Assembly: GCA_019058445.1 (NCBI GenBank)
Contig: JAHPZA010000006.1
Location: 544,001 to 608,000 of the forward strand
Source of the DNA: Promethearchaeota archaeon
Lineage (GTDB): Archaea > Asgardarchaeota > Lokiarchaeia > Sigyniarchaeales > SOKP01
Length of the DNA stretch: 64,000 nt
Reading direction: 5' to 3'
The notes beneath the pieces are model-generated. The model did no database searches and was not told the DNA's origin. It was given only the letters and a program-made list of their open reading frames with translations. Made by a program: the position numbers and the translations under genes. Of the stretch, positions 1 through 64,000 are shown piece by piece; positions within the stretch are counted from its first letter, which is position 1; every line of letters begins with the position of its first letter.

Positions 1-1
1 T

Positions 2-3000
2 GATAATGCTCTTGAGGCTTTAAAGAATGCAATAAATATTAATCCAAATTATTCAATTGCTTGGAGAAATATCTGTAATATATATATTATTTTAGAAGAT
101 TATGAGAATTTGATTTATTCTTGTAATAAATATTTAGAAATCAACCCCAATGATGTTGAGATTTGGAATACGCTTGGGAGGGCATTTTATTTTAACTATT
201 ATTACGAAAAAGCAATAGATGCATATAAAAAAGCATTAGAACTCGCACCTATGGATGCTACATTATGGCAAAATCTTGCTTTAGCCTGTGGACACAAAGG
301 TTCGATTGAGGATGCCATAATTGCTTATAAAAAATCACTTGAAATTAACCCAAACGAAGCTGAAAATTGGTATAATCTTGGAGTAGCATACGGAATGATA
401 AACAACCTTGAGGATCAAGTACAGGCATATGCGAAAGCGCTGGAAATCTATCCGGATAATGCCAGTGCATGGTATAATTTAGGTAATACATATGGACGGA
501 TGGGTAAACATGATGAGGCAATAAATGCCTTAGAAAAAGCTATAAAGTTGAACCCTAATCATAATTATGCTTGGGTCAGCTTAGCTATAGCCTATGAAGG
601 AAAAAAAGAATATGATAAAGCAATTGAAGCTTATATAAAATCATTAGAACTTAGTCCAGACGAATATCGTGCGTGGAATGCTCTTGGTAAGCTCTACGAT
701 GAAATTGAAGAATATGATAAAGCAATTGAAGCGTATCAGAAGGCAAAAGATTTAAATGTGAATGATATTGATATTCTGAATAGCTTAGGTGTAAGTTATT
801 ATCAGAAAGATGATAATGATAATGCGATAAAGACATTTTTAAATATTTTAACCTTAGATGGTGAATATGATAGTGCATGGTATAATTTGGGATTGATCTA
901 TGAAGATTTAGAGGAATATGATAAAGCCCTTCAAGCTTATAAGAAAGCTTCTGAAATAGCACCAGATGATATTGATCATTGGAATAAGATTATTGAGATT
1001 ATAATCAAAAAAAATCTTCCAAGTGAAGTAATAGAAAAACTAAAACAAGAGATTGACGCTCAGAACGTTTCAGCAGCAATTGAATCATTAAGTTTATTGT
1101 TCGAACAGGGATATTTGAAAGAAGCACCAATTATCTTAAAAGATTCAGATTATTTTAAAACGAATCCTCAAGAGTATCTCAGATCTTTATTTCTAGATAA
1201 AGAAAAATATACCTTTTTAGTTGGTGCGGGGATCTCAATGAATCCCCCTACTAATCTGTCTTCAGCAATGGGATTTGTGGAAGGATTAATTAAAGTCTGT
1301 ACTCCTGAAAATGAAGCTAAAAACCTCCTTTCTTCAGAACTATTTAAATATGAGATGCTTATTGGCTTTGTAAAAGATATCATGGATAGAGAACTTACTT
1401 TAATGGATTATTTTGATTTAGCTACTGAACCCAATCTTATACATATGTTTTTAGCTCATGCTATTTTACAAGGTCATAACGTTCTTACTACTAATTTTGA
1501 TTATTGTATTGAAATAGCTCTTAAACGAATATTACCTAAGGAAAAACATTCAAATATTATTCCTATAATCTCTAAGAAACAATATTTAGATCATAGTAAT
1601 CCAAGAGAATTAATTGAAGCAGGAAAATATCCTATCTTGAAATTACATGGGTCTAAGAAAAATTTAATTTCTGGAGAGAATACATTTGATTCTCTTGTTA
1701 CTACAATTGCAGATCTGGGGATGGCTAGGGACAAAGGAGAGACTTTTGCAATTGAACCGTTCAAGAGCCCCGCAATAAATGCCACCATTAGAGAACAAAC
1801 ACTCGTGGTTCTTGGTTATTCCGGCAGTGATGATTTTGATATCATTCCTTTATTACAAGAAGTAACTAACCTAAAGAAATTGATATGGATTGATCACACT
1901 AATGAAGATGATATTAAAATTGAAATAATCACTAAAGATAGTCAGATGGGAAAAAAATTGTCGAAAGTAGAGACATTCCTTTCAGATATGAGTACCTATG
2001 TACCCTATGAAATAGTTAAAATTACTAGCCCAACTATATCCTTAACAGAAAATTATCTTTTTCCTCAGATTGTTCCAAATGTTTCATTGGAGGATAATAG
2101 AAAATTGTTGACTAAAAAAGCGCTCTCTTATCCAAGATTTGAAAAGTGGGTTGCTGATTTACCCGTTTTCAAAAAAATAAGTGAACTTGATAAACTATAC
2201 TTCGCATGTTATTTGTATTCGATGAAGAAAGATTTAAAATCAATGTTAAGATCCTCTGAAAAGGGCCTTCAAATAATAGAAAAAAAAGGAAAGAAAAAGA
2301 ATGACAAATTAAAATCAGTTTTTCTCACTTTTCTTGGACACGCCTATAAAGATCAAGGAAATCTTGATTTAGCATTTGAGAAATTTAAGGAAAGCCTCGA
2401 GATTGCTAAAAAGATTGGTGATATATACACAATACAAATACTTCTGAATCATATTGGTCAGGTTTTATTTGAAAAAGAGAAATATGATGAGGCTCTCACT
2501 TATTATGAGGATGCGAAAGATATATCCGATCAATTCAATGATCTTGAAGGAAAATTATGGGTTTTAACAAATTTCGGAATGATATATAATGCAAAGGGAG
2601 AATATGATAAATCACTGGAATCTTTCGAAGAAGCACTTGAGATTAGCGAACAAATTGGAGACCTTGACAAAAAAGGGACTATCTTAAACAATATTGCCTT
2701 TTTATATGAAATTAAAGGTCAATATGAAATTGCTATAGAAAAATTTGAATTAGCACTAAAGATTGATGAGAAACTTAACAATTTTCTAGGAATTTCAAAC
2801 ACTTTACATAACCTTGGAGGGGCTTATTATAAGGTTGGTAATCCTGAAAAAGCAATGGAAAAAATTAAAGCATCTCTTGAGATTCGAGAACAAATAGGAT
2901 ATCAAGAAGGTATAGCAACTTCATGCCAGTGGATTGGAGAATTGTTAGCTCAAAAAGATATTGAAGAAGCTATAAAATATGGGGAGAGAGCGGTAAAGAT

Positions 3001-3088
3001 ATATCAACAATTGGGCCTCAAGGAAGAGGAATCATCCTTGCGAAATTATATGAAGGACTGGGGAACTCAATCTAAATTATCACAGTGA
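2..3088 (+). CDS. TPR - SIR2-like - TPR protein (5' truncated by window edge)
   Basis: Frame is open from position 2. Many TPR repeats (AWYNLG, AIEAYxKA) flank a central SIR2_2-type domain with motifs FLVGAGIS, TTNFD, LKLHGS and VLGYSGSD. Confidence 0.85.
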   Translation, partial: DNALEALKNAININPNYSIAWRNICNIYIILEDYENLIYSCNKYLEINPNDVEIWNTLGRAFYFNYYYEKAIDAYKKALELAPMDATLWQNLALACGHKGSIEDAIIAYKKSLEINPNEAENWYNLGVAYGMINNLEDQVQAYAKALEIYPDNASAWYNLGNTYGRMGKHDEAINALEKAIKLNPNHNYAWVSLAIAYEGKKEYDKAIEAYIKSLELSPDEYRAWNALGKLYDEIEEYDKAIEAYQKAKDLNVNDIDILNSLGVSYYQKDDNDNAIKTFLNILTLDGEYDSAWYNLGLIYEDLEEYDKALQAYKKASEIAPDDIDHWNKIIEIIIKKNLPSEVIEKLKQEIDAQNVSAAIESLSLLFEQGYLKEAPIILKDSDYFKTNPQEYLRSLFLDKEKYTFLVGAGISMNPPTNLSSAMGFVEGLIKVCTPENEAKNLLSSELFKYEMLIGFVKDIMDRELTLMDYFDLATEPNLIHMFLAHAILQGHNVLTTNFDYCIEIALKRILPKEKHSNIIPIISKKQYLDHSNPRELIEAGKYPILKLHGSKKNLISGENTFDSLVTTIADLGMARDKGETFAIEPFKSPAINATIREQTLVVLGYSGSDDFDIIPLLQEVTNLKKLIWIDHTNEDDIKIEIITKDSQMGKKLSKVETFLSDMSTYVPYEIVKITSPTISLTENYLFPQIVPNVSLEDNRKLLTKKALSYPRFEKWVADLPVFKKISELDKLYFACYLYSMKKDLKSMLRSSEKGLQIIEKKGKKKNDKLKSVFLTFLGHAYKDQGNLDLAFEKFKESLEIAKKIGDIYTIQILLNHIGQVLFEKEKYDEALTYYEDAKDISDQFNDLEGKLWVLTNFGMIYNAKGEYDKSLESFEEALEISEQIGDLDKKGTILNNIAFLYEIKGQYEIAIEKFELALKIDEKLNNFLGISNTLHNLGGAYYKVGNPEKAMEKIKASLEIREQIGYQEGIATSCQWIGELLAQKDIEEAIKYGERAVKIYQQLGLKEEESSLRNYMKDWGTQSKLSQ

Positions 3089-3261
3089 ATTTTTGGTAAC
3101 TTATTTTCTTGGCACCAAATAACTCCTTTTTTAGTGAAGTTTATGAAAGTATCTTGAATTAAAATTGCTCCAATCTTTGTTTCAAATCTGATTTTTCATT
3201 TTTTGCATAATTACTTAATTTTTCTTGAATCTTGGAAATTTTATTAATTTATTCTAATTCT

Positions 3262-3318
3262 AATTTAATTTCTTTCAATCTCCCGTTGGATTCAGACTTG
3301 ATTTTTCCACCACTAAAA
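3262..3318. repeat. 57-bp direct repeat, copy 1 (orphan 3' end of the cupin gene)
   Basis: 55/57 identical to 4197-4253 by manual alignment. Confidence 0.9.
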
Positions 3319-3462
3319 ATCTCATATTTTTGAAAAAATATTGTATTTTAAGAATTGCAATGGTAATAGAATTTATACAATATTTCTATTTATTAGTCAC
3401 ACCTAAATACTTAAAAATGATCTTAAATTATGAATATTAAAACTATAATTTAATGAATATAT

Positions 3463-4203
3463 ATGACAATTAAAGAGAAAAATATCCATTATTTAAAGAA
3501 AAAACCAGAACTGATGGAAATTTTCAACAATTATTTGAAAATCTTTAAAGAAATCATAATTAAGGAATATGACCTTTCCATAGTAGAAGAACTTTTCATA
3601 AAAATGCGAAGTGAACATGAAATGTTTATTCATCAATTGCCATTTATCGGAAGAAGTAATGGTAACTTAAGTTTACTCTTTTTCGGGGTTTCCATGTTGG
3701 CAATTATGAATGTACTCAAAAAAGAAGGAATGGAAATTTATAAGATTGGCAAATCAATTTATGATTTCTACGAGTTACTGACCAATCCCGAAAATTCTTC
3801 CATGCTATCAAAAATACCAATTCTTAAAATGCAATTGTCAAAAGAATTAACTTTTAATAAAAAGGCTCAAGATGCTATAAAGATTTATGAAACGAAATCA
3901 CAATTACGACGATATAAAGGTGATTGGGTGGTTAAATATGTTGAAGGCACTAATAAAACGTTTGCTTGGGGTTATGATGTTTTTGAATGTGGGATTTGCA
4001 AATTTTTTAAACAGCAGAATGCAGAAGATTTGACTCCCTTTGTATGCTTGATCGACTATGCTTCAATCCGGTCTGCAGGATTCGGTTTCAATCGTACTCA
4101 AACATTATCGAACGGAGCTTCTTTATGTGATTTCCGTTATATTAAAGATGGGATTACTCCTCGAGGATGGCCCCCAGAAAATTTGCCGGAATTTTCAATT
4201 TAA
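3463..4203 (+). CDS. L-2-amino-thiazoline-4-carboxylic acid hydrolase family protein
   Basis: C-terminal motif ECGICKFF...CLIDY...RTQTLSNGASLCDFRY is typical of the family. Confidence 0.75.
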   Translation: MTIKEKNIHYLKKKPELMEIFNNYLKIFKEIIIKEYDLSIVEELFIKMRSEHEMFIHQLPFIGRSNGNLSLLFFGVSMLAIMNVLKKEGMEIYKIGKSIYDFYELLTNPENSSMLSKIPILKMQLSKELTFNKKAQDAIKIYETKSQLRRYKGDWVVKYVEGTNKTFAWGYDVFECGICKFFKQQNAEDLTPFVCLIDYASIRSAGFGFNRTQTLSNGASLCDFRYIKDGITPRGWPPENLPEFSI

Positions 4204-4253
4204 TTTCTTTCAATCTCCCGTTGGAATCAGACTTGTTTTTTCCACCACTAAAA
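4197..4253. repeat. 57-bp direct repeat, copy 2 (3' end of the intact cupin gene)
   Basis: Matches 3262-3318. Confidence 0.9.
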
Positions 4254-4581
4254 CTGATGTCCGAGAAGGTGCTCTTGTCCTATGCATTACCCCTCTTGGT
4301 ATCGTAAAACCTTGTTTTGGCATTAGTTCAATCAATTTATCTTCCAAATCAATTAATAATAATCCATCGATAACAAAAAAAAATTCATCTTCTTTCTCAT
4401 GTTTATGCCAATGAAATTCTCCTTCAATAACTGCCAATCTGATAACCGATTCATTAACATTACAAAGGGATATGTTTTGCCATTTTTTAGTAGTATCTTC
4501 TATCAATTTCGAGATATCAATAATTTCTAGAGGTTGATATTTTATTTCAAGATCAATTGAATATTTTTTATTGTTATTCAT
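4210..4581 (-). CDS. Cupin domain protein
   Basis: Cupin motifs GEFHWHKHEKEDEFF and IPRGVMHRT. Confidence 0.85.
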   Translation of the reverse strand: MNNNKKYSIDLEIKYQPLEIIDISKLIEDTTKKWQNISLCNVNESVIRLAVIEGEFHWHKHEKEDEFFFVIDGLLLIDLEDKLIELMPKQGFTIPRGVMHRTRAPSRTSVLVVEKTSLIPTGD

Positions 4582-4737
4582 TATTCATTCTCTTAAGTCA
4601 TTAGGATATTAAAATGCAAAATAACCTATATATAAATTAACCTCGAATTATTTAATATCTAATGAATTCTAATATTTCCAATTGAAGTTAATATATCTAA
4701 TAATTCATATATAGTATAAAAAGAAGGAAAAAATTCA

Positions 4738-6045
4738 ATGTCAAATAACCAAAAAATTGTTTTAATAGGTGCTGGGTCGCTTCAATTTGGATTGGGTACG
4801 TTAGGCAATATTTTAGAATCCAAAGTGCTGGAAGGATCTACTATTTGCTTACATGATATTAATGCTGAAAATTTAGCGTTAACGTATAAAGTATGCCAAT
4901 TGGCTATTAATAATAGGAAGTTAGATTTTACATTAGAGCATACAACAAATAGACCAGAAGCTCTAAAAAATGCTAACTTTATTATAAATGCTATAGAAAT
5001 CCCTCCGAGATTTAAATTATTAGATATGGATTATAGAGTTCCTCAAGAATTTGGTTGCAAACAAATTGCAGGAGAATGTGGCGGACCTGGAGCTTTATTT
5101 CATTCACTAAGAGTAATCCCTCCCATTTTAGATATTTGTGAAGATGTTCAAAAAATATGCCCTAACGCTTATTTTATTAACTTTTCAAATCCATTAAGCC
5201 ATATTTGTCTTGCAATTAAAAGAAAATATCCGTCTCTCAAACTTGTTGGACTTTGTCATGAATTTCAACATTTTATTGTATTGATAAGTAAGATGTTAGG
5301 AACTCCTTTATCAAATCTAGAAATTACCGGATATGGATTAAACCATTTTGGTAATCTTATAGATATTAAATATATTGATTCGGGTATAGATGCTTATCCA
5401 GAAGTTCGTAACACTGGTCCTGAATTCCTACGTAAATTGGTAGCTTATGATGGGTTTCAACTAATTGCTTTTCTTTTAGAAACCTATGGATATTGTCCTT
5501 ATACAACAGATACTCATTATGGAGAATTTCTTCCATGGGCATGGGAGTATGCGGATATTCCTGCTGCGCGTCATTTTCAGCGAACATATGAAGAATATCT
5601 GAACTTTGGTTTAAAAAAGATTAAAAGATTGATTGAAAGAGGAAAAGGAGATATGTTTGTGAAGCCCGATGAGGAGAGAGCAATTTCAATTATAGATGGG
5701 ATAATAACGAATTCAAATTATATTGAATCCTCTGTAAATATTCCGAATGATAGTATTATCACAAATTTATCCAAAGATGCGGTTGTAGAATGTCCGGCAA
5801 TTATTAATAAAGATGGTATAAAAGGGATTAAATTAGGAGAATATCCTAGAGGTATAGCGGCTTTATTGCGCACCCAATATTCAGTTCAAGATCTTGTAGT
5901 AGAAGCAATACTTAAGAAATCGAAGGAAATAGCACTTCAAGCATTGCTTGCTGATCCAGTTGTAGAAACTTATTGGCAAGCGGAACATATTTTGAATGAG
6001 ATGTTGCGTATTGAGGCGGAGTACTTCCAGATCGAGTTAGAATAA
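4738..6045 (+). CDS. Glycoside hydrolase family 4 (NAD-dependent alpha-glucosidase/galactosidase)
   Basis: Motifs IGAGS, GECGGPG, NFSNP, GLCH, GLNHF and ALLADPVV. Confidence 0.9.
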   Translation: MSNNQKIVLIGAGSLQFGLGTLGNILESKVLEGSTICLHDINAENLALTYKVCQLAINNRKLDFTLEHTTNRPEALKNANFIINAIEIPPRFKLLDMDYRVPQEFGCKQIAGECGGPGALFHSLRVIPPILDICEDVQKICPNAYFINFSNPLSHICLAIKRKYPSLKLVGLCHEFQHFIVLISKMLGTPLSNLEITGYGLNHFGNLIDIKYIDSGIDAYPEVRNTGPEFLRKLVAYDGFQLIAFLLETYGYCPYTTDTHYGEFLPWAWEYADIPAARHFQRTYEEYLNFGLKKIKRLIERGKGDMFVKPDEERAISIIDGIITNSNYIESSVNIPNDSIITNLSKDAVVECPAIINKDGIKGIKLGEYPRGIAALLRTQYSVQDLVVEAILKKSKEIALQALLADPVVETYWQAEHILNEMLRIEAEYFQIELE

Positions 6046-6061
6046 AATATATGAGTTATAA

Positions 6062-6180
6062 GATAAAATGATAGAACCTTCGAAACAAATTGAAAGTCTA
6101 TTTTAAATAAAATCGATGAGAATCCAACTTTAATGAAAGAAAAATATAACATCAAAATCGATAAAATTACACTCATTTAA
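6062..6180 (+). pseudogene. Relic C-terminus of a paralog of the Fe-S protein at 7021-8196
   Basis: DKMIEPSKQIES-(1-nt deletion)-ILNKIDENPTLMKEKYNIKIDKITLI* is collinear with HKIIDATKKIENYILKRVMDNPRILREKYTIKNGKFNQV*, with the same stop position. Confidence 0.7.
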
Positions 6181-6372
6181 TTCCCCTCTTTTCATCTTTA
6201 GAATGAGTTTTTAATCTATTAATTACTTATTTCAATTTCTATAATCTTATACTTTTTTATGGAAATTCGCAAATGGATAATAAGTACTAATTAAAGATTA
6301 TTATTAGGGTAACAAATATAAGTATAAATTATTTATGATTATCCTATCTTAATAAAAAATTTATCTAATAAA

Positions 6373-6882
6373 GTGATATGTATGAGTACACAATCAAAAT
6401 CTCAACAAAAAAAAAGTTCTAGCGACGATGGTGCTATGAACTTTGCTGAGTTTTTAGGAAAAATCGCATGGATCGTTGTGCTTATTGAAGGATTTATTTT
6501 CATTTTCTGGGGAATTTATTACTTGTACTGGGCTTCTGTAGCGACGCAGGTTGCTGAACAATATGGGGCATACAGCTATGTTGCAGCCGACATAGCATCT
6601 TTAACATTATACGGTGTGATGTACATTATAGGAGGAATATTAGGAATAATTTTCGCAGTTGCATTTGTAAAACCTCGATTTTCCAATAAATGGGCTGATA
6701 AAGATTATGATTATCTTTTGAATGATGTTGTCAAAATCGGGAGTGCGAGAATTCCGTTGTTTCTTATTATAGGAATAATCTTAGAAATATTTATGTCATG
6801 GTGGGGAGGTTTAATAATTATTGTACCTCTATTAATACTAATCTTTGCGGGACCAAAAGAGTATAAATGGACAGAAAAATAA
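6373..6882 (+). CDS. Hypothetical membrane protein
   Basis: Three to four hydrophobic segments; T-rich tract downstream. Confidence 0.7.
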   Translation: MICMSTQSKSQQKKSSSDDGAMNFAEFLGKIAWIVVLIEGFIFIFWGIYYLYWASVATQVAEQYGAYSYVAADIASLTLYGVMYIIGGILGIIFAVAFVKPRFSNKWADKDYDYLLNDVVKIGSARIPLFLIIGIILEIFMSWWGGLIIIVPLLILIFAGPKEYKWTEK

Positions 6883-7020
6883 AATATTCAAATTAAAAAT
6901 TTTCCCATACCTTTTTTTTTATTCTAATTTTTATTAATTAATTAAAAATTGTGGTCATTTTTCACTATTTTTTAAATTAGATTAAATTTTCAGAAAAATT
7001 AATAGGAATTTGTAGATATC

Positions 7021-8196
7021 ATGAAATTTAATGAAGCTACTTGTGAGGAATGTGGAGTATGTCTTGTTCAATGTCCTTTTTTAGAATTGTCAATTGACCA
7101 AGCCAAGGAAGAAATTTCACAGCTAATCAAATCAAGATCTTATAGAAAAATCATTAAAAATTGTGCAGGGTGTGCCTACTGCAATGTAATTTGCCCTACA
7201 CAATCAAATCCCTCAGAACTTATAAGAGAAATAAGATTAAAAGGCTTTCATGAAAGAGGGATCTCTAAATTAGCCCTTATTAATGAGGAAATACCAGATA
7301 ATCTTATGTATCTTTGTTTTGAGGCTCAAAATGAAGAAAAAAGGCGGGAAATAGAAAATTATAAAATACCATCAAAAAGTAATGAGATGTTTTACTTAGG
7401 TTGTGGTGTTCCGTATTTGTACCCAGACTTGGCTCAAACAAAATTGTTGGAAGATTTACCGAAATTAGGAGGATTAGAAAACTGCTGTAATGGATACGTT
7501 TACAATTTTTTTGGTGAGGAAGAGGCAAAAGTAAAAGGAACTGAATTTTTTGAGAGATTTAAAGCCCTCGATGTAAAAAAACTTATAACATTTTGTCCAG
7601 ACTGTGAAAAAATGATTAAAGGGGTTTATCCTGCAATTATCAATGGATTTAACATCGAAGGACAAAACATTGTTGAATATTTTATTGAAAAGTATCATAG
7701 AGGAGAATTAAATTTCAAAAATAAAATCAATCAGAGAGTAACATTTCAAGACCCTTGTCCCTGGAGAAGTTTAGACAAGAAGGTATATAATGGGCCTAGG
7801 GAATTTCTCGAAATCATCGGAGCAGAGGTCGTGGAAATGAAACACACAAAGGAAAAATCGTTATGTTGTGGAGCACCTATAGCTACGGTAAATAGAGATC
7901 TAGGGAAGAAAATATCAAAAATGAATATAGCCGAGGCAAAAAGCATTGACGCAGACGCAATTTCTTTTCTTTGCTCCGGTTGTCTTTTTAGACTCTCTCC
8001 ATTTGCTAAAAGAGCCGATATTGAACCATATTATATCACAGAATTAGCTCAAATGGCTATAGGAGAGAAACCTATTCACAAAATCATTGATGCTACAAAG
8101 AAAATTGAAAATTATATTCTTAAAAGAGTTATGGACAATCCTCGTATATTAAGAGAGAAATATACTATTAAAAATGGCAAATTCAATCAAGTGTAA
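7021..8196 (+). CDS. Fe-S oxidoreductase, HdrD/GlpC-like (CCG domains)
   Basis: Two CxxCxxCxxxCP ferredoxin motifs, plus CCNG, FQDPC and CCG motifs. Confidence 0.85.
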   Translation: MKFNEATCEECGVCLVQCPFLELSIDQAKEEISQLIKSRSYRKIIKNCAGCAYCNVICPTQSNPSELIREIRLKGFHERGISKLALINEEIPDNLMYLCFEAQNEEKRREIENYKIPSKSNEMFYLGCGVPYLYPDLAQTKLLEDLPKLGGLENCCNGYVYNFFGEEEAKVKGTEFFERFKALDVKKLITFCPDCEKMIKGVYPAIINGFNIEGQNIVEYFIEKYHRGELNFKNKINQRVTFQDPCPWRSLDKKVYNGPREFLEIIGAEVVEMKHTKEKSLCCGAPIATVNRDLGKKISKMNIAEAKSIDADAISFLCSGCLFRLSPFAKRADIEPYYITELAQMAIGEKPIHKIIDATKKIENYILKRVMDNPRILREKYTIKNGKFNQV

Positions 8197-8282
8197 ATTA
8201 AATATTTTCTTCTAATTTAGTTTTAATTATTTGAATTATTTTCTTCATTACAAAATTAAATTTTCTTTAAATAACAATATGA

Positions 8283-9581
8283 GTGAAGAAAATGGCAAAA
8301 TTTGAAACACAAGCAATAAATGATGAAATTTTAGAGAAGCTAAACCTCGAGAATCGATATAACTTCTTAAATACCTGTGTAAGACCCATGGTCTCTTCTG
8401 ATGAGATGAGTTTTCTTAAGCAAGTTGAAAAATTCTGTTTAAATTATGAAAATTCAAAAAATATCACTCATGGACCTGATGAGGATATTTATGAGTGGAT
8501 TTCCGATTTTGGCAAAGAAGGCTATATCTCTCGAGCACATAAATTTGAAGTGCTAGATTTGAACTATGATCCCTACGAATTAACAGCCGAGTTAATGAGA
8601 GCATTAGGGCTTTGCTTTTTTGATCCTCAAGTATTAATGATGTTTGGGGCAACAATATTAGCTATTAATCCACTTGAGGCACATCATGAAAATATACCCG
8701 TGCGGATAGGTGCTTTAAGAGATGTTGTAACCGGGAATTCTCCTGGATGTATCTTAATCACGGAACCTGAACGTGGTTCTGATGCGACTCATCAACTGAC
8801 TACCTGTGAAGAGCAATCAGATGGAAATTTTTTATTAAACGGAGATAAAATCTTTAACACTAATGCGCCTAAGTCAAAATGGGCTGTGGCATATGCAACC
8901 GCAGAAAAGAATGTTGGGAGCAAAATGGCCCAATTCTTAATTGATACTTCTTGGGATGGATGGAATTGTAAGCGGGTCTATATTCCCTGGGCACCTAAGT
9001 TATATATCGGGAGTGAAAAACTAGAAAACTTGCGAGTACCTAAAGAATATGTGTTAGGGGGCATTGGTAAAGGTAGAGATCATCTTTTTGAAGGATTAGT
9101 GGTTGAGAGAATTATGATAGCTACGCAAAACATCTGCGAAGCTTGGAATAGCATAGTTCATGCTGGGATCTACTCGAACATGAGAAAACAATTTGACCAA
9201 CCAATTATGCGATTTCAGGGTGTAGGAATGCTTCTTGCCGAATTATTTGCGAGAACACAAACGATAACTTATGGATTATTGAAATTTTGCGTTGATTATG
9301 ATAAACTAGCAGAAAAATACGGAGGGGAACATTCTATTCCTCCAAATATCAGTAGGACATTAGTAGCTATTGCAAGTCAATTTAAGTATGCTTGCGCAGA
9401 TTTAAGTAAAAATGTTTGTTATGAAGCTGGCAATCTTATGGGGGGCGCAGGTCTTTGTGATAACACATTGATGCATGATCTTATTAATATTTCAAGGATA
9501 CAAGAGATCGTAGGCGGATCTCGTCAGATTCAACTCTACATCATTGCGAATGCATTAAGCTCAGTTTTTAAAACATTATAG
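8283..9581 (+). CDS. Acyl-CoA dehydrogenase
   Basis: Motifs ITEPERGSDA, LNGDKIFNTN, RKQFDQPI, MGGAG and IVGGS. Confidence 0.9.
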   Translation: MKKMAKFETQAINDEILEKLNLENRYNFLNTCVRPMVSSDEMSFLKQVEKFCLNYENSKNITHGPDEDIYEWISDFGKEGYISRAHKFEVLDLNYDPYELTAELMRALGLCFFDPQVLMMFGATILAINPLEAHHENIPVRIGALRDVVTGNSPGCILITEPERGSDATHQLTTCEEQSDGNFLLNGDKIFNTNAPKSKWAVAYATAEKNVGSKMAQFLIDTSWDGWNCKRVYIPWAPKLYIGSEKLENLRVPKEYVLGGIGKGRDHLFEGLVVERIMIATQNICEAWNSIVHAGIYSNMRKQFDQPIMRFQGVGMLLAELFARTQTITYGLLKFCVDYDKLAEKYGGEHSIPPNISRTLVAIASQFKYACADLSKNVCYEAGNLMGGAGLCDNTLMHDLINISRIQEIVGGSRQIQLYIIANALSSVFKTL

Positions 9582-9785
9582 CTCAAAGTATTTTTTTTCT
9601 ATTTTTTTATTATAAATAAAATTATACAATTTTTACACACAAAAATTTAACCTAAAACGTAAATTTAGATTAAAAGCAAATTTTAAGGTTGTTCTATCTT
9701 AGTAGAATTTTGAAATTGACATAAAAATAAATATAAATTCTTTTATATTAATTTCAGAATTATTTTTTGGGGTATAAGTATAGGT

Positions 9786-11816
9786 ATGAGAAAAATAAGA
9801 GTTTTAATATTGTTAAATCTACTTATCATTCCAAGTATGTTCTTACTATTTAATGTGATAAATACCACAAACCTCAGTACTATTGATAAAAGCGAAGACT
9901 TAAATCAAGGTTATAATGATTTAAATGATATACTCTTGACTAGCGATGATAAATATGAAGATAATGATGTATTTAGTCAGGCAAAAGTCATTTCTAAGGG
10001 ATGGTACTCTTTAATGAGTGAGGATGATGATTGGTTTAAAATATGGCTTGAAGAAGGAGAGGAATTTGGGGTGCAAATACAATTTACTCATGCATTTGGC
10101 GATATCGACTTGGAAATATTTAATTCTACAGGATTTTCAATTGCATGGTCCATGACTTCAAATGATTATGAAAGAATAGACTGGATTACTGGATATACGG
10201 GTGATTATTATATTCGGGTTATTAATTATGCTGTGCCCAATAATTATGATCTTGATATTTATAACACTGGTGATAAATATGAGATGAATAATGATTTTTG
10301 GAGTGCTCCCGAGATTTATAAAGGACATTATCGTCATTTAAACAAAAGAACGGATGACTGGTATAAGTTCTATTGTGATTGGGGGGAATCTTTGACTGTC
10401 GATATCTATTTCAATCAAACCTATGGGGATCTGGATTTAGAGATTTATGAGGAGTCAAATCCATTCTCTGCTTATTTAAGAAGTGATTCTCTCACTAACG
10501 ATGAATCGCTTACATTCAGTGCTAACTACTTTGGTTTTTACTATATTAGAGTGTACGGAAAAACATCTTCAGTTGAAAATGACTATGAGATGAGAATAAG
10601 CGGTCCGGAATTTACTATTTTTTATGAAGATTTTGAGGGCCCCATATCTTCGTTATGGTCTGGAATTGGAGGGAATAATTATATGCATGTATCATCTCGA
10701 GATTATTCGCCTTCCAGTCCTACTCATAGTTTATGGTGTGGAAATGAAAGTTCTGGCACTTATGATAAAAAAGAAGGTAGTTTTAGTACCCCGTATAAAG
10801 AGTCTGCGATAATTAATGATCTCGATTTAACCGATTTTTGTTATGCTGAGCTAATTTTTGATGCCAATATTTCAATTGGATTTGGAGAACAACTAAATCT
10901 TTCCGTGAATGTTTTAGGGGATCAATTTTATCTTAATCCAAAATACACAAATAATATCTTTGAGATGGGAGGAACGTCGCATGATACTAACAATTGGGAA
11001 ACTATCGTGATAGATTTATCCTTTTTCTGTGGGTTTGAGGATGTAGATCTTATCTTTTCTTTTGAAGTGAATGATTTTGATAATAATTATGAGGGAGTAA
11101 AACTTGACAATATTCAAATTAAGGGCTTTAAGGACGACACGAACTTAGGAAATTCACTTGGTATTAGTGTTGGAGATGAATTTTATTACTATATTCCATA
11201 TATTGATCATTATTTATGGAGTAATGAGATTTTCGGAAAAGATATATATTTAGATTCTGGGGCGAATATAAAATTAGAAATCTACTCTATCGTTGATAAT
11301 GGCCCATATTGGGACATTGTCGCTAGATTCTGGGAACCTTGGGATGATTTTGATGAGCTTAAAGGAACAGATGAGGTTCAATATAGAATTTATAAAAATC
11401 CTCTGAATATGAAAGGAGGCGGAGACTTCTTTATTCCTAGTGGAGAGATACTGCAATATCTAGGCCGGGCAGACAACTATGATGGAGAACAGTGGTATAG
11501 CACATATAATATTGAACACTGGTATGAACCCACATGGAATGAATATAGCATTGAATTCTGCTATGATGATTTTAGAATACATTTAAAATATGATTCGAGA
11601 GGGATATTAGAAGGCATGATGATTCATAAAAACTATGACGGCATGGAAACGGTGTTTGAAATGTGGCGAGGAGAACCTTATGAGGACAGTAACGATGATG
11701 AGGAGGATAATGAAGATAGAAGGGCAGTACCTGGCTATGATCCGCTAATTATTATTTCTCTGGTATCAATTGTTTCAATCATCATGATTAAGAAGATTAA
11801 AAAATCAAAAAGATAG
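9786..11816 (+). CDS. Secreted/surface protein with two PPC-like repeats and a Loki-CTERM-like sorting signal
   Basis: N-terminal signal/TM. Two DKYE...DDW(F/Y)K...GDxDLEI...YYIRV repeats. C-terminal VPGY, TM helix and basic tail. Confidence 0.75.
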   Translation: MRKIRVLILLNLLIIPSMFLLFNVINTTNLSTIDKSEDLNQGYNDLNDILLTSDDKYEDNDVFSQAKVISKGWYSLMSEDDDWFKIWLEEGEEFGVQIQFTHAFGDIDLEIFNSTGFSIAWSMTSNDYERIDWITGYTGDYYIRVINYAVPNNYDLDIYNTGDKYEMNNDFWSAPEIYKGHYRHLNKRTDDWYKFYCDWGESLTVDIYFNQTYGDLDLEIYEESNPFSAYLRSDSLTNDESLTFSANYFGFYYIRVYGKTSSVENDYEMRISGPEFTIFYEDFEGPISSLWSGIGGNNYMHVSSRDYSPSSPTHSLWCGNESSGTYDKKEGSFSTPYKESAIINDLDLTDFCYAELIFDANISIGFGEQLNLSVNVLGDQFYLNPKYTNNIFEMGGTSHDTNNWETIVIDLSFFCGFEDVDLIFSFEVNDFDNNYEGVKLDNIQIKGFKDDTNLGNSLGISVGDEFYYYIPYIDHYLWSNEIFGKDIYLDSGANIKLEIYSIVDNGPYWDIVARFWEPWDDFDELKGTDEVQYRIYKNPLNMKGGGDFFIPSGEILQYLGRADNYDGEQWYSTYNIEHWYEPTWNEYSIEFCYDDFRIHLKYDSRGILEGMMIHKNYDGMETVFEMWRGEPYEDSNDDEEDNEDRRAVPGYDPLIIISLVSIVSIIMIKKIKKSKR

Positions 11817-11932
11817 TTTTTTTCATATTTTTTTTTATTTTTTGAATTATGGTCTTATAACTCACTCAGTTTCTAATTCATGAAAAATGAGAAAATTAAA
11901 AATAAAAAAATAAAGATCTGGACCTTTTAGTT

Positions 11933-12463
11933 TTAAGGGGAAAATGTTTGGTTCATACTATTCTTCGTGAGTTCAAATCCTATTTCCATATTTGGGATTT
12001 TATCAGATTCAAGGGAAATTGTATGTTTACCCTCTGTTAATTTTGCTAAAAACGATTCACCTAACTTAAACACAACGATAATTTCATCTCCCATCGCAAT
12101 TGTTCGCCCTCCCATTTTACCTCCGAGGGCATCTTCGAATGAAAAAGTATCTCCTTTGTGATAAATGCGAAGACTTTCCTTGATGAGATTAATATTTGAA
12201 GCACCCTTAGAGATGTCAATTTGTTCGCCATCCAGTAAAAGTTTACCATGTTCCGATGGGTCAATCTCATCAACATCTATTTCACCTAGATCTTCTTTTG
12301 CGGGAACCCCAAATGGCATTATCACATTGAGCGCTACAAGTTTTACGCTGTCGACTTTCCCATCTCCGCTAGTATCTACTGTGTATACACTTTTTTTCGG
12401 AGGGAATACCTTTTTAATCATTGCTGTCGGAACTTTCAGATTCTTTAGATCTTCCAAATTCAT
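11933..12463 (-). CDS. Hypothetical protein
   Basis: 176-aa ORF with normal composition that fills the gap downstream of iolG. Confidence 0.7.
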   Translation of the reverse strand: MNLEDLKNLKVPTAMIKKVFPPKKSVYTVDTSGDGKVDSVKLVALNVIMPFGVPAKEDLGEIDVDEIDPSEHGKLLLDGEQIDISKGASNINLIKESLRIYHKGDTFSFEDALGGKMGGRTIAMGDEIIVVFKLGESFLAKLTEGKHTISLESDKIPNMEIGFELTKNSMNQTFSP

Positions 12464-12535
12464 AATATATCCACTTTTATACTTTTTTTCCGCTTTTAAA
12501 GTTTAATAATTAATTGTGATTAGTTCATTAAAAAA

Positions 12536-13558
12536 TTATTTATCTACTTCAGATAAATTTATTGGACGATTTTCTTTTAATGATTTTTTTGCCGCTAGTG
12601 CTACTAATACATCTTGTAGTCCGTCCTCCCCGTTAGGAGAAGGATTTTGATTATTTTGTAAACAATTAAAGAAGTATTGCAATTCTGCCGCATAAGACTC
12701 CATATATCTTTCTAAGAAAAAGAATGGAATTTTATCTATGCTTGTATTTTGAGTAGTATATATGCGAACGGTATTAGGAGTATCATTTTCTGCCAGTACG
12801 CACCCCTCAGAACCAAACACCTCAACCCGTTGGTCATAGCCATATACAGCTTGACGTGAATTGTCAATGATACCTATAGCTCCATTTCTAAATTTCAAAA
12901 TTGCAGCAGCTGTATCTATATCCCCTGCTTTACCGATTTCTGGATCTATAAGAACTCCTCCAGTTGCATAGATCTCTTCGACTTCACTTCCTGCTTGGTA
13001 TCTAGCCATATCCCAATCGTGAATGGTCATATCAATAAAAATGCCTCCTGAAACCTTGACATATTCTATCGGTGGAGGGGAAGGGTCCCTTGATGTTATT
13101 TTTATTATTTGAGGTGTGCCAATTCGCCCAGAAACAATGGCATCGTGAATTCGTTTGAAATTATGATCAAATCGCCTATTAAATCCCACCATTAATCTCA
13201 CATCTTCTTCTTTTACAATGGATAAGGTTTCTTTTATCCGTTTTAAATCGGTATCAATAGGTTTTTCACAAAATATCTGTTTTTTTGCTTTAGCAGCTTT
13301 TTGAATAAAATCAGCATGTGTATCAGTCGATGATGCAATTACAACCGCATCTATTTCAGGATCAGTAAAGATTTCGCTTGCATTAGCGGTGAGATATGGA
13401 ATACCTATCTCAGAACCCCATTGCTTTAGTTGATTATCCAGCTTGATATCAGCTACAATTTTTAATTTCACCTCTGGTATATTACGTAAGAGATTTTCAA
13501 TATGAATTTTTCCTATTCTTCCAGCACCAATTACTCCAACAATGAATTTATTACTCAT
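12536..13558 (-). CDS. iolG: myo-inositol 2-dehydrogenase
   Basis: Motifs GAGRIGKIH, FCEKP, GFNRRFD, TSRDP, SGGIFIDMTIHD, YGYDQRVEVFG and FFLERY. Confidence 0.9.
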   Translation of the reverse strand: MSNKFIVGVIGAGRIGKIHIENLLRNIPEVKLKIVADIKLDNQLKQWGSEIGIPYLTANASEIFTDPEIDAVVIASSTDTHADFIQKAAKAKKQIFCEKPIDTDLKRIKETLSIVKEEDVRLMVGFNRRFDHNFKRIHDAIVSGRIGTPQIIKITSRDPSPPPIEYVKVSGGIFIDMTIHDWDMARYQAGSEVEEIYATGGVLIDPEIGKAGDIDTAAAILKFRNGAIGIIDNSRQAVYGYDQRVEVFGSEGCVLAENDTPNTVRIYTTQNTSIDKIPFFFLERYMESYAAELQYFFNCLQNNQNPSPNGEDGLQDVLVALAAKKSLKENRPINLSEVDK

Positions 13559-13761
13559 AATTTTTCCTTATTTTTTTTAATTTCAACCATAACATTAGTT
13601 ATTATATATTTTATAAGTAATTTTTTTATTTTTATGTCAGCAGTATTTTAATATTTGATTCTTTAAGTGAATCTTTTAATAAATTAATTGAAGATTTATA
13701 TTTACATAAAAATAATTTGAATTAACTACAAAAAAATTTAATAATAAAAAGTGTTGATTTT

Positions 13762-15168
13762 ATGAGTGAAAGTGAAAGTGGTCCTCAAACAATTTCTGAT
13801 AAAATGAGAGTTTCCTTCGCCTTCGGGGAAGTAGGAGACAATGTTGCCTTAAATATCTTTCAGTTTTTAGTATTTACGTTCTATTTTTGTGTGGTAAAAC
13901 TTCCAGTATTATGGATTAGCTTAGCTTTTATCCTTTGGAGCGTATGGAATGCAATTAACGATCCTGTAGTAGGATATCTTTCCGATAAAACACAGAGTAA
14001 GAGAGGTCGTAGAGTTCCATGGATGATGGCTGCTATTATTCCATTAGGTATTGTTGTGATACTGTTATTTACACCTCCAATTGTTTTAAACTCCGATTTG
14101 GTAAATTTCATATACTTATTAGTTATTCTTATGGTCTTCGACACAGTCTATACCGCAGTTAATCTAAATTATAACGCACTTTTTTCAGAAATGTTCATTA
14201 ATATGGAAGATAGAAGTAGAACAGGAAAAATCCGTATAAGTTGTGTCATGCTGGCAACTATCTTTGCTTTTGTTTTCCCCACCCTGATTATTGATGATCT
14301 CACAAATAGAAAAGGTAATACAGCTGTTACACTATCCCAGTACCAAATTACTGGAGTTTTAGCGGCAATAGTTATTTTTGTGACGTATTTTTTCTTATTG
14401 AAATGGGGAGTTCGTGAACCTAAGGAGTTTTCAAAAGATGCCGAAACTGCGCTATCTTTTACAAGTACCATAAAAGCCTCTTTCAAAAATAAGTCTTTTT
14501 TATGGTTTTTATTACCAACACTGGGTACGTGGATGGTTATCGGCATAACCCCGGCGTTGGCACCCCTCTTTATGACGTATGCTGTTGGAATAGAGGATTC
14601 AGAGTTAATTGGGTTAGTTCTCCTTATTTTATTTCTCTCTGCTGCTGCTTCAACTCCATTATGGGAAAAAATTAGGGTAAAAAAAGGTGCTCGAATGTCT
14701 GGAATGGTCGGTGTAGTGGTTTGGGCTATTGGAGGTTTATTATTAGCATTTTCAACTAGCTTTGAAATGGCAGCAATAGTCGCAATTATAGATGGGATTG
14801 GATTAGGAGGAGGGCTCTATTTTTATGATCAATGTATAGCAGAGATCATTGACGAAGATGAAATTAACCTCGGTACTCGAAGATCTGGTATATACTATGC
14901 AGTTTTGAATTTCCTTATTAAATTTTCAGCGATAGCTAATTTTATAATCATTGGTATAGTATTTTCGAGCGCCGATTGGCAAACATATACACCAAATCCT
15001 GGAGTGGATACCATATTTGCACTTAGATTTCTGATGGGTATTTTTCCTCTCATTCTTCTTGTAATATCCTTTATAGGATTATATTTCTATCCTATACATG
15101 GAGAACGCTTAATGGAAAATAGAAGGAAACTTACGGAATTACATGAGCAAAAGGGAATTAGTTCATAA
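13762..15168 (+). CDS. GPH-family (MelB-like) MFS sugar:cation symporter
   Basis: WNAINDPVVGYLSDKT..GRRVPW motif; about 12 TM segments; RRSGIYY. Confidence 0.85.
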   Translation: MSESESGPQTISDKMRVSFAFGEVGDNVALNIFQFLVFTFYFCVVKLPVLWISLAFILWSVWNAINDPVVGYLSDKTQSKRGRRVPWMMAAIIPLGIVVILLFTPPIVLNSDLVNFIYLLVILMVFDTVYTAVNLNYNALFSEMFINMEDRSRTGKIRISCVMLATIFAFVFPTLIIDDLTNRKGNTAVTLSQYQITGVLAAIVIFVTYFFLLKWGVREPKEFSKDAETALSFTSTIKASFKNKSFLWFLLPTLGTWMVIGITPALAPLFMTYAVGIEDSELIGLVLLILFLSAAASTPLWEKIRVKKGARMSGMVGVVVWAIGGLLLAFSTSFEMAAIVAIIDGIGLGGGLYFYDQCIAEIIDEDEINLGTRRSGIYYAVLNFLIKFSAIANFIIIGIVFSSADWQTYTPNPGVDTIFALRFLMGIFPLILLVISFIGLYFYPIHGERLMENRRKLTELHEQKGISS

Positions 15169-15277
15169 ATAAATTTATTTCTATTTTTTTTTATCTATTT
15201 TTGTTAAAGATTTATATATATCTTAGGATTATAGAAATGATAACAAGTAATAATATAATTTAAAATAAGTTGATTCT

Positions 15278-16678
15278 ATGGGTGAAATCAATACTCAAAA
15301 AGTTTCTAAGGGAATGAGAGTTGCTTTTGCAAATGGAGATATAGGAGATACTGTTGCTCAATTTACTTTCCAATTTTTAATTTTTACTTTTTATTTTACA
15401 GTTGTAAGGCTACCTGTTTTGCTGGTTACTTTAGCATTTGTGTTTTGGAGTATTTGGAATGCAATTAACGATCCTATGATAGGATATCTCTCCGATCGAA
15501 CAAAAAGCAGATGGGGACGTAGAGTTCCATGGATGATGGGAGCGACTATTCCATTAGCGATTGTAATGATAATGTTATTTACTCCACCAATCGGTTTAAA
15601 CTCAGATTTAGTGAATTTTTTTTATTTATTGATAATCCTTATTATTTACGACACCGTATTTACTTCATTTAATTTAAATTATAACGCACTTTTTTCAGAG
15701 ATGTTTGTTGAAATGGAAGATCGGAGTAAAACAGGAGAAATACGCATAACTCTTACCATGATAGCAACAATACTGGCTTTTGTCCTGCCCACAATCATTA
15801 TAGAAGACTTGACAAATAGATACAATCGTCCTGAAACGTTAACTCAATACCAAATTACTGGAATCGTTGCTGCATGTATAATTCTCATTTCATATTTCAT
15901 TATACTGAAATGGGGCGTTCGCGAACCTAAAGAATTCTCAAAAGATGCTGAGACCGCATTATCTTTTACAAACACTGTGAAAGCTTCTTTTAAAAATAAG
16001 TCATTTCTATGGTTTATGTTTCCAGCACTGGGTACATGGATGGTTATATACATCTTACCAGCATTGGCACCTTTACACATGACATATGCGATTGGAATAG
16101 ACGATTCTTTGTTAATTGGGGTTCTTCTTCTTGTTATGTTCGTTTCTGCTGCGGCTTCTACACCTATTTGGGAAAAGATTAGAGTAAAAAAAGGTGCTCG
16201 CATGAGTGGAATGATAGGTATCGTGGTTTGGGCAATCCCTGTTTTATTTTTTGCTTTTGCCACTAGCTTTGAAATGGCTCTAATTATAGTGATTTTTGAG
16301 GGCATAGGGTTGGGAGGAGGGATCTATTTTTATGATCAGTGTTTAGCAGAGATCATTGATGAAGATGAAATTACGCATGGAACGAGACGCTCCGGTATAT
16401 ATTATGCTGTAATAAATTTCCTTATAAGAATATCGACTATAATTAATTTTATAGTAATAGGGTTAGTATTTTCCAGCACCGATTGGCAAACATATGAGCC
16501 GAATCCCGGAGTTGATACTATTTTTGCCCTTCGACTTTTAATTGGTGTTTATCCTTTCATAGTTCTGATTTTTGCGTTTATAGGAATGTATTTCTACCCG
16601 ATCCATGGAGAACGATTAATGGAAAACAGAAAAAAATTAACTGAATTACATGAACAAAAAAGAAGTAGTCTAAAATAA
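15278..16678 (+). CDS. GPH-family MFS symporter, tandem paralog of 13762-15168
   Basis: Same motifs; long peptides identical to the upstream gene. Confidence 0.85.
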   Translation: MGEINTQKVSKGMRVAFANGDIGDTVAQFTFQFLIFTFYFTVVRLPVLLVTLAFVFWSIWNAINDPMIGYLSDRTKSRWGRRVPWMMGATIPLAIVMIMLFTPPIGLNSDLVNFFYLLIILIIYDTVFTSFNLNYNALFSEMFVEMEDRSKTGEIRITLTMIATILAFVLPTIIIEDLTNRYNRPETLTQYQITGIVAACIILISYFIILKWGVREPKEFSKDAETALSFTNTVKASFKNKSFLWFMFPALGTWMVIYILPALAPLHMTYAIGIDDSLLIGVLLLVMFVSAAASTPIWEKIRVKKGARMSGMIGIVVWAIPVLFFAFATSFEMALIIVIFEGIGLGGGIYFYDQCLAEIIDEDEITHGTRRSGIYYAVINFLIRISTIINFIVIGLVFSSTDWQTYEPNPGVDTIFALRLLIGVYPFIVLIFAFIGMYFYPIHGERLMENRKKLTELHEQKRSSLK

Positions 16679-16762
16679 AATTAGTTTTTAAACCATTTTT
16701 CTTTCTTTTTTTTATAGTTAATTGTTAAACAGACATAATACTAAATAATAGAAAAATCTCCT

Positions 16763-17974
16763 ATGAATGCTCAAGATATACAAACCTACAGATATCGTTG
16801 GATTGTTTTATTTTTGTTCTTTTTCGCAAATGTAGTTTCCAATATGCTTTGGACTACTTATAATCCTATTATTTCCCTTGCAATGGAATTCTATGGCGTA
16901 GATGAATTTTACATAATTTTAATAACACTTATGTTTTTGATCGTATATATTCCTATAACTTTTCTAGCATCATGGCTAGTAGATAGGTATGATTTCAAAA
17001 TAGGAGCAGGGATTGGAGCATTATTCATGGGTGTGTTTGGCTTTCTACGATATATAGCAGATAACAATTATATACTTGCCTTAATATTTAGTATTGGAAT
17101 AGCAATTGCCCAACCCTTCTTATTGAATACTATAACTAAATTATCGGCAAACTGGTTTCCTGATAAAGAACGTACAACTGCAACGGGGATTTCTTTAATA
17201 GCAACTGCAATAGGTGTTGCGTTAGGTATGGTTGTAACCCCAATATTAGTTGTAATGATTAATTTTAGAAGCATGCTGCTTATTTATGGAGTCTTGGCAC
17301 TGGTTTCAGGCATGCTCTTCATTCTCTTCGCTAAAAATAAACCACCTACACCACCTTCGAAAAATTTAACTAATGATAGAGTTTTTGTATTTGAGGGTTT
17401 AAAAATGCTAATTTCAAACCGAAATTTTATGATTTTAGTACTAATCTTTTTTCTAGCAATGGGGATTTTTAATATGATTACCACCTATATAGAGTTGATT
17501 GTCATCCCTCGGGGTTATGACTCGATATTTGCTGGAATTCTAGGAATGTTATTAATACTGGGCGGGATAGTAGGAACAATTATAATGGCGGTTGTATCTG
17601 ATACGTTAAATAAAAGAAAGGTAATTATGATAATCTCTTTATTTATCGCAACAATTTCACTTTTAGTTTTTTCATTTACCTCTGATGGAATCTTACTCTT
17701 ATTATCAGGGTTTTTTTTTGGATTTGGTTTAATGGGCGCGGCTCCATTAGCATTGGAATATGCCGTAGATGCGACTAAACCAGTTCCGGAAGCAAGCTCA
17801 AATGGGATATTAATGATGGTTGGGTCACTAGGCGGAATTTTTTTAATTATTAGCTTAGAAAATGTCAAGATGTCTGGTGATTATTTCCCTGCATTAATTA
17901 TTCAAACAGTTTTACTCGCAGTTTGCTTAATATTCGCTTTTTTTATAGAGGAATTTAAAATCAGAGAAGATTAG
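16763..17974 (+). CDS. MFS transporter (FLVCR/SLC49-like)
   Basis: YRYRWIVL and KLSANWFPDKERTTATG motifs; about 12 TM segments. Confidence 0.8.
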   Translation: MNAQDIQTYRYRWIVLFLFFFANVVSNMLWTTYNPIISLAMEFYGVDEFYIILITLMFLIVYIPITFLASWLVDRYDFKIGAGIGALFMGVFGFLRYIADNNYILALIFSIGIAIAQPFLLNTITKLSANWFPDKERTTATGISLIATAIGVALGMVVTPILVVMINFRSMLLIYGVLALVSGMLFILFAKNKPPTPPSKNLTNDRVFVFEGLKMLISNRNFMILVLIFFLAMGIFNMITTYIELIVIPRGYDSIFAGILGMLLILGGIVGTIIMAVVSDTLNKRKVIMIISLFIATISLLVFSFTSDGILLLLSGFFFGFGLMGAAPLALEYAVDATKPVPEASSNGILMMVGSLGGIFLIISLENVKMSGDYFPALIIQTVLLAVCLIFAFFIEEFKIRED

Positions 17975-18099
17975 AGCAATGTGTCCATAACTTTTCTTTA
18001 AAAGATTTTGAACCTCTCAAATCTATTATCGGTCATAAAAGTTTAATTTAATTATATTCCTATCTTAATTAATTAAATAAATGGAGAAAATCAAAAGAA

Positions 18100-19311
18100 A
18101 TGAAAGCTGTAGAAATATCTGCTGAATGGTCTCCAAAACCGAGTTTTAAACTCGGTTCTAAAGATATTGATGGCAAACTGACTTATTTAGGTTCCCAAGT
18201 ATGGAAAAATCCAGTAGTAACGGTTATTGACGATAAACCGATTCCAAAAATCAAGCCAAATGAAGTTCTATTACAAGTGAAAAGATGCGGAATATGTGGT
18301 TCTGATGTTCATATGGCTCAATCATATGATGATGGATATATCTATTATCCGGGATTAACTGCGTTTCCTGCAACCCTCGGTCATGAGTTTGCTGGTGAAG
18401 TAGTAGAAGTTGGCAGCCAAGCAATAAATAAGAGGACTGGCAAATTATATGAGAAAGGTGAACCTGTAACTGTGGAAGAAATGGTGTGGTGCGGTGAATG
18501 TAAGCCATGTTGTGACGGATTCCCAAACCATTGTGAAAGATTGCAAGAAATAGGATTCTCAATTGATGGAGCTTTTGCTGAATATATTGCTGTCCCTTCT
18601 AAATTATGTTGGAGTTTAAAAAAATTGGAAGGAAAGTATGAAGATATATATAAAATAGGCAGTTTAGTCGAACCAACTTCGGTAGCTTATAATGCTGTTA
18701 TAGAAAGAGGGGGAGGGATTAGACCGGGTGAGAATGTTGTTATTTTAGGAGCTGGTCCAGTCGGTTTGGCTTCTGCTCGTATTTTGAAAACTGCAGGAGC
18801 TGCACTTTGTATTGTTTCTGAGCCTAACGAGCATCGAGCAAAATTTGCTAAAACAATGGGTGCTGATTATACAATTAATCCTCAAAAAGAAAACTTTGTA
18901 GAGAAAGTAAAGGAGTATACCGATAACGATGGAGCTGCTTTATATCTTGAGGCAACAGGACTTCCTCAAGTAGTTACAGAGGATATTCAAAACTGTATTT
19001 GGGAATGTAAATCCGTCAATAGTACTGTTGTTATTGTGGCAAGGGCAGAGCAGAGAATGCCTGTTTGCGGTGAATATTTTCAAGTAAGAAGAGCCCGAAT
19101 TGTTGGTGCACAAGCTTAAATAGATCTCCTATTTAAAATGTATGGCCACAGCGGGCACGGAACCTTTCCAAATGTAATTAGTTGTATGGCTGCTGGAATG
19201 GACATGACACCATTGGTTACAAAAGAGATCTCATTAGATGATGTACCAGAAAATTTAAAATTACTTCAAACGGATAGGGAAAATTGCAAAATTTCTGCCA
19301 AAATTAACTAG
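18100..19311 (+). CDS. iolM: scyllo-inosose 3-dehydrogenase (Zn-dependent MDR); join(18100..19113,19144..19311), 393 aa after removing a 30-nt insert
   Basis: Motifs CGICGSD, LGHE, CGECKPCCDGFPNHC and GAGPVG. The expected IVGAQ-GHSGHGTFP junction is split by an in-frame 30-nt insert containing TAA. The downstream part is intact to TAG at 19309-19311. Confidence 0.85.
19114..19143 (+). other. Putative 30-nt BHB-type mRNA intron in iolM
   Basis: Sequence gcttaaatagatctcctatttaaaatgtat. Contains an 8-bp stem ttaaatag/ctatttaa, central helix gcac/atgt (3 of 4 pairs), bulges AA|G and AT|G, and exon stem tggt/gcca. Cutting at these points gives CAA-GGC (Q-G). Confidence 0.75.
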
Positions 19312-19316
19312 ATTTT

Positions 19317-21485
19317 TTAAAAATCATCTATTTTTTTTTGATTTTCTTTTTCATATTTATGGATTTTATTAAATTCTACTTTTAGTTGAGCATGGTTTTC
19401 TAAAAATTTCTTTAACTCTTTTTTATGATTTACTTTACAATAGTTAGAAAGCTTAATTTTCAAATCTTTTAATTCCCTTAAATTGGATGTAATATTGTTT
19501 TTCGTGACAACAATATTATTTATTACTATGTTATGGAAGATTTTTCTTTCTTCTTCGTTAAAATCCATTATTTCAGCAAATAAGTCATGTCGGATTATTA
19601 TAACCCTTTTAGAATACAAATTTCTTTCTTTTTCCGAAATTTTAGCATTCTTAGGAAAATCTATAACTTTTAAAGGCATATCTGAAATACCAATAATAAA
19701 AAGTAAAGTATAAGGTGTATAATATTTTCTAGCTTTATCTAAGATATTTTCTTCATTCAAATTACTAGTAAAATCGAATAAGATAATTTTATATTTAAAC
19801 AAATCTAATTTCAATTTAACAAGATTATCTCTAATTTTTTGAGTGAAATCTTTATTGACTATTAATAATCCATCAATTCGGTAGTTATAATTAAGAAATA
19901 TTACAATTTCAGAATAATATAGACTTCCCAGTTTCCTGGTCATTAAAAAATTGATACATTTATGAGAAAGAATACCTATATTTCTATATTTAGCAAAATA
20001 TGTATCGTTAAAACGGATGTCATATAAGGTAGGATTGAGGATTTTTTTCGCAATATCAGTTATAGGTCGTCTACTTACCCCATATGCCTTAGCAATTTTA
20101 GTTAGAGATCTTCCATTTTCAAAATCTCTAATCTCATTAACTATTTCGGAAATATCATTTATTAAATCTATTTTTATACCAATATTATCACTTATCACTT
20201 CTATAGAGATTCCAAGCTCCAAATCATTAATGATTTTATCCCTAAGGTCTATATTAGATAATGTGTTATAAAAACCCAAGAAATTAGCAATTTTTTGAAT
20301 TTTTTTTCGTGGTATATTATATTTTCTGGCAATATCCACGGGTACCCATTTATCTATTAACATCCTATATAATATACAATTTATAATTTCATTGTTCCTG
20401 TTGATTGAAACTACTTTTTTTATGGTTTCATCATAGTCAATGTCTTGATTTTTTGTCCAAGTCTTAAAATCACTTATAATCTTAAAACTATGAATAGGGC
20501 GAATTAAATACTTATCAGATTTAATGCTTAAACTGTACTCTTTTAATAAAAATTGTAATTTAGGATTATTAAAATTCTGAAAGCTAATTTCTGTTATTTT
20601 ATCATCTAATATATCCTTAGCAATCTTCATTATCTTTTCTTTAGTAATTATATCTCGTCCTCTCTTAAGGAGCTTTATATATTTCGAGACGGTTGATTTT
20701 GAAATGCCTGCTCTTTTTGCTATTTGTCTGGCACTTTCTTCTGTTTGAATGATTCTATGTACAACAAATTTTACAATCTCAGAATTTCTATTAATTATTT
20801 CACATTTTTTTAGAATCTCATCTTTATTCAATTTAGACGAATAACCATCTAAAATATTTATTAATTTAGATTCATCAATATTTTTTATCCATAGTGCAAA
20901 CTCTCTTGTAATTCTAACCACATTATATGGAGAGTTAGTTCCTGATATATTTCGATAATATTTTAGTAATCTCTGAAATTGGGGATGAGTAAAATTTTTA
21001 AATTCTATTCTTTCAATGTTTTCTGCTACTTTAATTATATAATTGTCGGAGAAAGTATGTTTAAATCGATTATCAAATTTATTCTTAATTACAATTTTAG
21101 CTATTTGATTTAAAGTTGAATCAGTCATATGAAATTTTTCCTTCAATTCTGTTAATGAAACTCCAAAAACGAAATCAATAATATCTAAAACTAGAAGGAA
21201 ATGATCTTCAATTGTTTTAAAATTAACGTTGCGCCTATCAGTTTGTATTCTCGAACATTTATATTTATTGACAAAATCATGAAATTTATTATCAATTTCC
21301 AAGAAAATTTTTTCATATGTTGGATTTTTGAATAATTTCTTATTTCTTCTTATCTTAATGATATCATTTAAAATATGAACGAATTTATAGGTTTCTCTAA
21401 TATTCAACTCTTTTTTTAAATTTATAATAAAATGATTTAATTCCAATATTAGTTTTTTCCGTTCAAATGATATTCTTTTTACCAT
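19317..21485 (-). CDS. Multi-HTH protein with C-terminal PD-(D/E)xK-like nuclease domain and PIP box (putative free-standing endonuclease)
   Basis: HTH-like motifs SLTELKEKFHMT, SARQIAKRAGISKSTVSKY, PVDIARKYNIP, SIEVISDNIGI and SLTKIAKAYGVS. Nuclease-like stretch GILSH..SE..RIDG..LFDFT..DKARKY. Ends in QKKIDDF. Confidence 0.6.
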   Translation of the reverse strand: MVKRISFERKKLILELNHFIINLKKELNIRETYKFVHILNDIIKIRRNKKLFKNPTYEKIFLEIDNKFHDFVNKYKCSRIQTDRRNVNFKTIEDHFLLVLDIIDFVFGVSLTELKEKFHMTDSTLNQIAKIVIKNKFDNRFKHTFSDNYIIKVAENIERIEFKNFTHPQFQRLLKYYRNISGTNSPYNVVRITREFALWIKNIDESKLINILDGYSSKLNKDEILKKCEIINRNSEIVKFVVHRIIQTEESARQIAKRAGISKSTVSKYIKLLKRGRDIITKEKIMKIAKDILDDKITEISFQNFNNPKLQFLLKEYSLSIKSDKYLIRPIHSFKIISDFKTWTKNQDIDYDETIKKVVSINRNNEIINCILYRMLIDKWVPVDIARKYNIPRKKIQKIANFLGFYNTLSNIDLRDKIINDLELGISIEVISDNIGIKIDLINDISEIVNEIRDFENGRSLTKIAKAYGVSRRPITDIAKKILNPTLYDIRFNDTYFAKYRNIGILSHKCINFLMTRKLGSLYYSEIVIFLNYNYRIDGLLIVNKDFTQKIRDNLVKLKLDLFKYKIILFDFTSNLNEENILDKARKYYTPYTLLFIIGISDMPLKVIDFPKNAKISEKERNLYSKRVIIIRHDLFAEIMDFNEEERKIFHNIVINNIVVTKNNITSNLRELKDLKIKLSNYCKVNHKKELKKFLENHAQLKVEFNKIHKYEKENQKKIDDF

Positions 21486-21641
21486 ATTTTTTTATTTTTA
21501 AATAATCAAGAGTATAATTTAATGGTCTAAAAATCATCTAACGTTTTTAATACTAACAGTAACATAATTTATTTATTTTTAAAAGAAAACCAGATATGAA
21601 TTGAATATTAAATTTTGTTTTAATTAGACTAATCAATGAAG

Positions 21642-21685
21642 GGACATATTGGTCATGGAACGCTTCTTATGTGATTTCTTGTATA
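21642..21685 (+). pseudogene. Degenerate relic of the start of iolM exon 2
   Basis: gga cat att ggt cat gga acg ctt ct- tat gtg att tct tgt ata = GHIGHGTLxYVISCI, versus GHSGHGTFPNVISCM in the functional copy. Confidence 0.8.
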
Positions 21686-21694
21686 TTTACTTCA

Positions 21695-22477
21695 TTAATG
21701 ATAATAGTCTATAAATTCTCCTTCGATTTTCTTAAAAGGAATTAGCTTAAATAATTCTTCGAAAAGATAATTATAGGTTTCTAAATCAAAAATTTTAAAC
21801 TCAAATGAGTATTTCTGAAAATCTCCTTCATCTAAATTGTTAAAATAATCAAAATATAATCCAATTTTATAATAATCTGTATAAGTGTGATCGACAGTTA
21901 TTGTTTTAATGTTAAATATATTGACAAAAATATATTTTTCAGTTAAATTAAAATTTTTTTTTGAATACTTAGATTTCAATTCTAAATAATTCTTAAGTTT
22001 CTTTTTCGGATAATTTTGAATCCATCTTTTATTAGTTAATATTTTATCTCTTCTAGTATCTGTTAATTTTTTATTTAAACCATATGTTCTGAATAAAATC
22101 CTTTCATCTCTTTCTAAATGATCGAATATTTCTGTTCTTGCTAAGATCATATTAATGCACTTAAGAACTGCAGGTATTATTTTTTTTTTAAAGGATTTTT
22201 TTGGCACAGCATAACCTTGCTCCCTTCTTCCTTTATAAAATATGTTTAATACACCATTTTCGACTTTAAATATAATCTTAAATAAAAAGTTCTTTGTAAT
22301 TAATTTTAATGTTGTCGATAAATGTTCACGAGGGCCATATTCTTTTATATTATAGCGAGATCTTTTAGTACCATAAATATTTGCTGTAATATTTCTCACA
22401 AATTCATCAAAAACTTCATTGATATCCTTCAGATATTTGTCTAGTCTAACAATTAGTTCTGGCTCTTCTTCCATCAT
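21695..22477 (-). CDS. Hypothetical protein (orphan, AT-rich)
   Basis: 260-aa ORF with no recognisable motif. Confidence 0.65.
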   Translation of the reverse strand: MMEEEPELIVRLDKYLKDINEVFDEFVRNITANIYGTKRSRYNIKEYGPREHLSTTLKLITKNFLFKIIFKVENGVLNIFYKGRREQGYAVPKKSFKKKIIPAVLKCINMILARTEIFDHLERDERILFRTYGLNKKLTDTRRDKILTNKRWIQNYPKKKLKNYLELKSKYSKKNFNLTEKYIFVNIFNIKTITVDHTYTDYYKIGLYFDYFNNLDEGDFQKYSFEFKIFDLETYNYLFEELFKLIPFKKIEGEFIDYYH

Positions 22478-22551
22478 CTTTCGTACAAATTTTTATAAAA
22501 AATGAATTGAATTCAAACTATTTGTTTAAAGTTAAAAAGAAATTAGAATTT

Positions 22552-22686
22552 ATAAATGCGATGGCAGCGGGTATGGATATGACACCCATGGTTACCAAAG
22601 AAATTAGTTTAGATCAAGTTCCTGAAAATCTCAAGCTTTTACAAACAGATCGAGAAAATTGTAAAATTTCTGCGAAAATAGCATAA
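22552..22686 (+). pseudogene. Displaced second copy of the iolM 3' end
   Basis: (INA)MAAGMDMTPMVTKEISLDQVPENLKLLQTDRENCKISAKIA*. 38/41 aa and about 93/126 nt identical to 19186-19311. Confidence 0.9.
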
Positions 22687-22727
22687 AATTTTGTTTAATT
22701 TCTAAATCTCTCTTTTTTTAATTACTC

Positions 22728-23795
22728 TTAAAACCTATAATCTGGTAAAGGTTCTTCAAAAACCCAGTGAAGTTCTTTAGGTAAATCATGATAATCCACT
22801 TGTTTTATGATATCCGTAAAATCTCGGCTGTTAAAGGTATTCCAAAATATTATCGTCTTATTTTTAATGTTTGGTTTGTTTTTATGGACGAAACCTAATA
22901 GCGCTGCAAATGTTTTCCCCGAATAAGTGGGCTCAAGAATAATATCTTCACCATTTTTTAAGATTTTAATAGCTTCAATACATTCTGGTGTTGGAATCCC
23001 ATAATCAATTCCATAATATTCCTCATTATAATGTAAATGCTCAAAAGTAATATCGGATATGGTATTACCAAAACTGTTTATATATTTTATAGTTCTATTG
23101 GATAACCGCCGTATTGCCCTGAAATTACAATCTCTCGAATAGGACACTTGTATAGCATGAATATTGGTCTTTAGTCCAGCAAGTTTTATTCCTAGCGTTA
23201 AACCTGCTGCCGTTCCAGCCGAAGCAGTCGGAACAAAAATATAATCTGGCTCAGGTATTTCTCCATTATCAACTTGATTTTTTAATTCAAACGCGGCATC
23301 TATATATCCTAAAGTCCCTAATGGATTACTGCACCCTACTACCATGTAGTAAAAATCATCAGTTTTAGGAATAGCATTGATTGGATAATAAAACTCGGTT
23401 TTATAATACAAATCTAATAATAAATTATCCCTCACGAAAGTAGAAACTGGTTGATCCATCATAACTGCTACAGGTTTCAATTTTAATTGATCGCAAAATA
23501 TTGCGTTTGCAACACATTGATTTGATCCAATGGTTCCTGCTGTGAGTATTTTTTTATAGTTCTGATTTAGAGCATCTGCATAAATAAATTCCATCTTTCG
23601 AGATTTATTACCTCCATACAGTGGAGAAGTAATATCGTCACATTTTACCCAAAGTGAGTTAATACCCAACTTGTCTTCTAATTTAGTTAATTTTTTGACT
23701 GGTGTCTGTGTAGGTACTAACTTCATCCATGGGATCTTTCCTTCAAGGTCGGGATATTTTTCAAATAATAGCGGTTTGCTTCGAGTTTCAGACAT
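22728..23795 (-). CDS. D-cysteine desulfhydrase / ACC deaminase family PLP enzyme
   Basis: Motifs LWVKCDD..YGGNKSRKMEF, GSNQ, ASAGTAAG and LEPTYSGK. Confidence 0.85.
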   Translation of the reverse strand: MSETRSKPLLFEKYPDLEGKIPWMKLVPTQTPVKKLTKLEDKLGINSLWVKCDDITSPLYGGNKSRKMEFIYADALNQNYKKILTAGTIGSNQCVANAIFCDQLKLKPVAVMMDQPVSTFVRDNLLLDLYYKTEFYYPINAIPKTDDFYYMVVGCSNPLGTLGYIDAAFELKNQVDNGEIPEPDYIFVPTASAGTAAGLTLGIKLAGLKTNIHAIQVSYSRDCNFRAIRRLSNRTIKYINSFGNTISDITFEHLHYNEEYYGIDYGIPTPECIEAIKILKNGEDIILEPTYSGKTFAALLGFVHKNKPNIKNKTIIFWNTFNSRDFTDIIKQVDYHDLPKELHWVFEEPLPDYRF

Positions 23796-23905
23796 TTTTC
23801 TAATCCAAATTTGTTATCGATCATATTAAAATTATGATTTTACATAAAATTTGGGATTACAAAAAAATTTCTAAAAAAATATCCAGCTTTTCCCGTTAAT
23901 CAAAC

Positions 23906-25663
23906 TTAATAAGAATTTGGTGGAAGTAATTCCATAGGATCAACTACTACATCAACCAAATTAAACCCATCTGATTTTATCGCATCTTTTATTGCGGAAT
24001 CAAGTTCTGAGAGTCTTTCTACTCGTATACCAGTTCCTCCAAATACTTCTGATATCTTTGCAAAATTAGTATTTGGCCTGTCTGTATCATAATATCTATG
24101 CTTGTAAAGCATTGCTTGTCCGAACTTAACAAATCCTAATGCAGAATTATTTATAATCACAATGGCACAATCTAAATCCAATTTTTGTATGGTCTCGAAT
24201 TCATTTAAACCTCCATTCATTAAACCTCCATCTCCAGTTAATAAAATCTTCTTAGGATTACTCTTATCAAAATCATACTTATCAGCTGCTATGCATGTTC
24301 CGATAAGTGCTCCCACACCAAATCCAGTGGGACCTACACCTCGAGGAGTGATAATTTTTCGACCGATGCTTTTGACTGGAAAATAAGCCCCTATCCATCT
24401 GGAGCTGGCACTTGCATCAGTAACTAAATAATCATTTTCTGTCATATTATCAGAAATAGCTTTTAAAATTCTTTGAGGCTTTATAGGATCGCTATTCATC
24501 CATTTTGCATTATCTATTTCACGATATTTTTTATGGTCAGATCTCAACTTCTCAATATTTATTAATCGCTCTTTAATTAAATCATGATCATTTTGTAAAT
24601 TGGTTATGCCTCGCTCAGTAAGAAATTTCAATATATCTGAAAGGGCTGCTTTAGGGTCTCCCACAACCCCCCAAGGATGATAATTAAGCCCAATTTCGGC
24701 AGGGTCGATGTCAATTTGAATCATTTCTGTTTTCTGAGTTGGAATTTTAAAATTTGCGGTATCATCCTCTGTCAATCTATTTCCAACAACAATAAGCAAA
24801 TCAGCTTTAGTTCTAATAAACTTATGGTTAGGTTTCTCACCAAAAAGACCAACAGTCCCAAGATACAAGTTTTCTTGACCTTTAATTTCTTGGACCATTA
24901 TCCCCTTGCCAGATATGGTAGAAAACACAGGAGCTTTTAATAATTCACTTAATTTTTTAATTTCAAAAAATGCTCCAGAATTAACAGCCCCCCCTCCAGT
25001 GTAAAATGCAGGTTGTTTGGCATCTCGTATCATTTCCACAGCTTGTTCTATTTCAGCACTAGGAGGTGCAATACGGCAGCTATTTATTGAACAAGATCCT
25101 TTTATACGAGGAATGAATTCTTTTAATTTCAATTCTGAAGAGGATATAACATCTTCTGAAATTATTAAGGCAACTGGCCCAGGTTTCCCATTTACAGCTT
25201 GCTTGATAGCGTATGTCATAAATCTTGGCAAATATTCTGCTGATAATACTTTTCCAGTCCATTTTGTAACTGGAGTCAATGTTTCTGCTACTTTAATATC
25301 GTGTGGAATATTCCTCAACTCATCATGTGATTTTATTACTCCAACAATAGCTAACACCGAAGAAGCTGAACCTCTAGCTTCAGCAAGTGCTACTGGAAAA
25401 TTCATAGATCCTGCTGCTCCAGCATCACAAACACCAAGTGTTCCTGTTACCCGTGAATATGCATCAGCAGCAAAACAGGCACTACGCTCATCATTAAATA
25501 ACACATGTTCAATCCCCCCCGTAGCAAGAATACCATCGTAAAATCCCAAAGTATGACCATCTGGAATCCCAAAGACATGCTCAACACCATGTTCTTTTAA
25601 AAACCTTGCCATCCCGTGCCCTGTATGAATAATTTGCCTCAAGTTTTCTGATTCCATTTTCAC
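23906..25663 (-). CDS. Thiamine pyrophosphate-dependent enzyme (acetolactate synthase-like)
   Basis: Motifs VFGIPDG, DERSACFAADAYSR, QIDIDPAEIG and GDGG...INNS. Confidence 0.85.
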   Translation of the reverse strand: MKMESENLRQIIHTGHGMARFLKEHGVEHVFGIPDGHTLGFYDGILATGGIEHVLFNDERSACFAADAYSRVTGTLGVCDAGAAGSMNFPVALAEARGSASSVLAIVGVIKSHDELRNIPHDIKVAETLTPVTKWTGKVLSAEYLPRFMTYAIKQAVNGKPGPVALIISEDVISSSELKLKEFIPRIKGSCSINSCRIAPPSAEIEQAVEMIRDAKQPAFYTGGGAVNSGAFFEIKKLSELLKAPVFSTISGKGIMVQEIKGQENLYLGTVGLFGEKPNHKFIRTKADLLIVVGNRLTEDDTANFKIPTQKTEMIQIDIDPAEIGLNYHPWGVVGDPKAALSDILKFLTERGITNLQNDHDLIKERLINIEKLRSDHKKYREIDNAKWMNSDPIKPQRILKAISDNMTENDYLVTDASASSRWIGAYFPVKSIGRKIITPRGVGPTGFGVGALIGTCIAADKYDFDKSNPKKILLTGDGGLMNGGLNEFETIQKLDLDCAIVIINNSALGFVKFGQAMLYKHRYYDTDRPNTNFAKISEVFGGTGIRVERLSELDSAIKDAIKSDGFNLVDVVVDPMELLPPNSY

Positions 25664-25825
25664 TCAAACACTATAAATTTATCATAGGATTTTAGGAATC
25701 GAAATTATAAAAAAGTCATTTCTAGAAATTATTAATTTATTCAATCTCAACCAAATCTGGATGAATTTCTCTAATAGAACTAAACAGAATTAATCAATTA
25801 GAATTTATAATTCATTATAATTTTT

Positions 25826-25949
25826 AATGAAAAATTATAATTTATCGCAAAACTTTATAAATAATTATAATCCGTTACAAAGATCAGTGATGGATTATAA
25901 TTTATTATAGGGAATTAATGATAGATTATAATTTATTACGGGAAATTAA
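25826..25949. repeat. Degenerate 30-31 bp tandem array with ATTATAAT core
   Basis: ATTATAAT occurs at 25834, 25864, 25894 and 25925. The last two units (25888-25918, 25919-25949) are nearly identical. Confidence 0.6.
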
Positions 25950-26075
25950 TCAATATTTATACAAAAACTTAAATATAAAATCTATTTTTACATTTTCAAC
26001 TTCAATTCGGACAAAAAAATACTATATCCCCTTTTCACTGATAAAAATCCGGGGTTATTTTTATAAAGATTATAA

Positions 26076-26984
26076 TTGCAAATCTTAGAAATTAAGGAGG
26101 TAGGACAGAATTTGGCAAATTTTCCAAATGAACTAAATTATGTTATAATTCCAGTAATAATCCTAGTCATTTTTCTTATTTATAGAAGTAGATTTAATCT
26201 AAAAAAGGGCACCTCAAAGTTTAAGGTTGCTTTTTTAATGGTGCTCTCGAATTTATTTCTGTTGTTAATCGCTGTATTCGCGATAGGAACTATGAATCTT
26301 GAAATTATTAGTACAATTGTGTCTTATGCTTTAGGAACTGCTTTCTTTCTTTACACTCTATACTTTACCATAAAAGTATTAGATTTACATGAAAAAACAA
26401 TTAAAAATATGCTCATTGAAAGTTCAGAGACTTCCATTGATGTTGCAAATATCGCAACAGAACTTGCAGCAAGTTCGAATGAAGTTAATGCTGCAGCGGA
26501 AGAAATAGCATCAACAACTCAAAATATTTTTATAAATAGTAAGAAAGTAATGTCTTCTACTGATGATATTCAAAAACTTATGAGCCTAATTATCAACATT
26601 TCAGAGCAAACGAATTTACTAGCTTTAAATGCGAGTATAGAAGCCGGGAGAGCAGGTGAATATGGCAGGGGTTTTGCGGTAGTTGCTGATGAGGTAAGAA
26701 AATTGGCCGAAGAATCAAAGACTTCAATTAAAAATTCTTCTGAAAAAATAGATGAGATAATACAACAAATTCGAGATACATATATGGAAATGGAAGGTAT
26801 TAGTGCATCTACTGAAGAACAAACATCGTCAATGGAAGAGATCAATTCAACTGCAGAGAGACTTAGTGCACTAGCTGAAGAACTGAAAACTAGTTTAAAT
26901 CAGTATGCTAATGATATTGAGTCAACGAAAACTAAAGCTAAAGTGCAACCTAAATCAAATGATTATTTAAATATTATCATATAA
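26076..26984 (+). CDS. Short methyl-accepting chemotaxis-like protein
   Basis: [39 protein letters not shown] hairpin; three N-terminal TM segments. Confidence 0.9.
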
Positions 26985-27045
26985 ATCTAACATTTTTTTT
27001 CCTAAATTTCTTTATTAATTTCTTCTGTAAATGAAATACATACTT

Positions 27046-27858
27046 TTACATAATCATTTTTAAAAACTCTGAACTTTCTTTAGCGACTTCCTCGAACGAA
27101 GGTTTCATTATTGCTTCAATTGAAGCAAAACCGTTATATCCTGAGTTTTTAAAGATATTCAAGAAACTCTTAAAATCAAAATGTCCCGTACCTGGTGCCC
27201 GACGATTGTCATCAGCAAGGTGCAAGTGTGCGACATAATGAGCCTTGTTTTGCATGTATTCCCAAATATAAAGTGGATCTTCCTCTAAATACGTATGAAA
27301 GGAATCAACAAGTAATTTCAAATGATCAGAACCGATTTCTTCCAGTAGGCTAATAGATTCTGAAATGGTATTGTATGAATCTATTTCAAATTGATTAATA
27401 GGCTCAAATAATAATATAACATCATTATTTTCAGCTAGGCGGCAACATTCTTTTAACGATGAGATGATATTTAATTTCTCTTTTTTCGCACTACTTTCAA
27501 AATTATACCGCCCTCTAATTAACCCGATTATCACTTTGGATTTTGTCTCACGAGCAAATTCTATATATTTTTCAATCCGCTCAATTGCTTTTTTCCTCAT
27601 AAACTCTTCATGATGCCCTAAAGAATACCCAAATCTGATATAAGTTCCACCCGTTCCTAAAGCAGGAATTTCTAACTGATAGGATTCCTTGATTTCATTA
27701 AGTCTTAGCACTTCTATCTTTTCTGGTTCTAAAAGGCTTAACTCAATCCCATCATAATTCAGTGGCTTTAAAAAATCACATAACGAGGAAAATTTGTTAA
27801 GTATCTTTTCTTGATTGTTTTTGGATTCTTTCAACCCTGAAACTATACTTAGTTTCAT
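27046..27858 (-). CDS. iolO: 5-keto-L-gluconate epimerase (xylose isomerase-like TIM barrel)
   Basis: MKLSIV, YDGIEL, IPALGTG, IIGLIRG, EPIN, DSFH and HLADDNRRAPGTGHFDF, in inositol-pathway context. Confidence 0.7.
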   Translation of the reverse strand: MKLSIVSGLKESKNNQEKILNKFSSLCDFLKPLNYDGIELSLLEPEKIEVLRLNEIKESYQLEIPALGTGGTYIRFGYSLGHHEEFMRKKAIERIEKYIEFARETKSKVIIGLIRGRYNFESSAKKEKLNIISSLKECCRLAENNDVILLFEPINQFEIDSYNTISESISLLEEIGSDHLKLLVDSFHTYLEEDPLYIWEYMQNKAHYVAHLHLADDNRRAPGTGHFDFKSFLNIFKNSGYNGFASIEAIMKPSFEEVAKESSEFLKMIM

Positions 27859-28049
27859 AATAATCTAATTATTTGTCCTTATTTTAAAAAATTTAAGATA
27901 ATTTTTGAGAATTATATGTCAAAACTTTTTTCTCAAGGTCGAGAAGTTTATATAAATAGTACGTTATATAATTAAATAAAATATGATTTAATTATGAAGA
28001 AATAAACCAATTTCCTCGTAATTATTTTAAAGATAAAGGTAGGATTGAT

Positions 28050-30980
28050 TTGAATAAAAAAAAAAAATTACTAACAGTATTAATACTGACTCTAGTATTT
28101 ACATCCTCTCTTTTTTATATAACAAAAATCGGCAATAATGATGATTTAACAACGGATAATAATACAAAAATTCATCAACTAAATGATGATCTAACAAAGG
28201 AAGACCCTACTGATTTTGAGGAGTTAGATCAGTTAAAAACAGCCAACGGTCAATCTGAATCAAGCTTAAATTTTTCATTTGATTCAAAATTAGATGATGT
28301 TTGGAATAGCACCTGGTATTTCGAAAATTATGAGAGTTTTCAAGATTTAGAACTACCATATACAGAGGGTCATAATGTATCTTATCTGATATCTATTAAT
28401 GATCTGAGAAATAAAACGACGATGCAACCAATACTTCCAAGTGATCTCTCAGCAAATGGGTATTATTTTATTTTGGCTTACAGAAATGGGACTTATACCC
28501 TTGAATTCTTGGCTGGCATTACTGATTTTACTTATCAATCGCTTGAGGGTAATGTTGCATTTCCAAATAATGTTCCTGGAACTTTTTTAATAGCCTCTAA
28601 TGCAAGTATCATATATAATGTCACTATAACTTTAAACAGTACAAGAAGTGAGATCATTAGAACAGAATTCATTCCAGATCCGGATAATACTATAACTGAT
28701 ATGATTAATTGGGAATTAAGATTTTCCGGTTATGCCCCGGGTAATTATAGCGGAGTTTTAGAAGTCGATGAAATCTCAAAATTTACATTGCATCGTGTTT
28801 TAGGTAATGAAGAGGGATATTGGAGACCTATTAATTATACTAAAATTGGAACGCAGTTTTTTTTTAATAAGTCATACCTAGAATATTTGCTTGAACTTCG
28901 AACACCCAATTATCTTTCTGTGACATTTAACGACAATCTAACTGTTTCAAATAACGAACTACGTCTTTATGCAACATGTAATATGCCTGGTAACCTGACT
29001 ATTGAATTTACTGATGCTAATGGCACTCTATTTAGAAATGTTACAGAAAATGTTGAAAATGGGCAAATTGTCTTTTATAACTACATCATGCCACTAAATT
29101 CATCTGGTGGTATAGGTTTTCTTAACATTACTCTCACAAATTCCTCAAATATATATTTTGGTGCAAAATTCGCTGATATCACATTCTTTAAGCAAGGGTT
29201 TATTTATGCCTTTACAAGTAATACTACAGCTTTTTCAGAATTTTACGCTATCGCCCCATATATAGATTATGATATTTTTAATGACTTAGTACAGCGTAAT
29301 AACACTTATAATCTTGGTTTAACGATATTTGAAATTCTTAATCGAAGTATAATTCATGGTGCTACAGTAACTTATGAACTTGGAGAAATTTCTGGTGAAT
29401 TAGAAGACACTATCCTAGTAATTAATGAAAGTGGAGTATTATATAATGCTAATTTTTATTTTAAAGTAATAGATTTACGGGAATACTTAATACCTCCAGG
29501 AGAGTATAATCTGACCTTTAGAGCAAGTAAACCTGGATACACAAGTGTGGAATATATTACATCTTTACATATTTTTAAAAAAGATGTATATATACTCGTC
29601 CAAGTAACCCCTCCAGATAATATCTTCACGATTGAGGAACCTTTTGCTCTTGCTATAAGCATGCATGTATATTATCCCCATTATGAGAATTTCTTAAGAG
29701 TACCTGTAAATTTATCAATAGACATATGGAGGGGAACTGTATTAGAGGATCATCTCAATGTCCCAAACGTGGTTCAATCACTTACCCTTCAAGATGTCAT
29801 AGGCAATACAACTATTCCAGGAGATTATACGTTGAATATAACTATTTTATCAGAGTATTATGAAGGAAATGTATCGGTTGAGGTTGAGATTCAAAAGAAA
29901 GAGCTCGATCTTTCCTTGGTTTATGATAATGAGGTAGATGAGGATGAGGATTTTGATATCCTTTGGTCATTAGAACATGGAAATTTTACGGGTAATCGAG
30001 AAAACATGACATTAGAAATTTATTTAGATGGACGACTAATTAGCACGGTAAATTTAACAGCAACTAATGCCTCTTCGGGAGTATTACCTCTTAAGCTTGA
30101 TGAGGGAGATTATACTATCACGTATCGTCTTACTAGTCCTTTCTATGAGGCTGAAAGAATAATTTCAATTGAGGCCACAGGTGGAAAATCCAAAAAAGAA
30201 GAACCATCATGGTTAGAAGAAAATTGGTTCCTATTGTTATTACTTATCCTTGCTATAATCGCCATGAGCATTTTTGGAGTATATATGACTATCTCGAGAA
30301 GACGAGTGAAGGCTCAAAGAGAATTGGACTCAGAACTCGTAGCCCTTAAGACGAGAATAGCTGCTACAGAAGATAATATTTCCCTCATTCAAACACAAAT
30401 ATCAGAAATTGCTGGAATTTATTGGATATTGGTTATACATTCTGAACAAGGAACTACGATGGTTGAAATCACTGAATTTAGATTTAGCGAAGTATTGGGT
30501 GAAGAATTTAAAGTCTTCGTAGAAGAGGGCATGATTCGAGATTCTGCGCTCATCGGAGGTTTTTTAACAGCAATACGCAATTTCAGTAGAGAGACTTCAG
30601 GGGAGTCTCATGAATACCAGCCTATTTTTAATAGTCAAACAGATTATAGTACGATTGTAAATGAAAAAGAAGTTCATAGGAGAATTTTAGAGGGGACCGG
30701 TTATTTCATGGCATTTATTTCTGCGAGAGGAACAATGGAAATTTCAGAAGTTTTATCTGCAGTAAATTCCAAGTTCCATGAAGGGTATGGAGACGCTGCA
30801 AAAGAATTCTTAGGCAAAATTACGGTATTTAATCCATTTAAAGAAGAGGTGGTAAGATATCTCCATAATGAAATTAGGGAATTGCAGAAAAAACTGGAAG
30901 ATGAGATTCTTTTACGTCAACACTATGAAAGCCATTTAAAAAAGGTTCAAGATAAAATTGGCATCAAGAAAAATAAATAA
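28050..30980 (+). CDS. Large membrane-anchored glycoprotein with cytoplasmic coiled-coil and longin-like domain
   Basis: N-terminal signal/TM. Beta-rich ectodomain with more than 25 N-x-S/T sequons. TM helix WFLLLLLILAIIAMSIFGVY. Cytoplasmic part contains YWILVIHSEQG and DSALIGGFLTAIRNFSRE. Confidence 0.7.
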   Translation: MNKKKKLLTVLILTLVFTSSLFYITKIGNNDDLTTDNNTKIHQLNDDLTKEDPTDFEELDQLKTANGQSESSLNFSFDSKLDDVWNSTWYFENYESFQDLELPYTEGHNVSYLISINDLRNKTTMQPILPSDLSANGYYFILAYRNGTYTLEFLAGITDFTYQSLEGNVAFPNNVPGTFLIASNASIIYNVTITLNSTRSEIIRTEFIPDPDNTITDMINWELRFSGYAPGNYSGVLEVDEISKFTLHRVLGNEEGYWRPINYTKIGTQFFFNKSYLEYLLELRTPNYLSVTFNDNLTVSNNELRLYATCNMPGNLTIEFTDANGTLFRNVTENVENGQIVFYNYIMPLNSSGGIGFLNITLTNSSNIYFGAKFADITFFKQGFIYAFTSNTTAFSEFYAIAPYIDYDIFNDLVQRNNTYNLGLTIFEILNRSIIHGATVTYELGEISGELEDTILVINESGVLYNANFYFKVIDLREYLIPPGEYNLTFRASKPGYTSVEYITSLHIFKKDVYILVQVTPPDNIFTIEEPFALAISMHVYYPHYENFLRVPVNLSIDIWRGTVLEDHLNVPNVVQSLTLQDVIGNTTIPGDYTLNITILSEYYEGNVSVEVEIQKKELDLSLVYDNEVDEDEDFDILWSLEHGNFTGNRENMTLEIYLDGRLISTVNLTATNASSGVLPLKLDEGDYTITYRLTSPFYEAERIISIEATGGKSKKEEPSWLEENWFLLLLLILAIIAMSIFGVYMTISRRRVKAQRELDSELVALKTRIAATEDNISLIQTQISEIAGIYWILVIHSEQGTTMVEITEFRFSEVLGEEFKVFVEEGMIRDSALIGGFLTAIRNFSRETSGESHEYQPIFNSQTDYSTIVNEKEVHRRILEGTGYFMAFISARGTMEISEVLSAVNSKFHEGYGDAAKEFLGKITVFNPFKEEVVRYLHNEIRELQKKLEDEILLRQHYESHLKKVQDKIGIKKNK

Positions 30981-31104
30981 GATTTTTTTAACTATCTAAT
31001 TCTTTTGAATTTTTAATTTCTTTTTTTGGAATATTAAAAGATTTAACATTGATTTGAGATTTAATTAATTAACACCATTAAATTTGAGAAGTGATAAGTA
31101 AAAA

Positions 31105-32073
31105 ATGACCGATTGGAATTTACCTCCTAAGGGCGGACACATGGATTTACCCGATGGGATTTATTTACAAAATATGAGTATTGCTGAAATTAAAGAGAGA
31201 GTCAGCAAAAACGATGTTATCATCATTCCTACTGGATCAACGGAAAATCATGGTCCCGCAGCATGTATTGGTGAAGATACTTTTCTTGTAACGAGAATGG
31301 CCGAATTAGTAGCACAAAAAACTGGATGTACAGTAGCTCAACCTACTTGGTATGGTTCTCATCCTTATCATCATGTGGGAATGCCAGGTACCATCATTGT
31401 CCCCGAAGAAACGTTTAAAGGTCTCTTACGTTCAGTAATGGCTGGCTGCTGGAATATGGGCTTTAGAAAGATGATTTTATTGAACGGGCACGGTCAAGAA
31501 TATGTGATCCCTTCTGCTATCCATGAATTCGCAAAAAATTATCAATTACCAATGGTGATATGCAATGTAAATTGGTATCATGCAATTCCTGATCATTGTA
31601 TGGATAAAGAGCATGGAGGTCCCTTTGAGACTCCTTTTATCCATGCAGACGAAGCAGAAACTTCATTTTCTATGACTTTATTCCCAGAAATGGTAAAAAA
31701 GATCGATGCCTGCGAGGATAATGAAGTTGTGGGATGGATGCCAGATGGACATGTTGATAAAGCGGGAAATGTATATCAAAAACCAATTCGATGGTATGGA
31801 CAAGTTGGTTTTGGTCCTATAGAGGTTGCAGCATATCCTGAAGGGCACGTCGGTTGCCCTAGTAAAGCAACTTTCGAGAAAGGTAAACCAGGCATGGAAG
31901 CATTTTTAGATTACCTTGAAAAATTGGTGAACGATATTTTGAAAACTTTTCCCCCTGGAAAATTGCCCCCAATTGAAGGTATAACGCAGAGAGATCCGAA
32001 GGACATTGAGCCCTATATAAAAGGCCCTCTGAATGGTGGAAAGAGTATCTATGAATTAAGATATCCCCCTTAA
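31105..32073 (+). CDS. iolN: 3-dehydro-scyllo-inosose hydrolase (creatininase family)
   Basis: Motifs PTGSTENHG, GEDTF, WYGSHPYHHVGMPGT, NGHGQEY and FETPFIHADEAETS. Confidence 0.85.
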   Translation: MTDWNLPPKGGHMDLPDGIYLQNMSIAEIKERVSKNDVIIIPTGSTENHGPAACIGEDTFLVTRMAELVAQKTGCTVAQPTWYGSHPYHHVGMPGTIIVPEETFKGLLRSVMAGCWNMGFRKMILLNGHGQEYVIPSAIHEFAKNYQLPMVICNVNWYHAIPDHCMDKEHGGPFETPFIHADEAETSFSMTLFPEMVKKIDACEDNEVVGWMPDGHVDKAGNVYQKPIRWYGQVGFGPIEVAAYPEGHVGCPSKATFEKGKPGMEAFLDYLEKLVNDILKTFPPGKLPPIEGITQRDPKDIEPYIKGPLNGGKSIYELRYPP

Positions 32074-32102
32074 ATCATGATTTTTTTTCTTTTTTTTTAA
32101 TT

Positions 32103-32459
32103 TTAGCCGGGTTCAACTGTTTTATTAATAATATTAAAAATTTGACTTACTTCTACTTGATCTTCAGTTAATAAAATGATGATATGTTCAAGAAGTTTAA
32201 TAGATACAATATAATAATTAGCAGAGTGGATAATGTTAAAATCGGGATTATGAATTCCAATCTCTGCTGTGATATCTTCGGCTAATTCGTAGAGTTGAGA
32301 GATATTTAAAGAAATCGATGCCTTATTGAACTCATCATCATTAATATAGGATTTTCTCACAACTCCATTTTCCGAACTAATGATTATAAAATAGACGCTT
32401 GAACCTAATTCTTGTATTAAATTATTTAAAATAGAATCAAGATCTATCGAAACAGTCAT
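32103..32459 (-). CDS. Roadblock/LC7-like protein
   Basis: 118 aa; helix, then FIIISSENGVV, helix and three strands. Confidence 0.6.
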   Translation of the reverse strand: MTVSIDLDSILNNLIQELGSSVYFIIISSENGVVRKSYINDDEFNKASISLNISQLYELAEDITAEIGIHNPDFNIIHSANYYIVSIKLLEHIIILLTEDQVEVSQIFNIINKTVEPG

Positions 32460-32592
32460 AATCTTATAAAATTAGAAAAACGTTTATTATTTATAATTAT
32501 AAATTTGAATTAATAAATAATTTTAGTTTAAATCTAATTATTTAAATCTAGTTATCTTAACTAATTAAAAATTTATTCTAGGATTTTATATC

Positions 32593-33435
32593 ATGTATAA
32601 ATATGGGATTAATTTATTATTGTGGACAAGCTGTTTTACTAAAAAAGATTTATACTTAATTAAAAAAGTAAAAGAACTAGGCTGTGATGTTGTTGAAATA
32701 CCAATTTTTAATCCTGAAGATTTTCCCTCCGAGTTAGTTAAAAATGAACTGGTAAAATATGAGTTAGAAGCATGTGTATGTTATGGATGCGAAAGGGAGT
32801 CTGATATTGCATCATTAGATAACAAAATAAGAAAAAAAGGCATTGAAAGATTTAAAAAAGCTATAGATCACACTAAGATCTTAGGAGCAACCAAAATTGG
32901 AGGGGTGGTTTATAAAGCGGGAGGTATGTTTACAGGATCAGCACCTTCAGATGTAGAGTGGAGTAATTCAGTTAATTCAATGCGAGAAATAGCAAGATAT
33001 GCCCATCAATTTAACATTTCAATCTGTGTTGAACAGATCAATAGGTACGAGACATATTTTATTAATACCACTAAAGACGCCTTAAATTACTGCTTAGATG
33101 TTGGAAAACCAAATATGCAAGTTCTACTTGATACTCATCATTTAATTCTGGAAGAATTGAACTTGTACGATGCGATTCTTATGACCGGGAATCGATTAGG
33201 GCATTTTCATACCTCTGAAAATAATAGAGGAATTCCTGGAACAGGACAAGTAGATTGGATTAATGTGTATAAAGCCTTAAAAAAGATTAAGTACTCTGGA
33301 TGGTTGGTTATAGAATCTTTTTATATTGGCTTTGGGAATATTTGGAAACCACTCGCAGATTCTCCAGAACAATTAGTGATTCAAGGATTGAATAATCTAA
33401 AAAATATTGAAGAACAAATCAAAAATGAACGATAA
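32593..33435 (+). CDS. Sugar phosphate isomerase/epimerase (D-psicose/D-tagatose 3-epimerase family)
   Basis: Motifs DVVEIP, EQINRYETYFINT, LDTHH and HTSENNRGIPGTG. Confidence 0.85.
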   Translation: MYKYGINLLLWTSCFTKKDLYLIKKVKELGCDVVEIPIFNPEDFPSELVKNELVKYELEACVCYGCERESDIASLDNKIRKKGIERFKKAIDHTKILGATKIGGVVYKAGGMFTGSAPSDVEWSNSVNSMREIARYAHQFNISICVEQINRYETYFINTTKDALNYCLDVGKPNMQVLLDTHHLILEELNLYDAILMTGNRLGHFHTSENNRGIPGTGQVDWINVYKALKKIKYSGWLVIESFYIGFGNIWKPLADSPEQLVIQGLNNLKNIEEQIKNER

Positions 33436-33516
33436 GTAAAAGAAATATTACATAATTTAATATAATCCAAGAATAAAGAAAATTTAAAAAAAATTTTAAT
33501 CAATATTAATAATTCA

Positions 33517-34347
33517 TTAATCTTTTGTACTTAGTAAGGATCCCTTTAATTCTTCTGCAAGATTTCCTAATCTATTTGCAGTAGCAGTAATTTCTTCCAT
33601 TGACGCTGTTTGTTCCTCTGTAGAGGCACTAATCCCTTCCATTGAACCAGAGGTTATTTGAATTTTTTTAATAATTTCATCAATTTTATTACCAGTATCC
33701 ATTACCGCTTTCTTTGATTCTTCAGCCAATTTTCTGACCTCATCAGCTACGACTGCAAATCCTCGTCCATGCTCCCCTGCTCTCCCTGCTTCTATGCTTG
33801 CGTTTAGGGCCAAAAGATTCGTTTGTTCAGAAACATTTCTAATCAGATGCATAATTGTGTTTAATTCATTAGTTGAAGCAGTAACCTCTTGAGCATTGCT
33901 AGAAATAACTTGGGCTGTGCTTGCAATTTCTTCAGAAGAAGCATTGACTTCGCTGGCACTAGCAGCTAATTCTGTTGCCATATTAGCTACATTTATACTT
34001 GCATTTGACGCGGTATCAATTACATTTCTCATTTTGTCATTAGACTCTTGAAGCCCTGACTCGATAATTGGGATTATAATCCAAAAGATTCCGACAGTTG
34101 CTACAAATATCATAAAACCCGATGCAAAAGCATCTCCAAAAGCTTCACTCCAGAAACCCAATTTTTCCATAGCATTCCCTAAAGCAAATAACCCCGCTCC
34201 AGCAAAGAAAAAGCAAAAAGTTAAATTTGTCATACTTTTCTTTCGTAAATATGCATGGAATGCTATTGCTGTTGCACCAAAGAAACAAATCATTCCAATA
34301 AAATTAAATGTTCCATCAATAAGATCCACCATTGTAGTTCTCACCAC
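33517..34347 (-). CDS. Short methyl-accepting chemotaxis-like protein
   Basis: [38 protein letters not shown] hairpin; three TM segments. Confidence 0.9.
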
Positions 34348-34652
34348 CCCTCCTTTTTAGGGGATTTTGATTGTACTGTTAGCTTTTTAGACATTTTGAT
34401 ATAATGCATAAAGATCATTGCACCAAGAAAAGAGATTCCAGCTAGCATGATAAAAAAATGCTCTAAAAAATTAAATAAGTCTGGTGCAACAAAAGCTTCT
34501 ATATTTGTAAAAAGGAATGAAAGTGCAAGAAATGAGGCACCTGGTACTACTAAAAGCATTTCCTTTCTCTTTTTGATAACGATAGGAGCAAAAGCAAAAT
34601 CAATTATACAAAGCAGTAGTGGTATGAATTCAAGTAGTTCAAATTCTGGCAT
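34341..34652 (-). CDS. Small 3-TM membrane protein, coupled to the MCP gene
   Basis: GGTGA RBS; hydrophobic; stop abuts the MCP start. Confidence 0.7.
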
Positions 34653-34975
34653 TAATTATCACCTTCCTCGTTTTATAATAATTATTGTTACATAGAACGT
34701 ACTATAATTTTTACTTAAGTTTTCCTTGATAAGTTATTGTTTGTTTTACACGTACGTATAAGTTTTTTTTAAATATTAATTCGAATTCACTACCTAAGAG
34801 TATAGTTGTATACAATCTAACTACAAAAGAGTAAAAAACCAATTCTACTGAATATATATTCAATTAACCGTATAAAGAAGTTTAACCATTAGATGATTAG
34901 CTCATATTTTTTAAAAATTAGTAGAATTAATTGATATTTAAGATTTGATTACTCGAATGTAAAAAAGATAAAAGA

Positions 34976-35080
34976 TGGGCCTAGCAGGATTCGAACCTGC
35001 GACATCCCAGTCCGAAGCCGGGTACCCTTTCTGGAAATCTTCCTTGGTGGAAGGTAAAATCCAGACTAGATTACAGGCCC
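34976..35080 (-). tRNA. tRNA-Arg(TCG) with a 30-nt D-loop intron (35029-35058, position 20a/21)
   Basis: Acceptor GGGCCTG/TAGGCCC; anticodon arm CCCGG-CT TCG GA-CTGGG; T arm GCAGG-TTCGAAT-CCTGC. Central helix ctgg/ccag with bulges AT|T and AA|A gives a 75-nt mature tRNA. Confidence 0.9.
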
Positions 35081-35233
35081 GCGTTGAAAATCTTGCGTTC
35101 TTTGATGAAAATATTAAGATGACTAATGTTATTATATTTTCATCTAGTATTTCTAAAAAAGATTTTCATAAACCATTAAGCGATTTTAAAAAGATTGCGT
35201 TCCTAAAAAACATGGGTTTGAAAGATAAATTAT

Positions 35234-35668
35234 TTATTTCTTACATTTGGAAACTAATTTCATATAATCTACTAAAAGTCGAAGAAAATTTTTCACTTTG
35301 AAAGCATGAGAAAGATTTCCATGGACTTTCATCCATCCTTTCATATATGCTTCAGTCCCGCTTATTTCACCCTTAAATATGTTTAGTATCAAATCTTTGG
35401 TAAAAAAAATTCGGATTGAAGTATTCTTATTAACTCCTTTTTTATATGTGATATTTCCTTTAGAAACACCAATCCAAAAGTTAAAGCTTAAATCGGTTAT
35501 ATGAAATTGATATACTGCATCAAAATCAATTATTTCTTCTAATAACTCATCAGTTGTTTGGATTAAATTAATGCCAAAATTGATAAATTTATCTAGTACT
35601 TGCACTACTTCTTGATCATTATCAGTTAATTTATTTATAATTGAATCAATAGAATAGGTGATTAACAC
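35234..35668 (-). CDS. SCP2 sterol-carrier-like domain protein
   Basis: Motif ISGTEAYMKGWMKVHGNL. Confidence 0.8.
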   Translation of the reverse strand: MLITYSIDSIINKLTDNDQEVVQVLDKFINFGINLIQTTDELLEEIIDFDAVYQFHITDLSFNFWIGVSKGNITYKKGVNKNTSIRIFFTKDLILNIFKGEISGTEAYMKGWMKVHGNLSHAFKVKNFLRLLVDYMKLVSKCKK

Positions 35669-36013
35669 TGTAAATTCTCTATTTACTGATTTGTTATTAG
35701 ATATATATGGTGCTCTATAAACAAATTGTACTTTTTAAAATATTTATATTTTTCTATTGAAACGATGCTAAAATGGAATTAAAGTGTTAAAAATTGATAA
35801 GTCATTTTAAATCTTTCAATTAGTTTATTTAGCTATTCTTTTGCAAGCTTTTAATCATTATATTTTCATTTCGGTTTGAAAATTAACATTAAATAAATTA
35901 AAAAAAAATAATACCTTACTCTTAGAATATGCTTAAATTTAAGTGTTAGAATAAAATTTTTAAGTTTTTAATTATTTGTTTTGTTATAGAAATTTTGTAT
36001 CTCTAACTTTTCT

Positions 36014-36151
36014 GCCCACATAGTGTAGAGTAAGGTTTTACTTCGAACCTACACATAACTCGGTCCAGCATTCGGGACTGTCACTCCTGCGACGCGGGTT
36101 CAAAGAGATGTGCGCTTTCCGCACATGAAGAAAATCCCGCTGTGGGCGCCA
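36014..36151 (+). tRNA. tRNA-Asp(GTC) with two 30-nt introns (36029-36058 at 15/16; 36105-36134 at 59/60) and encoded CCA
   Basis: Acceptor GCCCACA/TGTGGGC plus GCCA; anticodon loop CT GTC AC. Removing both introns gives a 78-nt cloverleaf with D-loop AGCTCGGTCCA and T-loop TTCAAAT. Confidence 0.9.
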
Positions 36152-36296
36152 TTCTTTCTATTTTATTTATTTTGCATTAGAGTAAGAGGTTTTCTGTATT
36201 TTTCACTAAGAAAATTCTTTATCCGTATTCTAAAGATCTCTATTCTTGGAAGATTGATACACTATATCTTGAAAAAAATCAAAAATATCGACAGTT

Positions 36297-37493
36297 TTAA
36301 ATCTTTTCCATTTGTAAATCTATTAGTAAAATTAAAGCAATTATTAAATATATGGCGAAACCCACTGAAATCGCAAAAAAGGCAAGAGTTAAATCAATAC
36401 TCGCTAAATAAGCGGCAAATATGGGGGTAATTAAGAAGGTTAATCCTAATGAGCTTTCAATGATATTCGAATACTTTGAAGTCTGATATTTGACATTTTG
36501 CATTAAAGATAACTTTATTCCGAAAGAAATCAAGATCCCAGCAAAAAACCCCATCAATAAATACAGAATTGCAAATATAAAAAAGTCTGTATTAATCCCG
36601 AAAAAGAAAAATATGACAAGTAAAGCAGTTAAACAAATGACTGCTGCTTTCTTTAATGAATTAAGTGATAAATAACTGGAAAAGGTAGTCGATATTAATT
36701 GTGTTATTAATGAAAAGGCTGAGAGTAAATAGACAGTATATGGCTCAAATTCAATAATTTCAGATTTGATAGGATATAAAATGTTAATACTCCCTTTCGC
36801 AAAAGCAAACGAAGTAACTAATAATATAGGTAAGATTTTAGGAATCTTATAATCTTTAGATTTATTGTAGTTTGAATTTGAATGTCCGCTAATTCGATCC
36901 AGATCCACTGTATCTACGTTATACTTTTGCGATTCTTGAAAAAAGAGTAAAGAAATGAAGGTAGCAACAAAAACTAATACTGGCGCGGCAAAAAATATGA
37001 TTTTCAAATCATCGATTATATATAAGATTAAGGCCCCTATAAGAAATCCCGATAAGATTCCGAAATTCCATCCAAAATTGAACCTTGACAATTGTCTATT
37101 ATGATTTTGAAATGCATTATCAGAAATACTTGATTGTAAATTGGTCCAAAATAATCCTGTGATTAATCCCTCCGCCAATCTTGAAACAAGAAATATTATA
37201 GGATCTAAGGTAAAATAAAATATTAATTGTGCTAAGGATGTTCCTAAAAGAGCTATTGTAACACTTGACTTCCTGCCAATCTTATCCCCAATATTCTTAA
37301 ATAAAAGTGGAGAAAAACAATAAGTCATGGCAGCTCCCGCGACAATCAACCCTATCATCCTTACATCAACTCCTTGTCTGAAAAAATATAATGGGATTGC
37401 TAAAGCAATTAAGGAATTATTTATAGGATAAAGTAATGCTAAGCATATTACGGGCCAGAACCGCCATTTTTGGTCGAAATCGGTGTGTTCCAT
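36297..37493 (-). CDS. MFS transporter
   Basis: GDKIGRK motif A; about 12 TM segments. Confidence 0.8.
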   Translation of the reverse strand: MEHTDFDQKWRFWPVICLALLYPINNSLIALAIPLYFFRQGVDVRMIGLIVAGAAMTYCFSPLLFKNIGDKIGRKSSVTIALLGTSLAQLIFYFTLDPIIFLVSRLAEGLITGLFWTNLQSSISDNAFQNHNRQLSRFNFGWNFGILSGFLIGALILYIIDDLKIIFFAAPVLVFVATFISLLFFQESQKYNVDTVDLDRISGHSNSNYNKSKDYKIPKILPILLVTSFAFAKGSINILYPIKSEIIEFEPYTVYLLSAFSLITQLISTTFSSYLSLNSLKKAAVICLTALLVIFFFFGINTDFFIFAILYLLMGFFAGILISFGIKLSLMQNVKYQTSKYSNIIESSLGLTFLITPIFAAYLASIDLTLAFFAISVGFAIYLIIALILLIDLQMEKI

Positions 37494-37770
37494 TATGTTT
37501 TCTTGACTCGCTCATTTGTAGGTAAGGAAATACCAATAAAAATAATTCATATAAGAAAAAATTTTCCGTTTTTTCAAAGATTATTTTAGTTTTACACTAT
37601 ATCGACTTTTTTCTCACGTGAATTTTAAGTCTACTTTGCGAATCCAAAAATATACTTTTTAAATTTTCGTATTATTGAAATAAACCTTTTTATATTGTCT
37701 TTGCATTATATTACATACCGTTTAAATACAATTTTTAAATAATTAAATTCAAAAATAAGGTTGAAGAATA

Positions 37771-38199
37771 ATGGTTGATGCAGATCTTATAAGTAAAGTA
37801 AAAGGTTTAATTGACGCTGGAGCGGATGCAGCCTCTCCAGATGATTTAACTACCATGTATGAATTATACAAGCAAATTGCTGTAGAAAACGAAGATCTTA
37901 AAGAAGAATTAGAAGACATGGACATTGTTGTCCAACAAGTCATCACTGACAAGGACGCAAAATTCTGGATGAAAGCCAAAGAAGGTGCTCTTGAGTATGG
38001 CTCTGGTGATGTTGACAATCCAAGTTTCACTTTCTCATGCACCTTAGCTGTCGGTGCTGGAATGCTTTATGGTGAAGTAGACGCCACTAGCGCATACATG
38101 GCTGGGGACATTACTGTAGAAGGTAACCTTCAAGATGCTATGGCCTTTCAAGAGATTATTGAATTAGCCATGGAAGCTTTTGAAGATTTAGCTGATTAG
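37771..38199 (+). CDS. SCP2 domain protein
   Basis: Motif GEVDATSAYMAGDITVEGNL. Confidence 0.85.
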   Translation: MVDADLISKVKGLIDAGADAASPDDLTTMYELYKQIAVENEDLKEELEDMDIVVQQVITDKDAKFWMKAKEGALEYGSGDVDNPSFTFSCTLAVGAGMLYGEVDATSAYMAGDITVEGNLQDAMAFQEIIELAMEAFEDLAD

Positions 38200-38283
38200 A
38201 AATAAGCCTTTAGCATTTTGAATTAGTAAATAATTAAATTCTTTTTTCTTTTTATTTACTATTCTCGTTTTTTTTTTATGTTT

Positions 38284-39519
38284 TTATTTTATTACTTCTA
38301 ATTTGAAAATTTTATCGTTCTTCTTCACAGGTTTATCTACTAAAATTCCGACACTAATACTTTTACTCTTAACCAGAGGTGTTTCAGTTAAATTCTTTTT
38401 TTGCTTGATTTGAAGAGAATTGATTTTTTGACGTAGGTATGTGCTTGTATGAGTCCCTATTATATAAATTTCATCATTTAATTTCAGTTTCCCCGAAGTT
38501 AACAAAATTTTCGCAGCTTTTTTTTCAGGATAATAAGATAAAACTTTACCAATTTCTTTTTTTCTAAAGTCCGACACATTTCCTTCTCTTTCTCTTTCAA
38601 TCTCGCTTCCTTTTGGTAATCCAAAATAAAAACCAGTTGAAAAACCCCTGTTATAAACTTTTCTTAATCGATTTAACCAATCATCAACTTTTTTCTGAGT
38701 AATTGAATTATTATAGTAAGCATCGATTGCTTCACGATAGCATGAAGTCGCTTCTTCAATATAAATGGGATCTCTCATTCGACCCTCAATTTTAAACGCA
38801 TCAATATTTGCTTCGATTAACTTAGGGATATACTCAATCATACAAAGATCTTTGGAATTTATGAAAAATACTCCATCATAAAGGAATTTATTATTCTGAT
38901 TATCAAACACGTTCCACGTTCTGCGACAAGGTTGAATACATCTCCCTCTATTTGCCGAATAATCCTGAGATCCGCACACTTCTGCTGAGAAATAACACCT
39001 CCCTGAAATTGAAGTACATTGGGCTCCATGTACGAATACTTCAATTTGACTAGTGTTTAATTTACTTTTTACATCTTTTATTTGTTCTAACGATAATTCT
39101 CTTGCGAGTATCAACCTTTCTGCTCCTAAATCCTCGTAAAACTGCGCAGTTCGAGAGTTTGAGATGTTTGCTTGGGTTGAAATATGAAATTTTAGACCCT
39201 TTTGTTTTGCTAATTCTATTGCTCCAATATCATGAATGATTAGTGCATCAATTTCAGCTTCTACAGCTTTATTTAAAATTTTCTCTAACATCTCGAATTC
39301 ATTTTCGTAAATTATTACATTCGTGGTTAAGTAGGCCCTAATATTATTATCATGACAGAGTTTGACAATTTTATTTAAATCTTCCAGCTTAAAATTATCG
39401 CTATACATTCGCATGTTTAATGATTCGATTCCAAAATACACGGCATTTGTTTTGTCTAAAATTGCATTTAAAGATTTGAAATTCTTCAATGGAGCCATTA
39501 GCTCAACTTTTTTATTCAT
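38284..39519 (-). CDS. Peptidase U32 family (tRNA/rRNA hydroxylation-type)
   Basis: Motifs HISTQAN, LARELS, FVHGAQCTSISGRC, NRGRCIQPCR and FKIEGR. Confidence 0.9.
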   Translation of the reverse strand: MNKKVELMAPLKNFKSLNAILDKTNAVYFGIESLNMRMYSDNFKLEDLNKIVKLCHDNNIRAYLTTNVIIYENEFEMLEKILNKAVEAEIDALIIHDIGAIELAKQKGLKFHISTQANISNSRTAQFYEDLGAERLILARELSLEQIKDVKSKLNTSQIEVFVHGAQCTSISGRCYFSAEVCGSQDYSANRGRCIQPCRRTWNVFDNQNNKFLYDGVFFINSKDLCMIEYIPKLIEANIDAFKIEGRMRDPIYIEEATSCYREAIDAYYNNSITQKKVDDWLNRLRKVYNRGFSTGFYFGLPKGSEIEREREGNVSDFRKKEIGKVLSYYPEKKAAKILLTSGKLKLNDEIYIIGTHTSTYLRQKINSLQIKQKKNLTETPLVKSKSISVGILVDKPVKKNDKIFKLEVIK

Positions 39520-39679
39520 TTTTTAATCAACTTTAAGATGGATGGTCTATTTTAGGTAAAATTTTAGATTATTGAAATAAAATTTTTTTAACTAATGAAA
39601 TATAATGAATCTAATCTTAATTGTTTATGATATAATTTTGAAAAAAAATAAGTGAAATAATAATTAAAAAAAATTTTGA

Positions 39680-41368
39680 TTAAAATGTAGTATACCAGAA
39701 GTAAAATAGCACTAAGCCAATTATAAAAGCGAGAATTGCCCAGAAATATGTAAAATGCTTCGCATAATTTCGAAATCGTTTTCCGGTTTCTGTTTCAATA
39801 GTATCCACTTGAATATAAGGGCTTGGACCGCGTCGGTACCAGCCTTTAATTCTTACTCTTTGACCAACTATTTTTTTAACTCGAGCAATGGCAAAAAAGA
39901 AATCTACTATGCCCAGACCAAACCTATAATCAATATACATAAGTCCAGTATTATCCTGTAAATATAAATCTTCTCCGAAATAGTAACCAGGCATACCTCT
40001 CCCAACAACTCGTCCCTCTATAAATGTTGGAATAGTCCGTATTGGCGACACTTTAATATTCGTTACGAGTTCCAAAACATTCTTCGGTTCAAAGCCGCTT
40101 TTATAGATGAATTTTGTTTTTATGAGTGAGCCAAAACCGATTAAATAAAACCCAGCTGCCCAAAATAGCAAGAGATTAGATAATGTTAGGGTGTTTACTA
40201 AAATATCCAACATACCTGCGGCTCCAAATATCCAAAGTACTGTCATTGCACCTAAAGCAATAAAAATCAATAGAGGTAAGAATTTTACTGTTACATCTAC
40301 TAAAAACTCGTCCATCATCGTTTTTCCTGCTTGTTCTTTCTTTATTTGCTTAGCTTTTGAGAAATCTAACTCTGGTTTGAGTCCATACAGCTCACATTGA
40401 TTATTCAATCGCATGATTCTTTTAGCTGGTAGTGGATGGGTACTAAACATTTGATAATATTTTGCCCATGGATTAAAAAGATCCCAGCTTGCTGCTGCCT
40501 GAATCGCATCCTTAGAATATTTTCCTGAACCGCTCATACTTGCCGCTGCAAACGATACTGCGCTTCTTGGATCAAAAATTCCTATGCCTCTCAAAGCTCT
40601 CACAGTTGATTTCTGTTTTTCTTCATACTGAGCATCTATTAATAATCCGTATGCGATTTTTACTAGTGCTGTGGATAATGTATTTGGATTTTCTGTGAGT
40701 TCTCCAGCATGCTCATCAGCATAATATTCTCTTATTCGACTGATAATTAAAGATATTAGATAACTAATAAAGTAAGCGATATATGATAGCACGGCGATTG
40801 CGATTAAAGCTAATCCTATAGCTGCTCCCTCTTTATCACTGGCTCTGCTCCACCTACTAGAATAGAAAGCCCATCTTGCAATTGTTAACAGCAATAATGG
40901 AATTGCAAAAACCAACGTCATCAATATAAAATCGTTATGAACCACATGTCCTAATTCGTGGCTTACAACAGCTTTTTGCTCTTCTTCATTTAGATAGTTT
41001 AAAATTCCTGTAGTAATTACGATTCTTGCCGTATTTTTCGTCCATCCAAATGTAAACGCGTTAGGATTCCCATCCCGTATAATACCCATTCGAGGAGTTT
41101 TAATCCCTCTTACAGCAATCACTTTATCAACGGCTTCTGCAAGATGCGGAAACTGAGCTCTAAATTGGTCGTAAGGTATCCACTCGATGCGATATATCCA
41201 ATTAATGATGAAAGGAGATATTAAGTATTGTAGGAAAATGAAGAACAATGTTATTCCAATCATTAACCATAAAGACCAGTTGTACCAGATCCCTATTGCA
41301 AACACAATTGCATAAATGAGTCCAAATAGCGCTATTAATGCCAAAGTTGAACTTAATCTCAGACCTAT
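39680..41368 (-). CDS. HtpX-like M48 zinc metalloprotease with C-terminal TM and OB-like extension (probable ATA start at 41368)
   Basis: Motifs PNAFTFG, HELGH, SRIREYYAD and FSTHP. AGGTGA RBS lies 6 nt before an in-frame ATA. Confidence 0.85.
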   Translation of the reverse strand: MGLRLSSTLALIALFGLIYAIVFAIGIWYNWSLWLMIGITLFFIFLQYLISPFIINWIYRIEWIPYDQFRAQFPHLAEAVDKVIAVRGIKTPRMGIIRDGNPNAFTFGWTKNTARIVITTGILNYLNEEEQKAVVSHELGHVVHNDFILMTLVFAIPLLLLTIARWAFYSSRWSRASDKEGAAIGLALIAIAVLSYIAYFISYLISLIISRIREYYADEHAGELTENPNTLSTALVKIAYGLLIDAQYEEKQKSTVRALRGIGIFDPRSAVSFAAASMSGSGKYSKDAIQAAASWDLFNPWAKYYQMFSTHPLPAKRIMRLNNQCELYGLKPELDFSKAKQIKKEQAGKTMMDEFLVDVTVKFLPLLIFIALGAMTVLWIFGAAGMLDILVNTLTLSNLLLFWAAGFYLIGFGSLIKTKFIYKSGFEPKNVLELVTNIKVSPIRTIPTFIEGRVVGRGMPGYYFGEDLYLQDNTGLMYIDYRFGLGIVDFFFAIARVKKIVGQRVRIKGWYRRGPSPYIQVDTIETETGKRFRNYAKHFTYFWAILAFIIGLVLFYFWYTTF

Positions 41369-41631
41369 AGTTAATCACCTTTTAGTCTTTATTTTTTTTT
41401 TTTATTTTATCTTGGAAAATCAGAATATACATTCTTAGGTAAATAAACTCTTACCGCAATTATATTTTTTTGTATTTTAGGATATAAATTATCGATGATA
41501 TGTTGATATTACTTTGAATTAATATTAGTGATCTAAGTAGTATTTTTATTATCAATAATATTGCAAACAGTTAAAACGTTAGATTTTTATTATTATTTAA
41601 AAACTAATATTGTTTCCGACATTAAAGTGAA

Positions 41632-42276
41632 TTGACTTTGAATGGTGAGAAGAAAAAGCTAGTTGACGCCACTAGCAATTTGGTGCACCAGCAATTCTAT
41701 AAAGAAGGGCAAGATATTATTTTAGGTAGAACGCCTGATGTTAAAGTCAAAATCAGCAAGTCGGGACAAATCATCAAAAAATTCGAAGATTTATTCAATG
41801 ATAATCTCCATTATTTTATAGAAGGCAATTATAAGAAATTTCTGCAACCTTTTAAAAAAATTAAAGGGGTAAACGAAGAAACTATTCATCAAATACATGA
41901 AGATTTAGAAAATAAACTTGAACACTTTAAGGACGAAAATTCGGAAACTGGAAATATCATTACGTATACCCTTGTTTTAAGTGCCTTAATTTCGAGAATC
42001 AGAGACATTCATTTTAATGACTCTATTGAAGAAGTTAGAAATAGAATCAGTAAAAAATCCAGAAAAAAATCTTCTGTTCTAAGTGAAGTTGAGGTTCAAG
42101 AAGCATTGGATAATCTTTTTATGAGAAATAACAAAAATATCTCAATCTTATATAATATATCATACTTATGTGCTTTGGCAGAATCGTTCAATTACAAAAA
42201 GGTAGTGCATATTTGTAATATACAAAAGAGCAAATTCATTAATCGAATTGTAAGGATGATAGTATCCTCAAGTTAA
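41632..42276 (+). CDS. Hypothetical protein
   Basis: 214-aa ORF. Confidence 0.65.
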   Translation: MTLNGEKKKLVDATSNLVHQQFYKEGQDIILGRTPDVKVKISKSGQIIKKFEDLFNDNLHYFIEGNYKKFLQPFKKIKGVNEETIHQIHEDLENKLEHFKDENSETGNIITYTLVLSALISRIRDIHFNDSIEEVRNRISKKSRKKSSVLSEVEVQEALDNLFMRNNKNISILYNISYLCALAESFNYKKVVHICNIQKSKFINRIVRMIVSSS

Positions 42277-42330
42277 ATTTAAAATTTTTCATTCTGAAAA
42301 ATGAATACATTCTAAGGCAATCTTTTTTTT

Positions 42331-43290
42331 CTACTCTAAAGGTAAATAATAGTCTATATCGTCTTTCATTGCCAGAATTTTAGAAATAATCTGGGATAGA
42401 TCATCGGCAGAAAGTTCATCCTTATCAATCAATGCTTTAGCAAGAGCTTGATAGTGTTTATATGTATCTTTATCTGCCAAATTCTTAAGTTTAGTACTAA
42501 AGGAATATAAATTTAAATATGTATCTTTGTAATCTCCGGCTTTGAGTGATTTTGTCCCTAAATTATCAAGAGTGTAACTTAATGCTTTTTTTGCATTTTC
42601 TAAGTAATATTGTAATTTTAATTTTCTATCATTAATTTCATCTTTAATACGTTTTGCTTGTTTTTGAAAATGAATAAAGTCATCCTCATTTCTCAAGTTT
42701 CCTGAGATTTGAATTAATTTTTCAGTTAAAACCAGTTTATCTTTAAAATTTTCGGTTTCCATTAATTTTTTCTGTAAAATTTTTTTCTCATCAGTTAGAG
42801 ACTGTTTAAGCTCATCTGATAAATCTTTTCGATGAGCCCAAATTGATTTCAATACAACTTCTTGTTTTTCAATTAACGAGGTTCCCTCAACCAATTTCTT
42901 TTTTGAAAGAATCAGTTCTGTTAATGGTTTATCTAGTATTTTAAATGTTTTTACACTCTGATCCCAGTTAATAAATAACTCCTTATATTCTAAGATAATT
43001 TTAACTACCTTAGGGATTAATTTATTAATTGCTTTATTGTCCTCTTTATCAGCTATTATAACGAGATCTGCTTCTGTCTCATGGATGTATGTAATTAGAA
43101 CAAAGTAATCGCCTAATTCGATGTTTTTTAGTTCCTTAGAACCGCTCAGAACCATTTCAGAAATGAAGGATTTTAACGCAGAAAAAAACGCGCTGAACAT
43201 TTCGAGCTTGCCGTCGCTGACGTCCTGAAAATTCTTATCGTATAATAAAAGACCCGATTTGCTCTGATATAGGAATAATGAATAGATCAC
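42331..43290 (-). CDS. Longin-like domain plus helical/coiled-coil protein
   Basis: N-terminal pattern IYSLFLYQSKSGLLLYDKNF...MFSAFFSALKSFISE. Confidence 0.65.
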   Translation of the reverse strand: MIYSLFLYQSKSGLLLYDKNFQDVSDGKLEMFSAFFSALKSFISEMVLSGSKELKNIELGDYFVLITYIHETEADLVIIADKEDNKAINKLIPKVVKIILEYKELFINWDQSVKTFKILDKPLTELILSKKKLVEGTSLIEKQEVVLKSIWAHRKDLSDELKQSLTDEKKILQKKLMETENFKDKLVLTEKLIQISGNLRNEDDFIHFQKQAKRIKDEINDRKLKLQYYLENAKKALSYTLDNLGTKSLKAGDYKDTYLNLYSFSTKLKNLADKDTYKHYQALAKALIDKDELSADDLSQIISKILAMKDDIDYYLPLE

Positions 43291-43537
43291 TTAAGGTCAC
43301 ATTAATAGTTTAATCAATTTTTTATGAAAAGTAATATTTCAGATTAAATAAAATGAAATCTAGTTAAATTATAAAATGAAATTTAATTTAAAATTAAAAT
43401 ATAACTACTCTATTTTAAATTTAAGTCCATTTTTTTTAAGCTTTACTTTATTTACCCGCTAACATTAATATAGTTTCCTTTTCAATATTTTATCGTGAAA
43501 TATTTAAAACAGTTAAAGAATTCATGTTATATGTTAG

Positions 43538-45472
43538 GTGATTAGTTCTTTAGGTGATGTAATGTCAACAGACCATAATGAAGATATTGATAGACTTATT
43601 GAAAAATATGGTAATAAGCAAGTTTCTTTAAACAAAGCGATCAAACAATTTATAAAGCCAGGGAATAGAATTTTTATAGACTCGGGGTGTGCTGAACCGA
43701 TCGATCTTACTCAAAAATTAATAGAATTGGGTCCACAACTTCCTGATGTCGAAATACTGCACTTTTTAAGCTTAAGCGACTTAGATTATTACGAGACGGC
43801 AGGTGGCATTGAAGATCTCTTTAGACACAATGCATTTTTCATTGGGAAATCAATGCGTAAATTCATTGAAATAGGACAAGCAGATTACACACCAATGTTA
43901 CTTTCTGAAATTCCACGAATTTTTAAGAGTGGTCAAATGCATTTAGACACTGCGCTCATTCAAGTCAGTCCTCCTGATAGATATGGATTTTGTAGTTTTG
44001 GCATCAATGTAGATATTGCTAAATCAATAGCAGAAGCGGCAGATAAAGTTGTTGCTGAGATTAATCCTAACATGCCACGTACCTTAGGAGATGCATTCAT
44101 ACATATGGATGATATCGATGCATTTATAATTACTAACCATGATATTATTGAATTTTCCTATGGCGAACCTGATGAGGTCTCTAAAAAAATAGCGAAATTT
44201 GTTGCTAGTTTAATTGAAGATGAATCTACAATTCAGATGGGTATTGGTGAAATACCAAATGCTGTCACAGCCGAGTTAATCGATAAAAAAGATTTAGGAG
44301 TGCATAGTGAGGTATTTTCAGATGGTATAGTAAATCTTGTAGAAGAGGGAGTAATAACTTGTAAAAAAAAAACAATTCATAAAGATAAAATCATATGTTC
44401 ATTCGTAATGGGTTCTCGAAGGCTTTATGACTTTGTATGCGATAATCCAATGGTAGAATTTCATCCATGCGAGTATTGTAATGATCCCTATATTATAAGC
44501 CAAAACCATAAGCAGATTGCGATAAATGCGGCTCTTACTGTGGATTTGACAGGACAAGTTAACTCAGATTCAATAGGTTATCAATTTTATAGCGGTATTG
44601 GAGGACAAGTAGATTTTATTCGAGGCGCTGGACGTGCAAATGATGGTAAACCTATAATGGTAATTCCTAGTACTGCTAAACTTAAAGATGGTACGATAGT
44701 TTCTCGTATAGTACCTCATCTTCAAACTGGCTCAGGGGTCGTAGTGACTCGCGGGGATGTGCATTATGTTGTCTCTGAATGGGGGATTGCTTATCTCTAT
44801 GGCAAAAGCGTAAGAGAAAGAGTTCTTGAAATGATTAATATTGCCCATCCGGATTTTAGGGAAAAATTATTAGAACACGCAAAGAAATGGAATTATGTGT
44901 ATTCAGACCAGAAACTGCCAGTATCTATTGACGGAAGAATAAGCATTTATCCTCAAAAATACGAGACTTCCCTTGAATTAAAAAATAGAAAGACTATAAT
45001 AGTTAGGCCTGTTAAGTCTACAGATGAGAGAATGTTTCAGGAGCTCCACTATTCTTTAGATGATCAAGATCGGTATTATAGGTTTTTTACACCTATTCAT
45101 GATTTTCGCCATAGATTAGTCCAACCTATGATAAATGTTGATTATGCAACAGATATGATCTTAGTTGGAGAATATTCTGAAGATAATGAGAAAAAAATTA
45201 TTGCAATTGGAGGAATCTTCAAGTCAGAGAACCCTTCAATTGCTGAATTGGCATTTGTCACTCATAAAAAATGGCGTGGTCTTGGAATTACTAAGTTTTT
45301 ATTGAATTATTTAGTACAAATTGCCCGCGAATTAAAATACAAATCATTATCTGGTTCAATTCTTCTTGAAAACAGGCCAATGCTCCATATTATTGATAAT
45401 GCTGGGTATAAAATCACATTTAGACATATGGAAGGAGGAGTTTTGGATTTTATTATGGATATTTCAAAATAA
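43538..45472 (+). CDS. Acetyl-CoA hydrolase/transferase fused to a GNAT domain
   Basis: Motifs QMGIGEIPNAV, DLTGQVNSD, SGIGGQVDFIRGA and IAHPDFR. C-terminal AELAF..KWRGLGI. Confidence 0.9.
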   Translation: MISSLGDVMSTDHNEDIDRLIEKYGNKQVSLNKAIKQFIKPGNRIFIDSGCAEPIDLTQKLIELGPQLPDVEILHFLSLSDLDYYETAGGIEDLFRHNAFFIGKSMRKFIEIGQADYTPMLLSEIPRIFKSGQMHLDTALIQVSPPDRYGFCSFGINVDIAKSIAEAADKVVAEINPNMPRTLGDAFIHMDDIDAFIITNHDIIEFSYGEPDEVSKKIAKFVASLIEDESTIQMGIGEIPNAVTAELIDKKDLGVHSEVFSDGIVNLVEEGVITCKKKTIHKDKIICSFVMGSRRLYDFVCDNPMVEFHPCEYCNDPYIISQNHKQIAINAALTVDLTGQVNSDSIGYQFYSGIGGQVDFIRGAGRANDGKPIMVIPSTAKLKDGTIVSRIVPHLQTGSGVVVTRGDVHYVVSEWGIAYLYGKSVRERVLEMINIAHPDFREKLLEHAKKWNYVYSDQKLPVSIDGRISIYPQKYETSLELKNRKTIIVRPVKSTDERMFQELHYSLDDQDRYYRFFTPIHDFRHRLVQPMINVDYATDMILVGEYSEDNEKKIIAIGGIFKSENPSIAELAFVTHKKWRGLGITKFLLNYLVQIARELKYKSLSGSILLENRPMLHIIDNAGYKITFRHMEGGVLDFIMDISK

Positions 45473-45533
45473 GAGTATTTAGGAGAAATATATTTAGTTT
45501 ACGAAATAGCAATCTTGATAATAGACTAGGTGC

Positions 45534-46394
45534 ATTGAAATACTTATTTCAGAGTTTCATAAACTATATCGCAAAAATGGTTTAGATGAGAAGACTATCC
45601 AAGAGTTTCGAAAAATTATATATTCATATTATAAACAGTACGGGAGGACATTTCCATTTCGGGATGATACAACTCCGTATAATGTTTTAATTTCTGAAAT
45701 AATGCTTCAGCAGACTCAAACAAGTAGAGTTTCTGAGAAGTTTCTTAACTTTGTAAAAAAATTTCCTCATTTTGAAGCTCTTTCAAAAGCTTCACTAGAG
45801 GATGTGTTAAAAGCTTGGCAAGGATTGGGATATAATAGAAGAGCAATAGCTTTAAAAAAAATTGCAGAGATTATAATCAATGAATTTGAGGGAAACCTTC
45901 CAGATTCAATTGGTATTTTAAAAACATTTCCTCAAATAGGACATAACACAGCTTCATCGATTGTAGCTTTTGCCTTTAATAAGCCTTCCATCTTTATAGA
46001 GACTAATATACGGAGAGTTTTCATTTACTTTTTCTTTTCAAAGAAAGAAGTAATCGATGATAAAGAGATTCTTCCACTAGTAGAAAAATCTCTCGATACT
46101 TCAAATCCCCGTAAATGGTATTATGCCCTTATGGATTATGGAGTAATGTTAAAAAAAAAATTTCCAGAGCTTAATAAAAGGAGTAGGACTTATCGAAAAC
46201 AATCTCAGTTTAAGGGATCTGACAGAGAAATTAGAGGTAAGGTATTAAAATTAGTTTTAAATCATAAAACGCTACTAATATCAGAGCTAATTGAAAAATT
46301 AAAGATATCTCGAAATAAGCTTAATAAAATTTTGATTCAATTACAAAAAGAGGGTTTCATTAAGATTAATGATGATTTGATTACGGTGGAATAA
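45534..46394 (+). CDS. HhH-GPD DNA glycosylase, MutY-like without Fe-S cluster (non-canonical start)
   Basis: FPFR..TPYNVLISEIMLQQT, WQGLGYNRRA and ETNIRRV. The conserved N-terminus lies upstream of the first ATG (45702). Confidence 0.85.
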   Translation: MEILISEFHKLYRKNGLDEKTIQEFRKIIYSYYKQYGRTFPFRDDTTPYNVLISEIMLQQTQTSRVSEKFLNFVKKFPHFEALSKASLEDVLKAWQGLGYNRRAIALKKIAEIIINEFEGNLPDSIGILKTFPQIGHNTASSIVAFAFNKPSIFIETNIRRVFIYFFFSKKEVIDDKEILPLVEKSLDTSNPRKWYYALMDYGVMLKKKFPELNKRSRTYRKQSQFKGSDREIRGKVLKLVLNHKTLLISELIEKLKISRNKLNKILIQLQKEGFIKINDDLITVE

Positions 46395-46406
46395 AAATTA
46401 GGAAAA

Positions 46407-47702
46407 TTAGTCTAAATTTCCTGTCTTAAAGTACTTTTCAATTTTTAGAGCCAATTTTTCTTGTTTCTTCCACTCTCCAAAAGCATATCCTTTCGAGGTT
46501 AATTCATTAATTGCCCCTTTAACTTCTTCATCTATTTTACTTACTTTTTTTTTAGCAAATGGAGTGTGGGGTAATGGAATAAAAGAATGAGTGTGGATTT
46601 TTGCCCCTCTATTTGACAAATCTTTCATCATGTTGATTGTTAATCTTATATCTTCTTCAGTTTCACCCGGCAATCCAAAAATGAAATCCACATTGGCTTT
46701 AAGTTTTTTAGATAATGTTAACTCTACTGCGTTATGAATATCTTCAACGGTATGCCCTCTGTGACAGAAATTTAGGATCTTTTGACTACCGGATTGAGCC
46801 CCAATTATAATATTATCATTTGATGCATAATTTAAGATTAAATCTAATGTAGAATCATTAACGTGTTCAGGTCTAACTTCTGAGGGAAATGATCCAAAAA
46901 AAATTCGTCCCTCTGGTTGAATGATTCGTTTAATTTTTCGCAATAGATCTTCGAGTTTAGTAAGGTTCAATGTTTTACCATCTTTAGAACCATATGAAAA
47001 TGCGTTTGGTGTTATGAATCTAATATCCGTTAGATTTTTACTTTTCATCAATTTAACGTATTTGCATATGTAGTCTATACTTCTATGTCGAGGAGTTATG
47101 CCTAATATAAAAGGTGTTTGACAAAAAGAGCAGAGGTAGGGACATCCTCTCGTTATCTCAATTGCTCCAAATTTATTATATTTAACTGGAAAAGGAGGAA
47201 ATTTATCTAAATCAATCAAGTTCCTCTTACCAGTATAATGATATTTATTATTCTTACTAATATAAGCTAGACCTTTTATATTATGATAATTCTCTTTATT
47301 TTTAATTTTTTTTAAAAATTCTATTAGAGTTTCTTCACTCTCCCCAGTAAAAACAACATTAAATCCCATTTTAAGGGTTCCTTTAGGATCTCCAGATGGA
47401 TGTGGTCCCCCTGCAATGCACAAAATTTTATTTCCAAAATTTTTTCTTATCGTTTTAATTAATCTGGAAATCTCCCAAAGTTGAGTAGTGAAGAAAGATA
47501 CTCCTAATATGATTTCGTCATATGTTTCAGTAATATAAACTAGTTCCTTTAAAAGCTCTTCTTTTGTACTTATAAAATAAACAATAATATCGTCGAGCTC
47601 TTTCTCATTGTCTAAGGCACTAATTAAGGCATTAAAACTGTATTTATTAATTTTATTATAGTATACGACAAAGGCGATTTTTTTCGGCAATTTATCCCTC
47701 AT
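46407..47702 (-). CDS. B12-binding radical SAM protein (MJ1487-like)
   Basis: Motifs AGGPHPS, EITRGCPYLCSFCQT, GSFPSEVRPE and IGAQSGS. Confidence 0.85.
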   Translation of the reverse strand: MRDKLPKKIAFVVYYNKINKYSFNALISALDNEKELDDIIVYFISTKEELLKELVYITETYDEIILGVSFFTTQLWEISRLIKTIRKNFGNKILCIAGGPHPSGDPKGTLKMGFNVVFTGESEETLIEFLKKIKNKENYHNIKGLAYISKNNKYHYTGKRNLIDLDKFPPFPVKYNKFGAIEITRGCPYLCSFCQTPFILGITPRHRSIDYICKYVKLMKSKNLTDIRFITPNAFSYGSKDGKTLNLTKLEDLLRKIKRIIQPEGRIFFGSFPSEVRPEHVNDSTLDLILNYASNDNIIIGAQSGSQKILNFCHRGHTVEDIHNAVELTLSKKLKANVDFIFGLPGETEEDIRLTINMMKDLSNRGAKIHTHSFIPLPHTPFAKKKVSKIDEEVKGAINELTSKGYAFGEWKKQEKLALKIEKYFKTGNLD

Positions 47703-47828
47703 ATATAAATTACGCTGAAAAATTTGAAAACTCTAATTTATTATGTAATCTAAATAAAATTAAATAATATAAATATTGGATTATATTAGATTTATAAAAT
47801 AAAATATGATAATTAGAATTAAAAAAAA

Positions 47829-48308
47829 TTGAGTGAGAAAAAATTGCTATTAAATAAGATAATTGCTACAACTTCCGAAGAAGTAGGCGTTTCTTGGTTT
47901 GATTTCTACTCCATTGGTCATATTTGCTTTGCTATGGGCTTATTTTTATTCTTTTCTCTGTTCTACTCTATCCCTAAAGCTCGCGGTGATACACCCATCT
48001 TTTCATTATTATTAGTATTTATTTTAACATTCATTATCTTGATTGTCTGGGAAGTCGCTGAGAACACGTTATTTTTAGTGTTAGGTTGGAAATTTGAGGA
48101 CCGATTAGATAGTCCACAAAATATTTTTACAGATATTGTTTTTGGGATTATAGGAGCGCTAGGTTCGTGGCTTTTTGCCTATGTATCCTTTGAAAAAGAA
48201 AAGAAACATTGGCCGTACTATGTTTTTGGTTTAATTGCATTTGCTTTATGGTTTGGGGTATTTATAGTCCTTCGCTACTTAACCTTAATGAATTCGCCAG
48301 TAATTTAA
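47829..48308 (+). CDS. Membrane protein
   Basis: Four TM segments; DFYSIGH..WEVAEN..D pattern. Confidence 0.7.
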   Translation: MSEKKLLLNKIIATTSEEVGVSWFDFYSIGHICFAMGLFLFFSLFYSIPKARGDTPIFSLLLVFILTFIILIVWEVAENTLFLVLGWKFEDRLDSPQNIFTDIVFGIIGALGSWLFAYVSFEKEKKHWPYYVFGLIAFALWFGVFIVLRYLTLMNSPVI

Positions 48309-48355
48309 CTTAAAACACAATTTTTTTTATTTTTAACTTTCTTTTCTATTTTAAC

Positions 48356-49120
48356 GTGGAAAATATAACTAAATTTATAAAAACCAAGAAAGGAAACATT
48401 CCCTTAATCTTATCAGTACCTCATGGGGGTACATTAGAATGTAGTGAAATTCCTGAAAGACTAGATGGAGTTCTTGGAATTGATAAAAATACAATTGAAT
48501 TAACTCAGGACTTAATATTTCATCTAGAAGAATTATCTGAAAAATACTTTTCTGGAAAGAGGTTTCCCTCTTATGTTATATCAAAAATCCGTCGTAGTAA
48601 AATAGATTTAAATAGAATGGAAGCCGAGGCATATATCCCAAGTTCCCTTCTTGCTAAAAAATTATATCAATTTTACCATAAACAAATTAGAGAATTAGTA
48701 GATTATAATTTATATAAATATAATTTCTCCCTTTTAATCGATATTCATGGATTTGAAAAAAATAAGCGTCCCCAAGGATATAGAGATGTAGAAATTGTAT
48801 TAGGCACAAAAAATTTAGCTAGTTTATACCAAGATCCTGTCCCCATAAAAAATAGAGATAAAAACATACGTGGAGAGATTATTAAAAACTTTCTTAGTTT
48901 AGACATACCAATAGCTCCAGGACATCCAAGAAGAAAAGAGTATATACTAACTGGAGGTTATATTACACAAAAATATGGGATATCTGAAATCTCAGGCAGT
49001 CAGACAATGCAAATGGAATTTTCTGACAGAATTAGGATATATGATAAAGAACTTAAGAATAAGATATTAGTTTCACTTGCAGAAGTATTGTTAATGTATT
49101 TATCAAATAAGGTAAATTAA
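48356..49120 (+). CDS. N-formylglutamate amidohydrolase-like protein
   Basis: Motifs SVPHGG, IDLNR, LIDIHG, GGYIT and QME. Confidence 0.75.
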   Translation: MENITKFIKTKKGNIPLILSVPHGGTLECSEIPERLDGVLGIDKNTIELTQDLIFHLEELSEKYFSGKRFPSYVISKIRRSKIDLNRMEAEAYIPSSLLAKKLYQFYHKQIRELVDYNLYKYNFSLLIDIHGFEKNKRPQGYRDVEIVLGTKNLASLYQDPVPIKNRDKNIRGEIIKNFLSLDIPIAPGHPRRKEYILTGGYITQKYGISEISGSQTMQMEFSDRIRIYDKELKNKILVSLAEVLLMYLSNKVN

Positions 49121-49272
49121 TAGAATTTATGCTAGCATTTGCTAATATATATCATACTTATAACTAAATTCATTTTTATAATAACCACTAATTACTTCTA
49201 ACTCTCAGAACTTTATAATTTATAATTCTAAATAATAATATTTTATAGTGAATTTTCATTTTATTTGATAAT

Positions 49273-49998
49273 ATGGCTGAAAAAATTGGTTTTGTTTTCG
49301 ACCTGGACGGGACATTTATAAATAGCACTGATATTGGCGACATAGTTAAAAAAGAACTCTATAAAGAATTTAATATTCAAACTAATGATAAAATTGAAAA
49401 AGAAATTGAAGATCTTACATATGAAATTATTGCTGGGGAAAATCATAAGAAACTTGGAACCAAATTGATGTGGGCTATCTTTAAAAAATTAGGATTAACT
49501 TTTTGGCAGAGAATAAAGGCACTGATAAGAGCTAATAGTATTTTTAAAGAAGAAATTCCAAAAGTGAAGTTATTTAAAGGATCCGAAGAATTAATAGATT
49601 TTTTTGATGAAAACGAAAATTATTATGATTATGCGATAATAACTACATCTTCAGATAAGGAAGTTGATGCTAGATTAAAAAAATTCCCAGAGTTTTATAA
49701 AAAGTTTGAGGGTAAAATAGTTACAAGAGATTTTGTAAAAAATTTAAAACCACATCCAGAAAGTATAACTAAAGTTTCTAATATTTTAGGTATTCCATTT
49801 AACCGTATTGTATTATGTGGTGATATGCATACCGATATCCTCTTAGGCAAAAATGTGAATGCTATTACTATTGGCGTGCTAACAGGTATATTTTCTCGTC
49901 AAAAATTACTTGAACTCGAACCTGATTTTATATTTGATTCTATTGCCGATATTCTTGATAATATCGAAAAAATAAAAGAGAAAGTAATTAATAACTAA
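49273..49998 (+). CDS. HAD-superfamily hydrolase
   Basis: Motifs FDLDGTFINS, KPHP and GDMHTD. Confidence 0.9.
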   Translation: MAEKIGFVFDLDGTFINSTDIGDIVKKELYKEFNIQTNDKIEKEIEDLTYEIIAGENHKKLGTKLMWAIFKKLGLTFWQRIKALIRANSIFKEEIPKVKLFKGSEELIDFFDENENYYDYAIITTSSDKEVDARLKKFPEFYKKFEGKIVTRDFVKNLKPHPESITKVSNILGIPFNRIVLCGDMHTDILLGKNVNAITIGVLTGIFSRQKLLELEPDFIFDSIADILDNIEKIKEKVINN

Positions 49999-50065
49999 AA
50001 AAAAACTTTTTAATAGGGTTAATTCCCTATTTAATGCTTGAATCCATTATATCTTAAATTTCTAT

Positions 50066-50455
50066 TTAAGTTGGTCTCATAGGTGCTAAATAGTCTGTAA
50101 TATATTCTGCCAGAGATCCGTATGACATAGTCATTTGCAAATCCCCCTCGATTTTGAGATCTCCACTCATATAGGCAGAAGTCCCATCAACTTCTCCATT
50201 AAAAAATTGTCGAGCGAAATCAATATCCTCCAATATCATGGTTACATCTGGATCTTCAGCTTCTGCATCCATTACGAATGAGTACTTTCCTTCTTCAAAG
50301 GTCAAATACGCCCGGATATTACCAATTTTCCATTGTATGGTCCCCTCGAGATCTTCCAAATCTTCTCGAAATTCCTCGTCAACTTTTGCAATCTCTTCTA
50401 ACGTTTTTGCCATGATATAAAACATCATTTTTACTTGAAGTTCTTTTTTTTCCAT
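50066..50455 (-). CDS. SCP2 domain protein
   Basis: Motif GEVDGTSAYMSGDLKIEGD. Confidence 0.85.
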   Translation of the reverse strand: MEKKELQVKMMFYIMAKTLEEIAKVDEEFREDLEDLEGTIQWKIGNIRAYLTFEEGKYSFVMDAEAEDPDVTMILEDIDFARQFFNGEVDGTSAYMSGDLKIEGDLQMTMSYGSLAEYITDYLAPMRPT

Positions 50456-50456
50456 C

Positions 50457-50840
50457 TTAACCCCCTCCTAGTCCTTGAGCGTATTCTCCTACAGTTTCCA
50501 TAATGAATGTTAATTTAGCTGCCTTATCTGGATCTGATACTTTAACGATATTGACAAATTCAAGTGGATCTGTTTGTCCCGTTAGCATTTTTAACGCATC
50601 TGCAACATTCTCGATTTCAAAAGTTACTGTTGGATTATCTGCTATTCCATCAAAACCTTGGATAACCTGATCTTTTATTACGGTATATGTAGCGATATCA
50701 TCTCCTATTTTCCATTGTAATACTTCATCTAATCCGGCTAATTTACCTTTGAAATCATCATCAAATTTAGCAATTTCTCCAGCAGCATAACTTATCATAC
50801 TACTTAATACTCGAACACATACTTTTTCTTCAACCGACAC
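50457..50840 (-). CDS. Divergent SCP2-like protein
   Basis: QWKIG, PTVT and MLTGQTDP are shared with the adjacent SCP2 gene. Confidence 0.65.
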   Translation of the reverse strand: MSVEEKVCVRVLSSMISYAAGEIAKFDDDFKGKLAGLDEVLQWKIGDDIATYTVIKDQVIQGFDGIADNPTVTFEIENVADALKMLTGQTDPLEFVNIVKVSDPDKAAKLTFIMETVGEYAQGLGGG

Positions 50841-51021
50841 TTTAATACACGCTTTAAATTTTTAATTATGCTTAAAATTCATTTTTTAGATAAATGAGTA
50901 TTATTAATTTATAATCGTCATCTTCTATAAAAATCTTTAGGTTCTTGTCCTAGATTTTACTCACGTAAGCGATTACGACCGTGGATATTTGTTCACGGAT
51001 TAAAAGAAAAAAAAGATGGTC

Positions 51022-52215
51022 TTATTTAGATTGGAGGATTTGAAAGGGAGCAGCAGAGCATCTCCAAATCGCCAAGTCTTCGAACCCTAATACTTCGGCA
51101 TACGTTTTTTCTCCATTGCAGGTCGCTTTTAATTTTTGCCATAAAACAGCGGCAATATCTTCGATCGTTTTATCTTCGGTAATTATTTTAGAGGAATCAA
51201 CATCGATATTCGAAGCCATCCAATCGCAGGTTTGAGGATTCCCGCAGAGTTTAATAACTGGAGCAACAGGATTTCCACATGGACTCCCCCTACCTGTCGT
51301 CATACAAATTATCTGAGCTCCTGCTGCTGCTAACCCTGTCATAGATTCGACATCCAATCCAGGTTCAATCATAAGCCATAATCCTTTACTTTTGGGAGGT
51401 TCAGAATATTCTAAAGTACCTTGGATGGGAGCCTTTCCTGCTTTCGCAATAGTTCCTAAAGATTTTTCTTCAATTGTTGTGAGACCCCCCTCAATATTCC
51501 CAGGGGTTGGTTGTACACCCCTAAAATCAATTCCGTATTGGAGGATGTTTTCTAAAAAGTTATTTAAAGTATTCGTAATTTTTTCAGCTACTTTTTCATT
51601 AACAGCTCGTTTAGATAATAAGTGCTCTGTCCCGATCCACTCAGTAAATTCAGGTAGGATTGAAGTACCACCCAGCTCAACAATTTTATCGGAAACTACC
51701 CCCACTGCAGGATTAGCAGTGATTCCTGATATTGAGTCTGAACCTCCACATTCTAAGCCTAAAACTAAGTGGGAGAAATCAAATGGTTCCCTTTTTAACT
51801 CACTTGCTTGATCTGCCATTTCTTTACCAATTTTAACTCCCTTTTCAATTGCAGCAGCCGTACCTCCCTGTACATCTTGAACATTAAAAAATTCGACCGG
51901 TTTTTTCGATCTTTTAATATTTTTGGCGATAAGTTTATTGCTTAAATTTTCACAACCAAGTCCTACCACAATCACTCCATAAACATTTGGATTACTACCT
52001 AAACCTACCAATGTGCGAAGAGTATAAGTATAATCGGGTCCAAATTGTCCACAACCGAGAGGATGTGTTATAGCAACGCCATTTTCAATTTTATTTGCAA
52101 TTTGTTGAGCCACACGATTTACACATATTACTGAGGGAATAACAGCGATTTTATTTCTTATTCCAACTTTACCTTTCGGTCTCTCATAACCCATAAATTC
52201 TTCACTCATTTGCAA
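51022..52215 (-). CDS. UxaA/GarD family dehydratase, large subunit
   Basis: Motifs GIRN, HPLGCGQ, VGLGCE, ECGGSD, GGLTTIEEKSLG and TTGRG. Confidence 0.9.
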   Translation of the reverse strand: MQMSEEFMGYERPKGKVGIRNKIAVIPSVICVNRVAQQIANKIENGVAITHPLGCGQFGPDYTYTLRTLVGLGSNPNVYGVIVVGLGCENLSNKLIAKNIKRSKKPVEFFNVQDVQGGTAAAIEKGVKIGKEMADQASELKREPFDFSHLVLGLECGGSDSISGITANPAVGVVSDKIVELGGTSILPEFTEWIGTEHLLSKRAVNEKVAEKITNTLNNFLENILQYGIDFRGVQPTPGNIEGGLTTIEEKSLGTIAKAGKAPIQGTLEYSEPPKSKGLWLMIEPGLDVESMTGLAAAGAQIICMTTGRGSPCGNPVAPVIKLCGNPQTCDWMASNIDVDSSKIITEDKTIEDIAAVLWQKLKATCNGEKTYAEVLGFEDLAIWRCSAAPFQILQSK

Positions 52216-52492
52216 CCCTCTCTAAATAATGACTTTTTATATTATGAGTATGAATCCAATCACCCACTTCTATCATCTCAGTGGCGATTCCTATAATTTG
52301 ACCGTATTTTTTGATTAAATCACCTTGATTTATGTTTTTTAAAGCGAATTTGTGACCCATAGGAATATCATGATTGATCTTTATATTATCTTCAGGAATT
52401 TGAATAATTTCATCTTTAGGTATATCTGCTAAACTTGTCGCACAATTATCTTCAGCATTCATTATTATATACTTGTTTTTCATTAAAATCAC
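52202..52492 (-). CDS. UxaA family SAF-domain small subunit
   Basis: Motifs DNCAT, IPMGHKFAL, KYGQIIG and HTHN. Confidence 0.9.
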   Translation of the reverse strand: MILMKNKYIIMNAEDNCATSLADIPKDEIIQIPEDNIKINHDIPMGHKFALKNINQGDLIKKYGQIIGIATEMIEVGDWIHTHNIKSHYLERVANE

Positions 52493-52663
52493 TCAATTGA
52501 AATTAAATTATTAAAATATCTAAATAAAATTTAAATTTGAAAAGTTTAATAGATTGTGATTTTTACTGAATTCAGATTAGTTATTTTGAATTTTAAAATA
52601 TAAATTTTAAATTTTTTTAAATATTACCCAAGTTAATTTTAGACTTTATAATTTTACTTTATA

Positions 52664-52987
52664 ATGAACGATGAACCAATAGACATCGAAGATATTGAAG
52701 CTTTTATTGATGGATTGAAGAAATCGTTTGATTCTCTTGATCAGGTCGATTCTCATCAAGGCTTTCAAATGCAATTAGCAAAAGCGATATCTTCCTTAAG
52801 ATTAAAGAAAATTGCGAAAATTGAACCTTTACCCACAAGCATCAAACCAATTGATTTGAAGGATTATTTGTTGAAAAAATTAGAAGATTTAAAATTGATT
52901 TTAGAATCAGAAAATATCAGAAGTTCTAAAAGATTTACTCTAGTAATGGAAATTGCCAAATTAAGAGAAAAATTAAACGAATTATGA
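52664..52987 (+). CDS. Hypothetical protein
   Basis: 107-aa helical ORF. Confidence 0.6.
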   Translation: MNDEPIDIEDIEAFIDGLKKSFDSLDQVDSHQGFQMQLAKAISSLRLKKIAKIEPLPTSIKPIDLKDYLLKKLEDLKLILESENIRSSKRFTLVMEIAKLREKLNEL

Positions 52988-53075
52988 AAAAAATAGTATT
53001 GTATTCATATTATCTTTTTTTTGAATAATAAGAGAAATATCATTTATTAGAAATAATTAACTTGGTTTATTCATA

Positions 53076-53831
53076 ATGTTAATAGATATACATTGTCATT
53101 GTAATCTTTATTTGGCAATTGATGAGATTATTAAGGAAGCAGAAACTCAAGGAGTTAACAAAATCATTTCTGTAGGAATGAGTGCATTTGGTCTCAAAAG
53201 AGTGTTAGAAATCGCTAAAAAATATGATCAAATATACCCCGCGCTGGGCATTCATCCCGAAGAAGTAAAATTAAATAAAGATGTTGAAAATCAATTAGAC
53301 GCTATTATTGATTTTATAAGAAATAATAGAGAGATTATTTGCGCTATTGGTGAAATTGGCATAGATCACCATTTTATAAAGGAAAAGGAGTTATATCTAA
53401 TACAAAAAATAATTTTTGATAAAATGCTGGCATTAGCTCAAGAATTAAAATTACCTGTAAATCTCCATACAAAAGGAGCAGAGAAATTAATTTTCGAGAC
53501 TTTACCTTCCTATAACCTTCCCAATATAAACATTCACTGGTATTCGGGACCAGAAACCTATTTAAAAGAGGGAATTGAAAGAGGGTATTATTTTTCAATT
53601 ACTCCAGCGATAAAATATTCTCCTGCGGTAAAAAAAGTAGTTTTAAATGTAGATAAAGAACATATACTATTAGAAAGCGATGGCCCAGTTGAATATTCTG
53701 GAAAAATTGGAACTCCCGCAATGACTCGCGAAGTTTTAAACTTAATATCAAAATTTAAAGAAATCCCTGTTGATGATTTAGAGCTGCAAATTGAGAAAAA
53801 TACTCGAGATATCTTTCCAAGAATCTTTTAA
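53076..53831 (+). CDS. TatD family nuclease
   Basis: Motifs DIHCH, GIHP, IGEIGID and LESDGP. Confidence 0.9.
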   Translation: MLIDIHCHCNLYLAIDEIIKEAETQGVNKIISVGMSAFGLKRVLEIAKKYDQIYPALGIHPEEVKLNKDVENQLDAIIDFIRNNREIICAIGEIGIDHHFIKEKELYLIQKIIFDKMLALAQELKLPVNLHTKGAEKLIFETLPSYNLPNINIHWYSGPETYLKEGIERGYYFSITPAIKYSPAVKKVVLNVDKEHILLESDGPVEYSGKIGTPAMTREVLNLISKFKEIPVDDLELQIEKNTRDIFPRIF

Positions 53832-53843
53832 AAATTATACATC

Positions 53844-54035
53844 CTACTGTTTTCTATCTATTAATAATGTACCTGCTACTCCTACATTTTCAGGTGAATG
53901 TTCATTAATAACGATCACATATGCAGATCTTGGAATTTTATAAGCCTTTTCAAGAGCATCCGTAATTTCTTTTATTAAGATTCGCTTTACCTCTACATCA
54001 TCAATTTTGGGACCATCTATCACAACATTTGGCAT
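53844..54035 (-). CDS. 4-oxalocrotonate tautomerase family protein
   Basis: N-terminal (M)P, ENVGVAG, 63 aa. Confidence 0.85.
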   Translation of the reverse strand: MPNVVIDGPKIDDVEVKRILIKEITDALEKAYKIPRSAYVIVINEHSPENVGVAGTLLIDRKQ

Positions 54036-54095
54036 TTAATAAAATCACTTCTGTTAATACTATTGTTGACAATAATAAACAACATACTCTAGTTA

Positions 54096-55112
54096 TTAGA
54101 TATTCTCTTTTTTCTCGATTAGCTCTATAACTTCGCTTGGAAGGGTTTCTCCTCTATTCTTCATCCGATTAAACATATCCTTGACTTCAGGAATGTTAAC
54201 TCCATAAATATGAAGAGAATTACTAAAATCTAAGTAATGTCCTATCTCTACTCCAAGTCTATCGGCTACATTCTTCTGGATTCTAACCATACCATTTACA
54301 TTAGCCTCCCACGCACGAAAGAGATCTCGGCTTCGCCATGTTGTTTGCATTATAAGTTTCCCTTCTTTTATTCTCATATAAATTCTTTGAAGACAAGGAG
54401 GATCAACATGATATGGGTCAATTAGGGGTCTCCATGTAATTGCTTGTGCTCTGCGACTAAAAGGGCTTTTTTTTAATTTCTGAATAATATATTCAATTTG
54501 ATTAATTTTTGGAAATTCTAAAATATCAAGTGGCAGTTTTTCAATACCTATTTGTTCAGAGATCTTTTTATCTAAATCGAACTCTACTCCATTTCTTAAT
54601 TTCCAGGTATTTGAGTCTGGAGTACTCTTGATCTTCTCTGCTTTTATTAATTTCTGATGCTTTTTCACGAATTCATTATCCACCAATTCTACTTCATAAT
54701 TCGCATGAATAGTATCTTCTAGGGAGAATGGAGTGTAATTAAATATTCTATCATGATAAGAATATGGAAAACTCGCGCCAGACTCCCATATATAATGATC
54801 ATTTGTACCATCCATGATTTCTTCAATATATCCGCTTTGTATGCTTCCAATTAAAAAGGTGTCTGCCATATTCCCATATACTTCATATGAATTACCATAC
54901 TTTGACTTGATTCTTAAGATTTTATCTTTACGCTTAATTGGATTGCTCATGGGATTCTTAATTTCTATTAACACTGTCGCGTCTTTAGAGGGGGGCTCTT
55001 TAGGTTTATCATACTCTGTTTTGATTTCATCACCAGTATATAACACTTGTGCTAAAGCAGAAAGCCACGCATCCCGTACATTTTCTTTAGAAATAAAAAT
55101 TACTTTAGCCAT
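54096..55112 (-). CDS. thyA: Archaeal thymidylate synthase (ThyA-type)
   Basis: Motifs YSYHDR, SRRAQAITW, DPPCLQ, WRSRD, AN and SLHIY. Confidence 0.8.
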   Translation of the reverse strand: MAKVIFISKENVRDAWLSALAQVLYTGDEIKTEYDKPKEPPSKDATVLIEIKNPMSNPIKRKDKILRIKSKYGNSYEVYGNMADTFLIGSIQSGYIEEIMDGTNDHYIWESGASFPYSYHDRIFNYTPFSLEDTIHANYEVELVDNEFVKKHQKLIKAEKIKSTPDSNTWKLRNGVEFDLDKKISEQIGIEKLPLDILEFPKINQIEYIIQKLKKSPFSRRAQAITWRPLIDPYHVDPPCLQRIYMRIKEGKLIMQTTWRSRDLFRAWEANVNGMVRIQKNVADRLGVEIGHYLDFSNSLHIYGVNIPEVKDMFNRMKNRGETLPSEVIELIEKKENI

Positions 55113-55524
55113 TTTTGATATACGTAAGTTAAACTATATTGAAAATGTATTTTTCATAACTATATAAAATATCTGTTAAAATTTTAATAATATTTAACAA
55201 ATCAAAATAGATTCAATTTACCCTAAAAAATTTAAGGATTTTTTTTTTTAAAAAATGAATCAAAAAAAAAATTCATTAGAACATTTTTATTTATTATTTT
55301 GTAAAAAATTTATCGCTATACAATCAATAATTAATAAATTGATATAATTTGTATAAAGAGACTTCATTTTAGTAATTTATAATTGTTTTAAAGTTGAATA
55401 AATACATATAAATGGGGTTTATAAAAACATAAATTTATAAAAGCTAGCCCAATAATTAATTTGAGTAAATTCATAATATAAAAATTAAAATATTAAAATT
55501 GAATTATAAATTTGAGATGATTTC

Positions 55525-55692
55525 ATGCCTTTAAAAGATACCCTTAAAAACATTGGCGAAAAAACAAAAGATGGCCTTAAAAAGGTAGGAGAAGCTGGAA
55601 AAAAAGCTGGAAAAAAAGTAGGAGAAGCTGGAAAAAAAGCCGGAAAAAAGATTTCAAAAAAAGAAGCAAAGGAAGAAGAAGCAGCAGAATAA
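55525..55692 (+). CDS. 55-aa microprotein with 11-mer amphipathic repeats
   Basis: MPLKDTLKNIGEKTKDGLKKVGEAGKKAGKKVGEAGKKAGKKISKKEAKEEEAAE*. GC-elevated island in an AT-rich spacer; 33-nt repeat with synonymous differences. Confidence 0.75.
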   Translation: MPLKDTLKNIGEKTKDGLKKVGEAGKKAGKKVGEAGKKAGKKISKKEAKEEEAAE

Positions 55693-55930
55693 TTATAAAG
55701 CAGATATTTATCAAAATATTGCTTTTCTAATTAATTATTATTGTTTTTTTATTTTATTATAATCTTATTTTTTAAGATATTTTAACAAAAACCATAAATT
55801 TTTCTACTAAAATAGAGAATTTTCCTTGATAAATTTTATATACTAAAATTTTTAAGTAGTAAATTTACATATTTTTACTATAATAAAATCTTTCAAAAAA
55901 CTAATTTAAATATTTAAAAAGGTAGAAATT

Positions 55931-56068
55931 ATGGGAGACGAAGAAGAAAAAAAGAAAAAAGCCGAAAAAAAGAAGAAAAAAGCTAAAAAAGAAGCCAAGA
56001 AAGACGTCAAAAAAGGGATGAAAAAATTCGGTAAGAAGCTAATTAAAGGAGCTTTAGGTAATGACTAA
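55931..56068 (+). CDS. 45-aa lysine-rich microprotein
   Basis: MGDEEEKKKKAEKKKKKAKKEAKKDVKKGMKKFGKKLIKGALGND*; AAGGT upstream. Confidence 0.7.
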   Translation: MGDEEEKKKKAEKKKKKAKKEAKKDVKKGMKKFGKKLIKGALGND

Positions 56069-56213
56069 AGATTAATTTTAAGCTTCTCTCTCTAGCTTAA
56101 ATTAAACTTTAACTCTTTTTTTCCTACTATTTATAAAAATATAACGTCAAAATTTTATATATTTTTTAATTTCTTTTATACAAAAAGTAATGAGATAATA
56201 TGAGGAGATTGAA

Positions 56214-56519
56214 TTGAGTAGCGGAACTGTGAAGTATCTTATCCATATGGAGCCTCCATTTAGTATTTTAGCTAAAAAATCAAATGATATAGTATATTTC
56301 GATAAGGAATTAAAATTGATTGAATTAATTGAATATTTTCAGGAAAAGTTTGGTGATGAATTTAAAAATCTAGTTTGGGATAAGGAAAAAAAGGATGAAC
56401 TACACAAAATGCTTTCTATAATAATTAACGGAAGATCGTATCGAGATGAGCATTTTTTAGAAACCCTCTTAAAAGATGGTGATGATATTTCCTTTATCTA
56501 CATCTTCTTTGGAGGATAA
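56214..56519 (+). CDS. MoaD/ThiS/SAMP ubiquitin-like protein
   Basis: IIING and LKDGDDI motifs; C-terminal GG; GAGGAG RBS. Confidence 0.85.
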   Translation: MSSGTVKYLIHMEPPFSILAKKSNDIVYFDKELKLIELIEYFQEKFGDEFKNLVWDKEKKDELHKMLSIIINGRSYRDEHFLETLLKDGDDISFIYIFFGG

Positions 56520-56550
56520 TCAACTCATTCTAATTTCTACTCAATCAAAC

Positions 56551-57252
56551 CTATTTTATTTCGATAGATAATTCAAAAAATGCATCCTCTTTCTTATTAG
56601 CGACATTAATTTTCTCAACTTTGCATTCCACAGGCCTTCCAACTTCCCTTTCCCATAAAGCTTCAATAATCCCGGATACAATATAAAAATGATAAATGAA
56701 ATCTTTAGTTTTGTCTAAAAATTCCGAATTTGTAAATCTGTAAACTGCTCTATTACCCGATTCATCCATTATTGGCTCGGAGATCTCAATTGAAGGTTGT
56801 AGGATATCATAGGAAGGGTAAAATTTACCGAAAACTTCAAAATATATCTTAGGAATTGAAATATTCCTCAGATTTTTTAGTCCTTTCTTCACAGTGGGAC
56901 CGAATGAAAAATCGATATACTCTAAACTACTACGCCCTATATCTTTAAAGACTTCCTCGTTATTGGGAAAATTTTTCTTTAAACCTGATAAAAGTGCTTT
57001 ATAATATGATGAGATAATTTCTTTTGGAAAAAAACTTTTCTTAGAACTGAAATATAAGTTATATGCCCCAACTTTTCGTTTAAATATTTTTTGTTTGATT
57101 TCAAGCATAGACACATATTTAGAGATTGTATTTCTTGAATACCCTTTTTCTTTTGCTATGTCTGTTATAGTAATGCCACTAGGATTTTCTCTGATACAGT
57201 CCATAATTTTTGTTTCATAATCTATTTGTTCTCTTGGAATGGCAATTTTCAC
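56551..57252 (-). CDS. Winged-HTH transcription regulator with V4R-like C-terminal domain
   Basis: HTH GITITDIAKEKGYSRNTISKY; C-terminal SGIIEA..ECKV. Confidence 0.75.
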   Translation of the reverse strand: MKIAIPREQIDYETKIMDCIRENPSGITITDIAKEKGYSRNTISKYVSMLEIKQKIFKRKVGAYNLYFSSKKSFFPKEIISSYYKALLSGLKKNFPNNEEVFKDIGRSSLEYIDFSFGPTVKKGLKNLRNISIPKIYFEVFGKFYPSYDILQPSIEISEPIMDESGNRAVYRFTNSEFLDKTKDFIYHFYIVSGIIEALWEREVGRPVECKVEKINVANKKEDAFFELSIEIK

Positions 57253-57389
57253 CTGTATTATGTAGTAAAGAATATGCTTTATGACTATTTCTATAGGAAC
57301 ATTAGATAATAATTTCTATCATTAGGATATAATTTTTATTCAAATAATAATCTTATCAGCCTAAGCTGGTATATTGTTAAATGGAATAT

Positions 57390-58469
57390 TTAAAATACAG
57401 AGATCTTAATAGTAATAAGAAATAATATGAGAACAAATCCAGTAATAAACGGATTTAAATAATTATCTTGTAATTTAATTTTGCTTGTTAAAAGGTCAAT
57501 CAAAACAAATACCGTTGAAAGAATTAAGGCGACGTATAATGTTAATTCTAATCCCCAGTTTGATAATTGAAAATGATTAGAAAAAGCTACTGCGAAAATT
57601 GTACAAATAAAAGTAAAAACAAAACCTCCGATATAGCCTTCAATAGATTTATTAGTACTTTTTGGAAAATGATGTTTTTTATCTCCAGTAAATATGCCAA
57701 TCATCGAGGCCATAGCATCTGCCACAGAGGTTATTAAAAGTACGATAAAAAATATAGGAAAAGTGAAGAAAATAAAAGGTCCAAAAGAAAAAACCATAAC
57801 AGATGTGCTAGAAAAGGAGTCTAATTCATCAGGAGTAAGTCCTGCTTTACACATTTTAATTGCAGCAGGAGGCATATAACCAAAATCAAATAACCTTATT
57901 AAATCTTGGGCAATAAAAGTTAAAGCAAAATCAATCCCGATTATAATTACAATAAACATCGCATAATTAATCCATGCGCTTCCCAATAATTCGAAAAAAA
58001 TATAATAACTAACTACAATACATAATCCAACTACAGCTCCAGGAAGAATATGAGTGATTCTCCGCTTTATTTGGCTTCTTTCGGAATAATTTTCCAAGAA
58101 CTCTTTACAAAAAACTTCATAATTATGTTGTTCGAGTAAAAGTTCGGGATTTCTAATGGTTCTTATTTTTGCGGAAATCCCCCAAAAAGAAACACCAATC
58201 ATGACTCCTACAATAAAAATGTTACCTAAAAGAGATAGCTCGTCTATCGCATTAGGAATTATTATCCCCTTCTCATTCCTACCGAATTTCAATATTAAAT
58301 GCGGATAAACAAATGCAAATGCTATTGTTAAAAGGGTATATATAACCTCATCGATTTTCTTATATGCGCTTTTATCCTCAACATTCCATGTTCTTACTAT
58401 ATGCACTAGCATTATTGATGCAAAAATGAGGCATAAAATCGTAACCGGTAAATATGAGAATAAAAGCAT
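57390..58469 (-). CDS. Dolichol/polyprenol kinase-cytidylyltransferase family membrane protein
   Basis: Motifs RRITH, ADAMASMIG, KSIEG and DNY. Confidence 0.75.
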   Translation of the reverse strand: MLLFSYLPVTILCLIFASIMLVHIVRTWNVEDKSAYKKIDEVIYTLLTIAFAFVYPHLILKFGRNEKGIIIPNAIDELSLLGNIFIVGVMIGVSFWGISAKIRTIRNPELLLEQHNYEVFCKEFLENYSERSQIKRRITHILPGAVVGLCIVVSYYIFFELLGSAWINYAMFIVIIIGIDFALTFIAQDLIRLFDFGYMPPAAIKMCKAGLTPDELDSFSSTSVMVFSFGPFIFFTFPIFFIVLLITSVADAMASMIGIFTGDKKHHFPKSTNKSIEGYIGGFVFTFICTIFAVAFSNHFQLSNWGLELTLYVALILSTVFVLIDLLTSKIKLQDNYLNPFITGFVLILFLITIKISVF

Positions 58470-58570
58470 TTTTTTCCGGAGTTCTTTATTATTTTTTAAT
58501 CAATTATTGATTGTTTTTCAATATTTTAACACTTATAAAAGATATTTTAAGAATAAGAGTATCTTTTAGG

Positions 58571-58720
58571 TTATTTCTTTGTTCTCAACCACCCTTTTTC
58601 AAAAATCCAGTCAAAATCAAAAATTTCTGACTCATCATTTTCAGCTTTAACTGTGTCTTCATCATTATTTGACGTTTCAGTGAGTACTGATTTTAATTTC
58701 TTGTTATCTTCTTCCATCAT
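58571..58720 (-). CDS. 49-aa acidic microprotein
   Basis: AGGTGG RBS; MMEEDNKKLKSVLTETSNNDEDTVKAENDESEIFDFDWIFEKGWLRTKK*. Confidence 0.6.
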   Translation of the reverse strand: MMEEDNKKLKSVLTETSNNDEDTVKAENDESEIFDFDWIFEKGWLRTKK

Positions 58721-58830
58721 TTTACAGTCCACCTTAAAATAAGTAGTACGCTCCTAAGGAATAATAATTGTTATATGAGGGTAAGTTTAAAAAAATTTAA
58801 ATTTTTCTTTCTTATTCTCCTAAAACTCAT

Positions 58831-59958
58831 TTAAATATATTGGAGTATAACTGAATAATACTCTAAATCTAAAATATAACGAATAATTACGTACATAATA
58901 GAACATCCTATTGGGATTAAAAGATTATCTGATAATTTTATTGGTTTACTCGTACTTATATCAAAAATCATAAATGCTCCAGCCAAAAGAATTCCATAAA
59001 AAGGTCCTATAAAAATTACGCATATTATAAAGCTTGTGATGGTACCTGCTAAAGTCCCTTCATATGTTTTATTGGGATTCCATGCGATATGTTTTTTCCC
59101 ATATCGTATTCCAACTTGGCTTGTCATTAAATCTCCTATCGAACTCATTCCTAAAATGGCAAAAAAAACCATTGGGGGGCATAAAAACGCTGCGAACATT
59201 TGCCCTATACAAAAATAAAGATATGTACAATATGATTGCTTCTCCTCCTCAGACATAATTAATATTGGAAGGATATTAAACGGAAACGCTAGATATTTAG
59301 TTTTTCGCGTTAGTTCATTTACAAGCATTATAATGCAAAAGATATAGAAAAAGAAAAATAGTACATAGTAGAACCATTGTAATGAAAACATAATATTTTC
59401 TATAGAATTTGGCTTTGTCAATATTCTAAAGTATAAATAAAGCATATTGGTTGAATCTGGATCAATTTTTATTTTTTCATTGTTATCATCATTATTAGTA
59501 GATTCCCTTACCATATTATAACTAATGTACCAAAGACCAATGAGACCAATAAAGATTAATACGTGATTTATCTTTCTGATAATATCTTTTTTAATTTTGC
59601 TTGTTTCATTTAATCTATTTTCCAATCTATTTATAAATTTACTAACGTCTTTTTCTTTCGATAATAATTTAAATAAACCTACGAATGCTGTCGATACGAG
59701 TAATATGGCACCAATTAAGACAATAGGCAAAAGGAGTGTGAATGTGAAGAGAGGTAATGTTTCATGATGAAGGTCCTCATCTTGTACCATTAAAATAAGG
59801 AATAAGAGTATGTTTATAAACACAAAAAATAAAGCTCCAAAACTTACCATATTACTAAGGACATCTGATCTATATGAAAAATACAGAAATCCAAAAAGCA
59901 TAAGAAAATAAGAAACCAACAATAATAAATACCAAATATAGAAAATGCTAATAAACAT
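58831..59958 (-). CDS. Dolichol/polyprenol kinase-cytidylyltransferase family membrane protein
   Basis: Motifs RKINH, GDLMTSQVGIRYG, NKTYEGT and SDNLLIP. Confidence 0.8.
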   Translation of the reverse strand: MFISIFYIWYLLLLVSYFLMLFGFLYFSYRSDVLSNMVSFGALFFVFINILLFLILMVQDEDLHHETLPLFTFTLLLPIVLIGAILLVSTAFVGLFKLLSKEKDVSKFINRLENRLNETSKIKKDIIRKINHVLIFIGLIGLWYISYNMVRESTNNDDNNEKIKIDPDSTNMLYLYFRILTKPNSIENIMFSLQWFYYVLFFFFYIFCIIMLVNELTRKTKYLAFPFNILPILIMSEEEKQSYCTYLYFCIGQMFAAFLCPPMVFFAILGMSSIGDLMTSQVGIRYGKKHIAWNPNKTYEGTLAGTITSFIICVIFIGPFYGILLAGAFMIFDISTSKPIKLSDNLLIPIGCSIMYVIIRYILDLEYYSVILQYI

Positions 59959-60055
59959 TTGACAACTAATAAATTAGTTAATTTATTAAATGAATCAATC
60001 TGAGTTTAAAAGGAAAGAAACCATAAATATAATTTACTAAAAATAAAGCTTAATT

Positions 60056-60652
60056 ATGAAAAATATCGTTTTAGCTTCCAAATCCTTGGACCGCGGGGAA
60101 ATTTTTAAACGCGCGAATATTCCATTTGAGGTTATGGTAACCAACATAGATGAGGATGAATATAAAAAAGAAATTTCTAATCCTATTGAATTAGTAAAGC
60201 AATTGGCGAATGCAAAAGCGCTTAACGCAAAAAAAAAATTAGCTCAAGAGAACAAAGAAGCAATCATAGTAGCGGCTGATACTATCGTTGAATTAGATGG
60301 TGTAATTATTGGGAAGGCTAACGATGAGGAGCATGCATTTAGAATTTTAAAGAAATTAGTGGGAAAACCTCATAATTTAATTACGGGTATTGCTGTTACT
60401 GAGACTTATAATCCTAAAATCATCTTAGATCATGACTCTACTTCAGTCACATTTTTAGATTTAACTGATAAAGAAATTTGGGATTATATTGCATCTGGAG
60501 AATGGCAAGGAAGAGCTGGGGCATATTCTATTAGAGAAAAGGCAAGTCTTTTTATCGAAGCCATTCAAGGTTCCTCTTCAAACGTTATAGGATTACCCAT
60601 GTCTAAATTTTACCAGATCTTAAAAAAAGAATTTAATCAAATTCTACTCTAA
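60056..60652 (+). CDS. maf: Maf-family nucleoside triphosphate pyrophosphatase
   Basis: Motifs VLASKS, AADTIV, IGK, RAGAY and NVIGLP. Confidence 0.9.
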   Translation: MKNIVLASKSLDRGEIFKRANIPFEVMVTNIDEDEYKKEISNPIELVKQLANAKALNAKKKLAQENKEAIIVAADTIVELDGVIIGKANDEEHAFRILKKLVGKPHNLITGIAVTETYNPKIILDHDSTSVTFLDLTDKEIWDYIASGEWQGRAGAYSIREKASLFIEAIQGSSSNVIGLPMSKFYQILKKEFNQILL

Positions 60653-61624
60653 TGATTGTTCTTTTAAATTAATGATTTCTTTTTCAATTATTTCATAATC
60701 TTGGGGATAAAATATTTTAAAAATCCTATACCAATCAATTCCAATTAATCCTCCTGCTATAAAGCAAAGGAGATAACCCAGTTGAATAACTAATTCGTCA
60801 TCGATATTAAAAATTTGATATGGTAAGAAATCAATTCCATATATGATCATATTTACAGAAATGATGGTCAATAACATTCCAAGTGGATATATTATTAATT
60901 TAGGAACTTTAAAAAAATGGAGGTCTTCTTTTGTTAAATGTTTAAAAACACGGTTTTGAACTTTTTCAAGATTATTTTGCGCTTTTAATTTAATTTCAAT
61001 GAAGTTTAAATGAATTATATCACGCCAATCTCGAAAGAAAAAAAAACTCCCTAATAATAAGAATATGAATGAAAGAATTTGAACAAATAATAGAATTAAG
61101 CTTGATCTTCGGTAATAAGGATGGCTTAAAAAAAGTAAAGATGGTCTTAGTAGGAGTAAAAAAAATCCTATTATGAGAAAAATAAGACCCACGAATCCCT
61201 CATGTAAATGATATCTCCCTAAAATTGTAGCAGCTTCAAATTTGGCTGTGATTTTCTTTATATCATAAGCAATATAGACAATCAATCCAGGTGCTATCAT
61301 TGAAAAGGAAATTAGAGTAATTAATTCCCAAAAATCCCAAAAGAAGCGGGATAATGGAATTAATCCTAGAACATATGCAATAATCCAAGTAAATATCATA
61401 AAAAGCATAATATATTTGAAAAACCGGAGATAGTGGTTAAAATTAAGAAAAAAGATAAATGAAAAGAAAAGAATATTAAGTAGAATGAGCAGTAAAAAGC
61501 GGCTAAACGCAATTTCAAAGGAATTATATACATAAGTTCTTTTGGAATAATCATAAAGTAAAAATGAACTAATACTAAAAATCAAGCATATAAATATTAC
61601 TGTTAATCTATAGGCCTTTCTCAT
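60644..61624 (-). CDS. Hypothetical polytopic membrane protein
   Basis: Multiple TM segments; GRYHLHEG. Confidence 0.7.
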   Translation of the reverse strand: MRKAYRLTVIFICLIFSISSFLLYDYSKRTYVYNSFEIAFSRFLLLILLNILFFSFIFFLNFNHYLRFFKYIMLFMIFTWIIAYVLGLIPLSRFFWDFWELITLISFSMIAPGLIVYIAYDIKKITAKFEAATILGRYHLHEGFVGLIFLIIGFFLLLLRPSLLFLSHPYYRRSSLILLFVQILSFIFLLLGSFFFFRDWRDIIHLNFIEIKLKAQNNLEKVQNRVFKHLTKEDLHFFKVPKLIIYPLGMLLTIISVNMIIYGIDFLPYQIFNIDDELVIQLGYLLCFIAGGLIGIDWYRIFKIFYPQDYEIIEKEIINLKEQSLE

Positions 61625-61738
61625 TAAAACGTTAAATGAATTTTGTATTTAAAGTTTAGCTAATATGATATTACTTTTTTGATTTTTAATGCTTATATTA
61701 TAGATTTAAAATGAAGTAAAAAAAAATAATAAAAAATG

Positions 61739-62479
61739 TTAATCCTGTTTTATCAAACGATTTGCTATAGGATCAGGTAAAAAGAATCCTAAATAATATT
61801 CAATAGCGCTTGAAATTAGTAATAGTCTAACTATCACTAATTCTAATGGTGTAAATGTTAATATAGCGTCTAAAAAAGCACCAACGGCAAATGATATAAT
61901 GGCTATCAAGAAAAACCTCCCTTTCCATTGAATCGAAGGATCTTCTGAACGCATTGAATTCCTTGCAAAGATAATTCCTGTAATAAGTACAGTAAATATT
62001 CCAAAAACTTTAAAGATATCAGGAATCATATTATGAGAAGCGTCAAACCTTCCCTCCTCACTCCATGTTCCAATAATCTCAGGATTTATTATCAATGCAA
62101 TTATAAGATATATTTCATATATTACACAAATAATTCCAAAGATTACTGTCATCTTTCTTACCGATCTCGGATAGACAAGAGTAGAAAAAGCATAAATCCA
62201 ACATACTATAGCCAATGGAATAAAAACATTTTCCATAAAAAGATAAGGAAATAATTCTAGTTCATAGTCAACTAATACGTACAATAGAAACGCGAGTGAA
62301 TTTCCCATCCAAGGAGTAGCGATACCCATCCACGCAATTCCAACTCCAACCAATTCCATACGTTTGTGCTCAAAATATTTCAGTAATATCCTTATCCCTA
62401 CTAATAGCGATATTACAACGAATATTGTGGTAAAAATTCCATGAAGTATATCTAATTCCGATAATTCTTCTATTCCCAT
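61739..62479 (-). CDS. 7-TM membrane protein
   Basis: Seven hydrophobic segments. Confidence 0.7.
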   Translation of the reverse strand: MGIEELSELDILHGIFTTIFVVISLLVGIRILLKYFEHKRMELVGVGIAWMGIATPWMGNSLAFLLYVLVDYELELFPYLFMENVFIPLAIVCWIYAFSTLVYPRSVRKMTVIFGIICVIYEIYLIIALIINPEIIGTWSEEGRFDASHNMIPDIFKVFGIFTVLITGIIFARNSMRSEDPSIQWKGRFFLIAIISFAVGAFLDAILTFTPLELVIVRLLLISSAIEYYLGFFLPDPIANRLIKQD

Positions 62480-62594
62480 AAAATCACTTAATTTATTGTA
62501 AATGGTAATATAACTATTGTATAATACTTATTGTATTTAAACATATATTCAATACTGAACTCATTTAAATTATCTTTCATAATTAGAAATCAAA

Positions 62595-63164
62595 ATGACA
62601 AGTTTTATAGCGTGTGTAGGCTCTCTTAATCCTACAAAAGTAAATGCGGTCAAAGCTGCATTTGAAAAATATTTTACTGAATTTGAAATCTTCAACATTG
62701 AAGTGAATTCAGAGGTTCCTAATCAGCCTATTGGAATGGAATCAATTTTAAAAGAAGCAAAAATTAGAGCTGAATATGCATTAAAATACCTCATTAATGA
62801 AAAACATATAAATACAAATATTTTCGGAATTGGCATAGAAGCGGGATTAGTTAAAGTACCATTTACGAAAACAAACTATATGGATTTTCAGTTTTGTGTT
62901 ATAATAGACGAAAATGGAATCACAACCCTAGGTTCTGGAATAGCTTTTGAATATCCACAGTCAGTTATTAATGAAATTCTTTCAAACCAAGAAAATGAAA
63001 TAGGTACTATCGTAGGAAAGCTCGCAAATAACTTAAACTTGAAAAATGAAGCTGGTGCAATCAGTTTTTTAAGTAAAAATGTTATTACACGAACAGAAAT
63101 TCTAACGCAAGCTGTTATTTGTGCCTTACTACCTCGGATAAATAGGGAATTATATGAGTTATAA
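62595..63164 (+). CDS. Inosine/xanthosine triphosphatase (YjjX family)
   Basis: Motifs VGSLNPTKVNAV, SEVPNQP, GIEAG, GAI and TR. Confidence 0.85.
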   Translation: MTSFIACVGSLNPTKVNAVKAAFEKYFTEFEIFNIEVNSEVPNQPIGMESILKEAKIRAEYALKYLINEKHINTNIFGIGIEAGLVKVPFTKTNYMDFQFCVIIDENGITTLGSGIAFEYPQSVINEILSNQENEIGTIVGKLANNLNLKNEAGAISFLSKNVITRTEILTQAVICALLPRINRELYEL

Positions 63165-64000
63165 ACTCTTTAATATAGGTCTATTTTGGTTAAACGCCTC
63201 CATAATACCATCAAATCGAGCTTTTATAAATCTTTTCCATATTAATCCGATTTCCGTTAATATATAAAATATATCATTTTTCATTGCCTCAAATACAACA
63301 TCGCCTGCTTGATCGGGAGAAGTACCTTGTTCCAGTGATGTTATAAATGCTTTGATAAATTGTTCTGTTTCAGGATATTTTTTTATCATTCTTTCCAAGC
63401 ATGGTTCATAATCCGGACCACAAAATTCTGCTGGGCGATTTCTTTCGCTATTTATGATATTAGTGTTCACAAATCCAGGACAAAGAACTGAAACACTAAT
63501 CTTGCTTCCCATTCCTCCAAAACTTGCTCGTAGATTCTCAGAAAGTGCAACTACTCCATGTTTTGTGATACTATATATTCCATTTCCTGGATCTCCAGAG
63601 ACTAATCCCGCGCTGGATGCGGTATTAACAATATGACAATCATTATCTTGCTGAAGCATTATCGGTATAAAAGTTCGAATCCCATGGATTACACCCCATA
63701 AATTTACTCCCATAACCCAATTCCAATCCTTTAATGTGCACTCCCAAATAGGTCCTGGAGCAGCAACCCCGGCATTATTACATAATAAATGGACTTCTCC
63801 AAATGCGTCGATTGTTTTTTGGGCTAAATTTTCAATAGCTTCGGCTTTTGAAACATCAGTCAAAACTGAGATTACTTCTGTTCCCGATGCCTTAAATTCT
63901 TCTTCAGCTTGAATCAAAGCATCTTTTTCAATATCAGCCAATACCACTTTCATACCCTCTTTGGCAGCCCTTCTCGCTATGCCAAGTCCTATTCCGCTGG
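63159..64000 (-). CDS. Short-chain dehydrogenase/reductase (5' truncated)
   Basis: SGIGLGIA upstream of the listed Met; motifs NNAGV, VNTAS, YSITK and CPG. Confidence 0.9.
   Translation of the reverse strand, partial: SGIGLGIARRAAKEGMKVVLADIEKDALIQAEEEFKASGTEVISVLTDVSKAEAIENLAQKTIDAFGEVHLLCNNAGVAAPGPIWECTLKDWNWVMGVNLWGVIHGIRTFIPIMLQQDNDCHIVNTASSAGLVSGDPGNGIYSITKHGVVALSENLRASFGGMGSKISVSVLCPGFVNTNIINSERNRPAEFCGPDYEPCLERMIKKYPETEQFIKAFITSLEQGTSPDQAGDVVFEAMKNDIFYILTEIGLIWKRFIKARFDGIMEAFNQNRPILKSL

What the first reader, a model, noticed from the sequence alone, without database searches (positions are those of the whole stretch)
19114..19143. 30-nt BHB-type micro-intron inside a metabolic protein-coding gene (iolM)
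Seen: the ORF reads ...RRARIVGAQ|A*IDLLFKMY|GHSGHGTFPNVISCM..., so exactly 30 nt containing a TAA sit between Q and GHSGHG, which are adjacent in IolM homologs as I recall them. The RNA can fold as exon stem tggt/gcca, 3-nt bulge AUG, central helix gcac/augu (3 of 4 pairs), 3-nt bulge AAG, and a perfect 8-bp stem ttaaatag/ctatttaa with a 5-nt loop. Established: archaeal EndA cuts after the 2nd nt of each bulge and RtcB ligates; some EndA types accept relaxed BHB/BHL motifs; archaeal mRNA introns are known mainly from crenarchaeal cbf5. Applying that cut rule gives CAA|GGC and an intact 393-aa protein. Inference: tRNA-type splicing of an Asgard catabolic mRNA, which annotation pipelines would call a pseudogene.
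Basis: partly seen in the sequence, partly recalled or inferred. Interest (0 to 1): 0.95.

Follow-up and report, generated by a model that had tools for sequence, protein, structure and literature searches.

The report
tRNA-type mini-intron in Asgard iolM
A 30-base insert with a stop codon inside the inositol-pathway gene iolM of an Asgard archaeon is almost certainly a true intron, cut out of the mRNA by the tRNA-splicing enzymes; published work shows this for only one archaeal gene, cbf5.

Summary

- An insert sits at the same Gln|Gly boundary in 12 loci, with 11 distinct sequences of 28, 29 or 30 nt.
- All carry stops and two lengths shift the frame, yet exon 2 is always intact, with dN/dS 0.03-0.13.
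- The bulge-helix-bulge (BHB) fold is kept in 90% of cells, against 33-50% in slid controls. Five inner-helix pairs show compensatory changes.
- Close relatives lack the insert exactly.
- Relatives carry two more BHB inserts at other iolM sites that restore the protein exactly.
- Homology alone picks out six 30-nt stop-bearing inserts in this genome. Five have significant BHB geometry.
- EndA and RtcB are encoded.

No RNA read covered the junction. In the window's copy one central-helix pair is a C.A mismatch.

This scan noted the same kind of intron before, in other windows of this genome and in other Asgard genomes. The papers I searched report a BHB intron inside a coding sequence only for crenarchaeal cbf5.

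The parts
18100..19113 (+). iolM exon 1 (338 codons, ends with Gln CAA)
   Evidence: ADH_N and ADH_zinc_N domains, IolM equivalog NF041097 positions 1-~330.
19114..19143 (+). 30-nt BHB micro-intron (19115-19144 gives the same spliced product)
   Evidence: absent exactly in intronless orthologues. Homologous 28-30-nt inserts lie at the same site in 11 other loci, with covariation.
19117..19119 (+). in-frame TAA that ends the unspliced reading frame
   Evidence: All 11 variants carry an in-frame stop (read from the sequences).
19104..19107 (+). outer helix h, 5' strand (UGGU), pairs with 19145-19148
   Evidence: helix 1 is 90.9% paired across 11 sequences.
19108..19111 (+). central 4-bp helix H, exon strand (GCAC), pairs with 19138-19141
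   Evidence: 97.7% of cells paired. The window copy alone has the C.A mismatch.
19112..19114 (+). 5' bulge AA|G; predicted EndA cut after 19113
   Evidence: geometry, and the cut needed to restore Q|G.
19116..19136 (+). inner hairpin h' (8 bp, loop AUCUC)
   Evidence: 5 of 9 inner-helix pairs show compensatory double changes among the homologues.
19138..19141 (+). central helix H, intron strand (AUGU; GUGU or GUGC in all other copies)
19142..19144 (+). 3' bulge AU|G; predicted EndA cut after 19143
   Evidence: columns 43-45 of A1 are invariant.
19145..19148 (+). outer helix h, 3' strand (GCCA)
19144..19311 (+). iolM exon 2 (55 codons plus stop)
   Evidence: intact in all 12 intron-bearing loci; dN/dS 0.03-0.13.

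Best explanation
The 30 nt at 19114-19143 are a bulge-helix-bulge (BHB) intron in the iolM pre-mRNA.

Proposed mechanism:
1. The transcript folds so that the last bases of exon 1 pair with the 3' end of the intron (central 4-bp helix) and with the first bases of exon 2 (outer helix), while the intron's middle forms an 8-bp hairpin.
2. This presents two 3-nt bulges, four base pairs apart, to the archaeal splicing endonuclease EndA.
3. EndA cuts after the second base of each bulge (after 19113 and after 19143).
4. RtcB joins the exons to give ...GCA CAA|GGC CAC..., which encodes an intact 393-aa scyllo-inosose 3-dehydrogenase.
5. Unspliced mRNA gives only a 339-aa product without the C-terminal 55 residues.

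Shown: the insert, its fold, its conservation and covariation, its exact absence in relatives, selection on exon 2, and the enzymes in the genome.

Inferred: that cleavage and ligation take place, and at which bonds.

The intron is old. It is shared across genera of one Asgard family and was lost precisely in some lines. It is one of a class of uniform 30-nt BHB inserts in protein genes of this genome.
For: (1) One gene. The IolM equivalog spans the break in one stretch. The gene lies in an inositol cluster with iolG and sugar transporters.

(2) Same-site inserts. They occur in G003, G005 and G021, and in one more genome record and 8 metagenome contigs. That is 11 distinct sequences of 30, 29 or 28 nt, all with an in-frame stop. 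Seventeen intronless orthologues found in relatives include G002, which is 92% identical and has Q and G adjacent.

(3) Structure.
- 90.3% of cells are paired, against 33-50% with slid partners.
- Five pairs have changes on both sides.
- The covariation score is 0.243 against 0.154 in shuffles, reached by 0 of 500.
- The central helix is 4 of 4 pairs in 10 of 11 copies.
- Its U-to-C change keeps the pair (G-U to G-C) although it would change Tyr to His if translated.

(4) Exon 2.
- It is intact in all 12 loci.
- dN/dS is 0.03-0.13 at dS 0.3 to more than 2.
- Window against G003: 8 synonymous and 0 non-synonymous differences.

(5) Independent inserts in the same gene family.
- G021 has a canonical hBHBh' 30-nt insert in GSD|VHMAQ: 7-bp outer helix, UCGG/CCGA central helix, 8-bp hairpin.
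- L034 has a 29-nt HBh' insert in CGI|CGSD, which is the top-scoring candidate.
- Both restore the conserved protein exactly under the same cut rule.

(6) Own genome.
- Comparison with paralogues alone defines six inserts, all exactly 30 nt with stops: acs (two), an EF-2 paralogue, a FadD-like ligase, a Sir2-like gene, and iolM.
- Each has a homology-consistent boundary with BHB geometry.
- Shuffled introns reach the observed score in 0, 0, 0, 7 and 10 of 5000 trials, and in 257 of 5000 for the FadD-like ligase.

(7) Enzymes. An EndA catalytic subunit (PF01974, 68 bits) and RtcB (574 bits) are encoded. Asgard EndA is reported as (alpha-beta)2 type with the L1 loop that goes with relaxed substrates (PMC5829648).

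(8) The insert is real DNA in two samples.
Against: - There is no RNA evidence. The one RNA run with related words covers only 18776-18920.
- The window's own copy is the weakest of the 11. Its central helix has 3 of 4 pairs (A19138 instead of G), and a C.A mismatch precedes the hairpin. The 5' cut site therefore lies in a 5x2 internal loop rather than a clean 3-nt bulge.
- The BHB fold (-7.5 kcal/mol) is not the MFE fold (-13.6 kcal/mol) for this copy, so splicing may be inefficient here.
- Only one EndA subunit was found.
- The last six intron bases always read ATG or GTG plus one codon in frame with exon 2, which also fits a split-gene reading.
Confidence: 0.88

Rival explanations
1. Split gene. 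The insert is a short spacer between two cistrons. A 339-aa N-terminal protein ends at the TAA. A 57-aa C-terminal piece starts at the ATG/GTG that lies six bases before exon 2, and the two pieces assemble without a covalent link.
For: All 11 variants have ATG or GTG in frame with exon 2 at intron positions 25-27. In the window copy the G-to-A change that weakens the helix makes a better start codon (ATG 19138-19140; ORF 19138..19311). Selection on exon 2 would also be explained.
Against: - The BHB model itself predicts RUGY there, as the complement of exon GCAC.
- Compensatory changes in the hairpin and the fixed 28-30-nt length are not needed for a spacer.
- I see no Shine-Dalgarno-like run in the 30 nt.
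- The U-to-C change in the second 'codon' alters the residue but keeps the base pair.
- The other iolM inserts (G021 GSD|VHMAQ, L034 CGI|CGSD) have no in-frame start before their exon 2 and lie in the conserved CGICGSDVH motif. This model would have to cut the enzyme into three pieces there.
- The same 30-nt build interrupts unrelated genes.
Confidence: 0.05
2. Dead gene. The insert is a scar (mobile-element footprint or recombination junction), it is not removed, and iolM is a pseudogene in this organism.
For: There is an in-frame stop. Beyond the 722-aa gene that follows iolM lies a degraded second copy of the intron and exon 2, which shows past DNA rearrangement at this gene's 3' end. The window copy has a weakened central helix.
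Against: - Exon 2 is intact in all 12 carriers and under strong purifying selection.
- There are no other lesions in 393 codons.
- The insert is shared across genera with structure-preserving changes.
- It occurs once in the genome and I see no target-site duplication.
- The gene lies in an intact inositol cluster.
Confidence: 0.03
3. Translational recoding. The ribosome reads through the TAA or hops over the insert, as in T4 gene 60 bypassing, so no RNA processing is needed.
For: A stop codon lies in a hairpin just after the last sense codon, which superficially resembles the gene 60 take-off site.
Against: - No landing codon matching the take-off codon keeps the frame (inspection).
- Variants of 28 and 29 nt would need different hop lengths, and read-through would shift the frame.
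- Read-through of 30-nt variants would add 10 unconserved residues whose sequence varies freely.
- Covariation extends to the pairing between exon and intron, which bypassing does not require.
Confidence: 0.02
4. Assembly or sequencing artefact.
For: None found.
Against: The insert is in a 34.6-kb Logan contig of the probable source run with no differences, and in a contig from a second sample. It is also in 11 other independent assemblies.
Confidence: 0.01

Closest known systems
BHB intron in the cbf5 pre-mRNA of Crenarchaeota (Watanabe 2002; Yoshinari 2006; Yokobori 2009, PMC2738675)
   Same: It is a short intron inside a protein-coding sequence that folds with its exon flanks into a bulge-helix-bulge motif. 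It is removed (there shown, here inferred) by the tRNA splicing endonuclease and a ligase. Its distribution among relatives is patchy, implying gain and precise loss.
   Different: It lies in a different gene (a catabolic dehydrogenase, not an RNA-modification enzyme) and a different lineage (Asgard, not Crenarchaeota). Related iolM copies carry inserts at three positions. It belongs to a set of uniform 30-nt inserts in several unrelated genes of one genome. No RNA proof exists yet.
Archaeal tRNA introns (canonical 37/38 and non-canonical), substrates of EndA (Marck and Grosjean 2003; PMC5829648)
   Same: The motif is the same: two 3-nt bulges four base pairs apart, a cut after the second bulge base, and helices h and h'. 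It has the size of small tRNA introns. The host lineage is known for heavily interrupted tRNA genes (bioRxiv 10.64898/2026.10.13.758758). ARAGORN recognises only 23 tRNA genes here and calls an intron in 19 of them.
   Different: The exon context is an mRNA with no tRNA body, so recognition must rest on the BHB alone. The window's copy is a relaxed form: the 3' bulge is well formed and the 5' bulge is loosened.
HAC1/XBP1 unconventional mRNA splicing (IRE1 plus tRNA ligase/RtcB) in eukaryotes
   Same: It is spliceosome-independent removal of a short intron from a coding mRNA, with cuts in paired stem-loop elements, ligation by the tRNA ligase, and a changed C-terminus of the protein.
   Different: The nuclease is different (IRE1, not EndA) and so is the motif. 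That system is regulatory; no regulation is shown here.

Membership tests
Archaeal BHB (EndA-type) intron | [quoted passage not shown] | tested here: met
   Met in full in 10 of 11 homologous copies (central helix 4 of 4 pairs). The window copy has 3 of 4 pairs, a relaxed form.
Archaeal BHB (EndA-type) intron | Flanking helices h (exon-exon) and h' (intron hairpin) | tested here: met
   The outer helix is 4 bp and 90.9% paired. The inner hairpin is 8 bp with 5 covarying pairs. One C.A mismatch lies next to bulge 1 in most copies.
Archaeal BHB (EndA-type) intron | Cuts after the second base of each bulge give a functional product | tested here: met
   The rule gives CAA|GGC, which is the Q|G junction of the intronless orthologues, and a 393-aa protein. 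The same rule restores the protein at the G021 and L034 inserts.
Archaeal BHB (EndA-type) intron | Host encodes the splicing endonuclease and an RtcB-type ligase | tested here: met
   EndA catalytic subunit at C9:770313-770918 (PF01974, 68 bits) and RtcB at C1:114713-116020 (574 bits). A second EndA subunit was not found.
Archaeal BHB (EndA-type) intron | Spliced RNA and excised (often circular) intron exist in the cell | not testable with these tools
   No RNA run covers the junction.
cbf5-type archaeal pre-mRNA intron | BHB intron lying inside a protein-coding sequence | tested here: met
cbf5-type archaeal pre-mRNA intron | Host gene cbf5, lineage Crenarchaeota | tested here: not met
   The gene is iolM (NF041097). 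Related records are named Hodarchaeota or Promethearchaeota, that is, Asgard.
IolM (scyllo-inosose 3-dehydrogenase, NF041097) | Whole-protein score over the curated cut-off | tested here: met
   476.3 bits against a cut-off of 450, profile positions 1-386 of 389 in one stretch.
Programmed translational bypass (T4 gene 60 type) | Matched take-off and landing codons flanking the gap | tested here: not met
   No matching in-frame landing codon. The gap length varies from 28 to 30 nt.
Group I / group II self-splicing intron or other known RNA family | Match to a catalytic RNA or Rfam model | tested here: not met
   No Rfam match at E up to 1 in 18000-23000. 30 nt is far too short for a ribozyme core.

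The most novel reading that the evidence does not exclude
The iolM intron is one member of a population of uniform ~30-nt BHB micro-introns that have colonised many ordinary protein-coding genes in this Asgard family. Three positions are occupied in iolM across relatives. In this one genome an EF-2 paralogue, acs (twice), a FadD-like ligase and a Sir2-like gene also carry one. These introns are gained and precisely lost like eukaryotic introns. Each carries a 4-nt stretch complementary to its own insertion site, which points to a specific insertion mechanism. At iolM the intron may be tied to mobile DNA: a relic copy of intron plus exon 2 lies downstream, beyond a multi-HTH gene. mRNA splicing by the tRNA machinery would then be routine in close relatives of eukaryotes.
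Probability: 0.45. Interest if true: 0.9.

Novelty: new variant of a known kind. Interest (0 to 1): 0.8.

Why it matters
In the papers I could search, splicing of a coding sequence by the tRNA endonuclease is documented in archaea only for cbf5 of Crenarchaeota. [quoted passage not shown]

It also appears to be one of a class. That would mean interrupted protein genes and protein-only mRNA splicing are ordinary in this lineage, which bears on how intron-bearing genes arose.

In practice, gene callers truncate such genes. The record for this contig holds a 339-aa ORF, so metabolic reconstructions and pseudogene counts for Asgard MAGs are biased. The 11 natural variants, including the weakened window copy, form a ready substrate series for testing what Asgard EndA accepts.

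Tried and rejected
- **Structure-only genome scans.** I scanned for BHB geometry plus ORF joining in several versions. None showed an excess over slid-partner decoys. In this 31% GC genome chance hairpins and chance open frames swamp the signal, so the scans say nothing about how many introns exist. The hits inside the window looked spurious.
- **Decoy columns.** They were meaningless, because with free boundaries a slid partner finds the same structure.
- **RNA evidence.** One RNA run (X20) held 6% of the words but covers only 18776-18920 at about 89% identity. It says nothing about the junction.
- **Second EndA subunit.** A self-search gave only a spurious hit at C3:126738-126947, where the ORFs have no similarity to EndA. 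The enzyme's architecture in this genome is undetermined.
- **Single-sequence folding.** For the window copy the z-score is -1.44 and the MFE fold is not the BHB fold. This carries no weight on its own.
- **Rfam.** No match.
- **L036.** It has a further break near iolM residues 121-132. My BHB finder did not resolve it into a frame-restoring insert.
- **Tree of iolM.** It is poorly resolved. It shows only that carriers and non-carriers are interspersed. It does not give a number or order of gains and losses.

Full report
**Observation.**
The + strand ORF 18100..19119 ends ...RRARIVGAQA*. The same frame reopens and reads GHSGHGTFPNVISCM... to the stop at 19309-19311. Exactly 30 nt (19114-19143), with TAA at 19117-19119, separate Gln (CAA) from Gly (GGC).

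The read-through product matches the NCBIfam IolM equivalog NF041097 in a single stretch across the break (476 bits, cut-off 450), and Pfam finds ADH_N and ADH_zinc_N. Without the 30 nt the protein has 393 aa, like most of the 120 best database homologues, which have 392-393 aa. The gene call on record for this contig is the truncated 339-aa ORF (P0007).

The gene lies in an inositol cluster: an iolG equivalog at 12536-13558, two GPH symporters and an MFS transporter upstream, and a ThDP enzyme downstream.

**The fold.**
- The outer helix is UGGU/GCCA.
- The central helix is GCAC/AUGU, with 3 of 4 pairs.
- The bulges are AA|G and AU|G.
- There is a perfect 8-bp hairpin with a 5-nt loop.

Two details were left out. 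A C19115.A19137 mismatch lies between bulge 1 and the hairpin. The boundaries can also slide by one base without changing the product.

The geometry is that of archaeal tRNA introns. On the 5' strand the order is outer helix, central helix, bulge, inner helix. On the 3' strand it is inner helix, central helix, bulge, outer helix.

For this single sequence the fold is unremarkable. The MFE structure is different and the z-score is -1.44. The BHB fold scores -7.5 against an MFE of -13.6 kcal/mol.

**Comparative evidence at this site.**
A six-frame search of 40 related genomes found iolM orthologues with an internal stop in three other genomes: G003 and G005 (same genus) and G021 (another genus of the family). 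The other full-length orthologues found are uninterrupted, including G002 at 92% identity.

In all three the extra DNA is 30 nt at the very same codon boundary, and G002 reads ...GAQGHSGHG.... A degenerate pattern built on the exon flanks then found one more genome record and eight metagenome contigs.

Altogether 12 loci carry an insert, with 11 distinct sequences. Nine are 30 nt, one is 29 nt (L027, with L031 identical) and one is 28 nt (L029). Each has an in-frame stop, and the 28- and 29-nt forms also shift the frame. Even so, exon 2 is an intact 55-56-codon ORF in every locus.

Among carriers, exon 2 has dN/dS of 0.03-0.13 at dS from 0.3 to saturation. Window against G003 shows 8 synonymous and 0 non-synonymous differences.

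**Covariation.**
On the alignment of the 11 variants with 14-nt flanks (A1), the BHB structure pairs 90.3% of cells, against 33-50% when partners are slid by 1-3 columns.
- Five of nine inner-helix pairs show changes on both sides, for example A-U to G-C in five sequences and U-A to A-U in three.
- The covariation score is 0.243 against 0.154 in shuffles, reached by 0 of 500.
- The 28-nt form has lost one base from each arm of the hairpin.
- The central helix (exon GCAC with intron GUGU or GUGC) is complete in 10 of 11 copies.
- Only the window copy has A at 19138. That base is the same in a contig from a second sample, so it is not a read error.
- The bulge bases AU|G are invariant.

**More introns in the same gene.**
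G021's iolM carries a second 30-nt insert inside GSD|VHMAQ. It is a textbook hBHBh' motif: a 7-bp outer helix, bulge AU|U, central helix UCGG/CCGA, bulge AU|G and an 8-bp hairpin. The cut rule restores the conserved motif exactly.

L034 has a 29-nt insert in CGI|CGSD. Its central helix is GUGG/CCAU, its hairpin has 9 bp and it has no outer helix (HBh' type). It was the top-scoring structural candidate and is the one that restores the protein.

**The rest of the genome.**
- **Enzymes.** The genome encodes an EndA catalytic subunit and RtcB. Published work assigns Asgard archaea an (alpha-beta)2 EndA with the L1 loop linked to relaxed substrates (PMC5829648).
- **Structure-only scans.** My scans for BHB geometry plus ORF joining were uninformative.
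- **Homology-only approach.** tblastn of all ORFs of at least 150 aa against the genome looked for paralogue alignments interrupted by a stop-bearing insertion.
  - It found six clear cases: acs twice, an EF-2 paralogue, a FadD-like ligase, a Sir2-like gene, and iolM.
  - The flanking conserved peptides fix each insert at exactly 30 nt. Among the few boundaries that homology allows, one has BHB geometry in each case.
  - Shuffled introns reach the observed score in 0, 0, 0, 7 and 10 of 5000 trials, and in 257 of 5000 for the FadD-like ligase.
  - The introns share no sequence. Each carries four bases complementary to its own upstream exon.
- **tRNA genes.** ARAGORN recognises only 23 tRNA genes and calls introns in 19. 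This fits the reported heavy interruption of Asgard tRNA genes (bioRxiv 10.64898/2026.10.13.758758).

**DNA and RNA in public runs.**
The insert is in a 34.6-kb contig of the probable source run. A 151-nt contig from a second sample of the same study is identical over 19129-19279. That second sample also holds an intronless relative, whose contig leaves the window sequence at 19114 and continues directly with exon 2 sequence. The only RNA run with related words does not reach the junction, so there is no direct RNA evidence.

**History.**
On a poorly resolved tree of residues 140-393, carriers and non-carriers are interspersed. G002, without the intron, is nested among carriers, and an intronless sequence is sister to a carrier with 97/88 support. 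Because the inserts are visibly homologous, one old gain with repeated precise losses is the simpler reading. Precise loss is what one expects if a spliced RNA exists, but that step is inference.

**Rivals.**
- **Split gene.** This deserves mention because the last six intron bases always read ATG or GTG plus one codon in frame with exon 2. However, the BHB model predicts RUGY there anyway. The hairpin covaries and the length is fixed. The U-to-C change keeps the pair while altering the would-be codon. The other iolM inserts have no such start.
- **Pseudogene.** This is excluded for the family by selection on exon 2. For this strain's weakened copy, poor splicing remains possible.
- **Read-through or ribosome hopping.** This fails on the 28- and 29-nt forms and on the lack of matched codons.
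- **Assembly artefact.** This is excluded by independent assemblies.

**Comparison with the known, and novelty.**
The closest precedent is the cbf5 pre-mRNA intron of Crenarchaeota (PMC2738675). Four full-text searches found no paper reporting BHB introns in Asgard protein genes. The recent Asgard tRNA-intron preprint does not treat mRNAs.

I file this as a new variant of a known kind: the mechanism is the same, while the lineage, the gene and the uniform 30-nt class spread over several genes are new.

Notes of this scan, which are unchecked AI notes, record the same kind of insert in other windows of this genome and in other Asgard genomes, some with claimed RNA support. I re-tested the EF-2 and FadD cases and, in part, the acs case myself.

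Noticed in passing
window 21620-21690 and 22549-22686 (+), with 19317-21485 (-) and 21695-22477 (-): A degraded second copy of the intron's 3' part plus the first ~15 codons of exon 2 (KGHIGHGT, a frameshift, then VISCI) lies at about 21620-21690. The last 44 codons of exon 2 (90% identical in protein) lie at 22549-22686, inside a 59-aa ORF. A 260-aa orphan gene separates the two relic pieces. A 722-aa multi-HTH protein with no recognisable nuclease or integrase domain lies between iolM and the relic. G003 (L003:3273-3404) and L033 (1554-1715) have a similar exon 2 fragment downstream of iolM; intron carriers G005 and G021 do not within the flanks held. This suggests DNA insertion or duplication events that start at the intron.
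   Followed up: partly
L005 (G021) iolM, insert after codon 68 (GSD|VHMAQ): A second, canonical 30-nt hBHBh' intron in the same gene of a related genus, inside the conserved CGICGSDVH motif.
   Followed up: yes
L034:1737-1765 (+): A 29-nt HBh'-type insert in iolM at CGI|CGSD. It shifts the frame and restores the protein exactly when removed.
   Followed up: yes
L036 (about 2154-2184, minus strand) and L032 (upstream of 6313): In L036, iolM has a further frame break near residues 121-132 that I could not resolve into a BHB insert. In L032, iolM joins residue ~9 directly to residue ~265, an internal deletion, yet keeps its intron and an intact exon 2.
   Followed up: partly
G000:C10:684116-684145 (-); C10:~621763-621899 (-); C6:~862873-862936 (-); C9:~775860-775900 (-): Further 30-nt stop-bearing inserts with BHB geometry in an EF-2 paralogue (switch I region), acs (two; acs also has a frame change between 622220 and 622244), a FadD-like ligase and a Sir2-like gene of the same genome. 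They were defined by homology to paralogues.
   Followed up: partly
G000 whole genome: ARAGORN recognises only 23 tRNA genes in a 4.6-Mb genome that is 93% complete and calls introns in 19 of them, so most tRNA genes are probably too interrupted to be found by standard tools.
   Followed up: no
window 12536-17974: Inositol utilisation context: an iolG equivalog (465 bits), two GPH-family symporters and an MFS transporter lie just upstream of iolM.
   Followed up: partly
G000:C6:220650-222302 (-), C10:295477-296580 (-): Other acyl-CoA ligase paralogues were flagged with internal stops by the family search. In my frame check the stops of the second lie at the very end of the match and none appeared in the first, so these are probably not introns.
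   Followed up: partly

Follow-up and report, generated by a model that had tools for sequence, protein, structure and literature searches.

The question raised by this locus is how an intron may arrive in a protein-coding gene of an archaeon. In the stretch of 64,000 nucleotides of Promethearchaeota DNA analysed here (the window), a 30-nt insert, a free-standing gene for a 722-aa nuclease-like protein and a partly duplicated 3' end lie together at the end of iolM, which, judging from its Pfam domains, encodes a scyllo-inosose 3-dehydrogenase-like Zn-ADH of sugar metabolism. The earlier note had described the order exon 1, insert, exon 2, 722-aa gene, relic, orphan gene and remainder of the relic, with no integrase or transposase in sight; all of these elements were recovered (Table 1), and a Pfam domain search of the 19.3-22.7 kb segment indeed yielded no recombinase family. 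This layout is not due to chance, because other assemblies contain 14 distinct sequences with this insert at the identical site. The GC content of the 19.3-22.5 kb segment is 20-28%, versus 30-40% in its flanks, and the native iolM-PALP spacer follows directly after the second part of the relic.

Table 1. Features of the iolM locus, in window coordinates.
Feature	Position	Strand	Remarks
iolM exon 1	18100..19113	+	ends ...RIVGAQ; Pfam ADH_N and ADH_zinc_N; homologs 81-94% identical
Putative BHB micro-intron	19114..19143	+	30 nt, between Q and G codons; in-frame TAA two codons in
Replacement 3' exon (exon 2')	19144..19311	+	GHSGHGTFPNV...KIN*; 55 codons and stop; imported
Free-standing 722-aa gene	19317..21485	-	convergent; 5 nt from iolM stop
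C-terminal domain (aa 484-722)	19320..20036	-	PD-(D/E)XK-like; candidate catalytic domain
AT-rich spacer	21486..21641	.	5' of 722-aa gene; presumed promoter; right end of imported block
Relic of displaced host exon 2, part 1	21642..21690	+	GHIGHGTL.YVISC; 1-nt deletion; tblastn
260-aa orphan gene	21695..22477	-	inserted into relic
Relic of displaced host exon 2, part 2	about 22555..22686	+	…MAAGMDMTPMVTKEISLDQ…KIA*

The Insert in iolM

Comparison with empty-site iolM genes, a check proposed in the earlier note, found the intron-less homologs (392-393 aa) contiguous across the site, with ...VGAQ directly followed by GHSGHG..., and the insert is therefore exact. In the window it is predicted to form, with its flanks, an outer helix (UGGU/GCCA), a central helix (GCAC/AUGU), 3-nt bulges AAG and AUG, and an 8-bp hairpin; the C.A mismatch that this copy has in its central helix counts against the motif. 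Cleavage is predicted behind the second nucleotide of each bulge, i.e., between CAA and G and between UAU and G, and such symmetric cuts restore the ...GAQ-GHSGHG... of the intron-less homologs in the 28-, 29- and 30-nt versions alike. These are the lengths found among the 14 distinct copies, all at one shared site, and because of this variation some carriers cannot read through the insert in frame. In the alignment of the inserts (helix columns 7-10/48-51, 11-14/41-44 and 18-26/32-40), 89.5% of the cells are paired in the bulge-helix-bulge (BHB) arrangement, versus 34-49% when the alignment is slid; for the central helix alone the paired share is 98%. Compensatory changes were found in five pairs (14 cells altered on both sides), with a covariation score that was reached in 0 of 500 shuffles; the double changes all lie within the intron hairpin, and variation in the exon helices is confined to one strand of each. 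For the L003 copy, the BHB is also recovered as the minimum-energy fold.

Judged by its pairing, covariation and predicted removal in exact frame, the insert of about 30 nt is thus a BHB micro-intron of the tRNA (EndA) type, as had been surmised. Both EndA (PF01974, 68 bits) and RtcB (PF01139, 574 bits) are encoded in the same genome, and in all likelihood the host EndA would excise the intron from the mRNA and RtcB would join the ends, so that iolM would remain functional. Among carriers exon 2' has a dN/dS of 0.03-0.06, equal to that of exon 1. Sequence words of the locus were matched in a single metatranscriptome run, which gave no contig covering the intron junction.

A Block with a History of Its Own

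The homolog search proposed in the earlier note gave a clear association: in a set of 5.8 billion proteins, seven close homologs of the 722-aa protein are known, and every one of them is encoded beside an iolM that carries this intron, 3-5 nt from the exon 2' stop. An ortholog occurs in 2 of the 135 family genomes. On the exon 1 tree the presence of the intron requires 5-7 changes, and the exon 1 data reject monophyly of the carriers (p-AU 6e-5), whereas those for exon 2 are compatible with it (p 0.376). The nearest relatives of the window's exon 2' are the exons 2' of other carriers (96% identity with L021, 91% with L001), versus 79% for L119, the intron-less sister of the host. The relics, in contrast, cluster with the intron-less sisters of the host. 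Part 2 of the window's relic is nearest to exon 2 of L119 (84.5%; clade support 98/92), while the window's own exon 2' ranks only 26th (73.6%); the two form 132-nt repeats of 74% DNA identity that differ mainly by synonymous changes. The idea that the cassette brings its own 3' end is borne out by these groupings.

The left edge of the imported tract lies within exon 1, where identity to other cassette carriers climbs from about 78% to more than 90% across the final ~45 nt (about 19069-19113), the part that also contributes the exon half of the BHB (UGGU, GCAC, AA). Between L003 and L006, exon 1 is 75% identical, the junction, intron and exon 2' together 96%, and the nuclease-like gene 86-90%, which places the left breakpoint ~45 nt upstream of the intron; their regions equivalent to the AT-rich spacer are 90% conserved until just before their differing relics. 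Part 1 of the window's relic starts exactly at the codon following the intron site. The relic of L006 also starts at the intron site, and those of L003 and L007 start 18 or 24 nt into exon 2, so that at least four independent relics, in different host backgrounds, have different 5' ends at 0 to +24 nt from this site. The orphan gene travels with the relic and occurs also in L021/G030 (86% DNA identity with L021 over orphan and relic); its product has no match in Pfam, PHROG or Atlas.

By comparison of these trees and identities, the three parts, i.e., intron, exon 2' and 722-aa-type gene, are co-inherited, with a history distinct from that of the host exon 1. On this sequence evidence, the cassette is one that moves horizontally and co-converts flanking exon sequence.

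The 722-aa Protein

The first ~480 residues of the protein are all-alpha and contain about four HTH modules, with an internal repeat (E=3e-11) among them; its Pfam matches are to HTH only. The gene is present in a single copy in the genome and evolves with a dN/dS of 0.23-0.31. For the C-terminal domain, which ends in a conserved QKKIDDF motif, the predicted fold (a-b-b-a-b-a-b) weakly resembles PD-(D/E)XK nucleases, the best structural matches, all weak, being Cap4, R2 endonuclease, Avs3, BsaWI, PspGI, EcoRII and Can2. I-Ssp6803I is a PD-(D/E)XK homing endonuclease, and a putative a-b-b-b-a-b-type core, with conserved acidic residues ending strands 1-3 and conserved lysines nearby, may be shared with I-Ssp6803I, Cap4, EcoRII, PspGI and the R2 endonuclease domain. 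Across 26 family members the conserved residues are E526, D538, D571-x-T573 and K584/K587, E526 and D538 being near-invariant and D571 conserved in most. The third motif is D-x-T, with an invariant threonine where the D...(D/E)xK signature expects a lysine, but K584/K587 on the next helix could stand in for it. The 722-aa protein is a candidate DNA-cutting enzyme.

Loss of the Gene and Solo Introns

The alleles compared differ in what they retain of the 722-aa-type gene. L005 has the gene and L023 lacks it, yet the two loci share 93% identity except for a deletion between exon 2' and relic. L021 retains a 35-nt stub, and broken copies are found in L001, L006 and L057. Solo-intron alleles are common (L050, L112, L044, L056 and L026). 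This comparison indicates that the gene later decays, or is lost by recombination between exon 2' and relic, leaving a solo intron. L119, which is intron-less, holds a 45-nt stub, and intron and gene can therefore be uncoupled. Two more sites in iolM hold 30-nt introns, and neither these nor the paralog in this genome show the architecture of the cassette. The earlier interpretation as a mobile cassette stands in part: tree conflict and linkage support mobility of the block, while as a general route for the spread of introns it is a candidate, the two other 30-nt iolM sites having no cassette.

A Proposed Mechanism and Its Alternatives

The reading that we favour, with moderate confidence, is that of a selfish, horizontally moving gene-conversion cassette dedicated to one iolM site and composed of the intron with its ~45 nt of exon 1 flank, a 3' exon and the multi-HTH nuclease-like gene. 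The 722-aa protein would cut iolM alleles that lack the intron, either right at the junction between the Q and G codons or no more than a few nt from it, and the break would be repaired from the carrier allele. On the left, where the sequences are homologous, this would give a short co-conversion tract; on the right, repair would often be illegitimate, so that the 5' end of a relic would mark the break. The host's own exon 2 is left behind as this relic, and the intron would shield the carrier by splitting the target site.

Linkage might also have arisen without any drive, an alternative that we consider rather unlikely although it is the strongest of those weighed. The BHB intron would then be old and have a separate origin, and the 722-aa gene, whether it acts in DNA binding or defence or is selfish in some other way, would be a passenger that came to rest immediately downstream of iolM. 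Ordinary homologous recombination following DNA transfer would shuffle the whole variable 3' region among Asgard lineages, with the relic as a by-product of one unequal event. The common solo introns, the other 30-nt iolM introns with no cassette and the gene stub in intron-less L119 all agree with it, such recombination could move the block with no nuclease involved, and the nuclease role and cut site of the 722-aa protein are predictions, with a weak fold match for the C-terminal domain. However, with a passenger gene there would be no reason why breakpoints should gather at the intron site, whereas on the left the breakpoint is no more than ~45 nt away from the intron and the 5' ends of the independent relics cluster at or just beyond it in different host backgrounds; furthermore, all close homologs in the 5.8-billion-protein set sit at this one site, at nearly the same distance from the exon 2' stop.

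It seems less probable still that the locus holds an integrative element without integrase, in which the 722-aa protein would be a novel site-specific recombinase or transposase (e.g., Rpn/YhgA-like PD-(D/E)XK), a circle would have entered the 3' part of iolM and restored the gene, and the 30 nt would be a junction sequence, spliceable by coincidence. Replacement and displaced 3' ends are the classic footprint of integrators at gene 3' ends, such as tRNA-targeting elements, the segment is a low-GC island, and the Atlas structural neighbours of the 722-aa protein include Transposase_31/YhgA-like and gamma-delta transposon proteins. Yet no tyrosine or serine recombinase or DDE domain was found in the segment, and the flanking repeats are long and diverged rather than short identical att cores, findings on which assignment to the integrase-type elements that target gene 3' ends was rejected. 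The left junction, moreover, is a variable homologous-recombination tract with no fixed site, the right junction varies by cassette type, and the putative element is tiny, with a single conserved gene.

That iolM became a pseudogene after the insertion, or that ribosomes bypass the 30 nt in translation as they do in T4 gene 60, is very improbable: the early in-frame TAA, the truncated protein of 338-344 aa that gene callers and public annotation give in all carriers, and the sole metatranscriptome run, with no junction contig, would fit, but exon 2' is under purifying selection as strong as that on exon 1 across deeply diverged carriers, the insert retains its BHB with compensatory changes, the 28- and 29-nt inserts restore the frame only upon exact removal, and take-off and landing codons are unmatched. 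T4 mobA with gene 60 (50-nt bypass element) likewise links a short protein-silent insert to a free-standing gene, which in T4 encodes a homing endonuclease. Nevertheless, a bypass element of this type was rejected (take-off CAA versus pre-landing UAU or CAU), and because the BHB is conserved and covaries and these codons do not match, RNA splicing is much likelier than ribosome hopping.

Comparison with Known Systems

Archaeal rRNA and tRNA BHB introns can encode LAGLIDADG homing endonucleases (I-DmoI type). Like these, the iolM cassette would combine a BHB intron with a selfish endonuclease, although its predicted enzyme is not of the LAGLIDADG type and is encoded outside the intron, convergent to the 3' end of the gene. 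In iolM, a metabolic gene, it is the 3' exon that is replaced, and all stages from the full-length 722-aa-type gene to the solo intron are seen.

The proposed cassette has a parallel in the collaborative homing of phages, where the free-standing endonuclease F-CphI lies beside an ORF-less group I intron in psbA of cyanophage S-PM2, and in T4 MobE/I-TevIII (PMC2790892, PMC6083498, PMC2988022). In both cases a free-standing endonuclease-like gene adjoins a gene with an ORF-less intron at one fixed site, located where the target would be, and intron and nuclease-like gene move jointly, with co-conversion of the flanking exon. In contrast to the self-splicing ribozymes of phages, however, the iolM intron is a BHB of 28-30 nt that would be spliced by its archaeal host; the cassette brings a replacement 3' exon, with the old one persisting as a relic; and its candidate enzyme combines several HTH modules with a restriction-endonuclease-like domain of predicted cleavage activity.

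For the BHB intron of the cbf5 pre-mRNA of Crenarchaeota splicing was shown experimentally (PMC2738675). The two introns share their position within archaeal protein-coding sequence, a patchy distribution implying gain and loss, and expected removal by the tRNA splicing endonuclease, but they occur in different genes and phyla, and splicing of the iolM intron is deduced from sequence. Neither an associated nuclease gene nor a replacement exon or relic has been described for cbf5 (PMC2738675).

Implications for Intron Gain in Asgard Archaea

Our literature search found no published report of such an intron-nuclease cassette in iolM, and in the literature searched cbf5 is the only documented case of archaeal protein-coding splicing by the tRNA endonuclease (PMC2738675). 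For the tRNA introns of Asgard archaea, a 2026 preprint states that their arrival "remains open" and found no link with mobile elements (10.64898/2026.10.13.758758). The iolM locus provides a concrete and testable route of arrival for one mRNA intron, with the stages preserved in natural genomes: full-length gene with relic, broken gene, stub, solo intron and an intron-less allele with a stub. Along this route the exon half of the splicing motif is supplied by co-conversion alongside the intron. The locus also points to an uncharacterised family of enzymes whose long modular DNA-binding region might make them useful as site-specific nucleases. It is possible, although we regard it as unlikely, that a complete homing life cycle exists for host-spliced BHB introns, driven by a new family of multi-HTH enzymes with a restriction-endonuclease fold that are maybe tethered to PCNA, and that the many ~30-nt solo introns of Asgard protein and tRNA genes, those at the two other iolM sites among them, are its fossils. 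In the closest archaeal relatives of eukaryotes, nuclease-driven gene conversion would then be a general way of gaining introns.

The iolM locus and its surroundings

The window derives from an Asgard archaeon with a genome of 4.6 Mb in 10 contigs; the closest proteins carry the labels Promethearchaeota, Lokiarchaeia or Hodarchaeota. The gene iolM encodes a Zn-dependent dehydrogenase (scyllo-inosose 3-dehydrogenase in the NCBI naming) and lies in an inositol-catabolism neighbourhood, adjoined by genes for MFS transporters, a PLP enzyme and a TPP enzyme; the iolM neighbourhoods of relatives additionally hold AP_endonuc_2 and GFO_IDH_MocA genes. Its frame is closed by a TAA and reopens in the same phase. 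Homologs of 392-393 aa (at most 94% identical) run uninterrupted through this position (...RARIVGAQGHSGHGTFPNV...), so that exactly 30 nt are extra in the window. This comparison with empty-site loci bore out the insert suggested in an earlier note, and every other element listed there, i.e., both exons, a convergent gene for a 722-aa protein, an exon-2 relic, a 260-aa gene and the rest of a second exon 2, was found as described. The GC content of the segment is 20-28% vs 30-40% in its surroundings. In all intron carriers the public annotation splits iolM, gene callers giving a truncated product of 338-344 aa and a second ORF of 41-57 aa (P0022, P0044, P0104, P0109, P0112).

Positions of the features discussed (window coordinates unless a locus or genome is named)
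Feature	Position	Strand	Remarks
iolM exon 1	18100-19113		Frame open from 18100
30-nt insert (site C, Q/G)	19114-19143
TAA stop in the insert	19117-19119
C.A mismatch, central helix	19111/19138		Columns 14 and 41 of intron alignment A3
Exon 2' (imported 3' exon)	19144-19311
722-aa gene		opposite to iolM	5 nt past iolM stop
C-terminus of the 722-aa protein	19320-19340		QKKIDDF
Spacer			156 nt, between 722-aa gene and first relic part
Relic, first part	21642-21690		Decayed copy of exon 2 codons 1-15, starting at the exact insert site
260-aa orphan gene	21695-22477	minus	After first relic part
Relic, second part	~22555-22686		Remaining 43 codons of second exon 2, downstream of orphan gene
Spacer past relic	22687-22727
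DUF4365 gene	L003:6881-8110		409 aa, between cassette and relic
Site A insert (G64/I65)	e.g., L113:3300-3330 region		After codon 64; L113-L117 (five genomes of another genus) and L050
Site B insert (D69/V70)			After codon 69; genome G021 (L118/L023) and L005
Paralog of the nuclease-like domain	L125:6000-7829 = G000:C9:347999-349828	minus	609 aa, ends QKTLDYF

The orphan protein has no match in Pfam, PHROG or Atlas. An apparent 12-nt target duplication around its gene is identical at 6 of 12 positions and is not claimed, and a 13-nt repeat (TAAAAATCATCTA, at 19318 and 21528), considered as a second footprint, lies within chance (3 matches vs 1.0 expected; at least 3 in 9 of 100 shuffles). At locus L003 a DUF4365 gene occupies the position between cassette and relic and, like the window's orphan gene inside its relic, gives the impression that the dead space beside the cassette collects further insertions. 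Over the whole 64-kb window ARAGORN predicted zero tRNAs and zero Rfam matches exceeded the threshold.

The insert as a BHB intron

Public genomes and metagenomes were scanned with a pattern, and 135 genomes of the same family were surveyed; together this yielded 14 different sequences carrying an insert of 30, 29 (L007 type) or 28 nt (L026) at site C. A single structure fits all of them. Its outer helix lies in the exons (UGGU/GCCA); a central helix of 4 bp, in which GCAC of the exon pairs with GUGU, GUGC or AUGU of the intron, follows after a bulge of 3 nt, and a second bulge of this size separates it from an intron hairpin of 7-9 bp. Pairing is found in 89.5% of the alignment cells, compared with 34-49% for slid partners; in the central helix the figure is 98%, and five hairpin pairs show two-sided changes. 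The predicted cuts, on both sides after bulge nucleotide 2, are exactly those that restore Q-G, and both EndA and RtcB are encoded in the organism's own genome.

Translational bypass (ribosome hopping) was rejected, as the matched codons are absent, and in-frame read-through is impossible for the inserts of 28 and 29 nt. The reading of iolM as a pseudogene was also rejected, since purifying selection acts on the downstream exon as it does on exon 1 (dN/dS 0.03-0.06, synonymous sites being saturated, in carriers that have themselves diverged in intron and nuclease gene). On this sequence evidence the insert is very probably spliced out of the iolM mRNA. Among the 14 sequences the window's intron alone has a C.A mismatch in the central helix, where the others have C-G, and its splicing may be less efficient owing to this mismatch. 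The sole metatranscriptome run found shares 6% of words with the locus, and its contigs over 18000-23900 skip the junction and are uninformative on splicing or expression.

Mobility of the cassette

The 722-aa protein is encoded once in its own genome and has only 7 close relatives among 5.8 billion proteins (52-61% identity). In agreement with the mobile system proposed in the earlier note, the relatives' genes lie, on every readable contig, convergent to iolM and separated by 3-5 nt from an exon-2 stop; that exon 2 is preceded by the intron, and at the four loci with a full-length gene (L003, L005, L006, L007) a second iolM 3' end follows further downstream.

Phylogenies of the two exons conflict. 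In the exon-1 tree the intron carriers are scattered, requiring 5-7 changes in intron presence, and their monophyly is rejected (p-AU 6e-5); the window has the intron-less allele of genome G026 as its sister (support 100/98), and L021 and L006 are sisters to the likewise intron-less L120 and L081, respectively. In the exon-2 tree the carriers cluster and their monophyly is not rejected (p 0.376); the relics fall with the intron-less sisters of their respective hosts: those of the window and L021 with L119 (98/92), that of L006 with L081 and that of L003 with L071. DNA identity shows a step. Exon 1 is 75% identical between L003 and L006, the last ~45 nt of exon 1 with intron and exon 2' 96%, and the nuclease gene or its remainder 86-90%; the respective values are 78, 94 and 86% for the window vs L021 and 78, 90 and 89% for the window vs L001. 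Tree conflict and identity step together indicate that intron, short exon-1 flank, exon 2' and nuclease gene travel jointly into unrelated host alleles and that the host exon 2 is displaced downstream. The co-converted flank brings the GCAC and UGGU required for the BHB; at that place, GCT CAA or GCA CAG is frequent among intron-less alleles. Intron, replacement exon and selfish gene very probably constitute a mobile cassette.

Decay and loss

The nuclease gene, with a dN/dS of 0.23-0.31, is found in several states of decay. Its nuclease domain is frameshifted in L006/L035, L001 retains only pieces of 206 and 108 aa and misses the relic, L057 has the last 160 codons only, and L021 (G030, same genus as the window) keeps 35 nt of the 3' end, fused to the orphan gene. 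L005 and L023 (G021) are 93% identical, and L023 is without the stretch from the end of exon 2' to the end of the relic; the two direct repeats bound this deletion, which left a solo intron. Further solo-intron alleles are L050, L112 (G029), L044, L056 and L026; by their exon 2 they continue to group with the cassette type.

L119 (G026:C63), the window's intron-less sister allele, carries directly past the iolM stop a recognisable 45-nt stub of the last 12 codons of the nuclease gene, which encodes ...NEKQKKMDDF, the C-terminus of a 722-type gene. The window's spacer past the relic looks like a more decayed version of this stub. Together they suggest, and we hold this loosely, that the genus went through a previous round of invasion, decay and loss of the intron and that the window's lineage was then invaded anew.

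The candidate nuclease

Pfam finds only HTH motifs in the 722-aa protein, of which at least four modules are visible, and residues 160-273 and 300-403 form an internal repeat (E=3e-11); such a layout would fit a protein that recognises a long target. A separate conserved domain makes up the last 240 residues. It occurs in 84 protein clusters, usually C-terminal in multi-HTH proteins, and several same-family genomes hold many copies of it, some with internal stops. Sequence searches with this domain as a single protein, an 8-row profile and a 26-row profile gave no identification in Pfam, PHROGs or PDB, and Foldseek against PDB gave no match under E 0.07; the AF2 model of the full-length protein is poor (pLDDT 61). 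Near-invariant across 26 diverse members are an H, an S-E at the end of strand 1, a D at the start of strand 2, the T of a D-x-T motif in strand 3 and K..K-Y in the next helix. This residue pattern, in what is a candidate nuclease domain, resembles a PD-(D/E)XK site with a relocated lysine. The conserved C-terminus, with the pattern Q-x-x-(I/L)-D-(D/E)-(F/Y) in all full-length homologs and the paralog, is similar to a PCNA-interaction (PIP) box, of which it lacks one aromatic residue.

Probable break site and proposed repair

In L006 and in the window type the relic starts at the position of the intron, in L003 (+18 nt) and L007 (+24 nt) inside exon 2; in L005 it consists of the last 14 codons only. 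These relics are independent events in differing host backgrounds. In the simplest reading, a double-strand break would occur at, or slightly upstream of, the Q-G junction and would be repaired by copying the carrier allele with homology on the left side, after which the copied strand would be illegitimately joined to a slightly resected right end. An existing relic could additionally act as right-hand homology arm; relic and orphan gene are common to the window and L021 (86% identity) despite exon 1 at just 78%. On balance we lean towards homing driven by the nuclease, with the intron as target breaker.

Other inserts and family members

The survey revealed two further insert sites in iolM, A and B, with inserts of 30 nt (once 29 nt), in-frame stops and a hairpin of 7-9 bp each; either can co-occur with the site-C intron. 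Neither a nuclease gene nor a duplicated exon adjoins sites A and B, and an upstream relic of the iolM 5' end is absent from the loci concerned. The paralog, the sole one in the own genome, separates the genes for the alpha and beta subunits of a 2-oxoacid:ferredoxin oxidoreductase, lying inside a low-GC insert of 3.6 kb that also holds a gene for an LRR protein. This placement resembles that of a free-standing homing endonuclease between conserved genes; no intron, duplication or split neighbour was found at this locus. Duplicated flanking gene ends are likewise absent from the distant members L058-L061 of the nuclease-domain family and from L094-L111, for which the 1.5-kb flanks around the domain match make this a weak test, and three distant family members are without duplication. 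The cassette therefore accounts for site C. The route of intron spread into archaeal mRNAs that the earlier note proposed would apply to this site; A and B, which have no neighbouring cassette, could be what similar cassettes left behind or could have arisen otherwise.

Relation to known systems

In the literature searched, BHB introns in archaeal coding sequences have been documented for cbf5 (PMC2738675), and in a 2026 preprint on Asgard tRNA introns a mobile-element route was not found (10.64898/2026.10.13.758758). In phages, a free-standing endonuclease is known to home collaboratively with an ORF-less group I intron (PMC2790892, PMC6083498); we found no description in the literature of collaborative homing with BHB introns. 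The iolM case would be a variant of collaborative homing, with a candidate nuclease, in which the intron is a BHB intron in an archaeon, whereas that of the phages is a group I intron. The iolM cassette is of high interest because it opens the gain of introns by Asgard protein genes to experiment.

Follow-up and report, generated by a model that had tools for sequence, protein, structure and literature searches.

In the 64,000-nt stretch of DNA analysed here (the window), three genes of a Promethearchaeota archaeon are interrupted by four inserts, each of exactly 30 nt. The features are as follows.

18100–19113, forward strand: exon 1 of an iolM-type zinc dehydrogenase gene, 338 codons, ending in RIVGAQ (from the list of open reading frames)
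19114–19143, forward strand: putative BHB intron of iolM, 30 nt, a 10-codon insert relative to intact homologues
19144–19311, forward strand: iolM exon 2, from GHSGHGTFPNV to the stop codon, in the frame of exon 1 and aligned to the C-terminus of 392-aa homologues
34976–35080, reverse strand: tRNA-Arg(TCG), exons 35080–35059 and 35028–34976
35029–35058, reverse strand: putative tRNA-Arg intron, 30 nt, in the D-loop after nucleotide 20b
36014–36148, forward strand: tRNA-Asp(GTC), exons 36014–36028, 36059–36104 and 36135–36148, with CCA at 36149–36151
36029–36058, forward strand: putative tRNA-Asp D-loop intron, 30 nt, after nucleotide 15
36105–36134, forward strand: putative tRNA-Asp T-loop intron, 30 nt, at position 59/60, with a 7-bp hairpin and the loop CUUUC

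The three intron sequences spelled out in the first-pass annotation were each found once, exactly as given, and the fourth was placed at 36029–36058. Its statement that these are all the introns in the window holds within the reach of the scans, whereas a stop-free intron that does not shift the frame would escape them.

The interrupted genes

The two iolM open reading frames are in the same frame and are split by one TAA codon inside the insert. Exon 1 contains the Pfam domains ADH_N and ADH_zinc_N, and homologues at 81–94% identity carry the name scyllo-inosose 3-dehydrogenase. Removal of the 30 nt results in an intact dehydrogenase of 393 aa; the lengths of 114 of 120 homologues fall between 391 and 398 aa. 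The eight full-length homologues that were aligned all lack exactly these 10 codons, and RIVGAQ is joined to GHSGHG. A DNA contig of one relative carries iolM precisely without this intron. In other relatives, variants of 30 and 28 nt occupy the same site, with compensatory changes in the stem (one A-T pair is replaced by G-C) and with all 4 pairs of the central helix formed. Across the iolM orthologues, twelve introns were found at three sites: six of 30 nt and one of 28 nt, three of 30 nt and one of 29 nt, and one of 30 nt. These sites, A, B and C, are occupied in metagenome-assembled genomes of Promethearchaeota, Hodarchaeota and Hermodarchaeota, and the intron is absent in most orthologues.

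Without splicing of the iolM insert, one would be dealing with a pseudogene, an assembly error, or read-through of the stop codon with 10 extra residues retained. The presence of only a single stop codon and the preserved frame agree with such a reading. However, the insert occurs at the same site in independent assemblies from several studies, both exons are intact and conserved, and the design of the insert is that of the introns in the presumably essential tRNAs. In addition, the 29-nt insert at another site would break the frame, and the 28-nt variant shifts the frame and thus must be removed. An unspliced insert is considered highly improbable. In two metatranscriptomes, the RNA contigs stop short of the iolM junction, and no RNA reads or contigs covering the junctions of any of the four introns were found.

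After removal of the introns, tRNA-Arg(TCG) and tRNA-Asp(GTC) are both 75 nt long, with ARAGORN scores of 113.3 and 119.1, respectively, and 21 of 21 stem pairs (by the profile parse for tRNA-Asp). ARAGORN called neither of them on the unspliced DNA. Rfam gave a partial, sub-threshold match of 22.7 bits to the unspliced tRNA-Arg.

Folding of the introns and the splicing enzymes

The geometry 1+9+5+9+4+2 had been given for the iolM, tRNA-Asp T-loop and tRNA-Arg introns. It is correct as a partition of length in all three; the pairs really formed in the stem number 8, 7 and 5, respectively. The iolM intron consists of 1 nt, a hairpin of 23 nt in which 8 bp enclose the loop AUCUC, and stretches of 4 and 2 nt; 3 of 4 pairs are formed between the 4 nt and the exon GCAC. 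The tRNA-Asp T-loop intron likewise forms 3 of 4 pairs in the central helix, and in both introns the outer helix is complete, with 4 of 4. The mismatch in the central helix adjoins the 5' bulge in both introns, and the AA|G 5' bulge with mismatches on both its sides, which had been described as common to the two, was observed.

The tRNA-Asp D-loop intron is divided into 1+23+4+2, as proposed, and in the centred hairpin 6 bp enclose a loop of 6 nt. The 3' ACAU of the intron pairs with the exon GUGU (central helix 4 of 4, outer helix 2 of 4), and the minimum-energy fold contains a competing 6-bp helix. In the relatives, (A/G)CA(U/A) is kept in the same register in introns of 30, 30, 29, 31, 30, 31 and 25 nt. 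In the tRNA-Arg intron, the central helix CUGG/CCAG is perfect, with 4 of 4 pairs. The flanking helices are weak (a 5-bp hairpin with the loop ACCAA, and an outer helix with 1 of 4 pairs), and at least 2 bp on each side are found only in relaxed form. The minimum-energy fold is a 6-bp helix with 2-nt internal loops, and therefore the motif is relaxed.

All four introns have an intron-side hairpin, and their bulge register fits two A-rich 3-nt bulges (AA|G, AU|U, AG|A), while the minimum-energy folds give internal loops of 2 nt or wider, so that these motifs count as relaxed. The z-scores of thermodynamic folding are modest, from −0.6 to −2.0, and lend weak support when taken alone. We infer from the sequence that the four inserts are genuine BHB introns, which would be spliced from the pre-tRNAs and the iolM pre-mRNA. 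The archaeal splicing endonuclease would cut the introns out of these precursors, and RtcB would then rejoin the exon ends. It is reasonable to take the tRNAs as an internal control, suggesting that the host processes the relaxed motif seen in iolM.

The RtcB ligase is encoded in this genome. The EndA found is a beta-like subunit in which Tyr is replaced by Phe and His by Ser; the catalytic EndA subunit was not found in this 92.6%-complete assembly. Nineteen of 20 relatives have two EndA paralogues, and in the stronger paralogue of one same-genus relative (a single sequence) all three catalytic residues, Tyr, His and Lys, are retained. An (alpha-beta)2 splicing endonuclease with an L1 loop is known from TACK and Asgard archaea (Kaneta 2018, PMC5829648). 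Similarities to that enzyme are the two paralogues of the relatives, the catalytic triad in the stronger one (single sequence) and the absence of Tyr and His from the weaker one, as seen in this genome. A difference is the lack of a catalytic subunit in this assembly. As far as the sequences go, the paralogues of the relatives fit the (alpha-beta)2 Asgard architecture with broad specificity.

Length and design of the introns across genes and genomes

In the search for tRNA introns in this genome, lengths from 10 to 120 nt were allowed at a flat cost, with no preference for 30 nt. The 29 resolved introns are 18, 24, 26, 27, 29 (five), 30 (ten), 31 (five), 32, 33, 36, 57 and 66 nt long; thus 10 of 29 are exactly 30 nt and 20 of 29 are 29–31 nt. 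About 18 expected isoacceptors are unrecovered and about 8 loci unresolved in this census, which may be biased to simple genes, and splice boundaries within loops may be off by 1–2 nt.

Orthologues of tRNA-Asp were found in 21 relatives, giving a comparison of 22 genomes, which are not independent samples. Among the 31 tRNA-Asp introns, 19 are 30 nt and 25 are 29–31 nt. They sit at six positions, after nucleotides 15, 17, 20b, 27, 53 and 59. One tRNA-Asp among the relatives is intron-free, and presence or absence differs between close relatives. Inserts in 23S rRNA measure 30 and about 31 nt. The first-pass annotation had treated the equal lengths as more than coincidence and had named a broad distribution as the outcome if this were wrong. 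The mode was found to be sharp across the genome, and it extends to the relatives, the other iolM sites and 23S rRNA. Four equal lengths could arise by chance from a broad distribution: the window holds only four cases, and a preprint gives a median of 22–23 nt across the Asgard genomes censused (10.64898/2026.10.13.758758). Nevertheless, coincidence is refuted by the census, with 28–31 nt in 20 of 29 introns of this genome, 25 of 31 tRNA-Asp introns and 12 of 12 iolM introns, and its chance is regarded as negligible. According to the median in the preprint, the 30-nt mode is not valid for Asgard archaea overall.

A centred hairpin was found in 41 of 62 introns and a pentaloop in 37 of 62. Of the 13 pentaloops in introns of this genome, 11 have C as the last base, compared with 14% for all 9-5-9 hairpins of the genome. 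Between introns at different sites, the best local similarity score was 13, against 11.5 ± 1.1 for shuffled sequences; this score was reached by 34 of 200 shuffles, and the means were equal. The earlier description of the introns as unrelated in sequence thus holds for local similarity across sites, but not for the loop end: a loop ending in UC is the only sequence feature common to non-orthologous introns. Among ten distinct 30-nt orthologues of the tRNA-Asp T-loop intron, all 9 hairpin pairs show compensatory changes, and none of 500 shuffles reached the observed pairing. The hairpins of the 59/60 orthologues are almost randomised, with about 50% identity overall, and the 30 nt and the pairing are kept.

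Stop-free 30-nt introns hidden in proteins, which the first-pass annotation had also proposed, could amount to some tens of copies at most.

Cause of the common length and comparison with known introns

These results point to BHB introns of one design class with constrained length, present in tRNA, 23S rRNA and protein-coding genes, a reading to which we give a probability of roughly 0.7. The class would span a Promethearchaeia (Lokiarchaeial Asgard) family. An intron of this design begins with a single bulge nucleotide and ends with two; in the centre is a hairpin of 23 nt, typically with 9 bp and a pentaloop ending in UC, and it is followed by 4 nt that pair with the exon directly upstream of the 5' cut. 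The hairpin sequence drifts and compensatory changes restore the pairing, with the total staying at 30 ± 1 nt. Introns at newly occupied sites are of this size too.

One explanation of the common length is pure history, that is, a recent burst of insertion of units of about 30 nt, which have had no time yet to drift in length. The introns of about 30 nt at tRNA-Asp positions 17, 20b, 27 and 53 and at iolM sites B and C agree with it, as do the variable presence among close relatives and the intron-free tRNA-Asp. However, the 59/60 orthologues have lost half of their identity and are still 30 nt and paired, the dissimilarity of non-orthologous introns (13 against 11.5 ± 1.1) speaks against recent copying, and the conserved loop end points to selection. 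History alone is considered unlikely.

The first-pass annotation had suggested a length ruler or a common intron-generating mechanism. The sharp 30-nt mode agrees with this inference, but the size rule is not absolute, as the outliers of 18, 24, 26, 27, 32, 33, 36, 57 and 66 nt show. In its strict form, the EndA of this clade would measure the hairpin and cut introns of about 30 nt only. In favour of such an enzyme, the sharp mode is seen in three RNA classes, and the hairpin sits at the centre of the intron, with a conserved loop that keeps a fixed distance of 9 bp to the cuts. On the other hand, introns of 18, 24, 26, 27, 36, 57 and 66 nt are present in presumably essential tRNAs. The tRNA introns of 18–66 nt show that splicing does not depend on a length of 30 nt. 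We know of no archaeal EndA with a ruler function, and the loop contact is a conjecture. In the archaeal EndAs characterised so far, recognition is limited to the 4-bp helix and its two bulges (PMC5829648, PMC4090602). A strict ruler is judged as unlikely as history alone.

As the cause of the fixed length, a structural constraint on hairpin size is favoured, because orthologues keep their length, stems compensate and the loop end is conserved. A role of hairpin size in processing, for instance by a loop contact at a fixed distance from the cuts, is proposed tentatively, at slightly less than even odds. The 30-nt units at new sites fit a common source as well. New copies may derive from existing mini-introns, which is compatible with the constraint on hairpin size; we rate this as rather less likely than not. 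Still more speculative, and on the unlikely side, is a second recognition element in this splicing system: the UC-ending loop, 9 bp (one helical turn) from the cut sites, would be read by the non-catalytic subunit of EndA or by a partner protein. Eukaryotic TSEN measures distance, and the proposed reading of the loop would be loosely alike. If true, any place where four exon nucleotides can pair with a standardised 30-nt cassette would allow its splicing, which would explain how it came to spread to mRNAs and rRNA. In an alternative to this reading, the cassette would itself be a mobile RNA element, copied by reverse splicing.

In general, BHB introns are seen as peculiar to tRNA and rRNA, with cbf5 as the one documented exception in a coding region. 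Non-canonical and multiple BHB introns are known from the tRNAs of Thermoproteales (Marck and Grosjean 2003; Sugahara 2008; Fujishima 2010; PMC4090602). These are also protein-spliced, with a 3-nt bulge on each side of a 4-bp helix and often relaxed motifs. A gene may contain several of them, and they occupy numerous sites in the tRNA, including 59/60 and the D-loop; the EndA there has broad specificity. In the accounts found, one size is not described for them, whereas the introns here are 30 ± 1 nt with a centred hairpin and a UC-ending loop. Related introns of Thermoproteales share sequence, which is interpreted as transposition, whereas no such sharing was seen here between different sites.

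[quoted passage not shown] Their focus is on Atabeyarchaeia, Freyarchaeia and Jordiarchaeaceae, with a median of 22–23 nt, in contrast to the 30-nt mode of the Promethearchaeia family here; a fixed design is not described there, and mRNA and rRNA are outside their scope. The cbf5 pre-mRNA of Crenarchaeota contains a BHB intron (Watanabe 2002; Yokobori 2009, PMC2738675). As in iolM, it lies in a coding region and is gained or lost among relatives; there it is removed by the tRNA splicing machinery. The cbf5 case concerns one gene in Desulfurococcales and Sulfolobales and is verified with RNA, whereas iolM has three sites with introns of about 30 nt, whose splicing is inferred from DNA.

In the literature searched, neither a report of a fixed BHB intron size nor a description of a fixed 30-nt hairpin intron design was found. 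This lineage, one of the closest relatives that eukaryotes have among prokaryotes, would carry one 30-nt cassette in tRNA, rRNA and metabolic mRNAs. New sites have gained it repeatedly, with selection visible on structure and length. The origin and spread of protein-spliced introns, the features recognised by the endonuclease of this clade, and the extent of mRNA splicing by the tRNA machinery in Asgard archaea become testable.

Such introns also affect annotation. Gene calling truncates iolM here to 339 aa, and most tRNAs escape the standard tools: ARAGORN reports 5 intron-free ones on the 4.6 Mb. Truncated genes and missed tRNAs distort both the annotations and the completeness estimates of these genomes.

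Introns in the window and detection of the tRNA genes

According to a string search, the three 30-mers that the first-pass annotation had described as introns, in iolM, in the T-loop of tRNA-Asp and in the D-loop of tRNA-Arg, each occur once, at the places reported for them. The fourth 30-nt insert is located at 36029-36058, in the D-loop of tRNA-Asp. The features are as follows.

19114-19143 (+), 30-nt intron of iolM
36014-36148 (+), tRNA-Asp(GTC), with 30-nt introns after nucleotides 15 (36029-36058) and 59 (36105-36134); profile search
35080-34976 (-), tRNA-Arg(TCG), with a single 30-nt D-loop intron (35029-35058); profile search

The introns of iolM, the Asp T-loop and tRNA-Arg were described with the geometry 1+9+5+9+4+2, that is, one bulge nucleotide, a centred 23-nt hairpin, 4 nt pairing with the exon and two bulge nucleotides. 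This geometry holds as a partition of length, but the real stem pairs number only 8, 7 and 5. For the Asp D-loop intron there is a competing 6-bp helix, but the register of the first-pass annotation is backed by the relatives.

Standard tools detected no tRNA in the window, and Rfam gave only a sub-threshold partial match over its tRNA region. On the whole genome (assembly G000, in which the window is C6:544001-608000; 4.6 Mb, 10 contigs, 31% GC, completeness rated 92.6%), ARAGORN detected just five intron-free tRNAs. The two tRNA genes were identified by our own profile search, which charged one flat cost for any insertion of 10-120 nt; the matches were then refined on the cloverleaf pairs. 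The profile needs a GC preference at the stem positions, without which multi-intron tRNAs were drowned in noise. After removal of the introns, tRNA-Asp and tRNA-Arg each form 21 of 21 stem pairs, with ARAGORN scores of 119.1 and 113.3, respectively.

Intron lengths in tRNA genes

Twenty-four tRNA genes of the genome were resolved, three of them intron-free, and 29 introns were obtained in a search that gave no preference to 30 nt anywhere. Their lengths are 18, 24, 26, 27, 29 (five introns), 30 (ten), 31 (five), 32, 33, 36, 57 and 66 nt; where a splice site lies inside a loop, its position may be in error by 1-2 nt. The most frequent site is 59/60, with seven introns. Of the outliers, the 18-nt intron (37/38) and the 57-nt intron (after 38) are at or adjoining the canonical anticodon-loop site, and the 66-nt intron is in a D-loop. 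As the outliers extend from 18 to 66 nt, the size rule is not absolute.

The census is partial. About eight loci, including a tRNA-Tyr candidate (C10:387336) and tRNA-Pro (C4:98728), could not be parsed automatically and were kept out of the counts; by eye, the tRNA-Pro locus contains two inserts of about 29-30 nt. About 18 of the isoacceptors to be expected are missing from the set recovered, including those for Asn, Gln, His and Phe and several for Ser, Pro, Leu and Met. These are probably more heavily interrupted, or unassembled. At C1:131025-131127 (+), ARAGORN gives an intron-free tRNA-Lys(TTT) at 131053-131128, and the acceptor stem pairs only with the start at 131025 and a 29-nt intron after nucleotide 15.

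The tRNA-Asp genes parsed in 22 genomes from this genus, family and order, which are related and hence non-independent samples, contain 31 introns. Of these, 19 measure 30 nt, and 25 fall within 29-31 nt. A broad distribution of tRNA intron lengths without a 30-nt mode, which the first-pass annotation had named as counting against its proposal, was thus observed neither in this genome (10 of 29 introns at 30 nt) nor in tRNA-Asp of its relatives. The introns of the relatives are located after positions 15, 17, 20b, 27, 53 and 59. In one relative (G028; stretch L125) the tRNA-Asp gene is interrupted four times, after 17, 27, 53 and 59, by introns of 28, 29, 30 and 30 nt, and the orthologue of another (G030; L114) has none. 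Heavy interruption of Asgard tRNA genes has already been published (PMC11291895; 10.64898/2026.10.13.758758).

Inserts in iolM and in other genes

The iolM gene is divided into two ORFs (18100-19119 and 19138-19311) in the same frame, with one TAA between them. Lengths of 391-398 aa are found in 114 of 120 homologues. In eight aligned full-length homologues RIVGAQ runs straight into GHSGHG, and exactly 10 codons are absent. The nearest orthologue (94% identity) comes from 'Promethearchaeia archaeon', and dozens more are found in metagenome-assembled genomes of Promethearchaeota, Hodarchaeota and Hermodarchaeota; these orthologues mark the organism as an Asgard archaeon of Lokiarchaeial type. 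Five truncated homologues from other samples all stop at the same residue, and the DNA of three of them contains an insert at the same site. The first insert is 30 nt and forms its central helix (GUGU) without a mismatch. The second is 28 nt and frame-shifting, its stem being shorter by one pair and an A-T pair being changed to G-C. The third, again of 30 nt, has a hairpin quite unlike the others and a GUGC helix that is fully paired. In a DNA contig of a relative from the source study, the 30 nt are precisely absent. Neither a pseudogene lesion nor stop-codon read-through accounts for frame-shifting, co-varying inserts in otherwise intact genes.

Named genome assemblies contain additional introns at this site (site A), each of 30 nt. 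At a second position (site B), four genomes have introns of 30, 30, 30 and 29 nt. The gene in Promethearchaeota MAG CSMAG_2517 (L022) has a 30-nt intron at a third position (site C) together with a 30-nt intron at site A. Two metatranscriptome runs cover small shares of iolM only, and their contigs end before the intron, so they have no bearing on splicing. Directly downstream of iolM and convergent with it, a 722-aa AT-rich ORF is located at 19317-21485 (-).

[quoted passage not shown] In the searchable literature, which leaves many subscription journals outside, neither a fixed 30-nt class nor Asgard mRNA BHB introns were found described. According to the ORF scan, five 30-nt BHB-type inserts interrupt ORFs, at C9(-) 269043, C10(-) 684116, C10(+) 5858, C9(-) 775863 and C2(-) 158336. 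Removal of the insert restores the conserved sequence MNPEE/GELRPQ (the slash marks the junction) in a ChlI/D-type chelatase and QMTD/SDDEEQERGITI in EF-2; a Sir2-like motif and the hydrolase motif CHPHPQ/FGGNM are also restored. The chelatase and EF-2 cases were independently recovered, and the other three are candidates.

In the generic scan for ORF-interrupting BHB motifs, the counts per length with the true geometry equal those of decoys with 5' bulges of 1, 5 or 6 nt, and just a handful of strong 30-nt matches stand above the background. As this background is high in a genome of 31% GC, the generic scan gives no length distribution of mRNA introns. When the search was restricted to the exact 1+9+5+9+4+2 design and to loops that end in TC, there were 360 matches, against 296-336 in the decoys; thus further copies of the design, hidden stop-free ones included, amount to some tens at most. 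The 23S rRNA gene, which lies outside the window, has extra blocks of 30, about 31 and about 126 nt in its 3' part (C1:203935-205438 (-), corresponding to L130:8436-9939) relative to Rfam RF02540. One of them, at C1:204546, fits a BHB. The extra blocks are probably mini-introns of the same 30-nt class.

Hairpin size and splicing machinery

The design was compared among 62 introns of 27-33 nt from the genome, the tRNA-Asp orthologues and iolM. In 41 introns the hairpin is predicted to lie exactly at the centre of the 23-nt middle segment, and 37 have a loop of five nucleotides. Of these 37 pentaloops, 30 have U at position 4 and 27 have C at position 5; among the independent introns of the genome alone, C ends 11 of 13. 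In the genome background of all 9-5-9 hairpins, 14% have C at the loop end and 35% have U at position 4. The bulge positions are rich in A. Beyond the loop end and the A-rich bulges, no sequence similarity was detected between non-orthologous introns (best local score 13, shuffles 11.5 +/- 1.1).

Homology is visible throughout the series of tRNA-Asp introns at 59/60, which remain at 30 nt down to about 50% identity. In ten distinct 30-nt members, 74% of the hairpin positions are paired, and compensatory double changes are present at all nine pairs. Column shuffles gave a mean of 51% and never reached the observed value, and slid registers gave 18-66%.

Lengths would be expected to scatter if any stable hairpin sufficed, whatever its size, and according to a preprint the median is shorter, at 22-23 nt, in the Asgard genomes of its census (10.64898/2026.10.13.758758). 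We therefore favour a clade-specific constraint on hairpin size, with the loop end as a candidate contact point. The first-pass annotation had proposed a length ruler or a common generating mechanism; the 30-nt mode agrees with its proposal, and of the two ideas the constraint on size is preferred. Descent of new introns from existing 30-nt cassettes also fits, as 30-nt units occur at new sites as well, but the sequences retain no trace of copying. Off-target integration of CRISPR spacers, REP/RAYT-type hairpin spread and the 30-bp histone repeat were also considered, and were dropped as unsupported.

The genome encodes the ligase RtcB. The sole gene with a domain of the splicing endonuclease EndA in the assembly is C9:770313-770918 (+), outside the window. 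In the alignment with M. jannaschii EndA, it has Phe in place of Tyr115 and Ser in place of His125; judging from these replacements, the product is a beta-like, non-catalytic subunit. No second EndA gene was found in the assembly except for one weak match inside a methyltransferase-like ORF, and the alpha gene is presumably located in the unassembled portion. Two EndA paralogues are present in 19 of 20 relatives, and the stronger paralogue of a same-genus relative (one sequence) keeps the Tyr, His and Lys residues. These pairs are consistent with the (alpha-beta)2 endonuclease that has been reported from Asgard archaea (PMC5829648).

Follow-up and report, generated by a model that had tools for sequence, protein, structure and literature searches.

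A displaced gene end at iolM of an Asgard archaeon and the probable insertion of a cassette at the site of a 30-nt mini-intron

The closest published architecture to the one described here is that of fungal mitochondrial endonuclease ORFs with a carried C-terminus, known from atp6 of Allomyces macrogynus, from atp6 and cox2 of Phlebia radiata, and from rps3 of Ophiostoma (PMC4019555). Next in likeness is the collaborative or trans homing of phages: in cyanophage S-PM2, F-CphI adjoins the group I intron of psbA (PMC6083498), and mobE of T4 mobilises the I-TevIII intron (PMC2790892). For tRNA-type introns in archaeal protein-coding genes, the bulge-helix-bulge intron in the crenarchaeal cbf5 pre-mRNA is the documented case in the literature that we found (PMC2738675), and a 2026 census of Asgard tRNA introns gives no general route by which they arrive (bioRxiv 10.64898/2026.10.13.758758).

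The window analysed here is a 64,000-nt stretch of an AT-rich genome of 4.6 Mb (31% GC; hereafter G000), and the records of its close homologs bear the name Promethearchaeota archaeon, i.e., Asgard. Positions 18100-19311 constitute iolM, encoding scyllo-inosose 3-dehydrogenase (NCBIfam NF041097). Its exon 1, 338 codons on the plus strand (18100..19113), alone scores 427.7 bits against the IolM model and is followed by the 30-nt insert (19114..19143), with an in-frame TAA, that forms the left end of a cassette, and then by a replacement 3' part, E2a (19144..19311), which site patterns and identities to the relatives G003 and G002 mark as foreign to the native allele of the genus. The next gene, on the minus strand (19317..21485), encodes a 722-aa protein with multiple helix-turn-helix (HTH) modules by Pfam and, from a fold model, a PD-(D/E)XK-like C-terminal domain; it is a candidate endonuclease. 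The upstream region of that gene is a 156-nt AT-rich spacer (21486..21641), the right end of the cassette. Overall, 2.5 kb (mini-intron, foreign tail with its stop codon, convergent 722-aa gene, and spacer) separate exon 1 from a 43-nt relic on the plus strand (21642..21684), made up of codons 339-352 and 2 nt of a displaced native tail. The rest of that tail (22561..22686, plus strand; codons 353-393 and the stop codon) is intact and is split from the relic by an 876-bp insertion (21685..22560, minus strand) carrying a 260-aa orphan gene (21695-22477). A PALP gene follows the second tail fragment; in G002, which belongs to the same genus and has an empty site, it directly follows an intron-less iolM. 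The iolM tail is present in 71 of the 154 genomes of the order, and the gene is uninterrupted in most of them.

As in the fungal ORFs (PMC4019555), an endonuclease gene, here a candidate one, brings a foreign C-terminus for its host gene that is joined to the 5' part already in place, and the original gene end is moved downstream, where it decays. The iolM locus differs in that the host is an archaeal chromosome and the tail is joined not in frame but through a 30-nt insert of predicted bulge-helix-bulge type; furthermore, the fungal endonucleases are GIY-YIG or LAGLIDADG proteins, whereas the iolM candidate nuclease is a multi-HTH protein with a modelled PD-(D/E)XK-like domain. The likeness to the phage systems is that a free-standing endonuclease gene adjoins an intron without an endonuclease of its own and that the intron position is the site of the DNA event. 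The phage introns, however, splice themselves as group I ribozymes and leave no displaced copy of an exon, whereas the iolM intron is 30 nt long and would depend on host enzymes, and a duplicated tail remains. In work from 2009, F-CphI reportedly cuts at the intron insertion site. We know of no nuclease gene, replacement exon, or displaced exon described in association with the cbf5 intron, unlike the iolM intron, which is accompanied by a candidate nuclease gene and by both a replacement and a displaced tail, although its splicing is predicted. The two cases are alike in being short introns of tRNA-splicing type in an archaeal protein gene whose presence or absence varies among relatives (PMC2738675). 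The iolM locus is thus set apart from the known systems by its archaeal chromosomal host, by the type of candidate nuclease, and by a joint formed by a 30-nt intron that host enzymes would splice.

The relic encodes GHIGHGTL and, after a 1-nt deletion in codon 347, YVISC, where the start of exon 2 reads GHSGHGTFPNVISCM / GHSGHGTFPNVISC; 10 of 15 residues are in common. The earlier note had read a match to the first 15 codons of exon 2. This was borne out for 14.7 codons from the start of an iolM 3' part, including the deletion, but the final I is not homologous. When 21486-21694 was aligned with the spliced iolM of relatives, the best local DNA score was 45, compared with 24.0 +/- 2.7 in dinucleotide shuffles (z 7.8); none of 3000 shuffles reached 45, and the claimed match is therefore significant. 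Blastn of the relic against G002 gave 80% identity over 46 nt (E 5e-4). An nhmmer profile of the relatives scored the relic at 9.8 bits, fifth in the 4.6-Mb genome, with a genome-wide E of 0.61 that alone is not significant, and tblastn with the eight unbroken residues gave an E of 0.68. The nhmmer match is on the right strand and falls within the 3.4 kb separating the two strong iolM copies; its alignment spans profile positions 149-194, and the homology of the second fragment runs from profile position 193. The relic is nearest to the intron-less allele of G002 (35/44 nt, versus 30/44 to the E2a of its own genome). Homology begins at position -2 relative to the junction (AG|GGACAT in the window, CAG|GGACAT in G002), and the last two bases of the spacer, AG at 21640-21641, are possibly part of the displaced tail. 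The earlier note had seen no clear exon-1 homology upstream of the relic, and none was found in 21486-21639 (P 0.47).

The second fragment (22561-22686) is an intact copy of the last 41 iolM codons (tblastn E 2e-20), 87% identical in nucleotides to G002, with 14 synonymous codon changes and one non-synonymous. Because the G002 positions matched by the relic (2513-2558) and by the second fragment (2557 onward) are contiguous in that intron-less allele, and are 876 bp apart in the window, both the relic and the fragment belong to a single old tail. The displaced tail is placed with G002 in a tree (support 97/97; 85-87% identity). Relative to G002, the relic has four disruptive and three synonymous codon changes and the second fragment one and 14 (Fisher P 0.02); decay in the first piece amounts to one frameshift and three amino-acid changes. 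It is thus well supported by these alignments that the relic represents the real start of an original, G002-type, intron-less iolM tail that was displaced.

The last Met codon of the relic is split (AT|...|ATG) by the cassette of the 260-aa gene. The same 876-bp insertion occupies the same junction in G003, where the 260-aa protein is 77% identical. That homolog is the only one; Pfam, PHROGs, NCBIfam, and atlas searches gave no match to the 260-aa protein, and it has no similarity to the LAGLIDADG protein of G060 described below. Comparison of the alleles shows the orphan-gene insertion to have evidently come after displacement of the tail, which it split. Between G000 and G003, the second fragment differs at 4, 2, and 11 sites in the first, second, and third codon positions, i.e., mainly the third; the pattern of the second fragment would fit either a recent displacement or residual constraint on it.

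The origin of the functional gene was followed at informative sites. Over 18100-19050, G000 agrees with G002 at 119 sites and with G003 at 56; over 19096-19343, agreement is with G003 at 48 and with G002 at four, and in the new tail (19144-19311), the corresponding numbers are 30 and two. E2a is 95% identical to G003 but only 77-79% to G002, whereas exon 1 shares 87-97% with G002 over its final 250 nt, and the native G002-like type continues in exon 1 up to ~19090. A G002-like exon 1, a G003-like new tail, and a G002-like old tail together imply that a native G002-type gene received a foreign block, and the site patterns show this block as starting at the intron site or within ~25 nt upstream. 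Two of the switch sites, 19104 and 19107, fall in bases read by eye as pairing in the splicing helix of the intron. Because the left switch (19090-19096) overlaps splicing-helix bases in this way, co-conversion of exon 1 is unproven, and selection could mimic it.

The insert that follows codon 338 is absent from G002 and from about 10 other relatives, and is found at the same site in G003, G005, G021, L021/L022 (where it is 29 nt), and L023. G005 and G021 have the intron only. An 8-bp hairpin is predicted, and a possible bulge-helix-bulge register was read by eye, with 3-nt bulges (AA|G and AU|G) set 4 positions apart, 3 pairs, and one mismatch; changes in the stem in G021 and L023 preserve pairing. 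In G045 and L022, the 29-nt insert must be removed for the reading frame to continue. The 30-nt insert is a putative bulge-helix-bulge intron, which would be cut out by tRNA-splicing enzymes. Exon 1 of iolM contains further inserts that form 29-30-nt hairpins, at L035:1570-1598 (G017) and on the reverse strand of L006 at 1703-1732 (G021). The former comes after codon 63 and interrupts the RCG|ICGSD zinc motif, and the latter is ~16 nt further on; there are therefore several mini-intron sites in iolM. Six other genomes have the same 336-aa open iolM frame as at the G017 insert.

One relative, G003, lacks part of the cassette. It has the same intron, new tail, 260-aa insertion, and second fragment, but the 722-aa gene and the spacer are missing, as is the greater part of the relic. 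The G003 junction lies between two GATTT motifs (19340-19344 and 21673-21677 in the window; L013:2397-2410) and retains only GTAT from the end of the relic; G003 is, as judged from this junction, a deletion derivative that lost ~2.33 kb between the two motifs. The deletion looks like the loss phase of a cassette life cycle. Homologs of the 722-aa protein (52-61% identity) were found in G045 (= L021/L029), L022, and L023/L024, only beside an intron-bearing iolM, and none accompanied the intron-less iolM alleles examined. L023 and L024 are separate contigs of one metagenome that abut within the 722-aa gene and probably represent one locus. Exon 1 of L023 is G022-like, at 96% identity falling to 84%, whereas its new tail is not. 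L024 contains the start of the 722-aa gene, a 215-nt spacer, and an intact old tail, which groups with the intron-less G022 in a tree (support 95/93) and which, with 1.3 kb downstream, is colinear with G022 from junction position -3 (86% over 1.5 kb). The cassette is thus found in two clearly different native backgrounds, a G002 type (G000) and a G022 type (L023/L024). At L023:1043-1055, the 722-aa homolog is matched in two overlapping frames, reflecting either a frameshift, i.e., decay, or an assembly error.

The old tail of G045 (L030) starts 20 nt inside the tail (profile position 171), and the boundary of the displaced tail is therefore at -2, -3, and +20 in G000, L024, and G045, respectively, in a small sample of carriers of which several lie on short contigs. 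A breakpoint exactly at the intron position had been proposed in the earlier note. The coincidence itself survives, at 0-2 nt from the junction in the window and at -3 in L024, and supports the site-directed event that the note had deduced from it; its exactness does not survive, given the boundary 20 nt inside the tail in G045.

Sequence libraries (Pfam and others) detect only HTH modules in the 722-aa protein. Its C-terminal 238 residues constitute a family that is joined to variable HTH arrays in other metagenomic proteins. A model of this domain, built from 25 sequences (pLDDT 88, pTM 0.86), has an alpha-beta-beta-beta-alpha-beta core, and its best 50 structural matches are mostly nucleases of the restriction-endonuclease fold (PD-(D/E)XK), at moderate Z values of 4.1-5.7; among them are the R2 element endonuclease, EcoRII, PspGI, McrC, Can2, Card1, Bse634I, Cfr10I, BglII, and BamHI. 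Conserved positions of the domain are E42, D54, D87, T89, K100, and K103. The whole 722-aa model (pLDDT 61) gave helical or insignificant matches only with Foldseek and VIA-align, and a PDB sequence search with the family profile returned nothing. It is plausible, from the domain model, that the 722-aa protein is a site-specific nuclease. A 609-aa paralog of the C-terminal domain family is encoded elsewhere in the genome (G000:C9:347999-349828; E 1.7e-13), between two genes that resemble the alpha and beta subunit genes of a 2-oxoacid:ferredoxin oxidoreductase, normally direct neighbours. Inspection of the surroundings of this paralog and of distant homologs in G024 and G016 revealed no displaced gene ends.

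A canonical homing-endonuclease family gives the same architecture at iolM in G060, without an intron. At this locus (L031:2786-5772, G060:C19), iolM has no intron, and the next gene, convergent and of 471 aa, matches LAGLIDADG_3 above the Pfam cut-off (E 3.4e-9); 1.7 kb downstream, the last 36 iolM codons recur as a displaced copy. The functional end of this iolM is 70% identical to that of its relative G019, compared with 76-88% for the rest of the gene. The G060 and G000 cassettes share the target gene and the order of functional tail, convergent gene (of an endonuclease family in G060, a candidate in G000), spacer, and displaced tail fragment; they differ in that G060 has no intron, has its boundary at tail codon 20, and employs a canonical homing-endonuclease family. 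The four LAGLIDADG-like loci of G000 itself showed no direct flanking duplication.

It is highly probable, as a description, that a native gene without an intron received a cassette at what is now the intron site and that the tail so displaced was later split. The explanation that we prefer for the whole, a displaced tail resulting from a homing-like, break-initiated insertion at the intron site, is favoured with some reserve. The candidate nuclease of the cassette would cut an intron-less iolM at or near the intron site, and a carrier allele would serve as template for the repair, exon 1 providing the homology on the left. On the right, the broken end of the old tail would be ligated to the distal side of the cassette or pair with it, so that the resident tail would be displaced rather than replaced. 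The 30-nt intron would prevent the junction of exon 1 and the new tail from re-forming the target site in DNA, and would itself be removed from the mRNA by tRNA-splicing enzymes. Taken alone, this nuclease-driven mechanism, which was deduced from comparison of alleles, falls a little short of even odds. A shade more tentative still is the suggestion that the multi-HTH PD-(D/E)XK-like protein founds a new, free-standing family of Asgard homing endonucleases driving a 'home-and-rescue' cassette of mini-intron and replacement exon, with the intron shielding the junction. Loss of the gene in G003, the apparent frameshift in L023, and the intron-only alleles of G005 and G021 make up a pattern of gain, decay, and loss that speaks for the preferred explanation.

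The alternative that survives best, though we consider it unlikely, is that a single illegitimate rearrangement, not specific to the site, joined a foreign tail and its neighbour gene to exon 1, the 30 nt being spliceable filler. All carriers would then be related by descent, with spread by ordinary homologous recombination in which the old tail served as the right arm, and breakpoint and intron would coincide, the intron itself being the junction, without any site-targeting nuclease. If the intron arose as the junction, the coincidence of breakpoint and intron is automatic, and if the old tail acted as a homology arm, the shared boundary could stem from a single founding event. In favour of this, every intron-bearing allele either has the 722-aa gene or is derivable from an allele that has it, the old tail follows the native type of the recipient as arm-mediated recombination predicts, and the nuclease role of the 722-aa protein is that of a candidate from modelling. 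However, the 722-aa gene is intact, includes a nuclease-like domain, and has remained linked at 50-60% amino acid identity in several lineages; passive crossovers would be expected anywhere in the 1-kb exon 1, whereas the left switch in G000 is within ~25 nt of the site; and the same architecture is made in G060 by a canonical homing-endonuclease family.

Elements that target the 3' ends of tRNA genes insert by attP x attB crossover and supply a replacement 3' end. An integrative element of this kind, with a recombinase-mediated crossover at the junction, would account for the order of 5' gene part, element-borne 3' part, element, and original 3' part, and for a boundary that is reproducible within 3 nt in two backgrounds. 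We nevertheless regard it as improbable: Pfam, NCBIfam, and PHROGs detected no tyrosine or serine recombinase domain in either the 722-aa or the 260-aa protein, where HTH matches are all that was found; the junctions share at most 3 nt (CAA / AAG; CAA / CAT) and have no att core; and the G045 boundary is off by 20 nt.

Less probable again, and very much so, is the idea in the earlier note that the relic stems from an older copy with an intron, which decayed in place ahead of that copy's tail, one site having been invaded successively. It arose from a loose resemblance of ttaattag-a-ctaatcaa, just ahead of the relic, to the intron hairpin, and the 10-mer AGCTTAAATA of the intron 5' end is also found again at 21744. 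Compared with four intron variants, however, the 30 nt before the relic (21612-21641) do not rise above random AT-rich 30-mers of the genome (P 0.46-0.49) and are at chance against shuffles (P 0.60-0.66); nor do they form a hairpin (MFE -0.5 kcal/mol, z +1.36) like the 8-bp one of the true intron. In addition, the relic is preceded by AG as at the intron-less G002 junction, its nearest allele is intron-less, and nothing intron-like precedes the old tail of L024. The decayed intron at 21612-21641 was consequently rejected as a chance resemblance. Successive invasions in G000 were abandoned with it because the relic and 22561-22686 are one displaced tail, not the products of two events.

Several other resemblances were noted nearby. 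At 21744-21758, inside the 260-aa gene, AGCTTAAATAATTCT agrees at 13 of 15 bases with the last exon base and the intron 5' end (19113-19127), which is likely to be chance, given the composition. The motif ATGAATTGAAT (21597-21607 and 22503-22513) stands with similar bases ahead of both old-tail pieces, and a related motif, ATGAAATTCAAAC, occurs in the L024 spacer; as a 'cassette end', the motif at 21597 and 22503 was rejected, since the local alignment was marginal (P 0.07) and the genome contains 15 instances of the 11-mer. A stretch of the spacer that might have been copied from the iolM 3' flank (21515-21548) was likewise set aside (P 0.07). An in-frame ATG AAG precedes the displaced tails in both the window (21636-21641) and L024 (reverse strand, ~1001-1021), and in L024 a start at this point yields an intact 62-codon ORF, MKKFLKH and then the tail.

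That the relic is a random match in AT-rich DNA or an error of assembly, for which the genome-wide nhmmer and short tblastn E values might be cited, can be dismissed, given its score relative to shuffles, the strand that it shares with the second fragment, the exact contiguity of the two in G002, the retention of its last bases in G003, and the same architecture in independent assemblies. The relic is a pseudogene fragment, and its value is as evidence for an insertion event: it marks the point at which the resident gene was opened, and this is the intron site. Taken together with the empty allele in the same genus, it shows that the intron arrived as the leading edge of the 2.5-kb cassette. 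If true, the home-and-rescue reading would constitute a DNA-level route by which tRNA-type introns enter protein-coding genes and spread in them.
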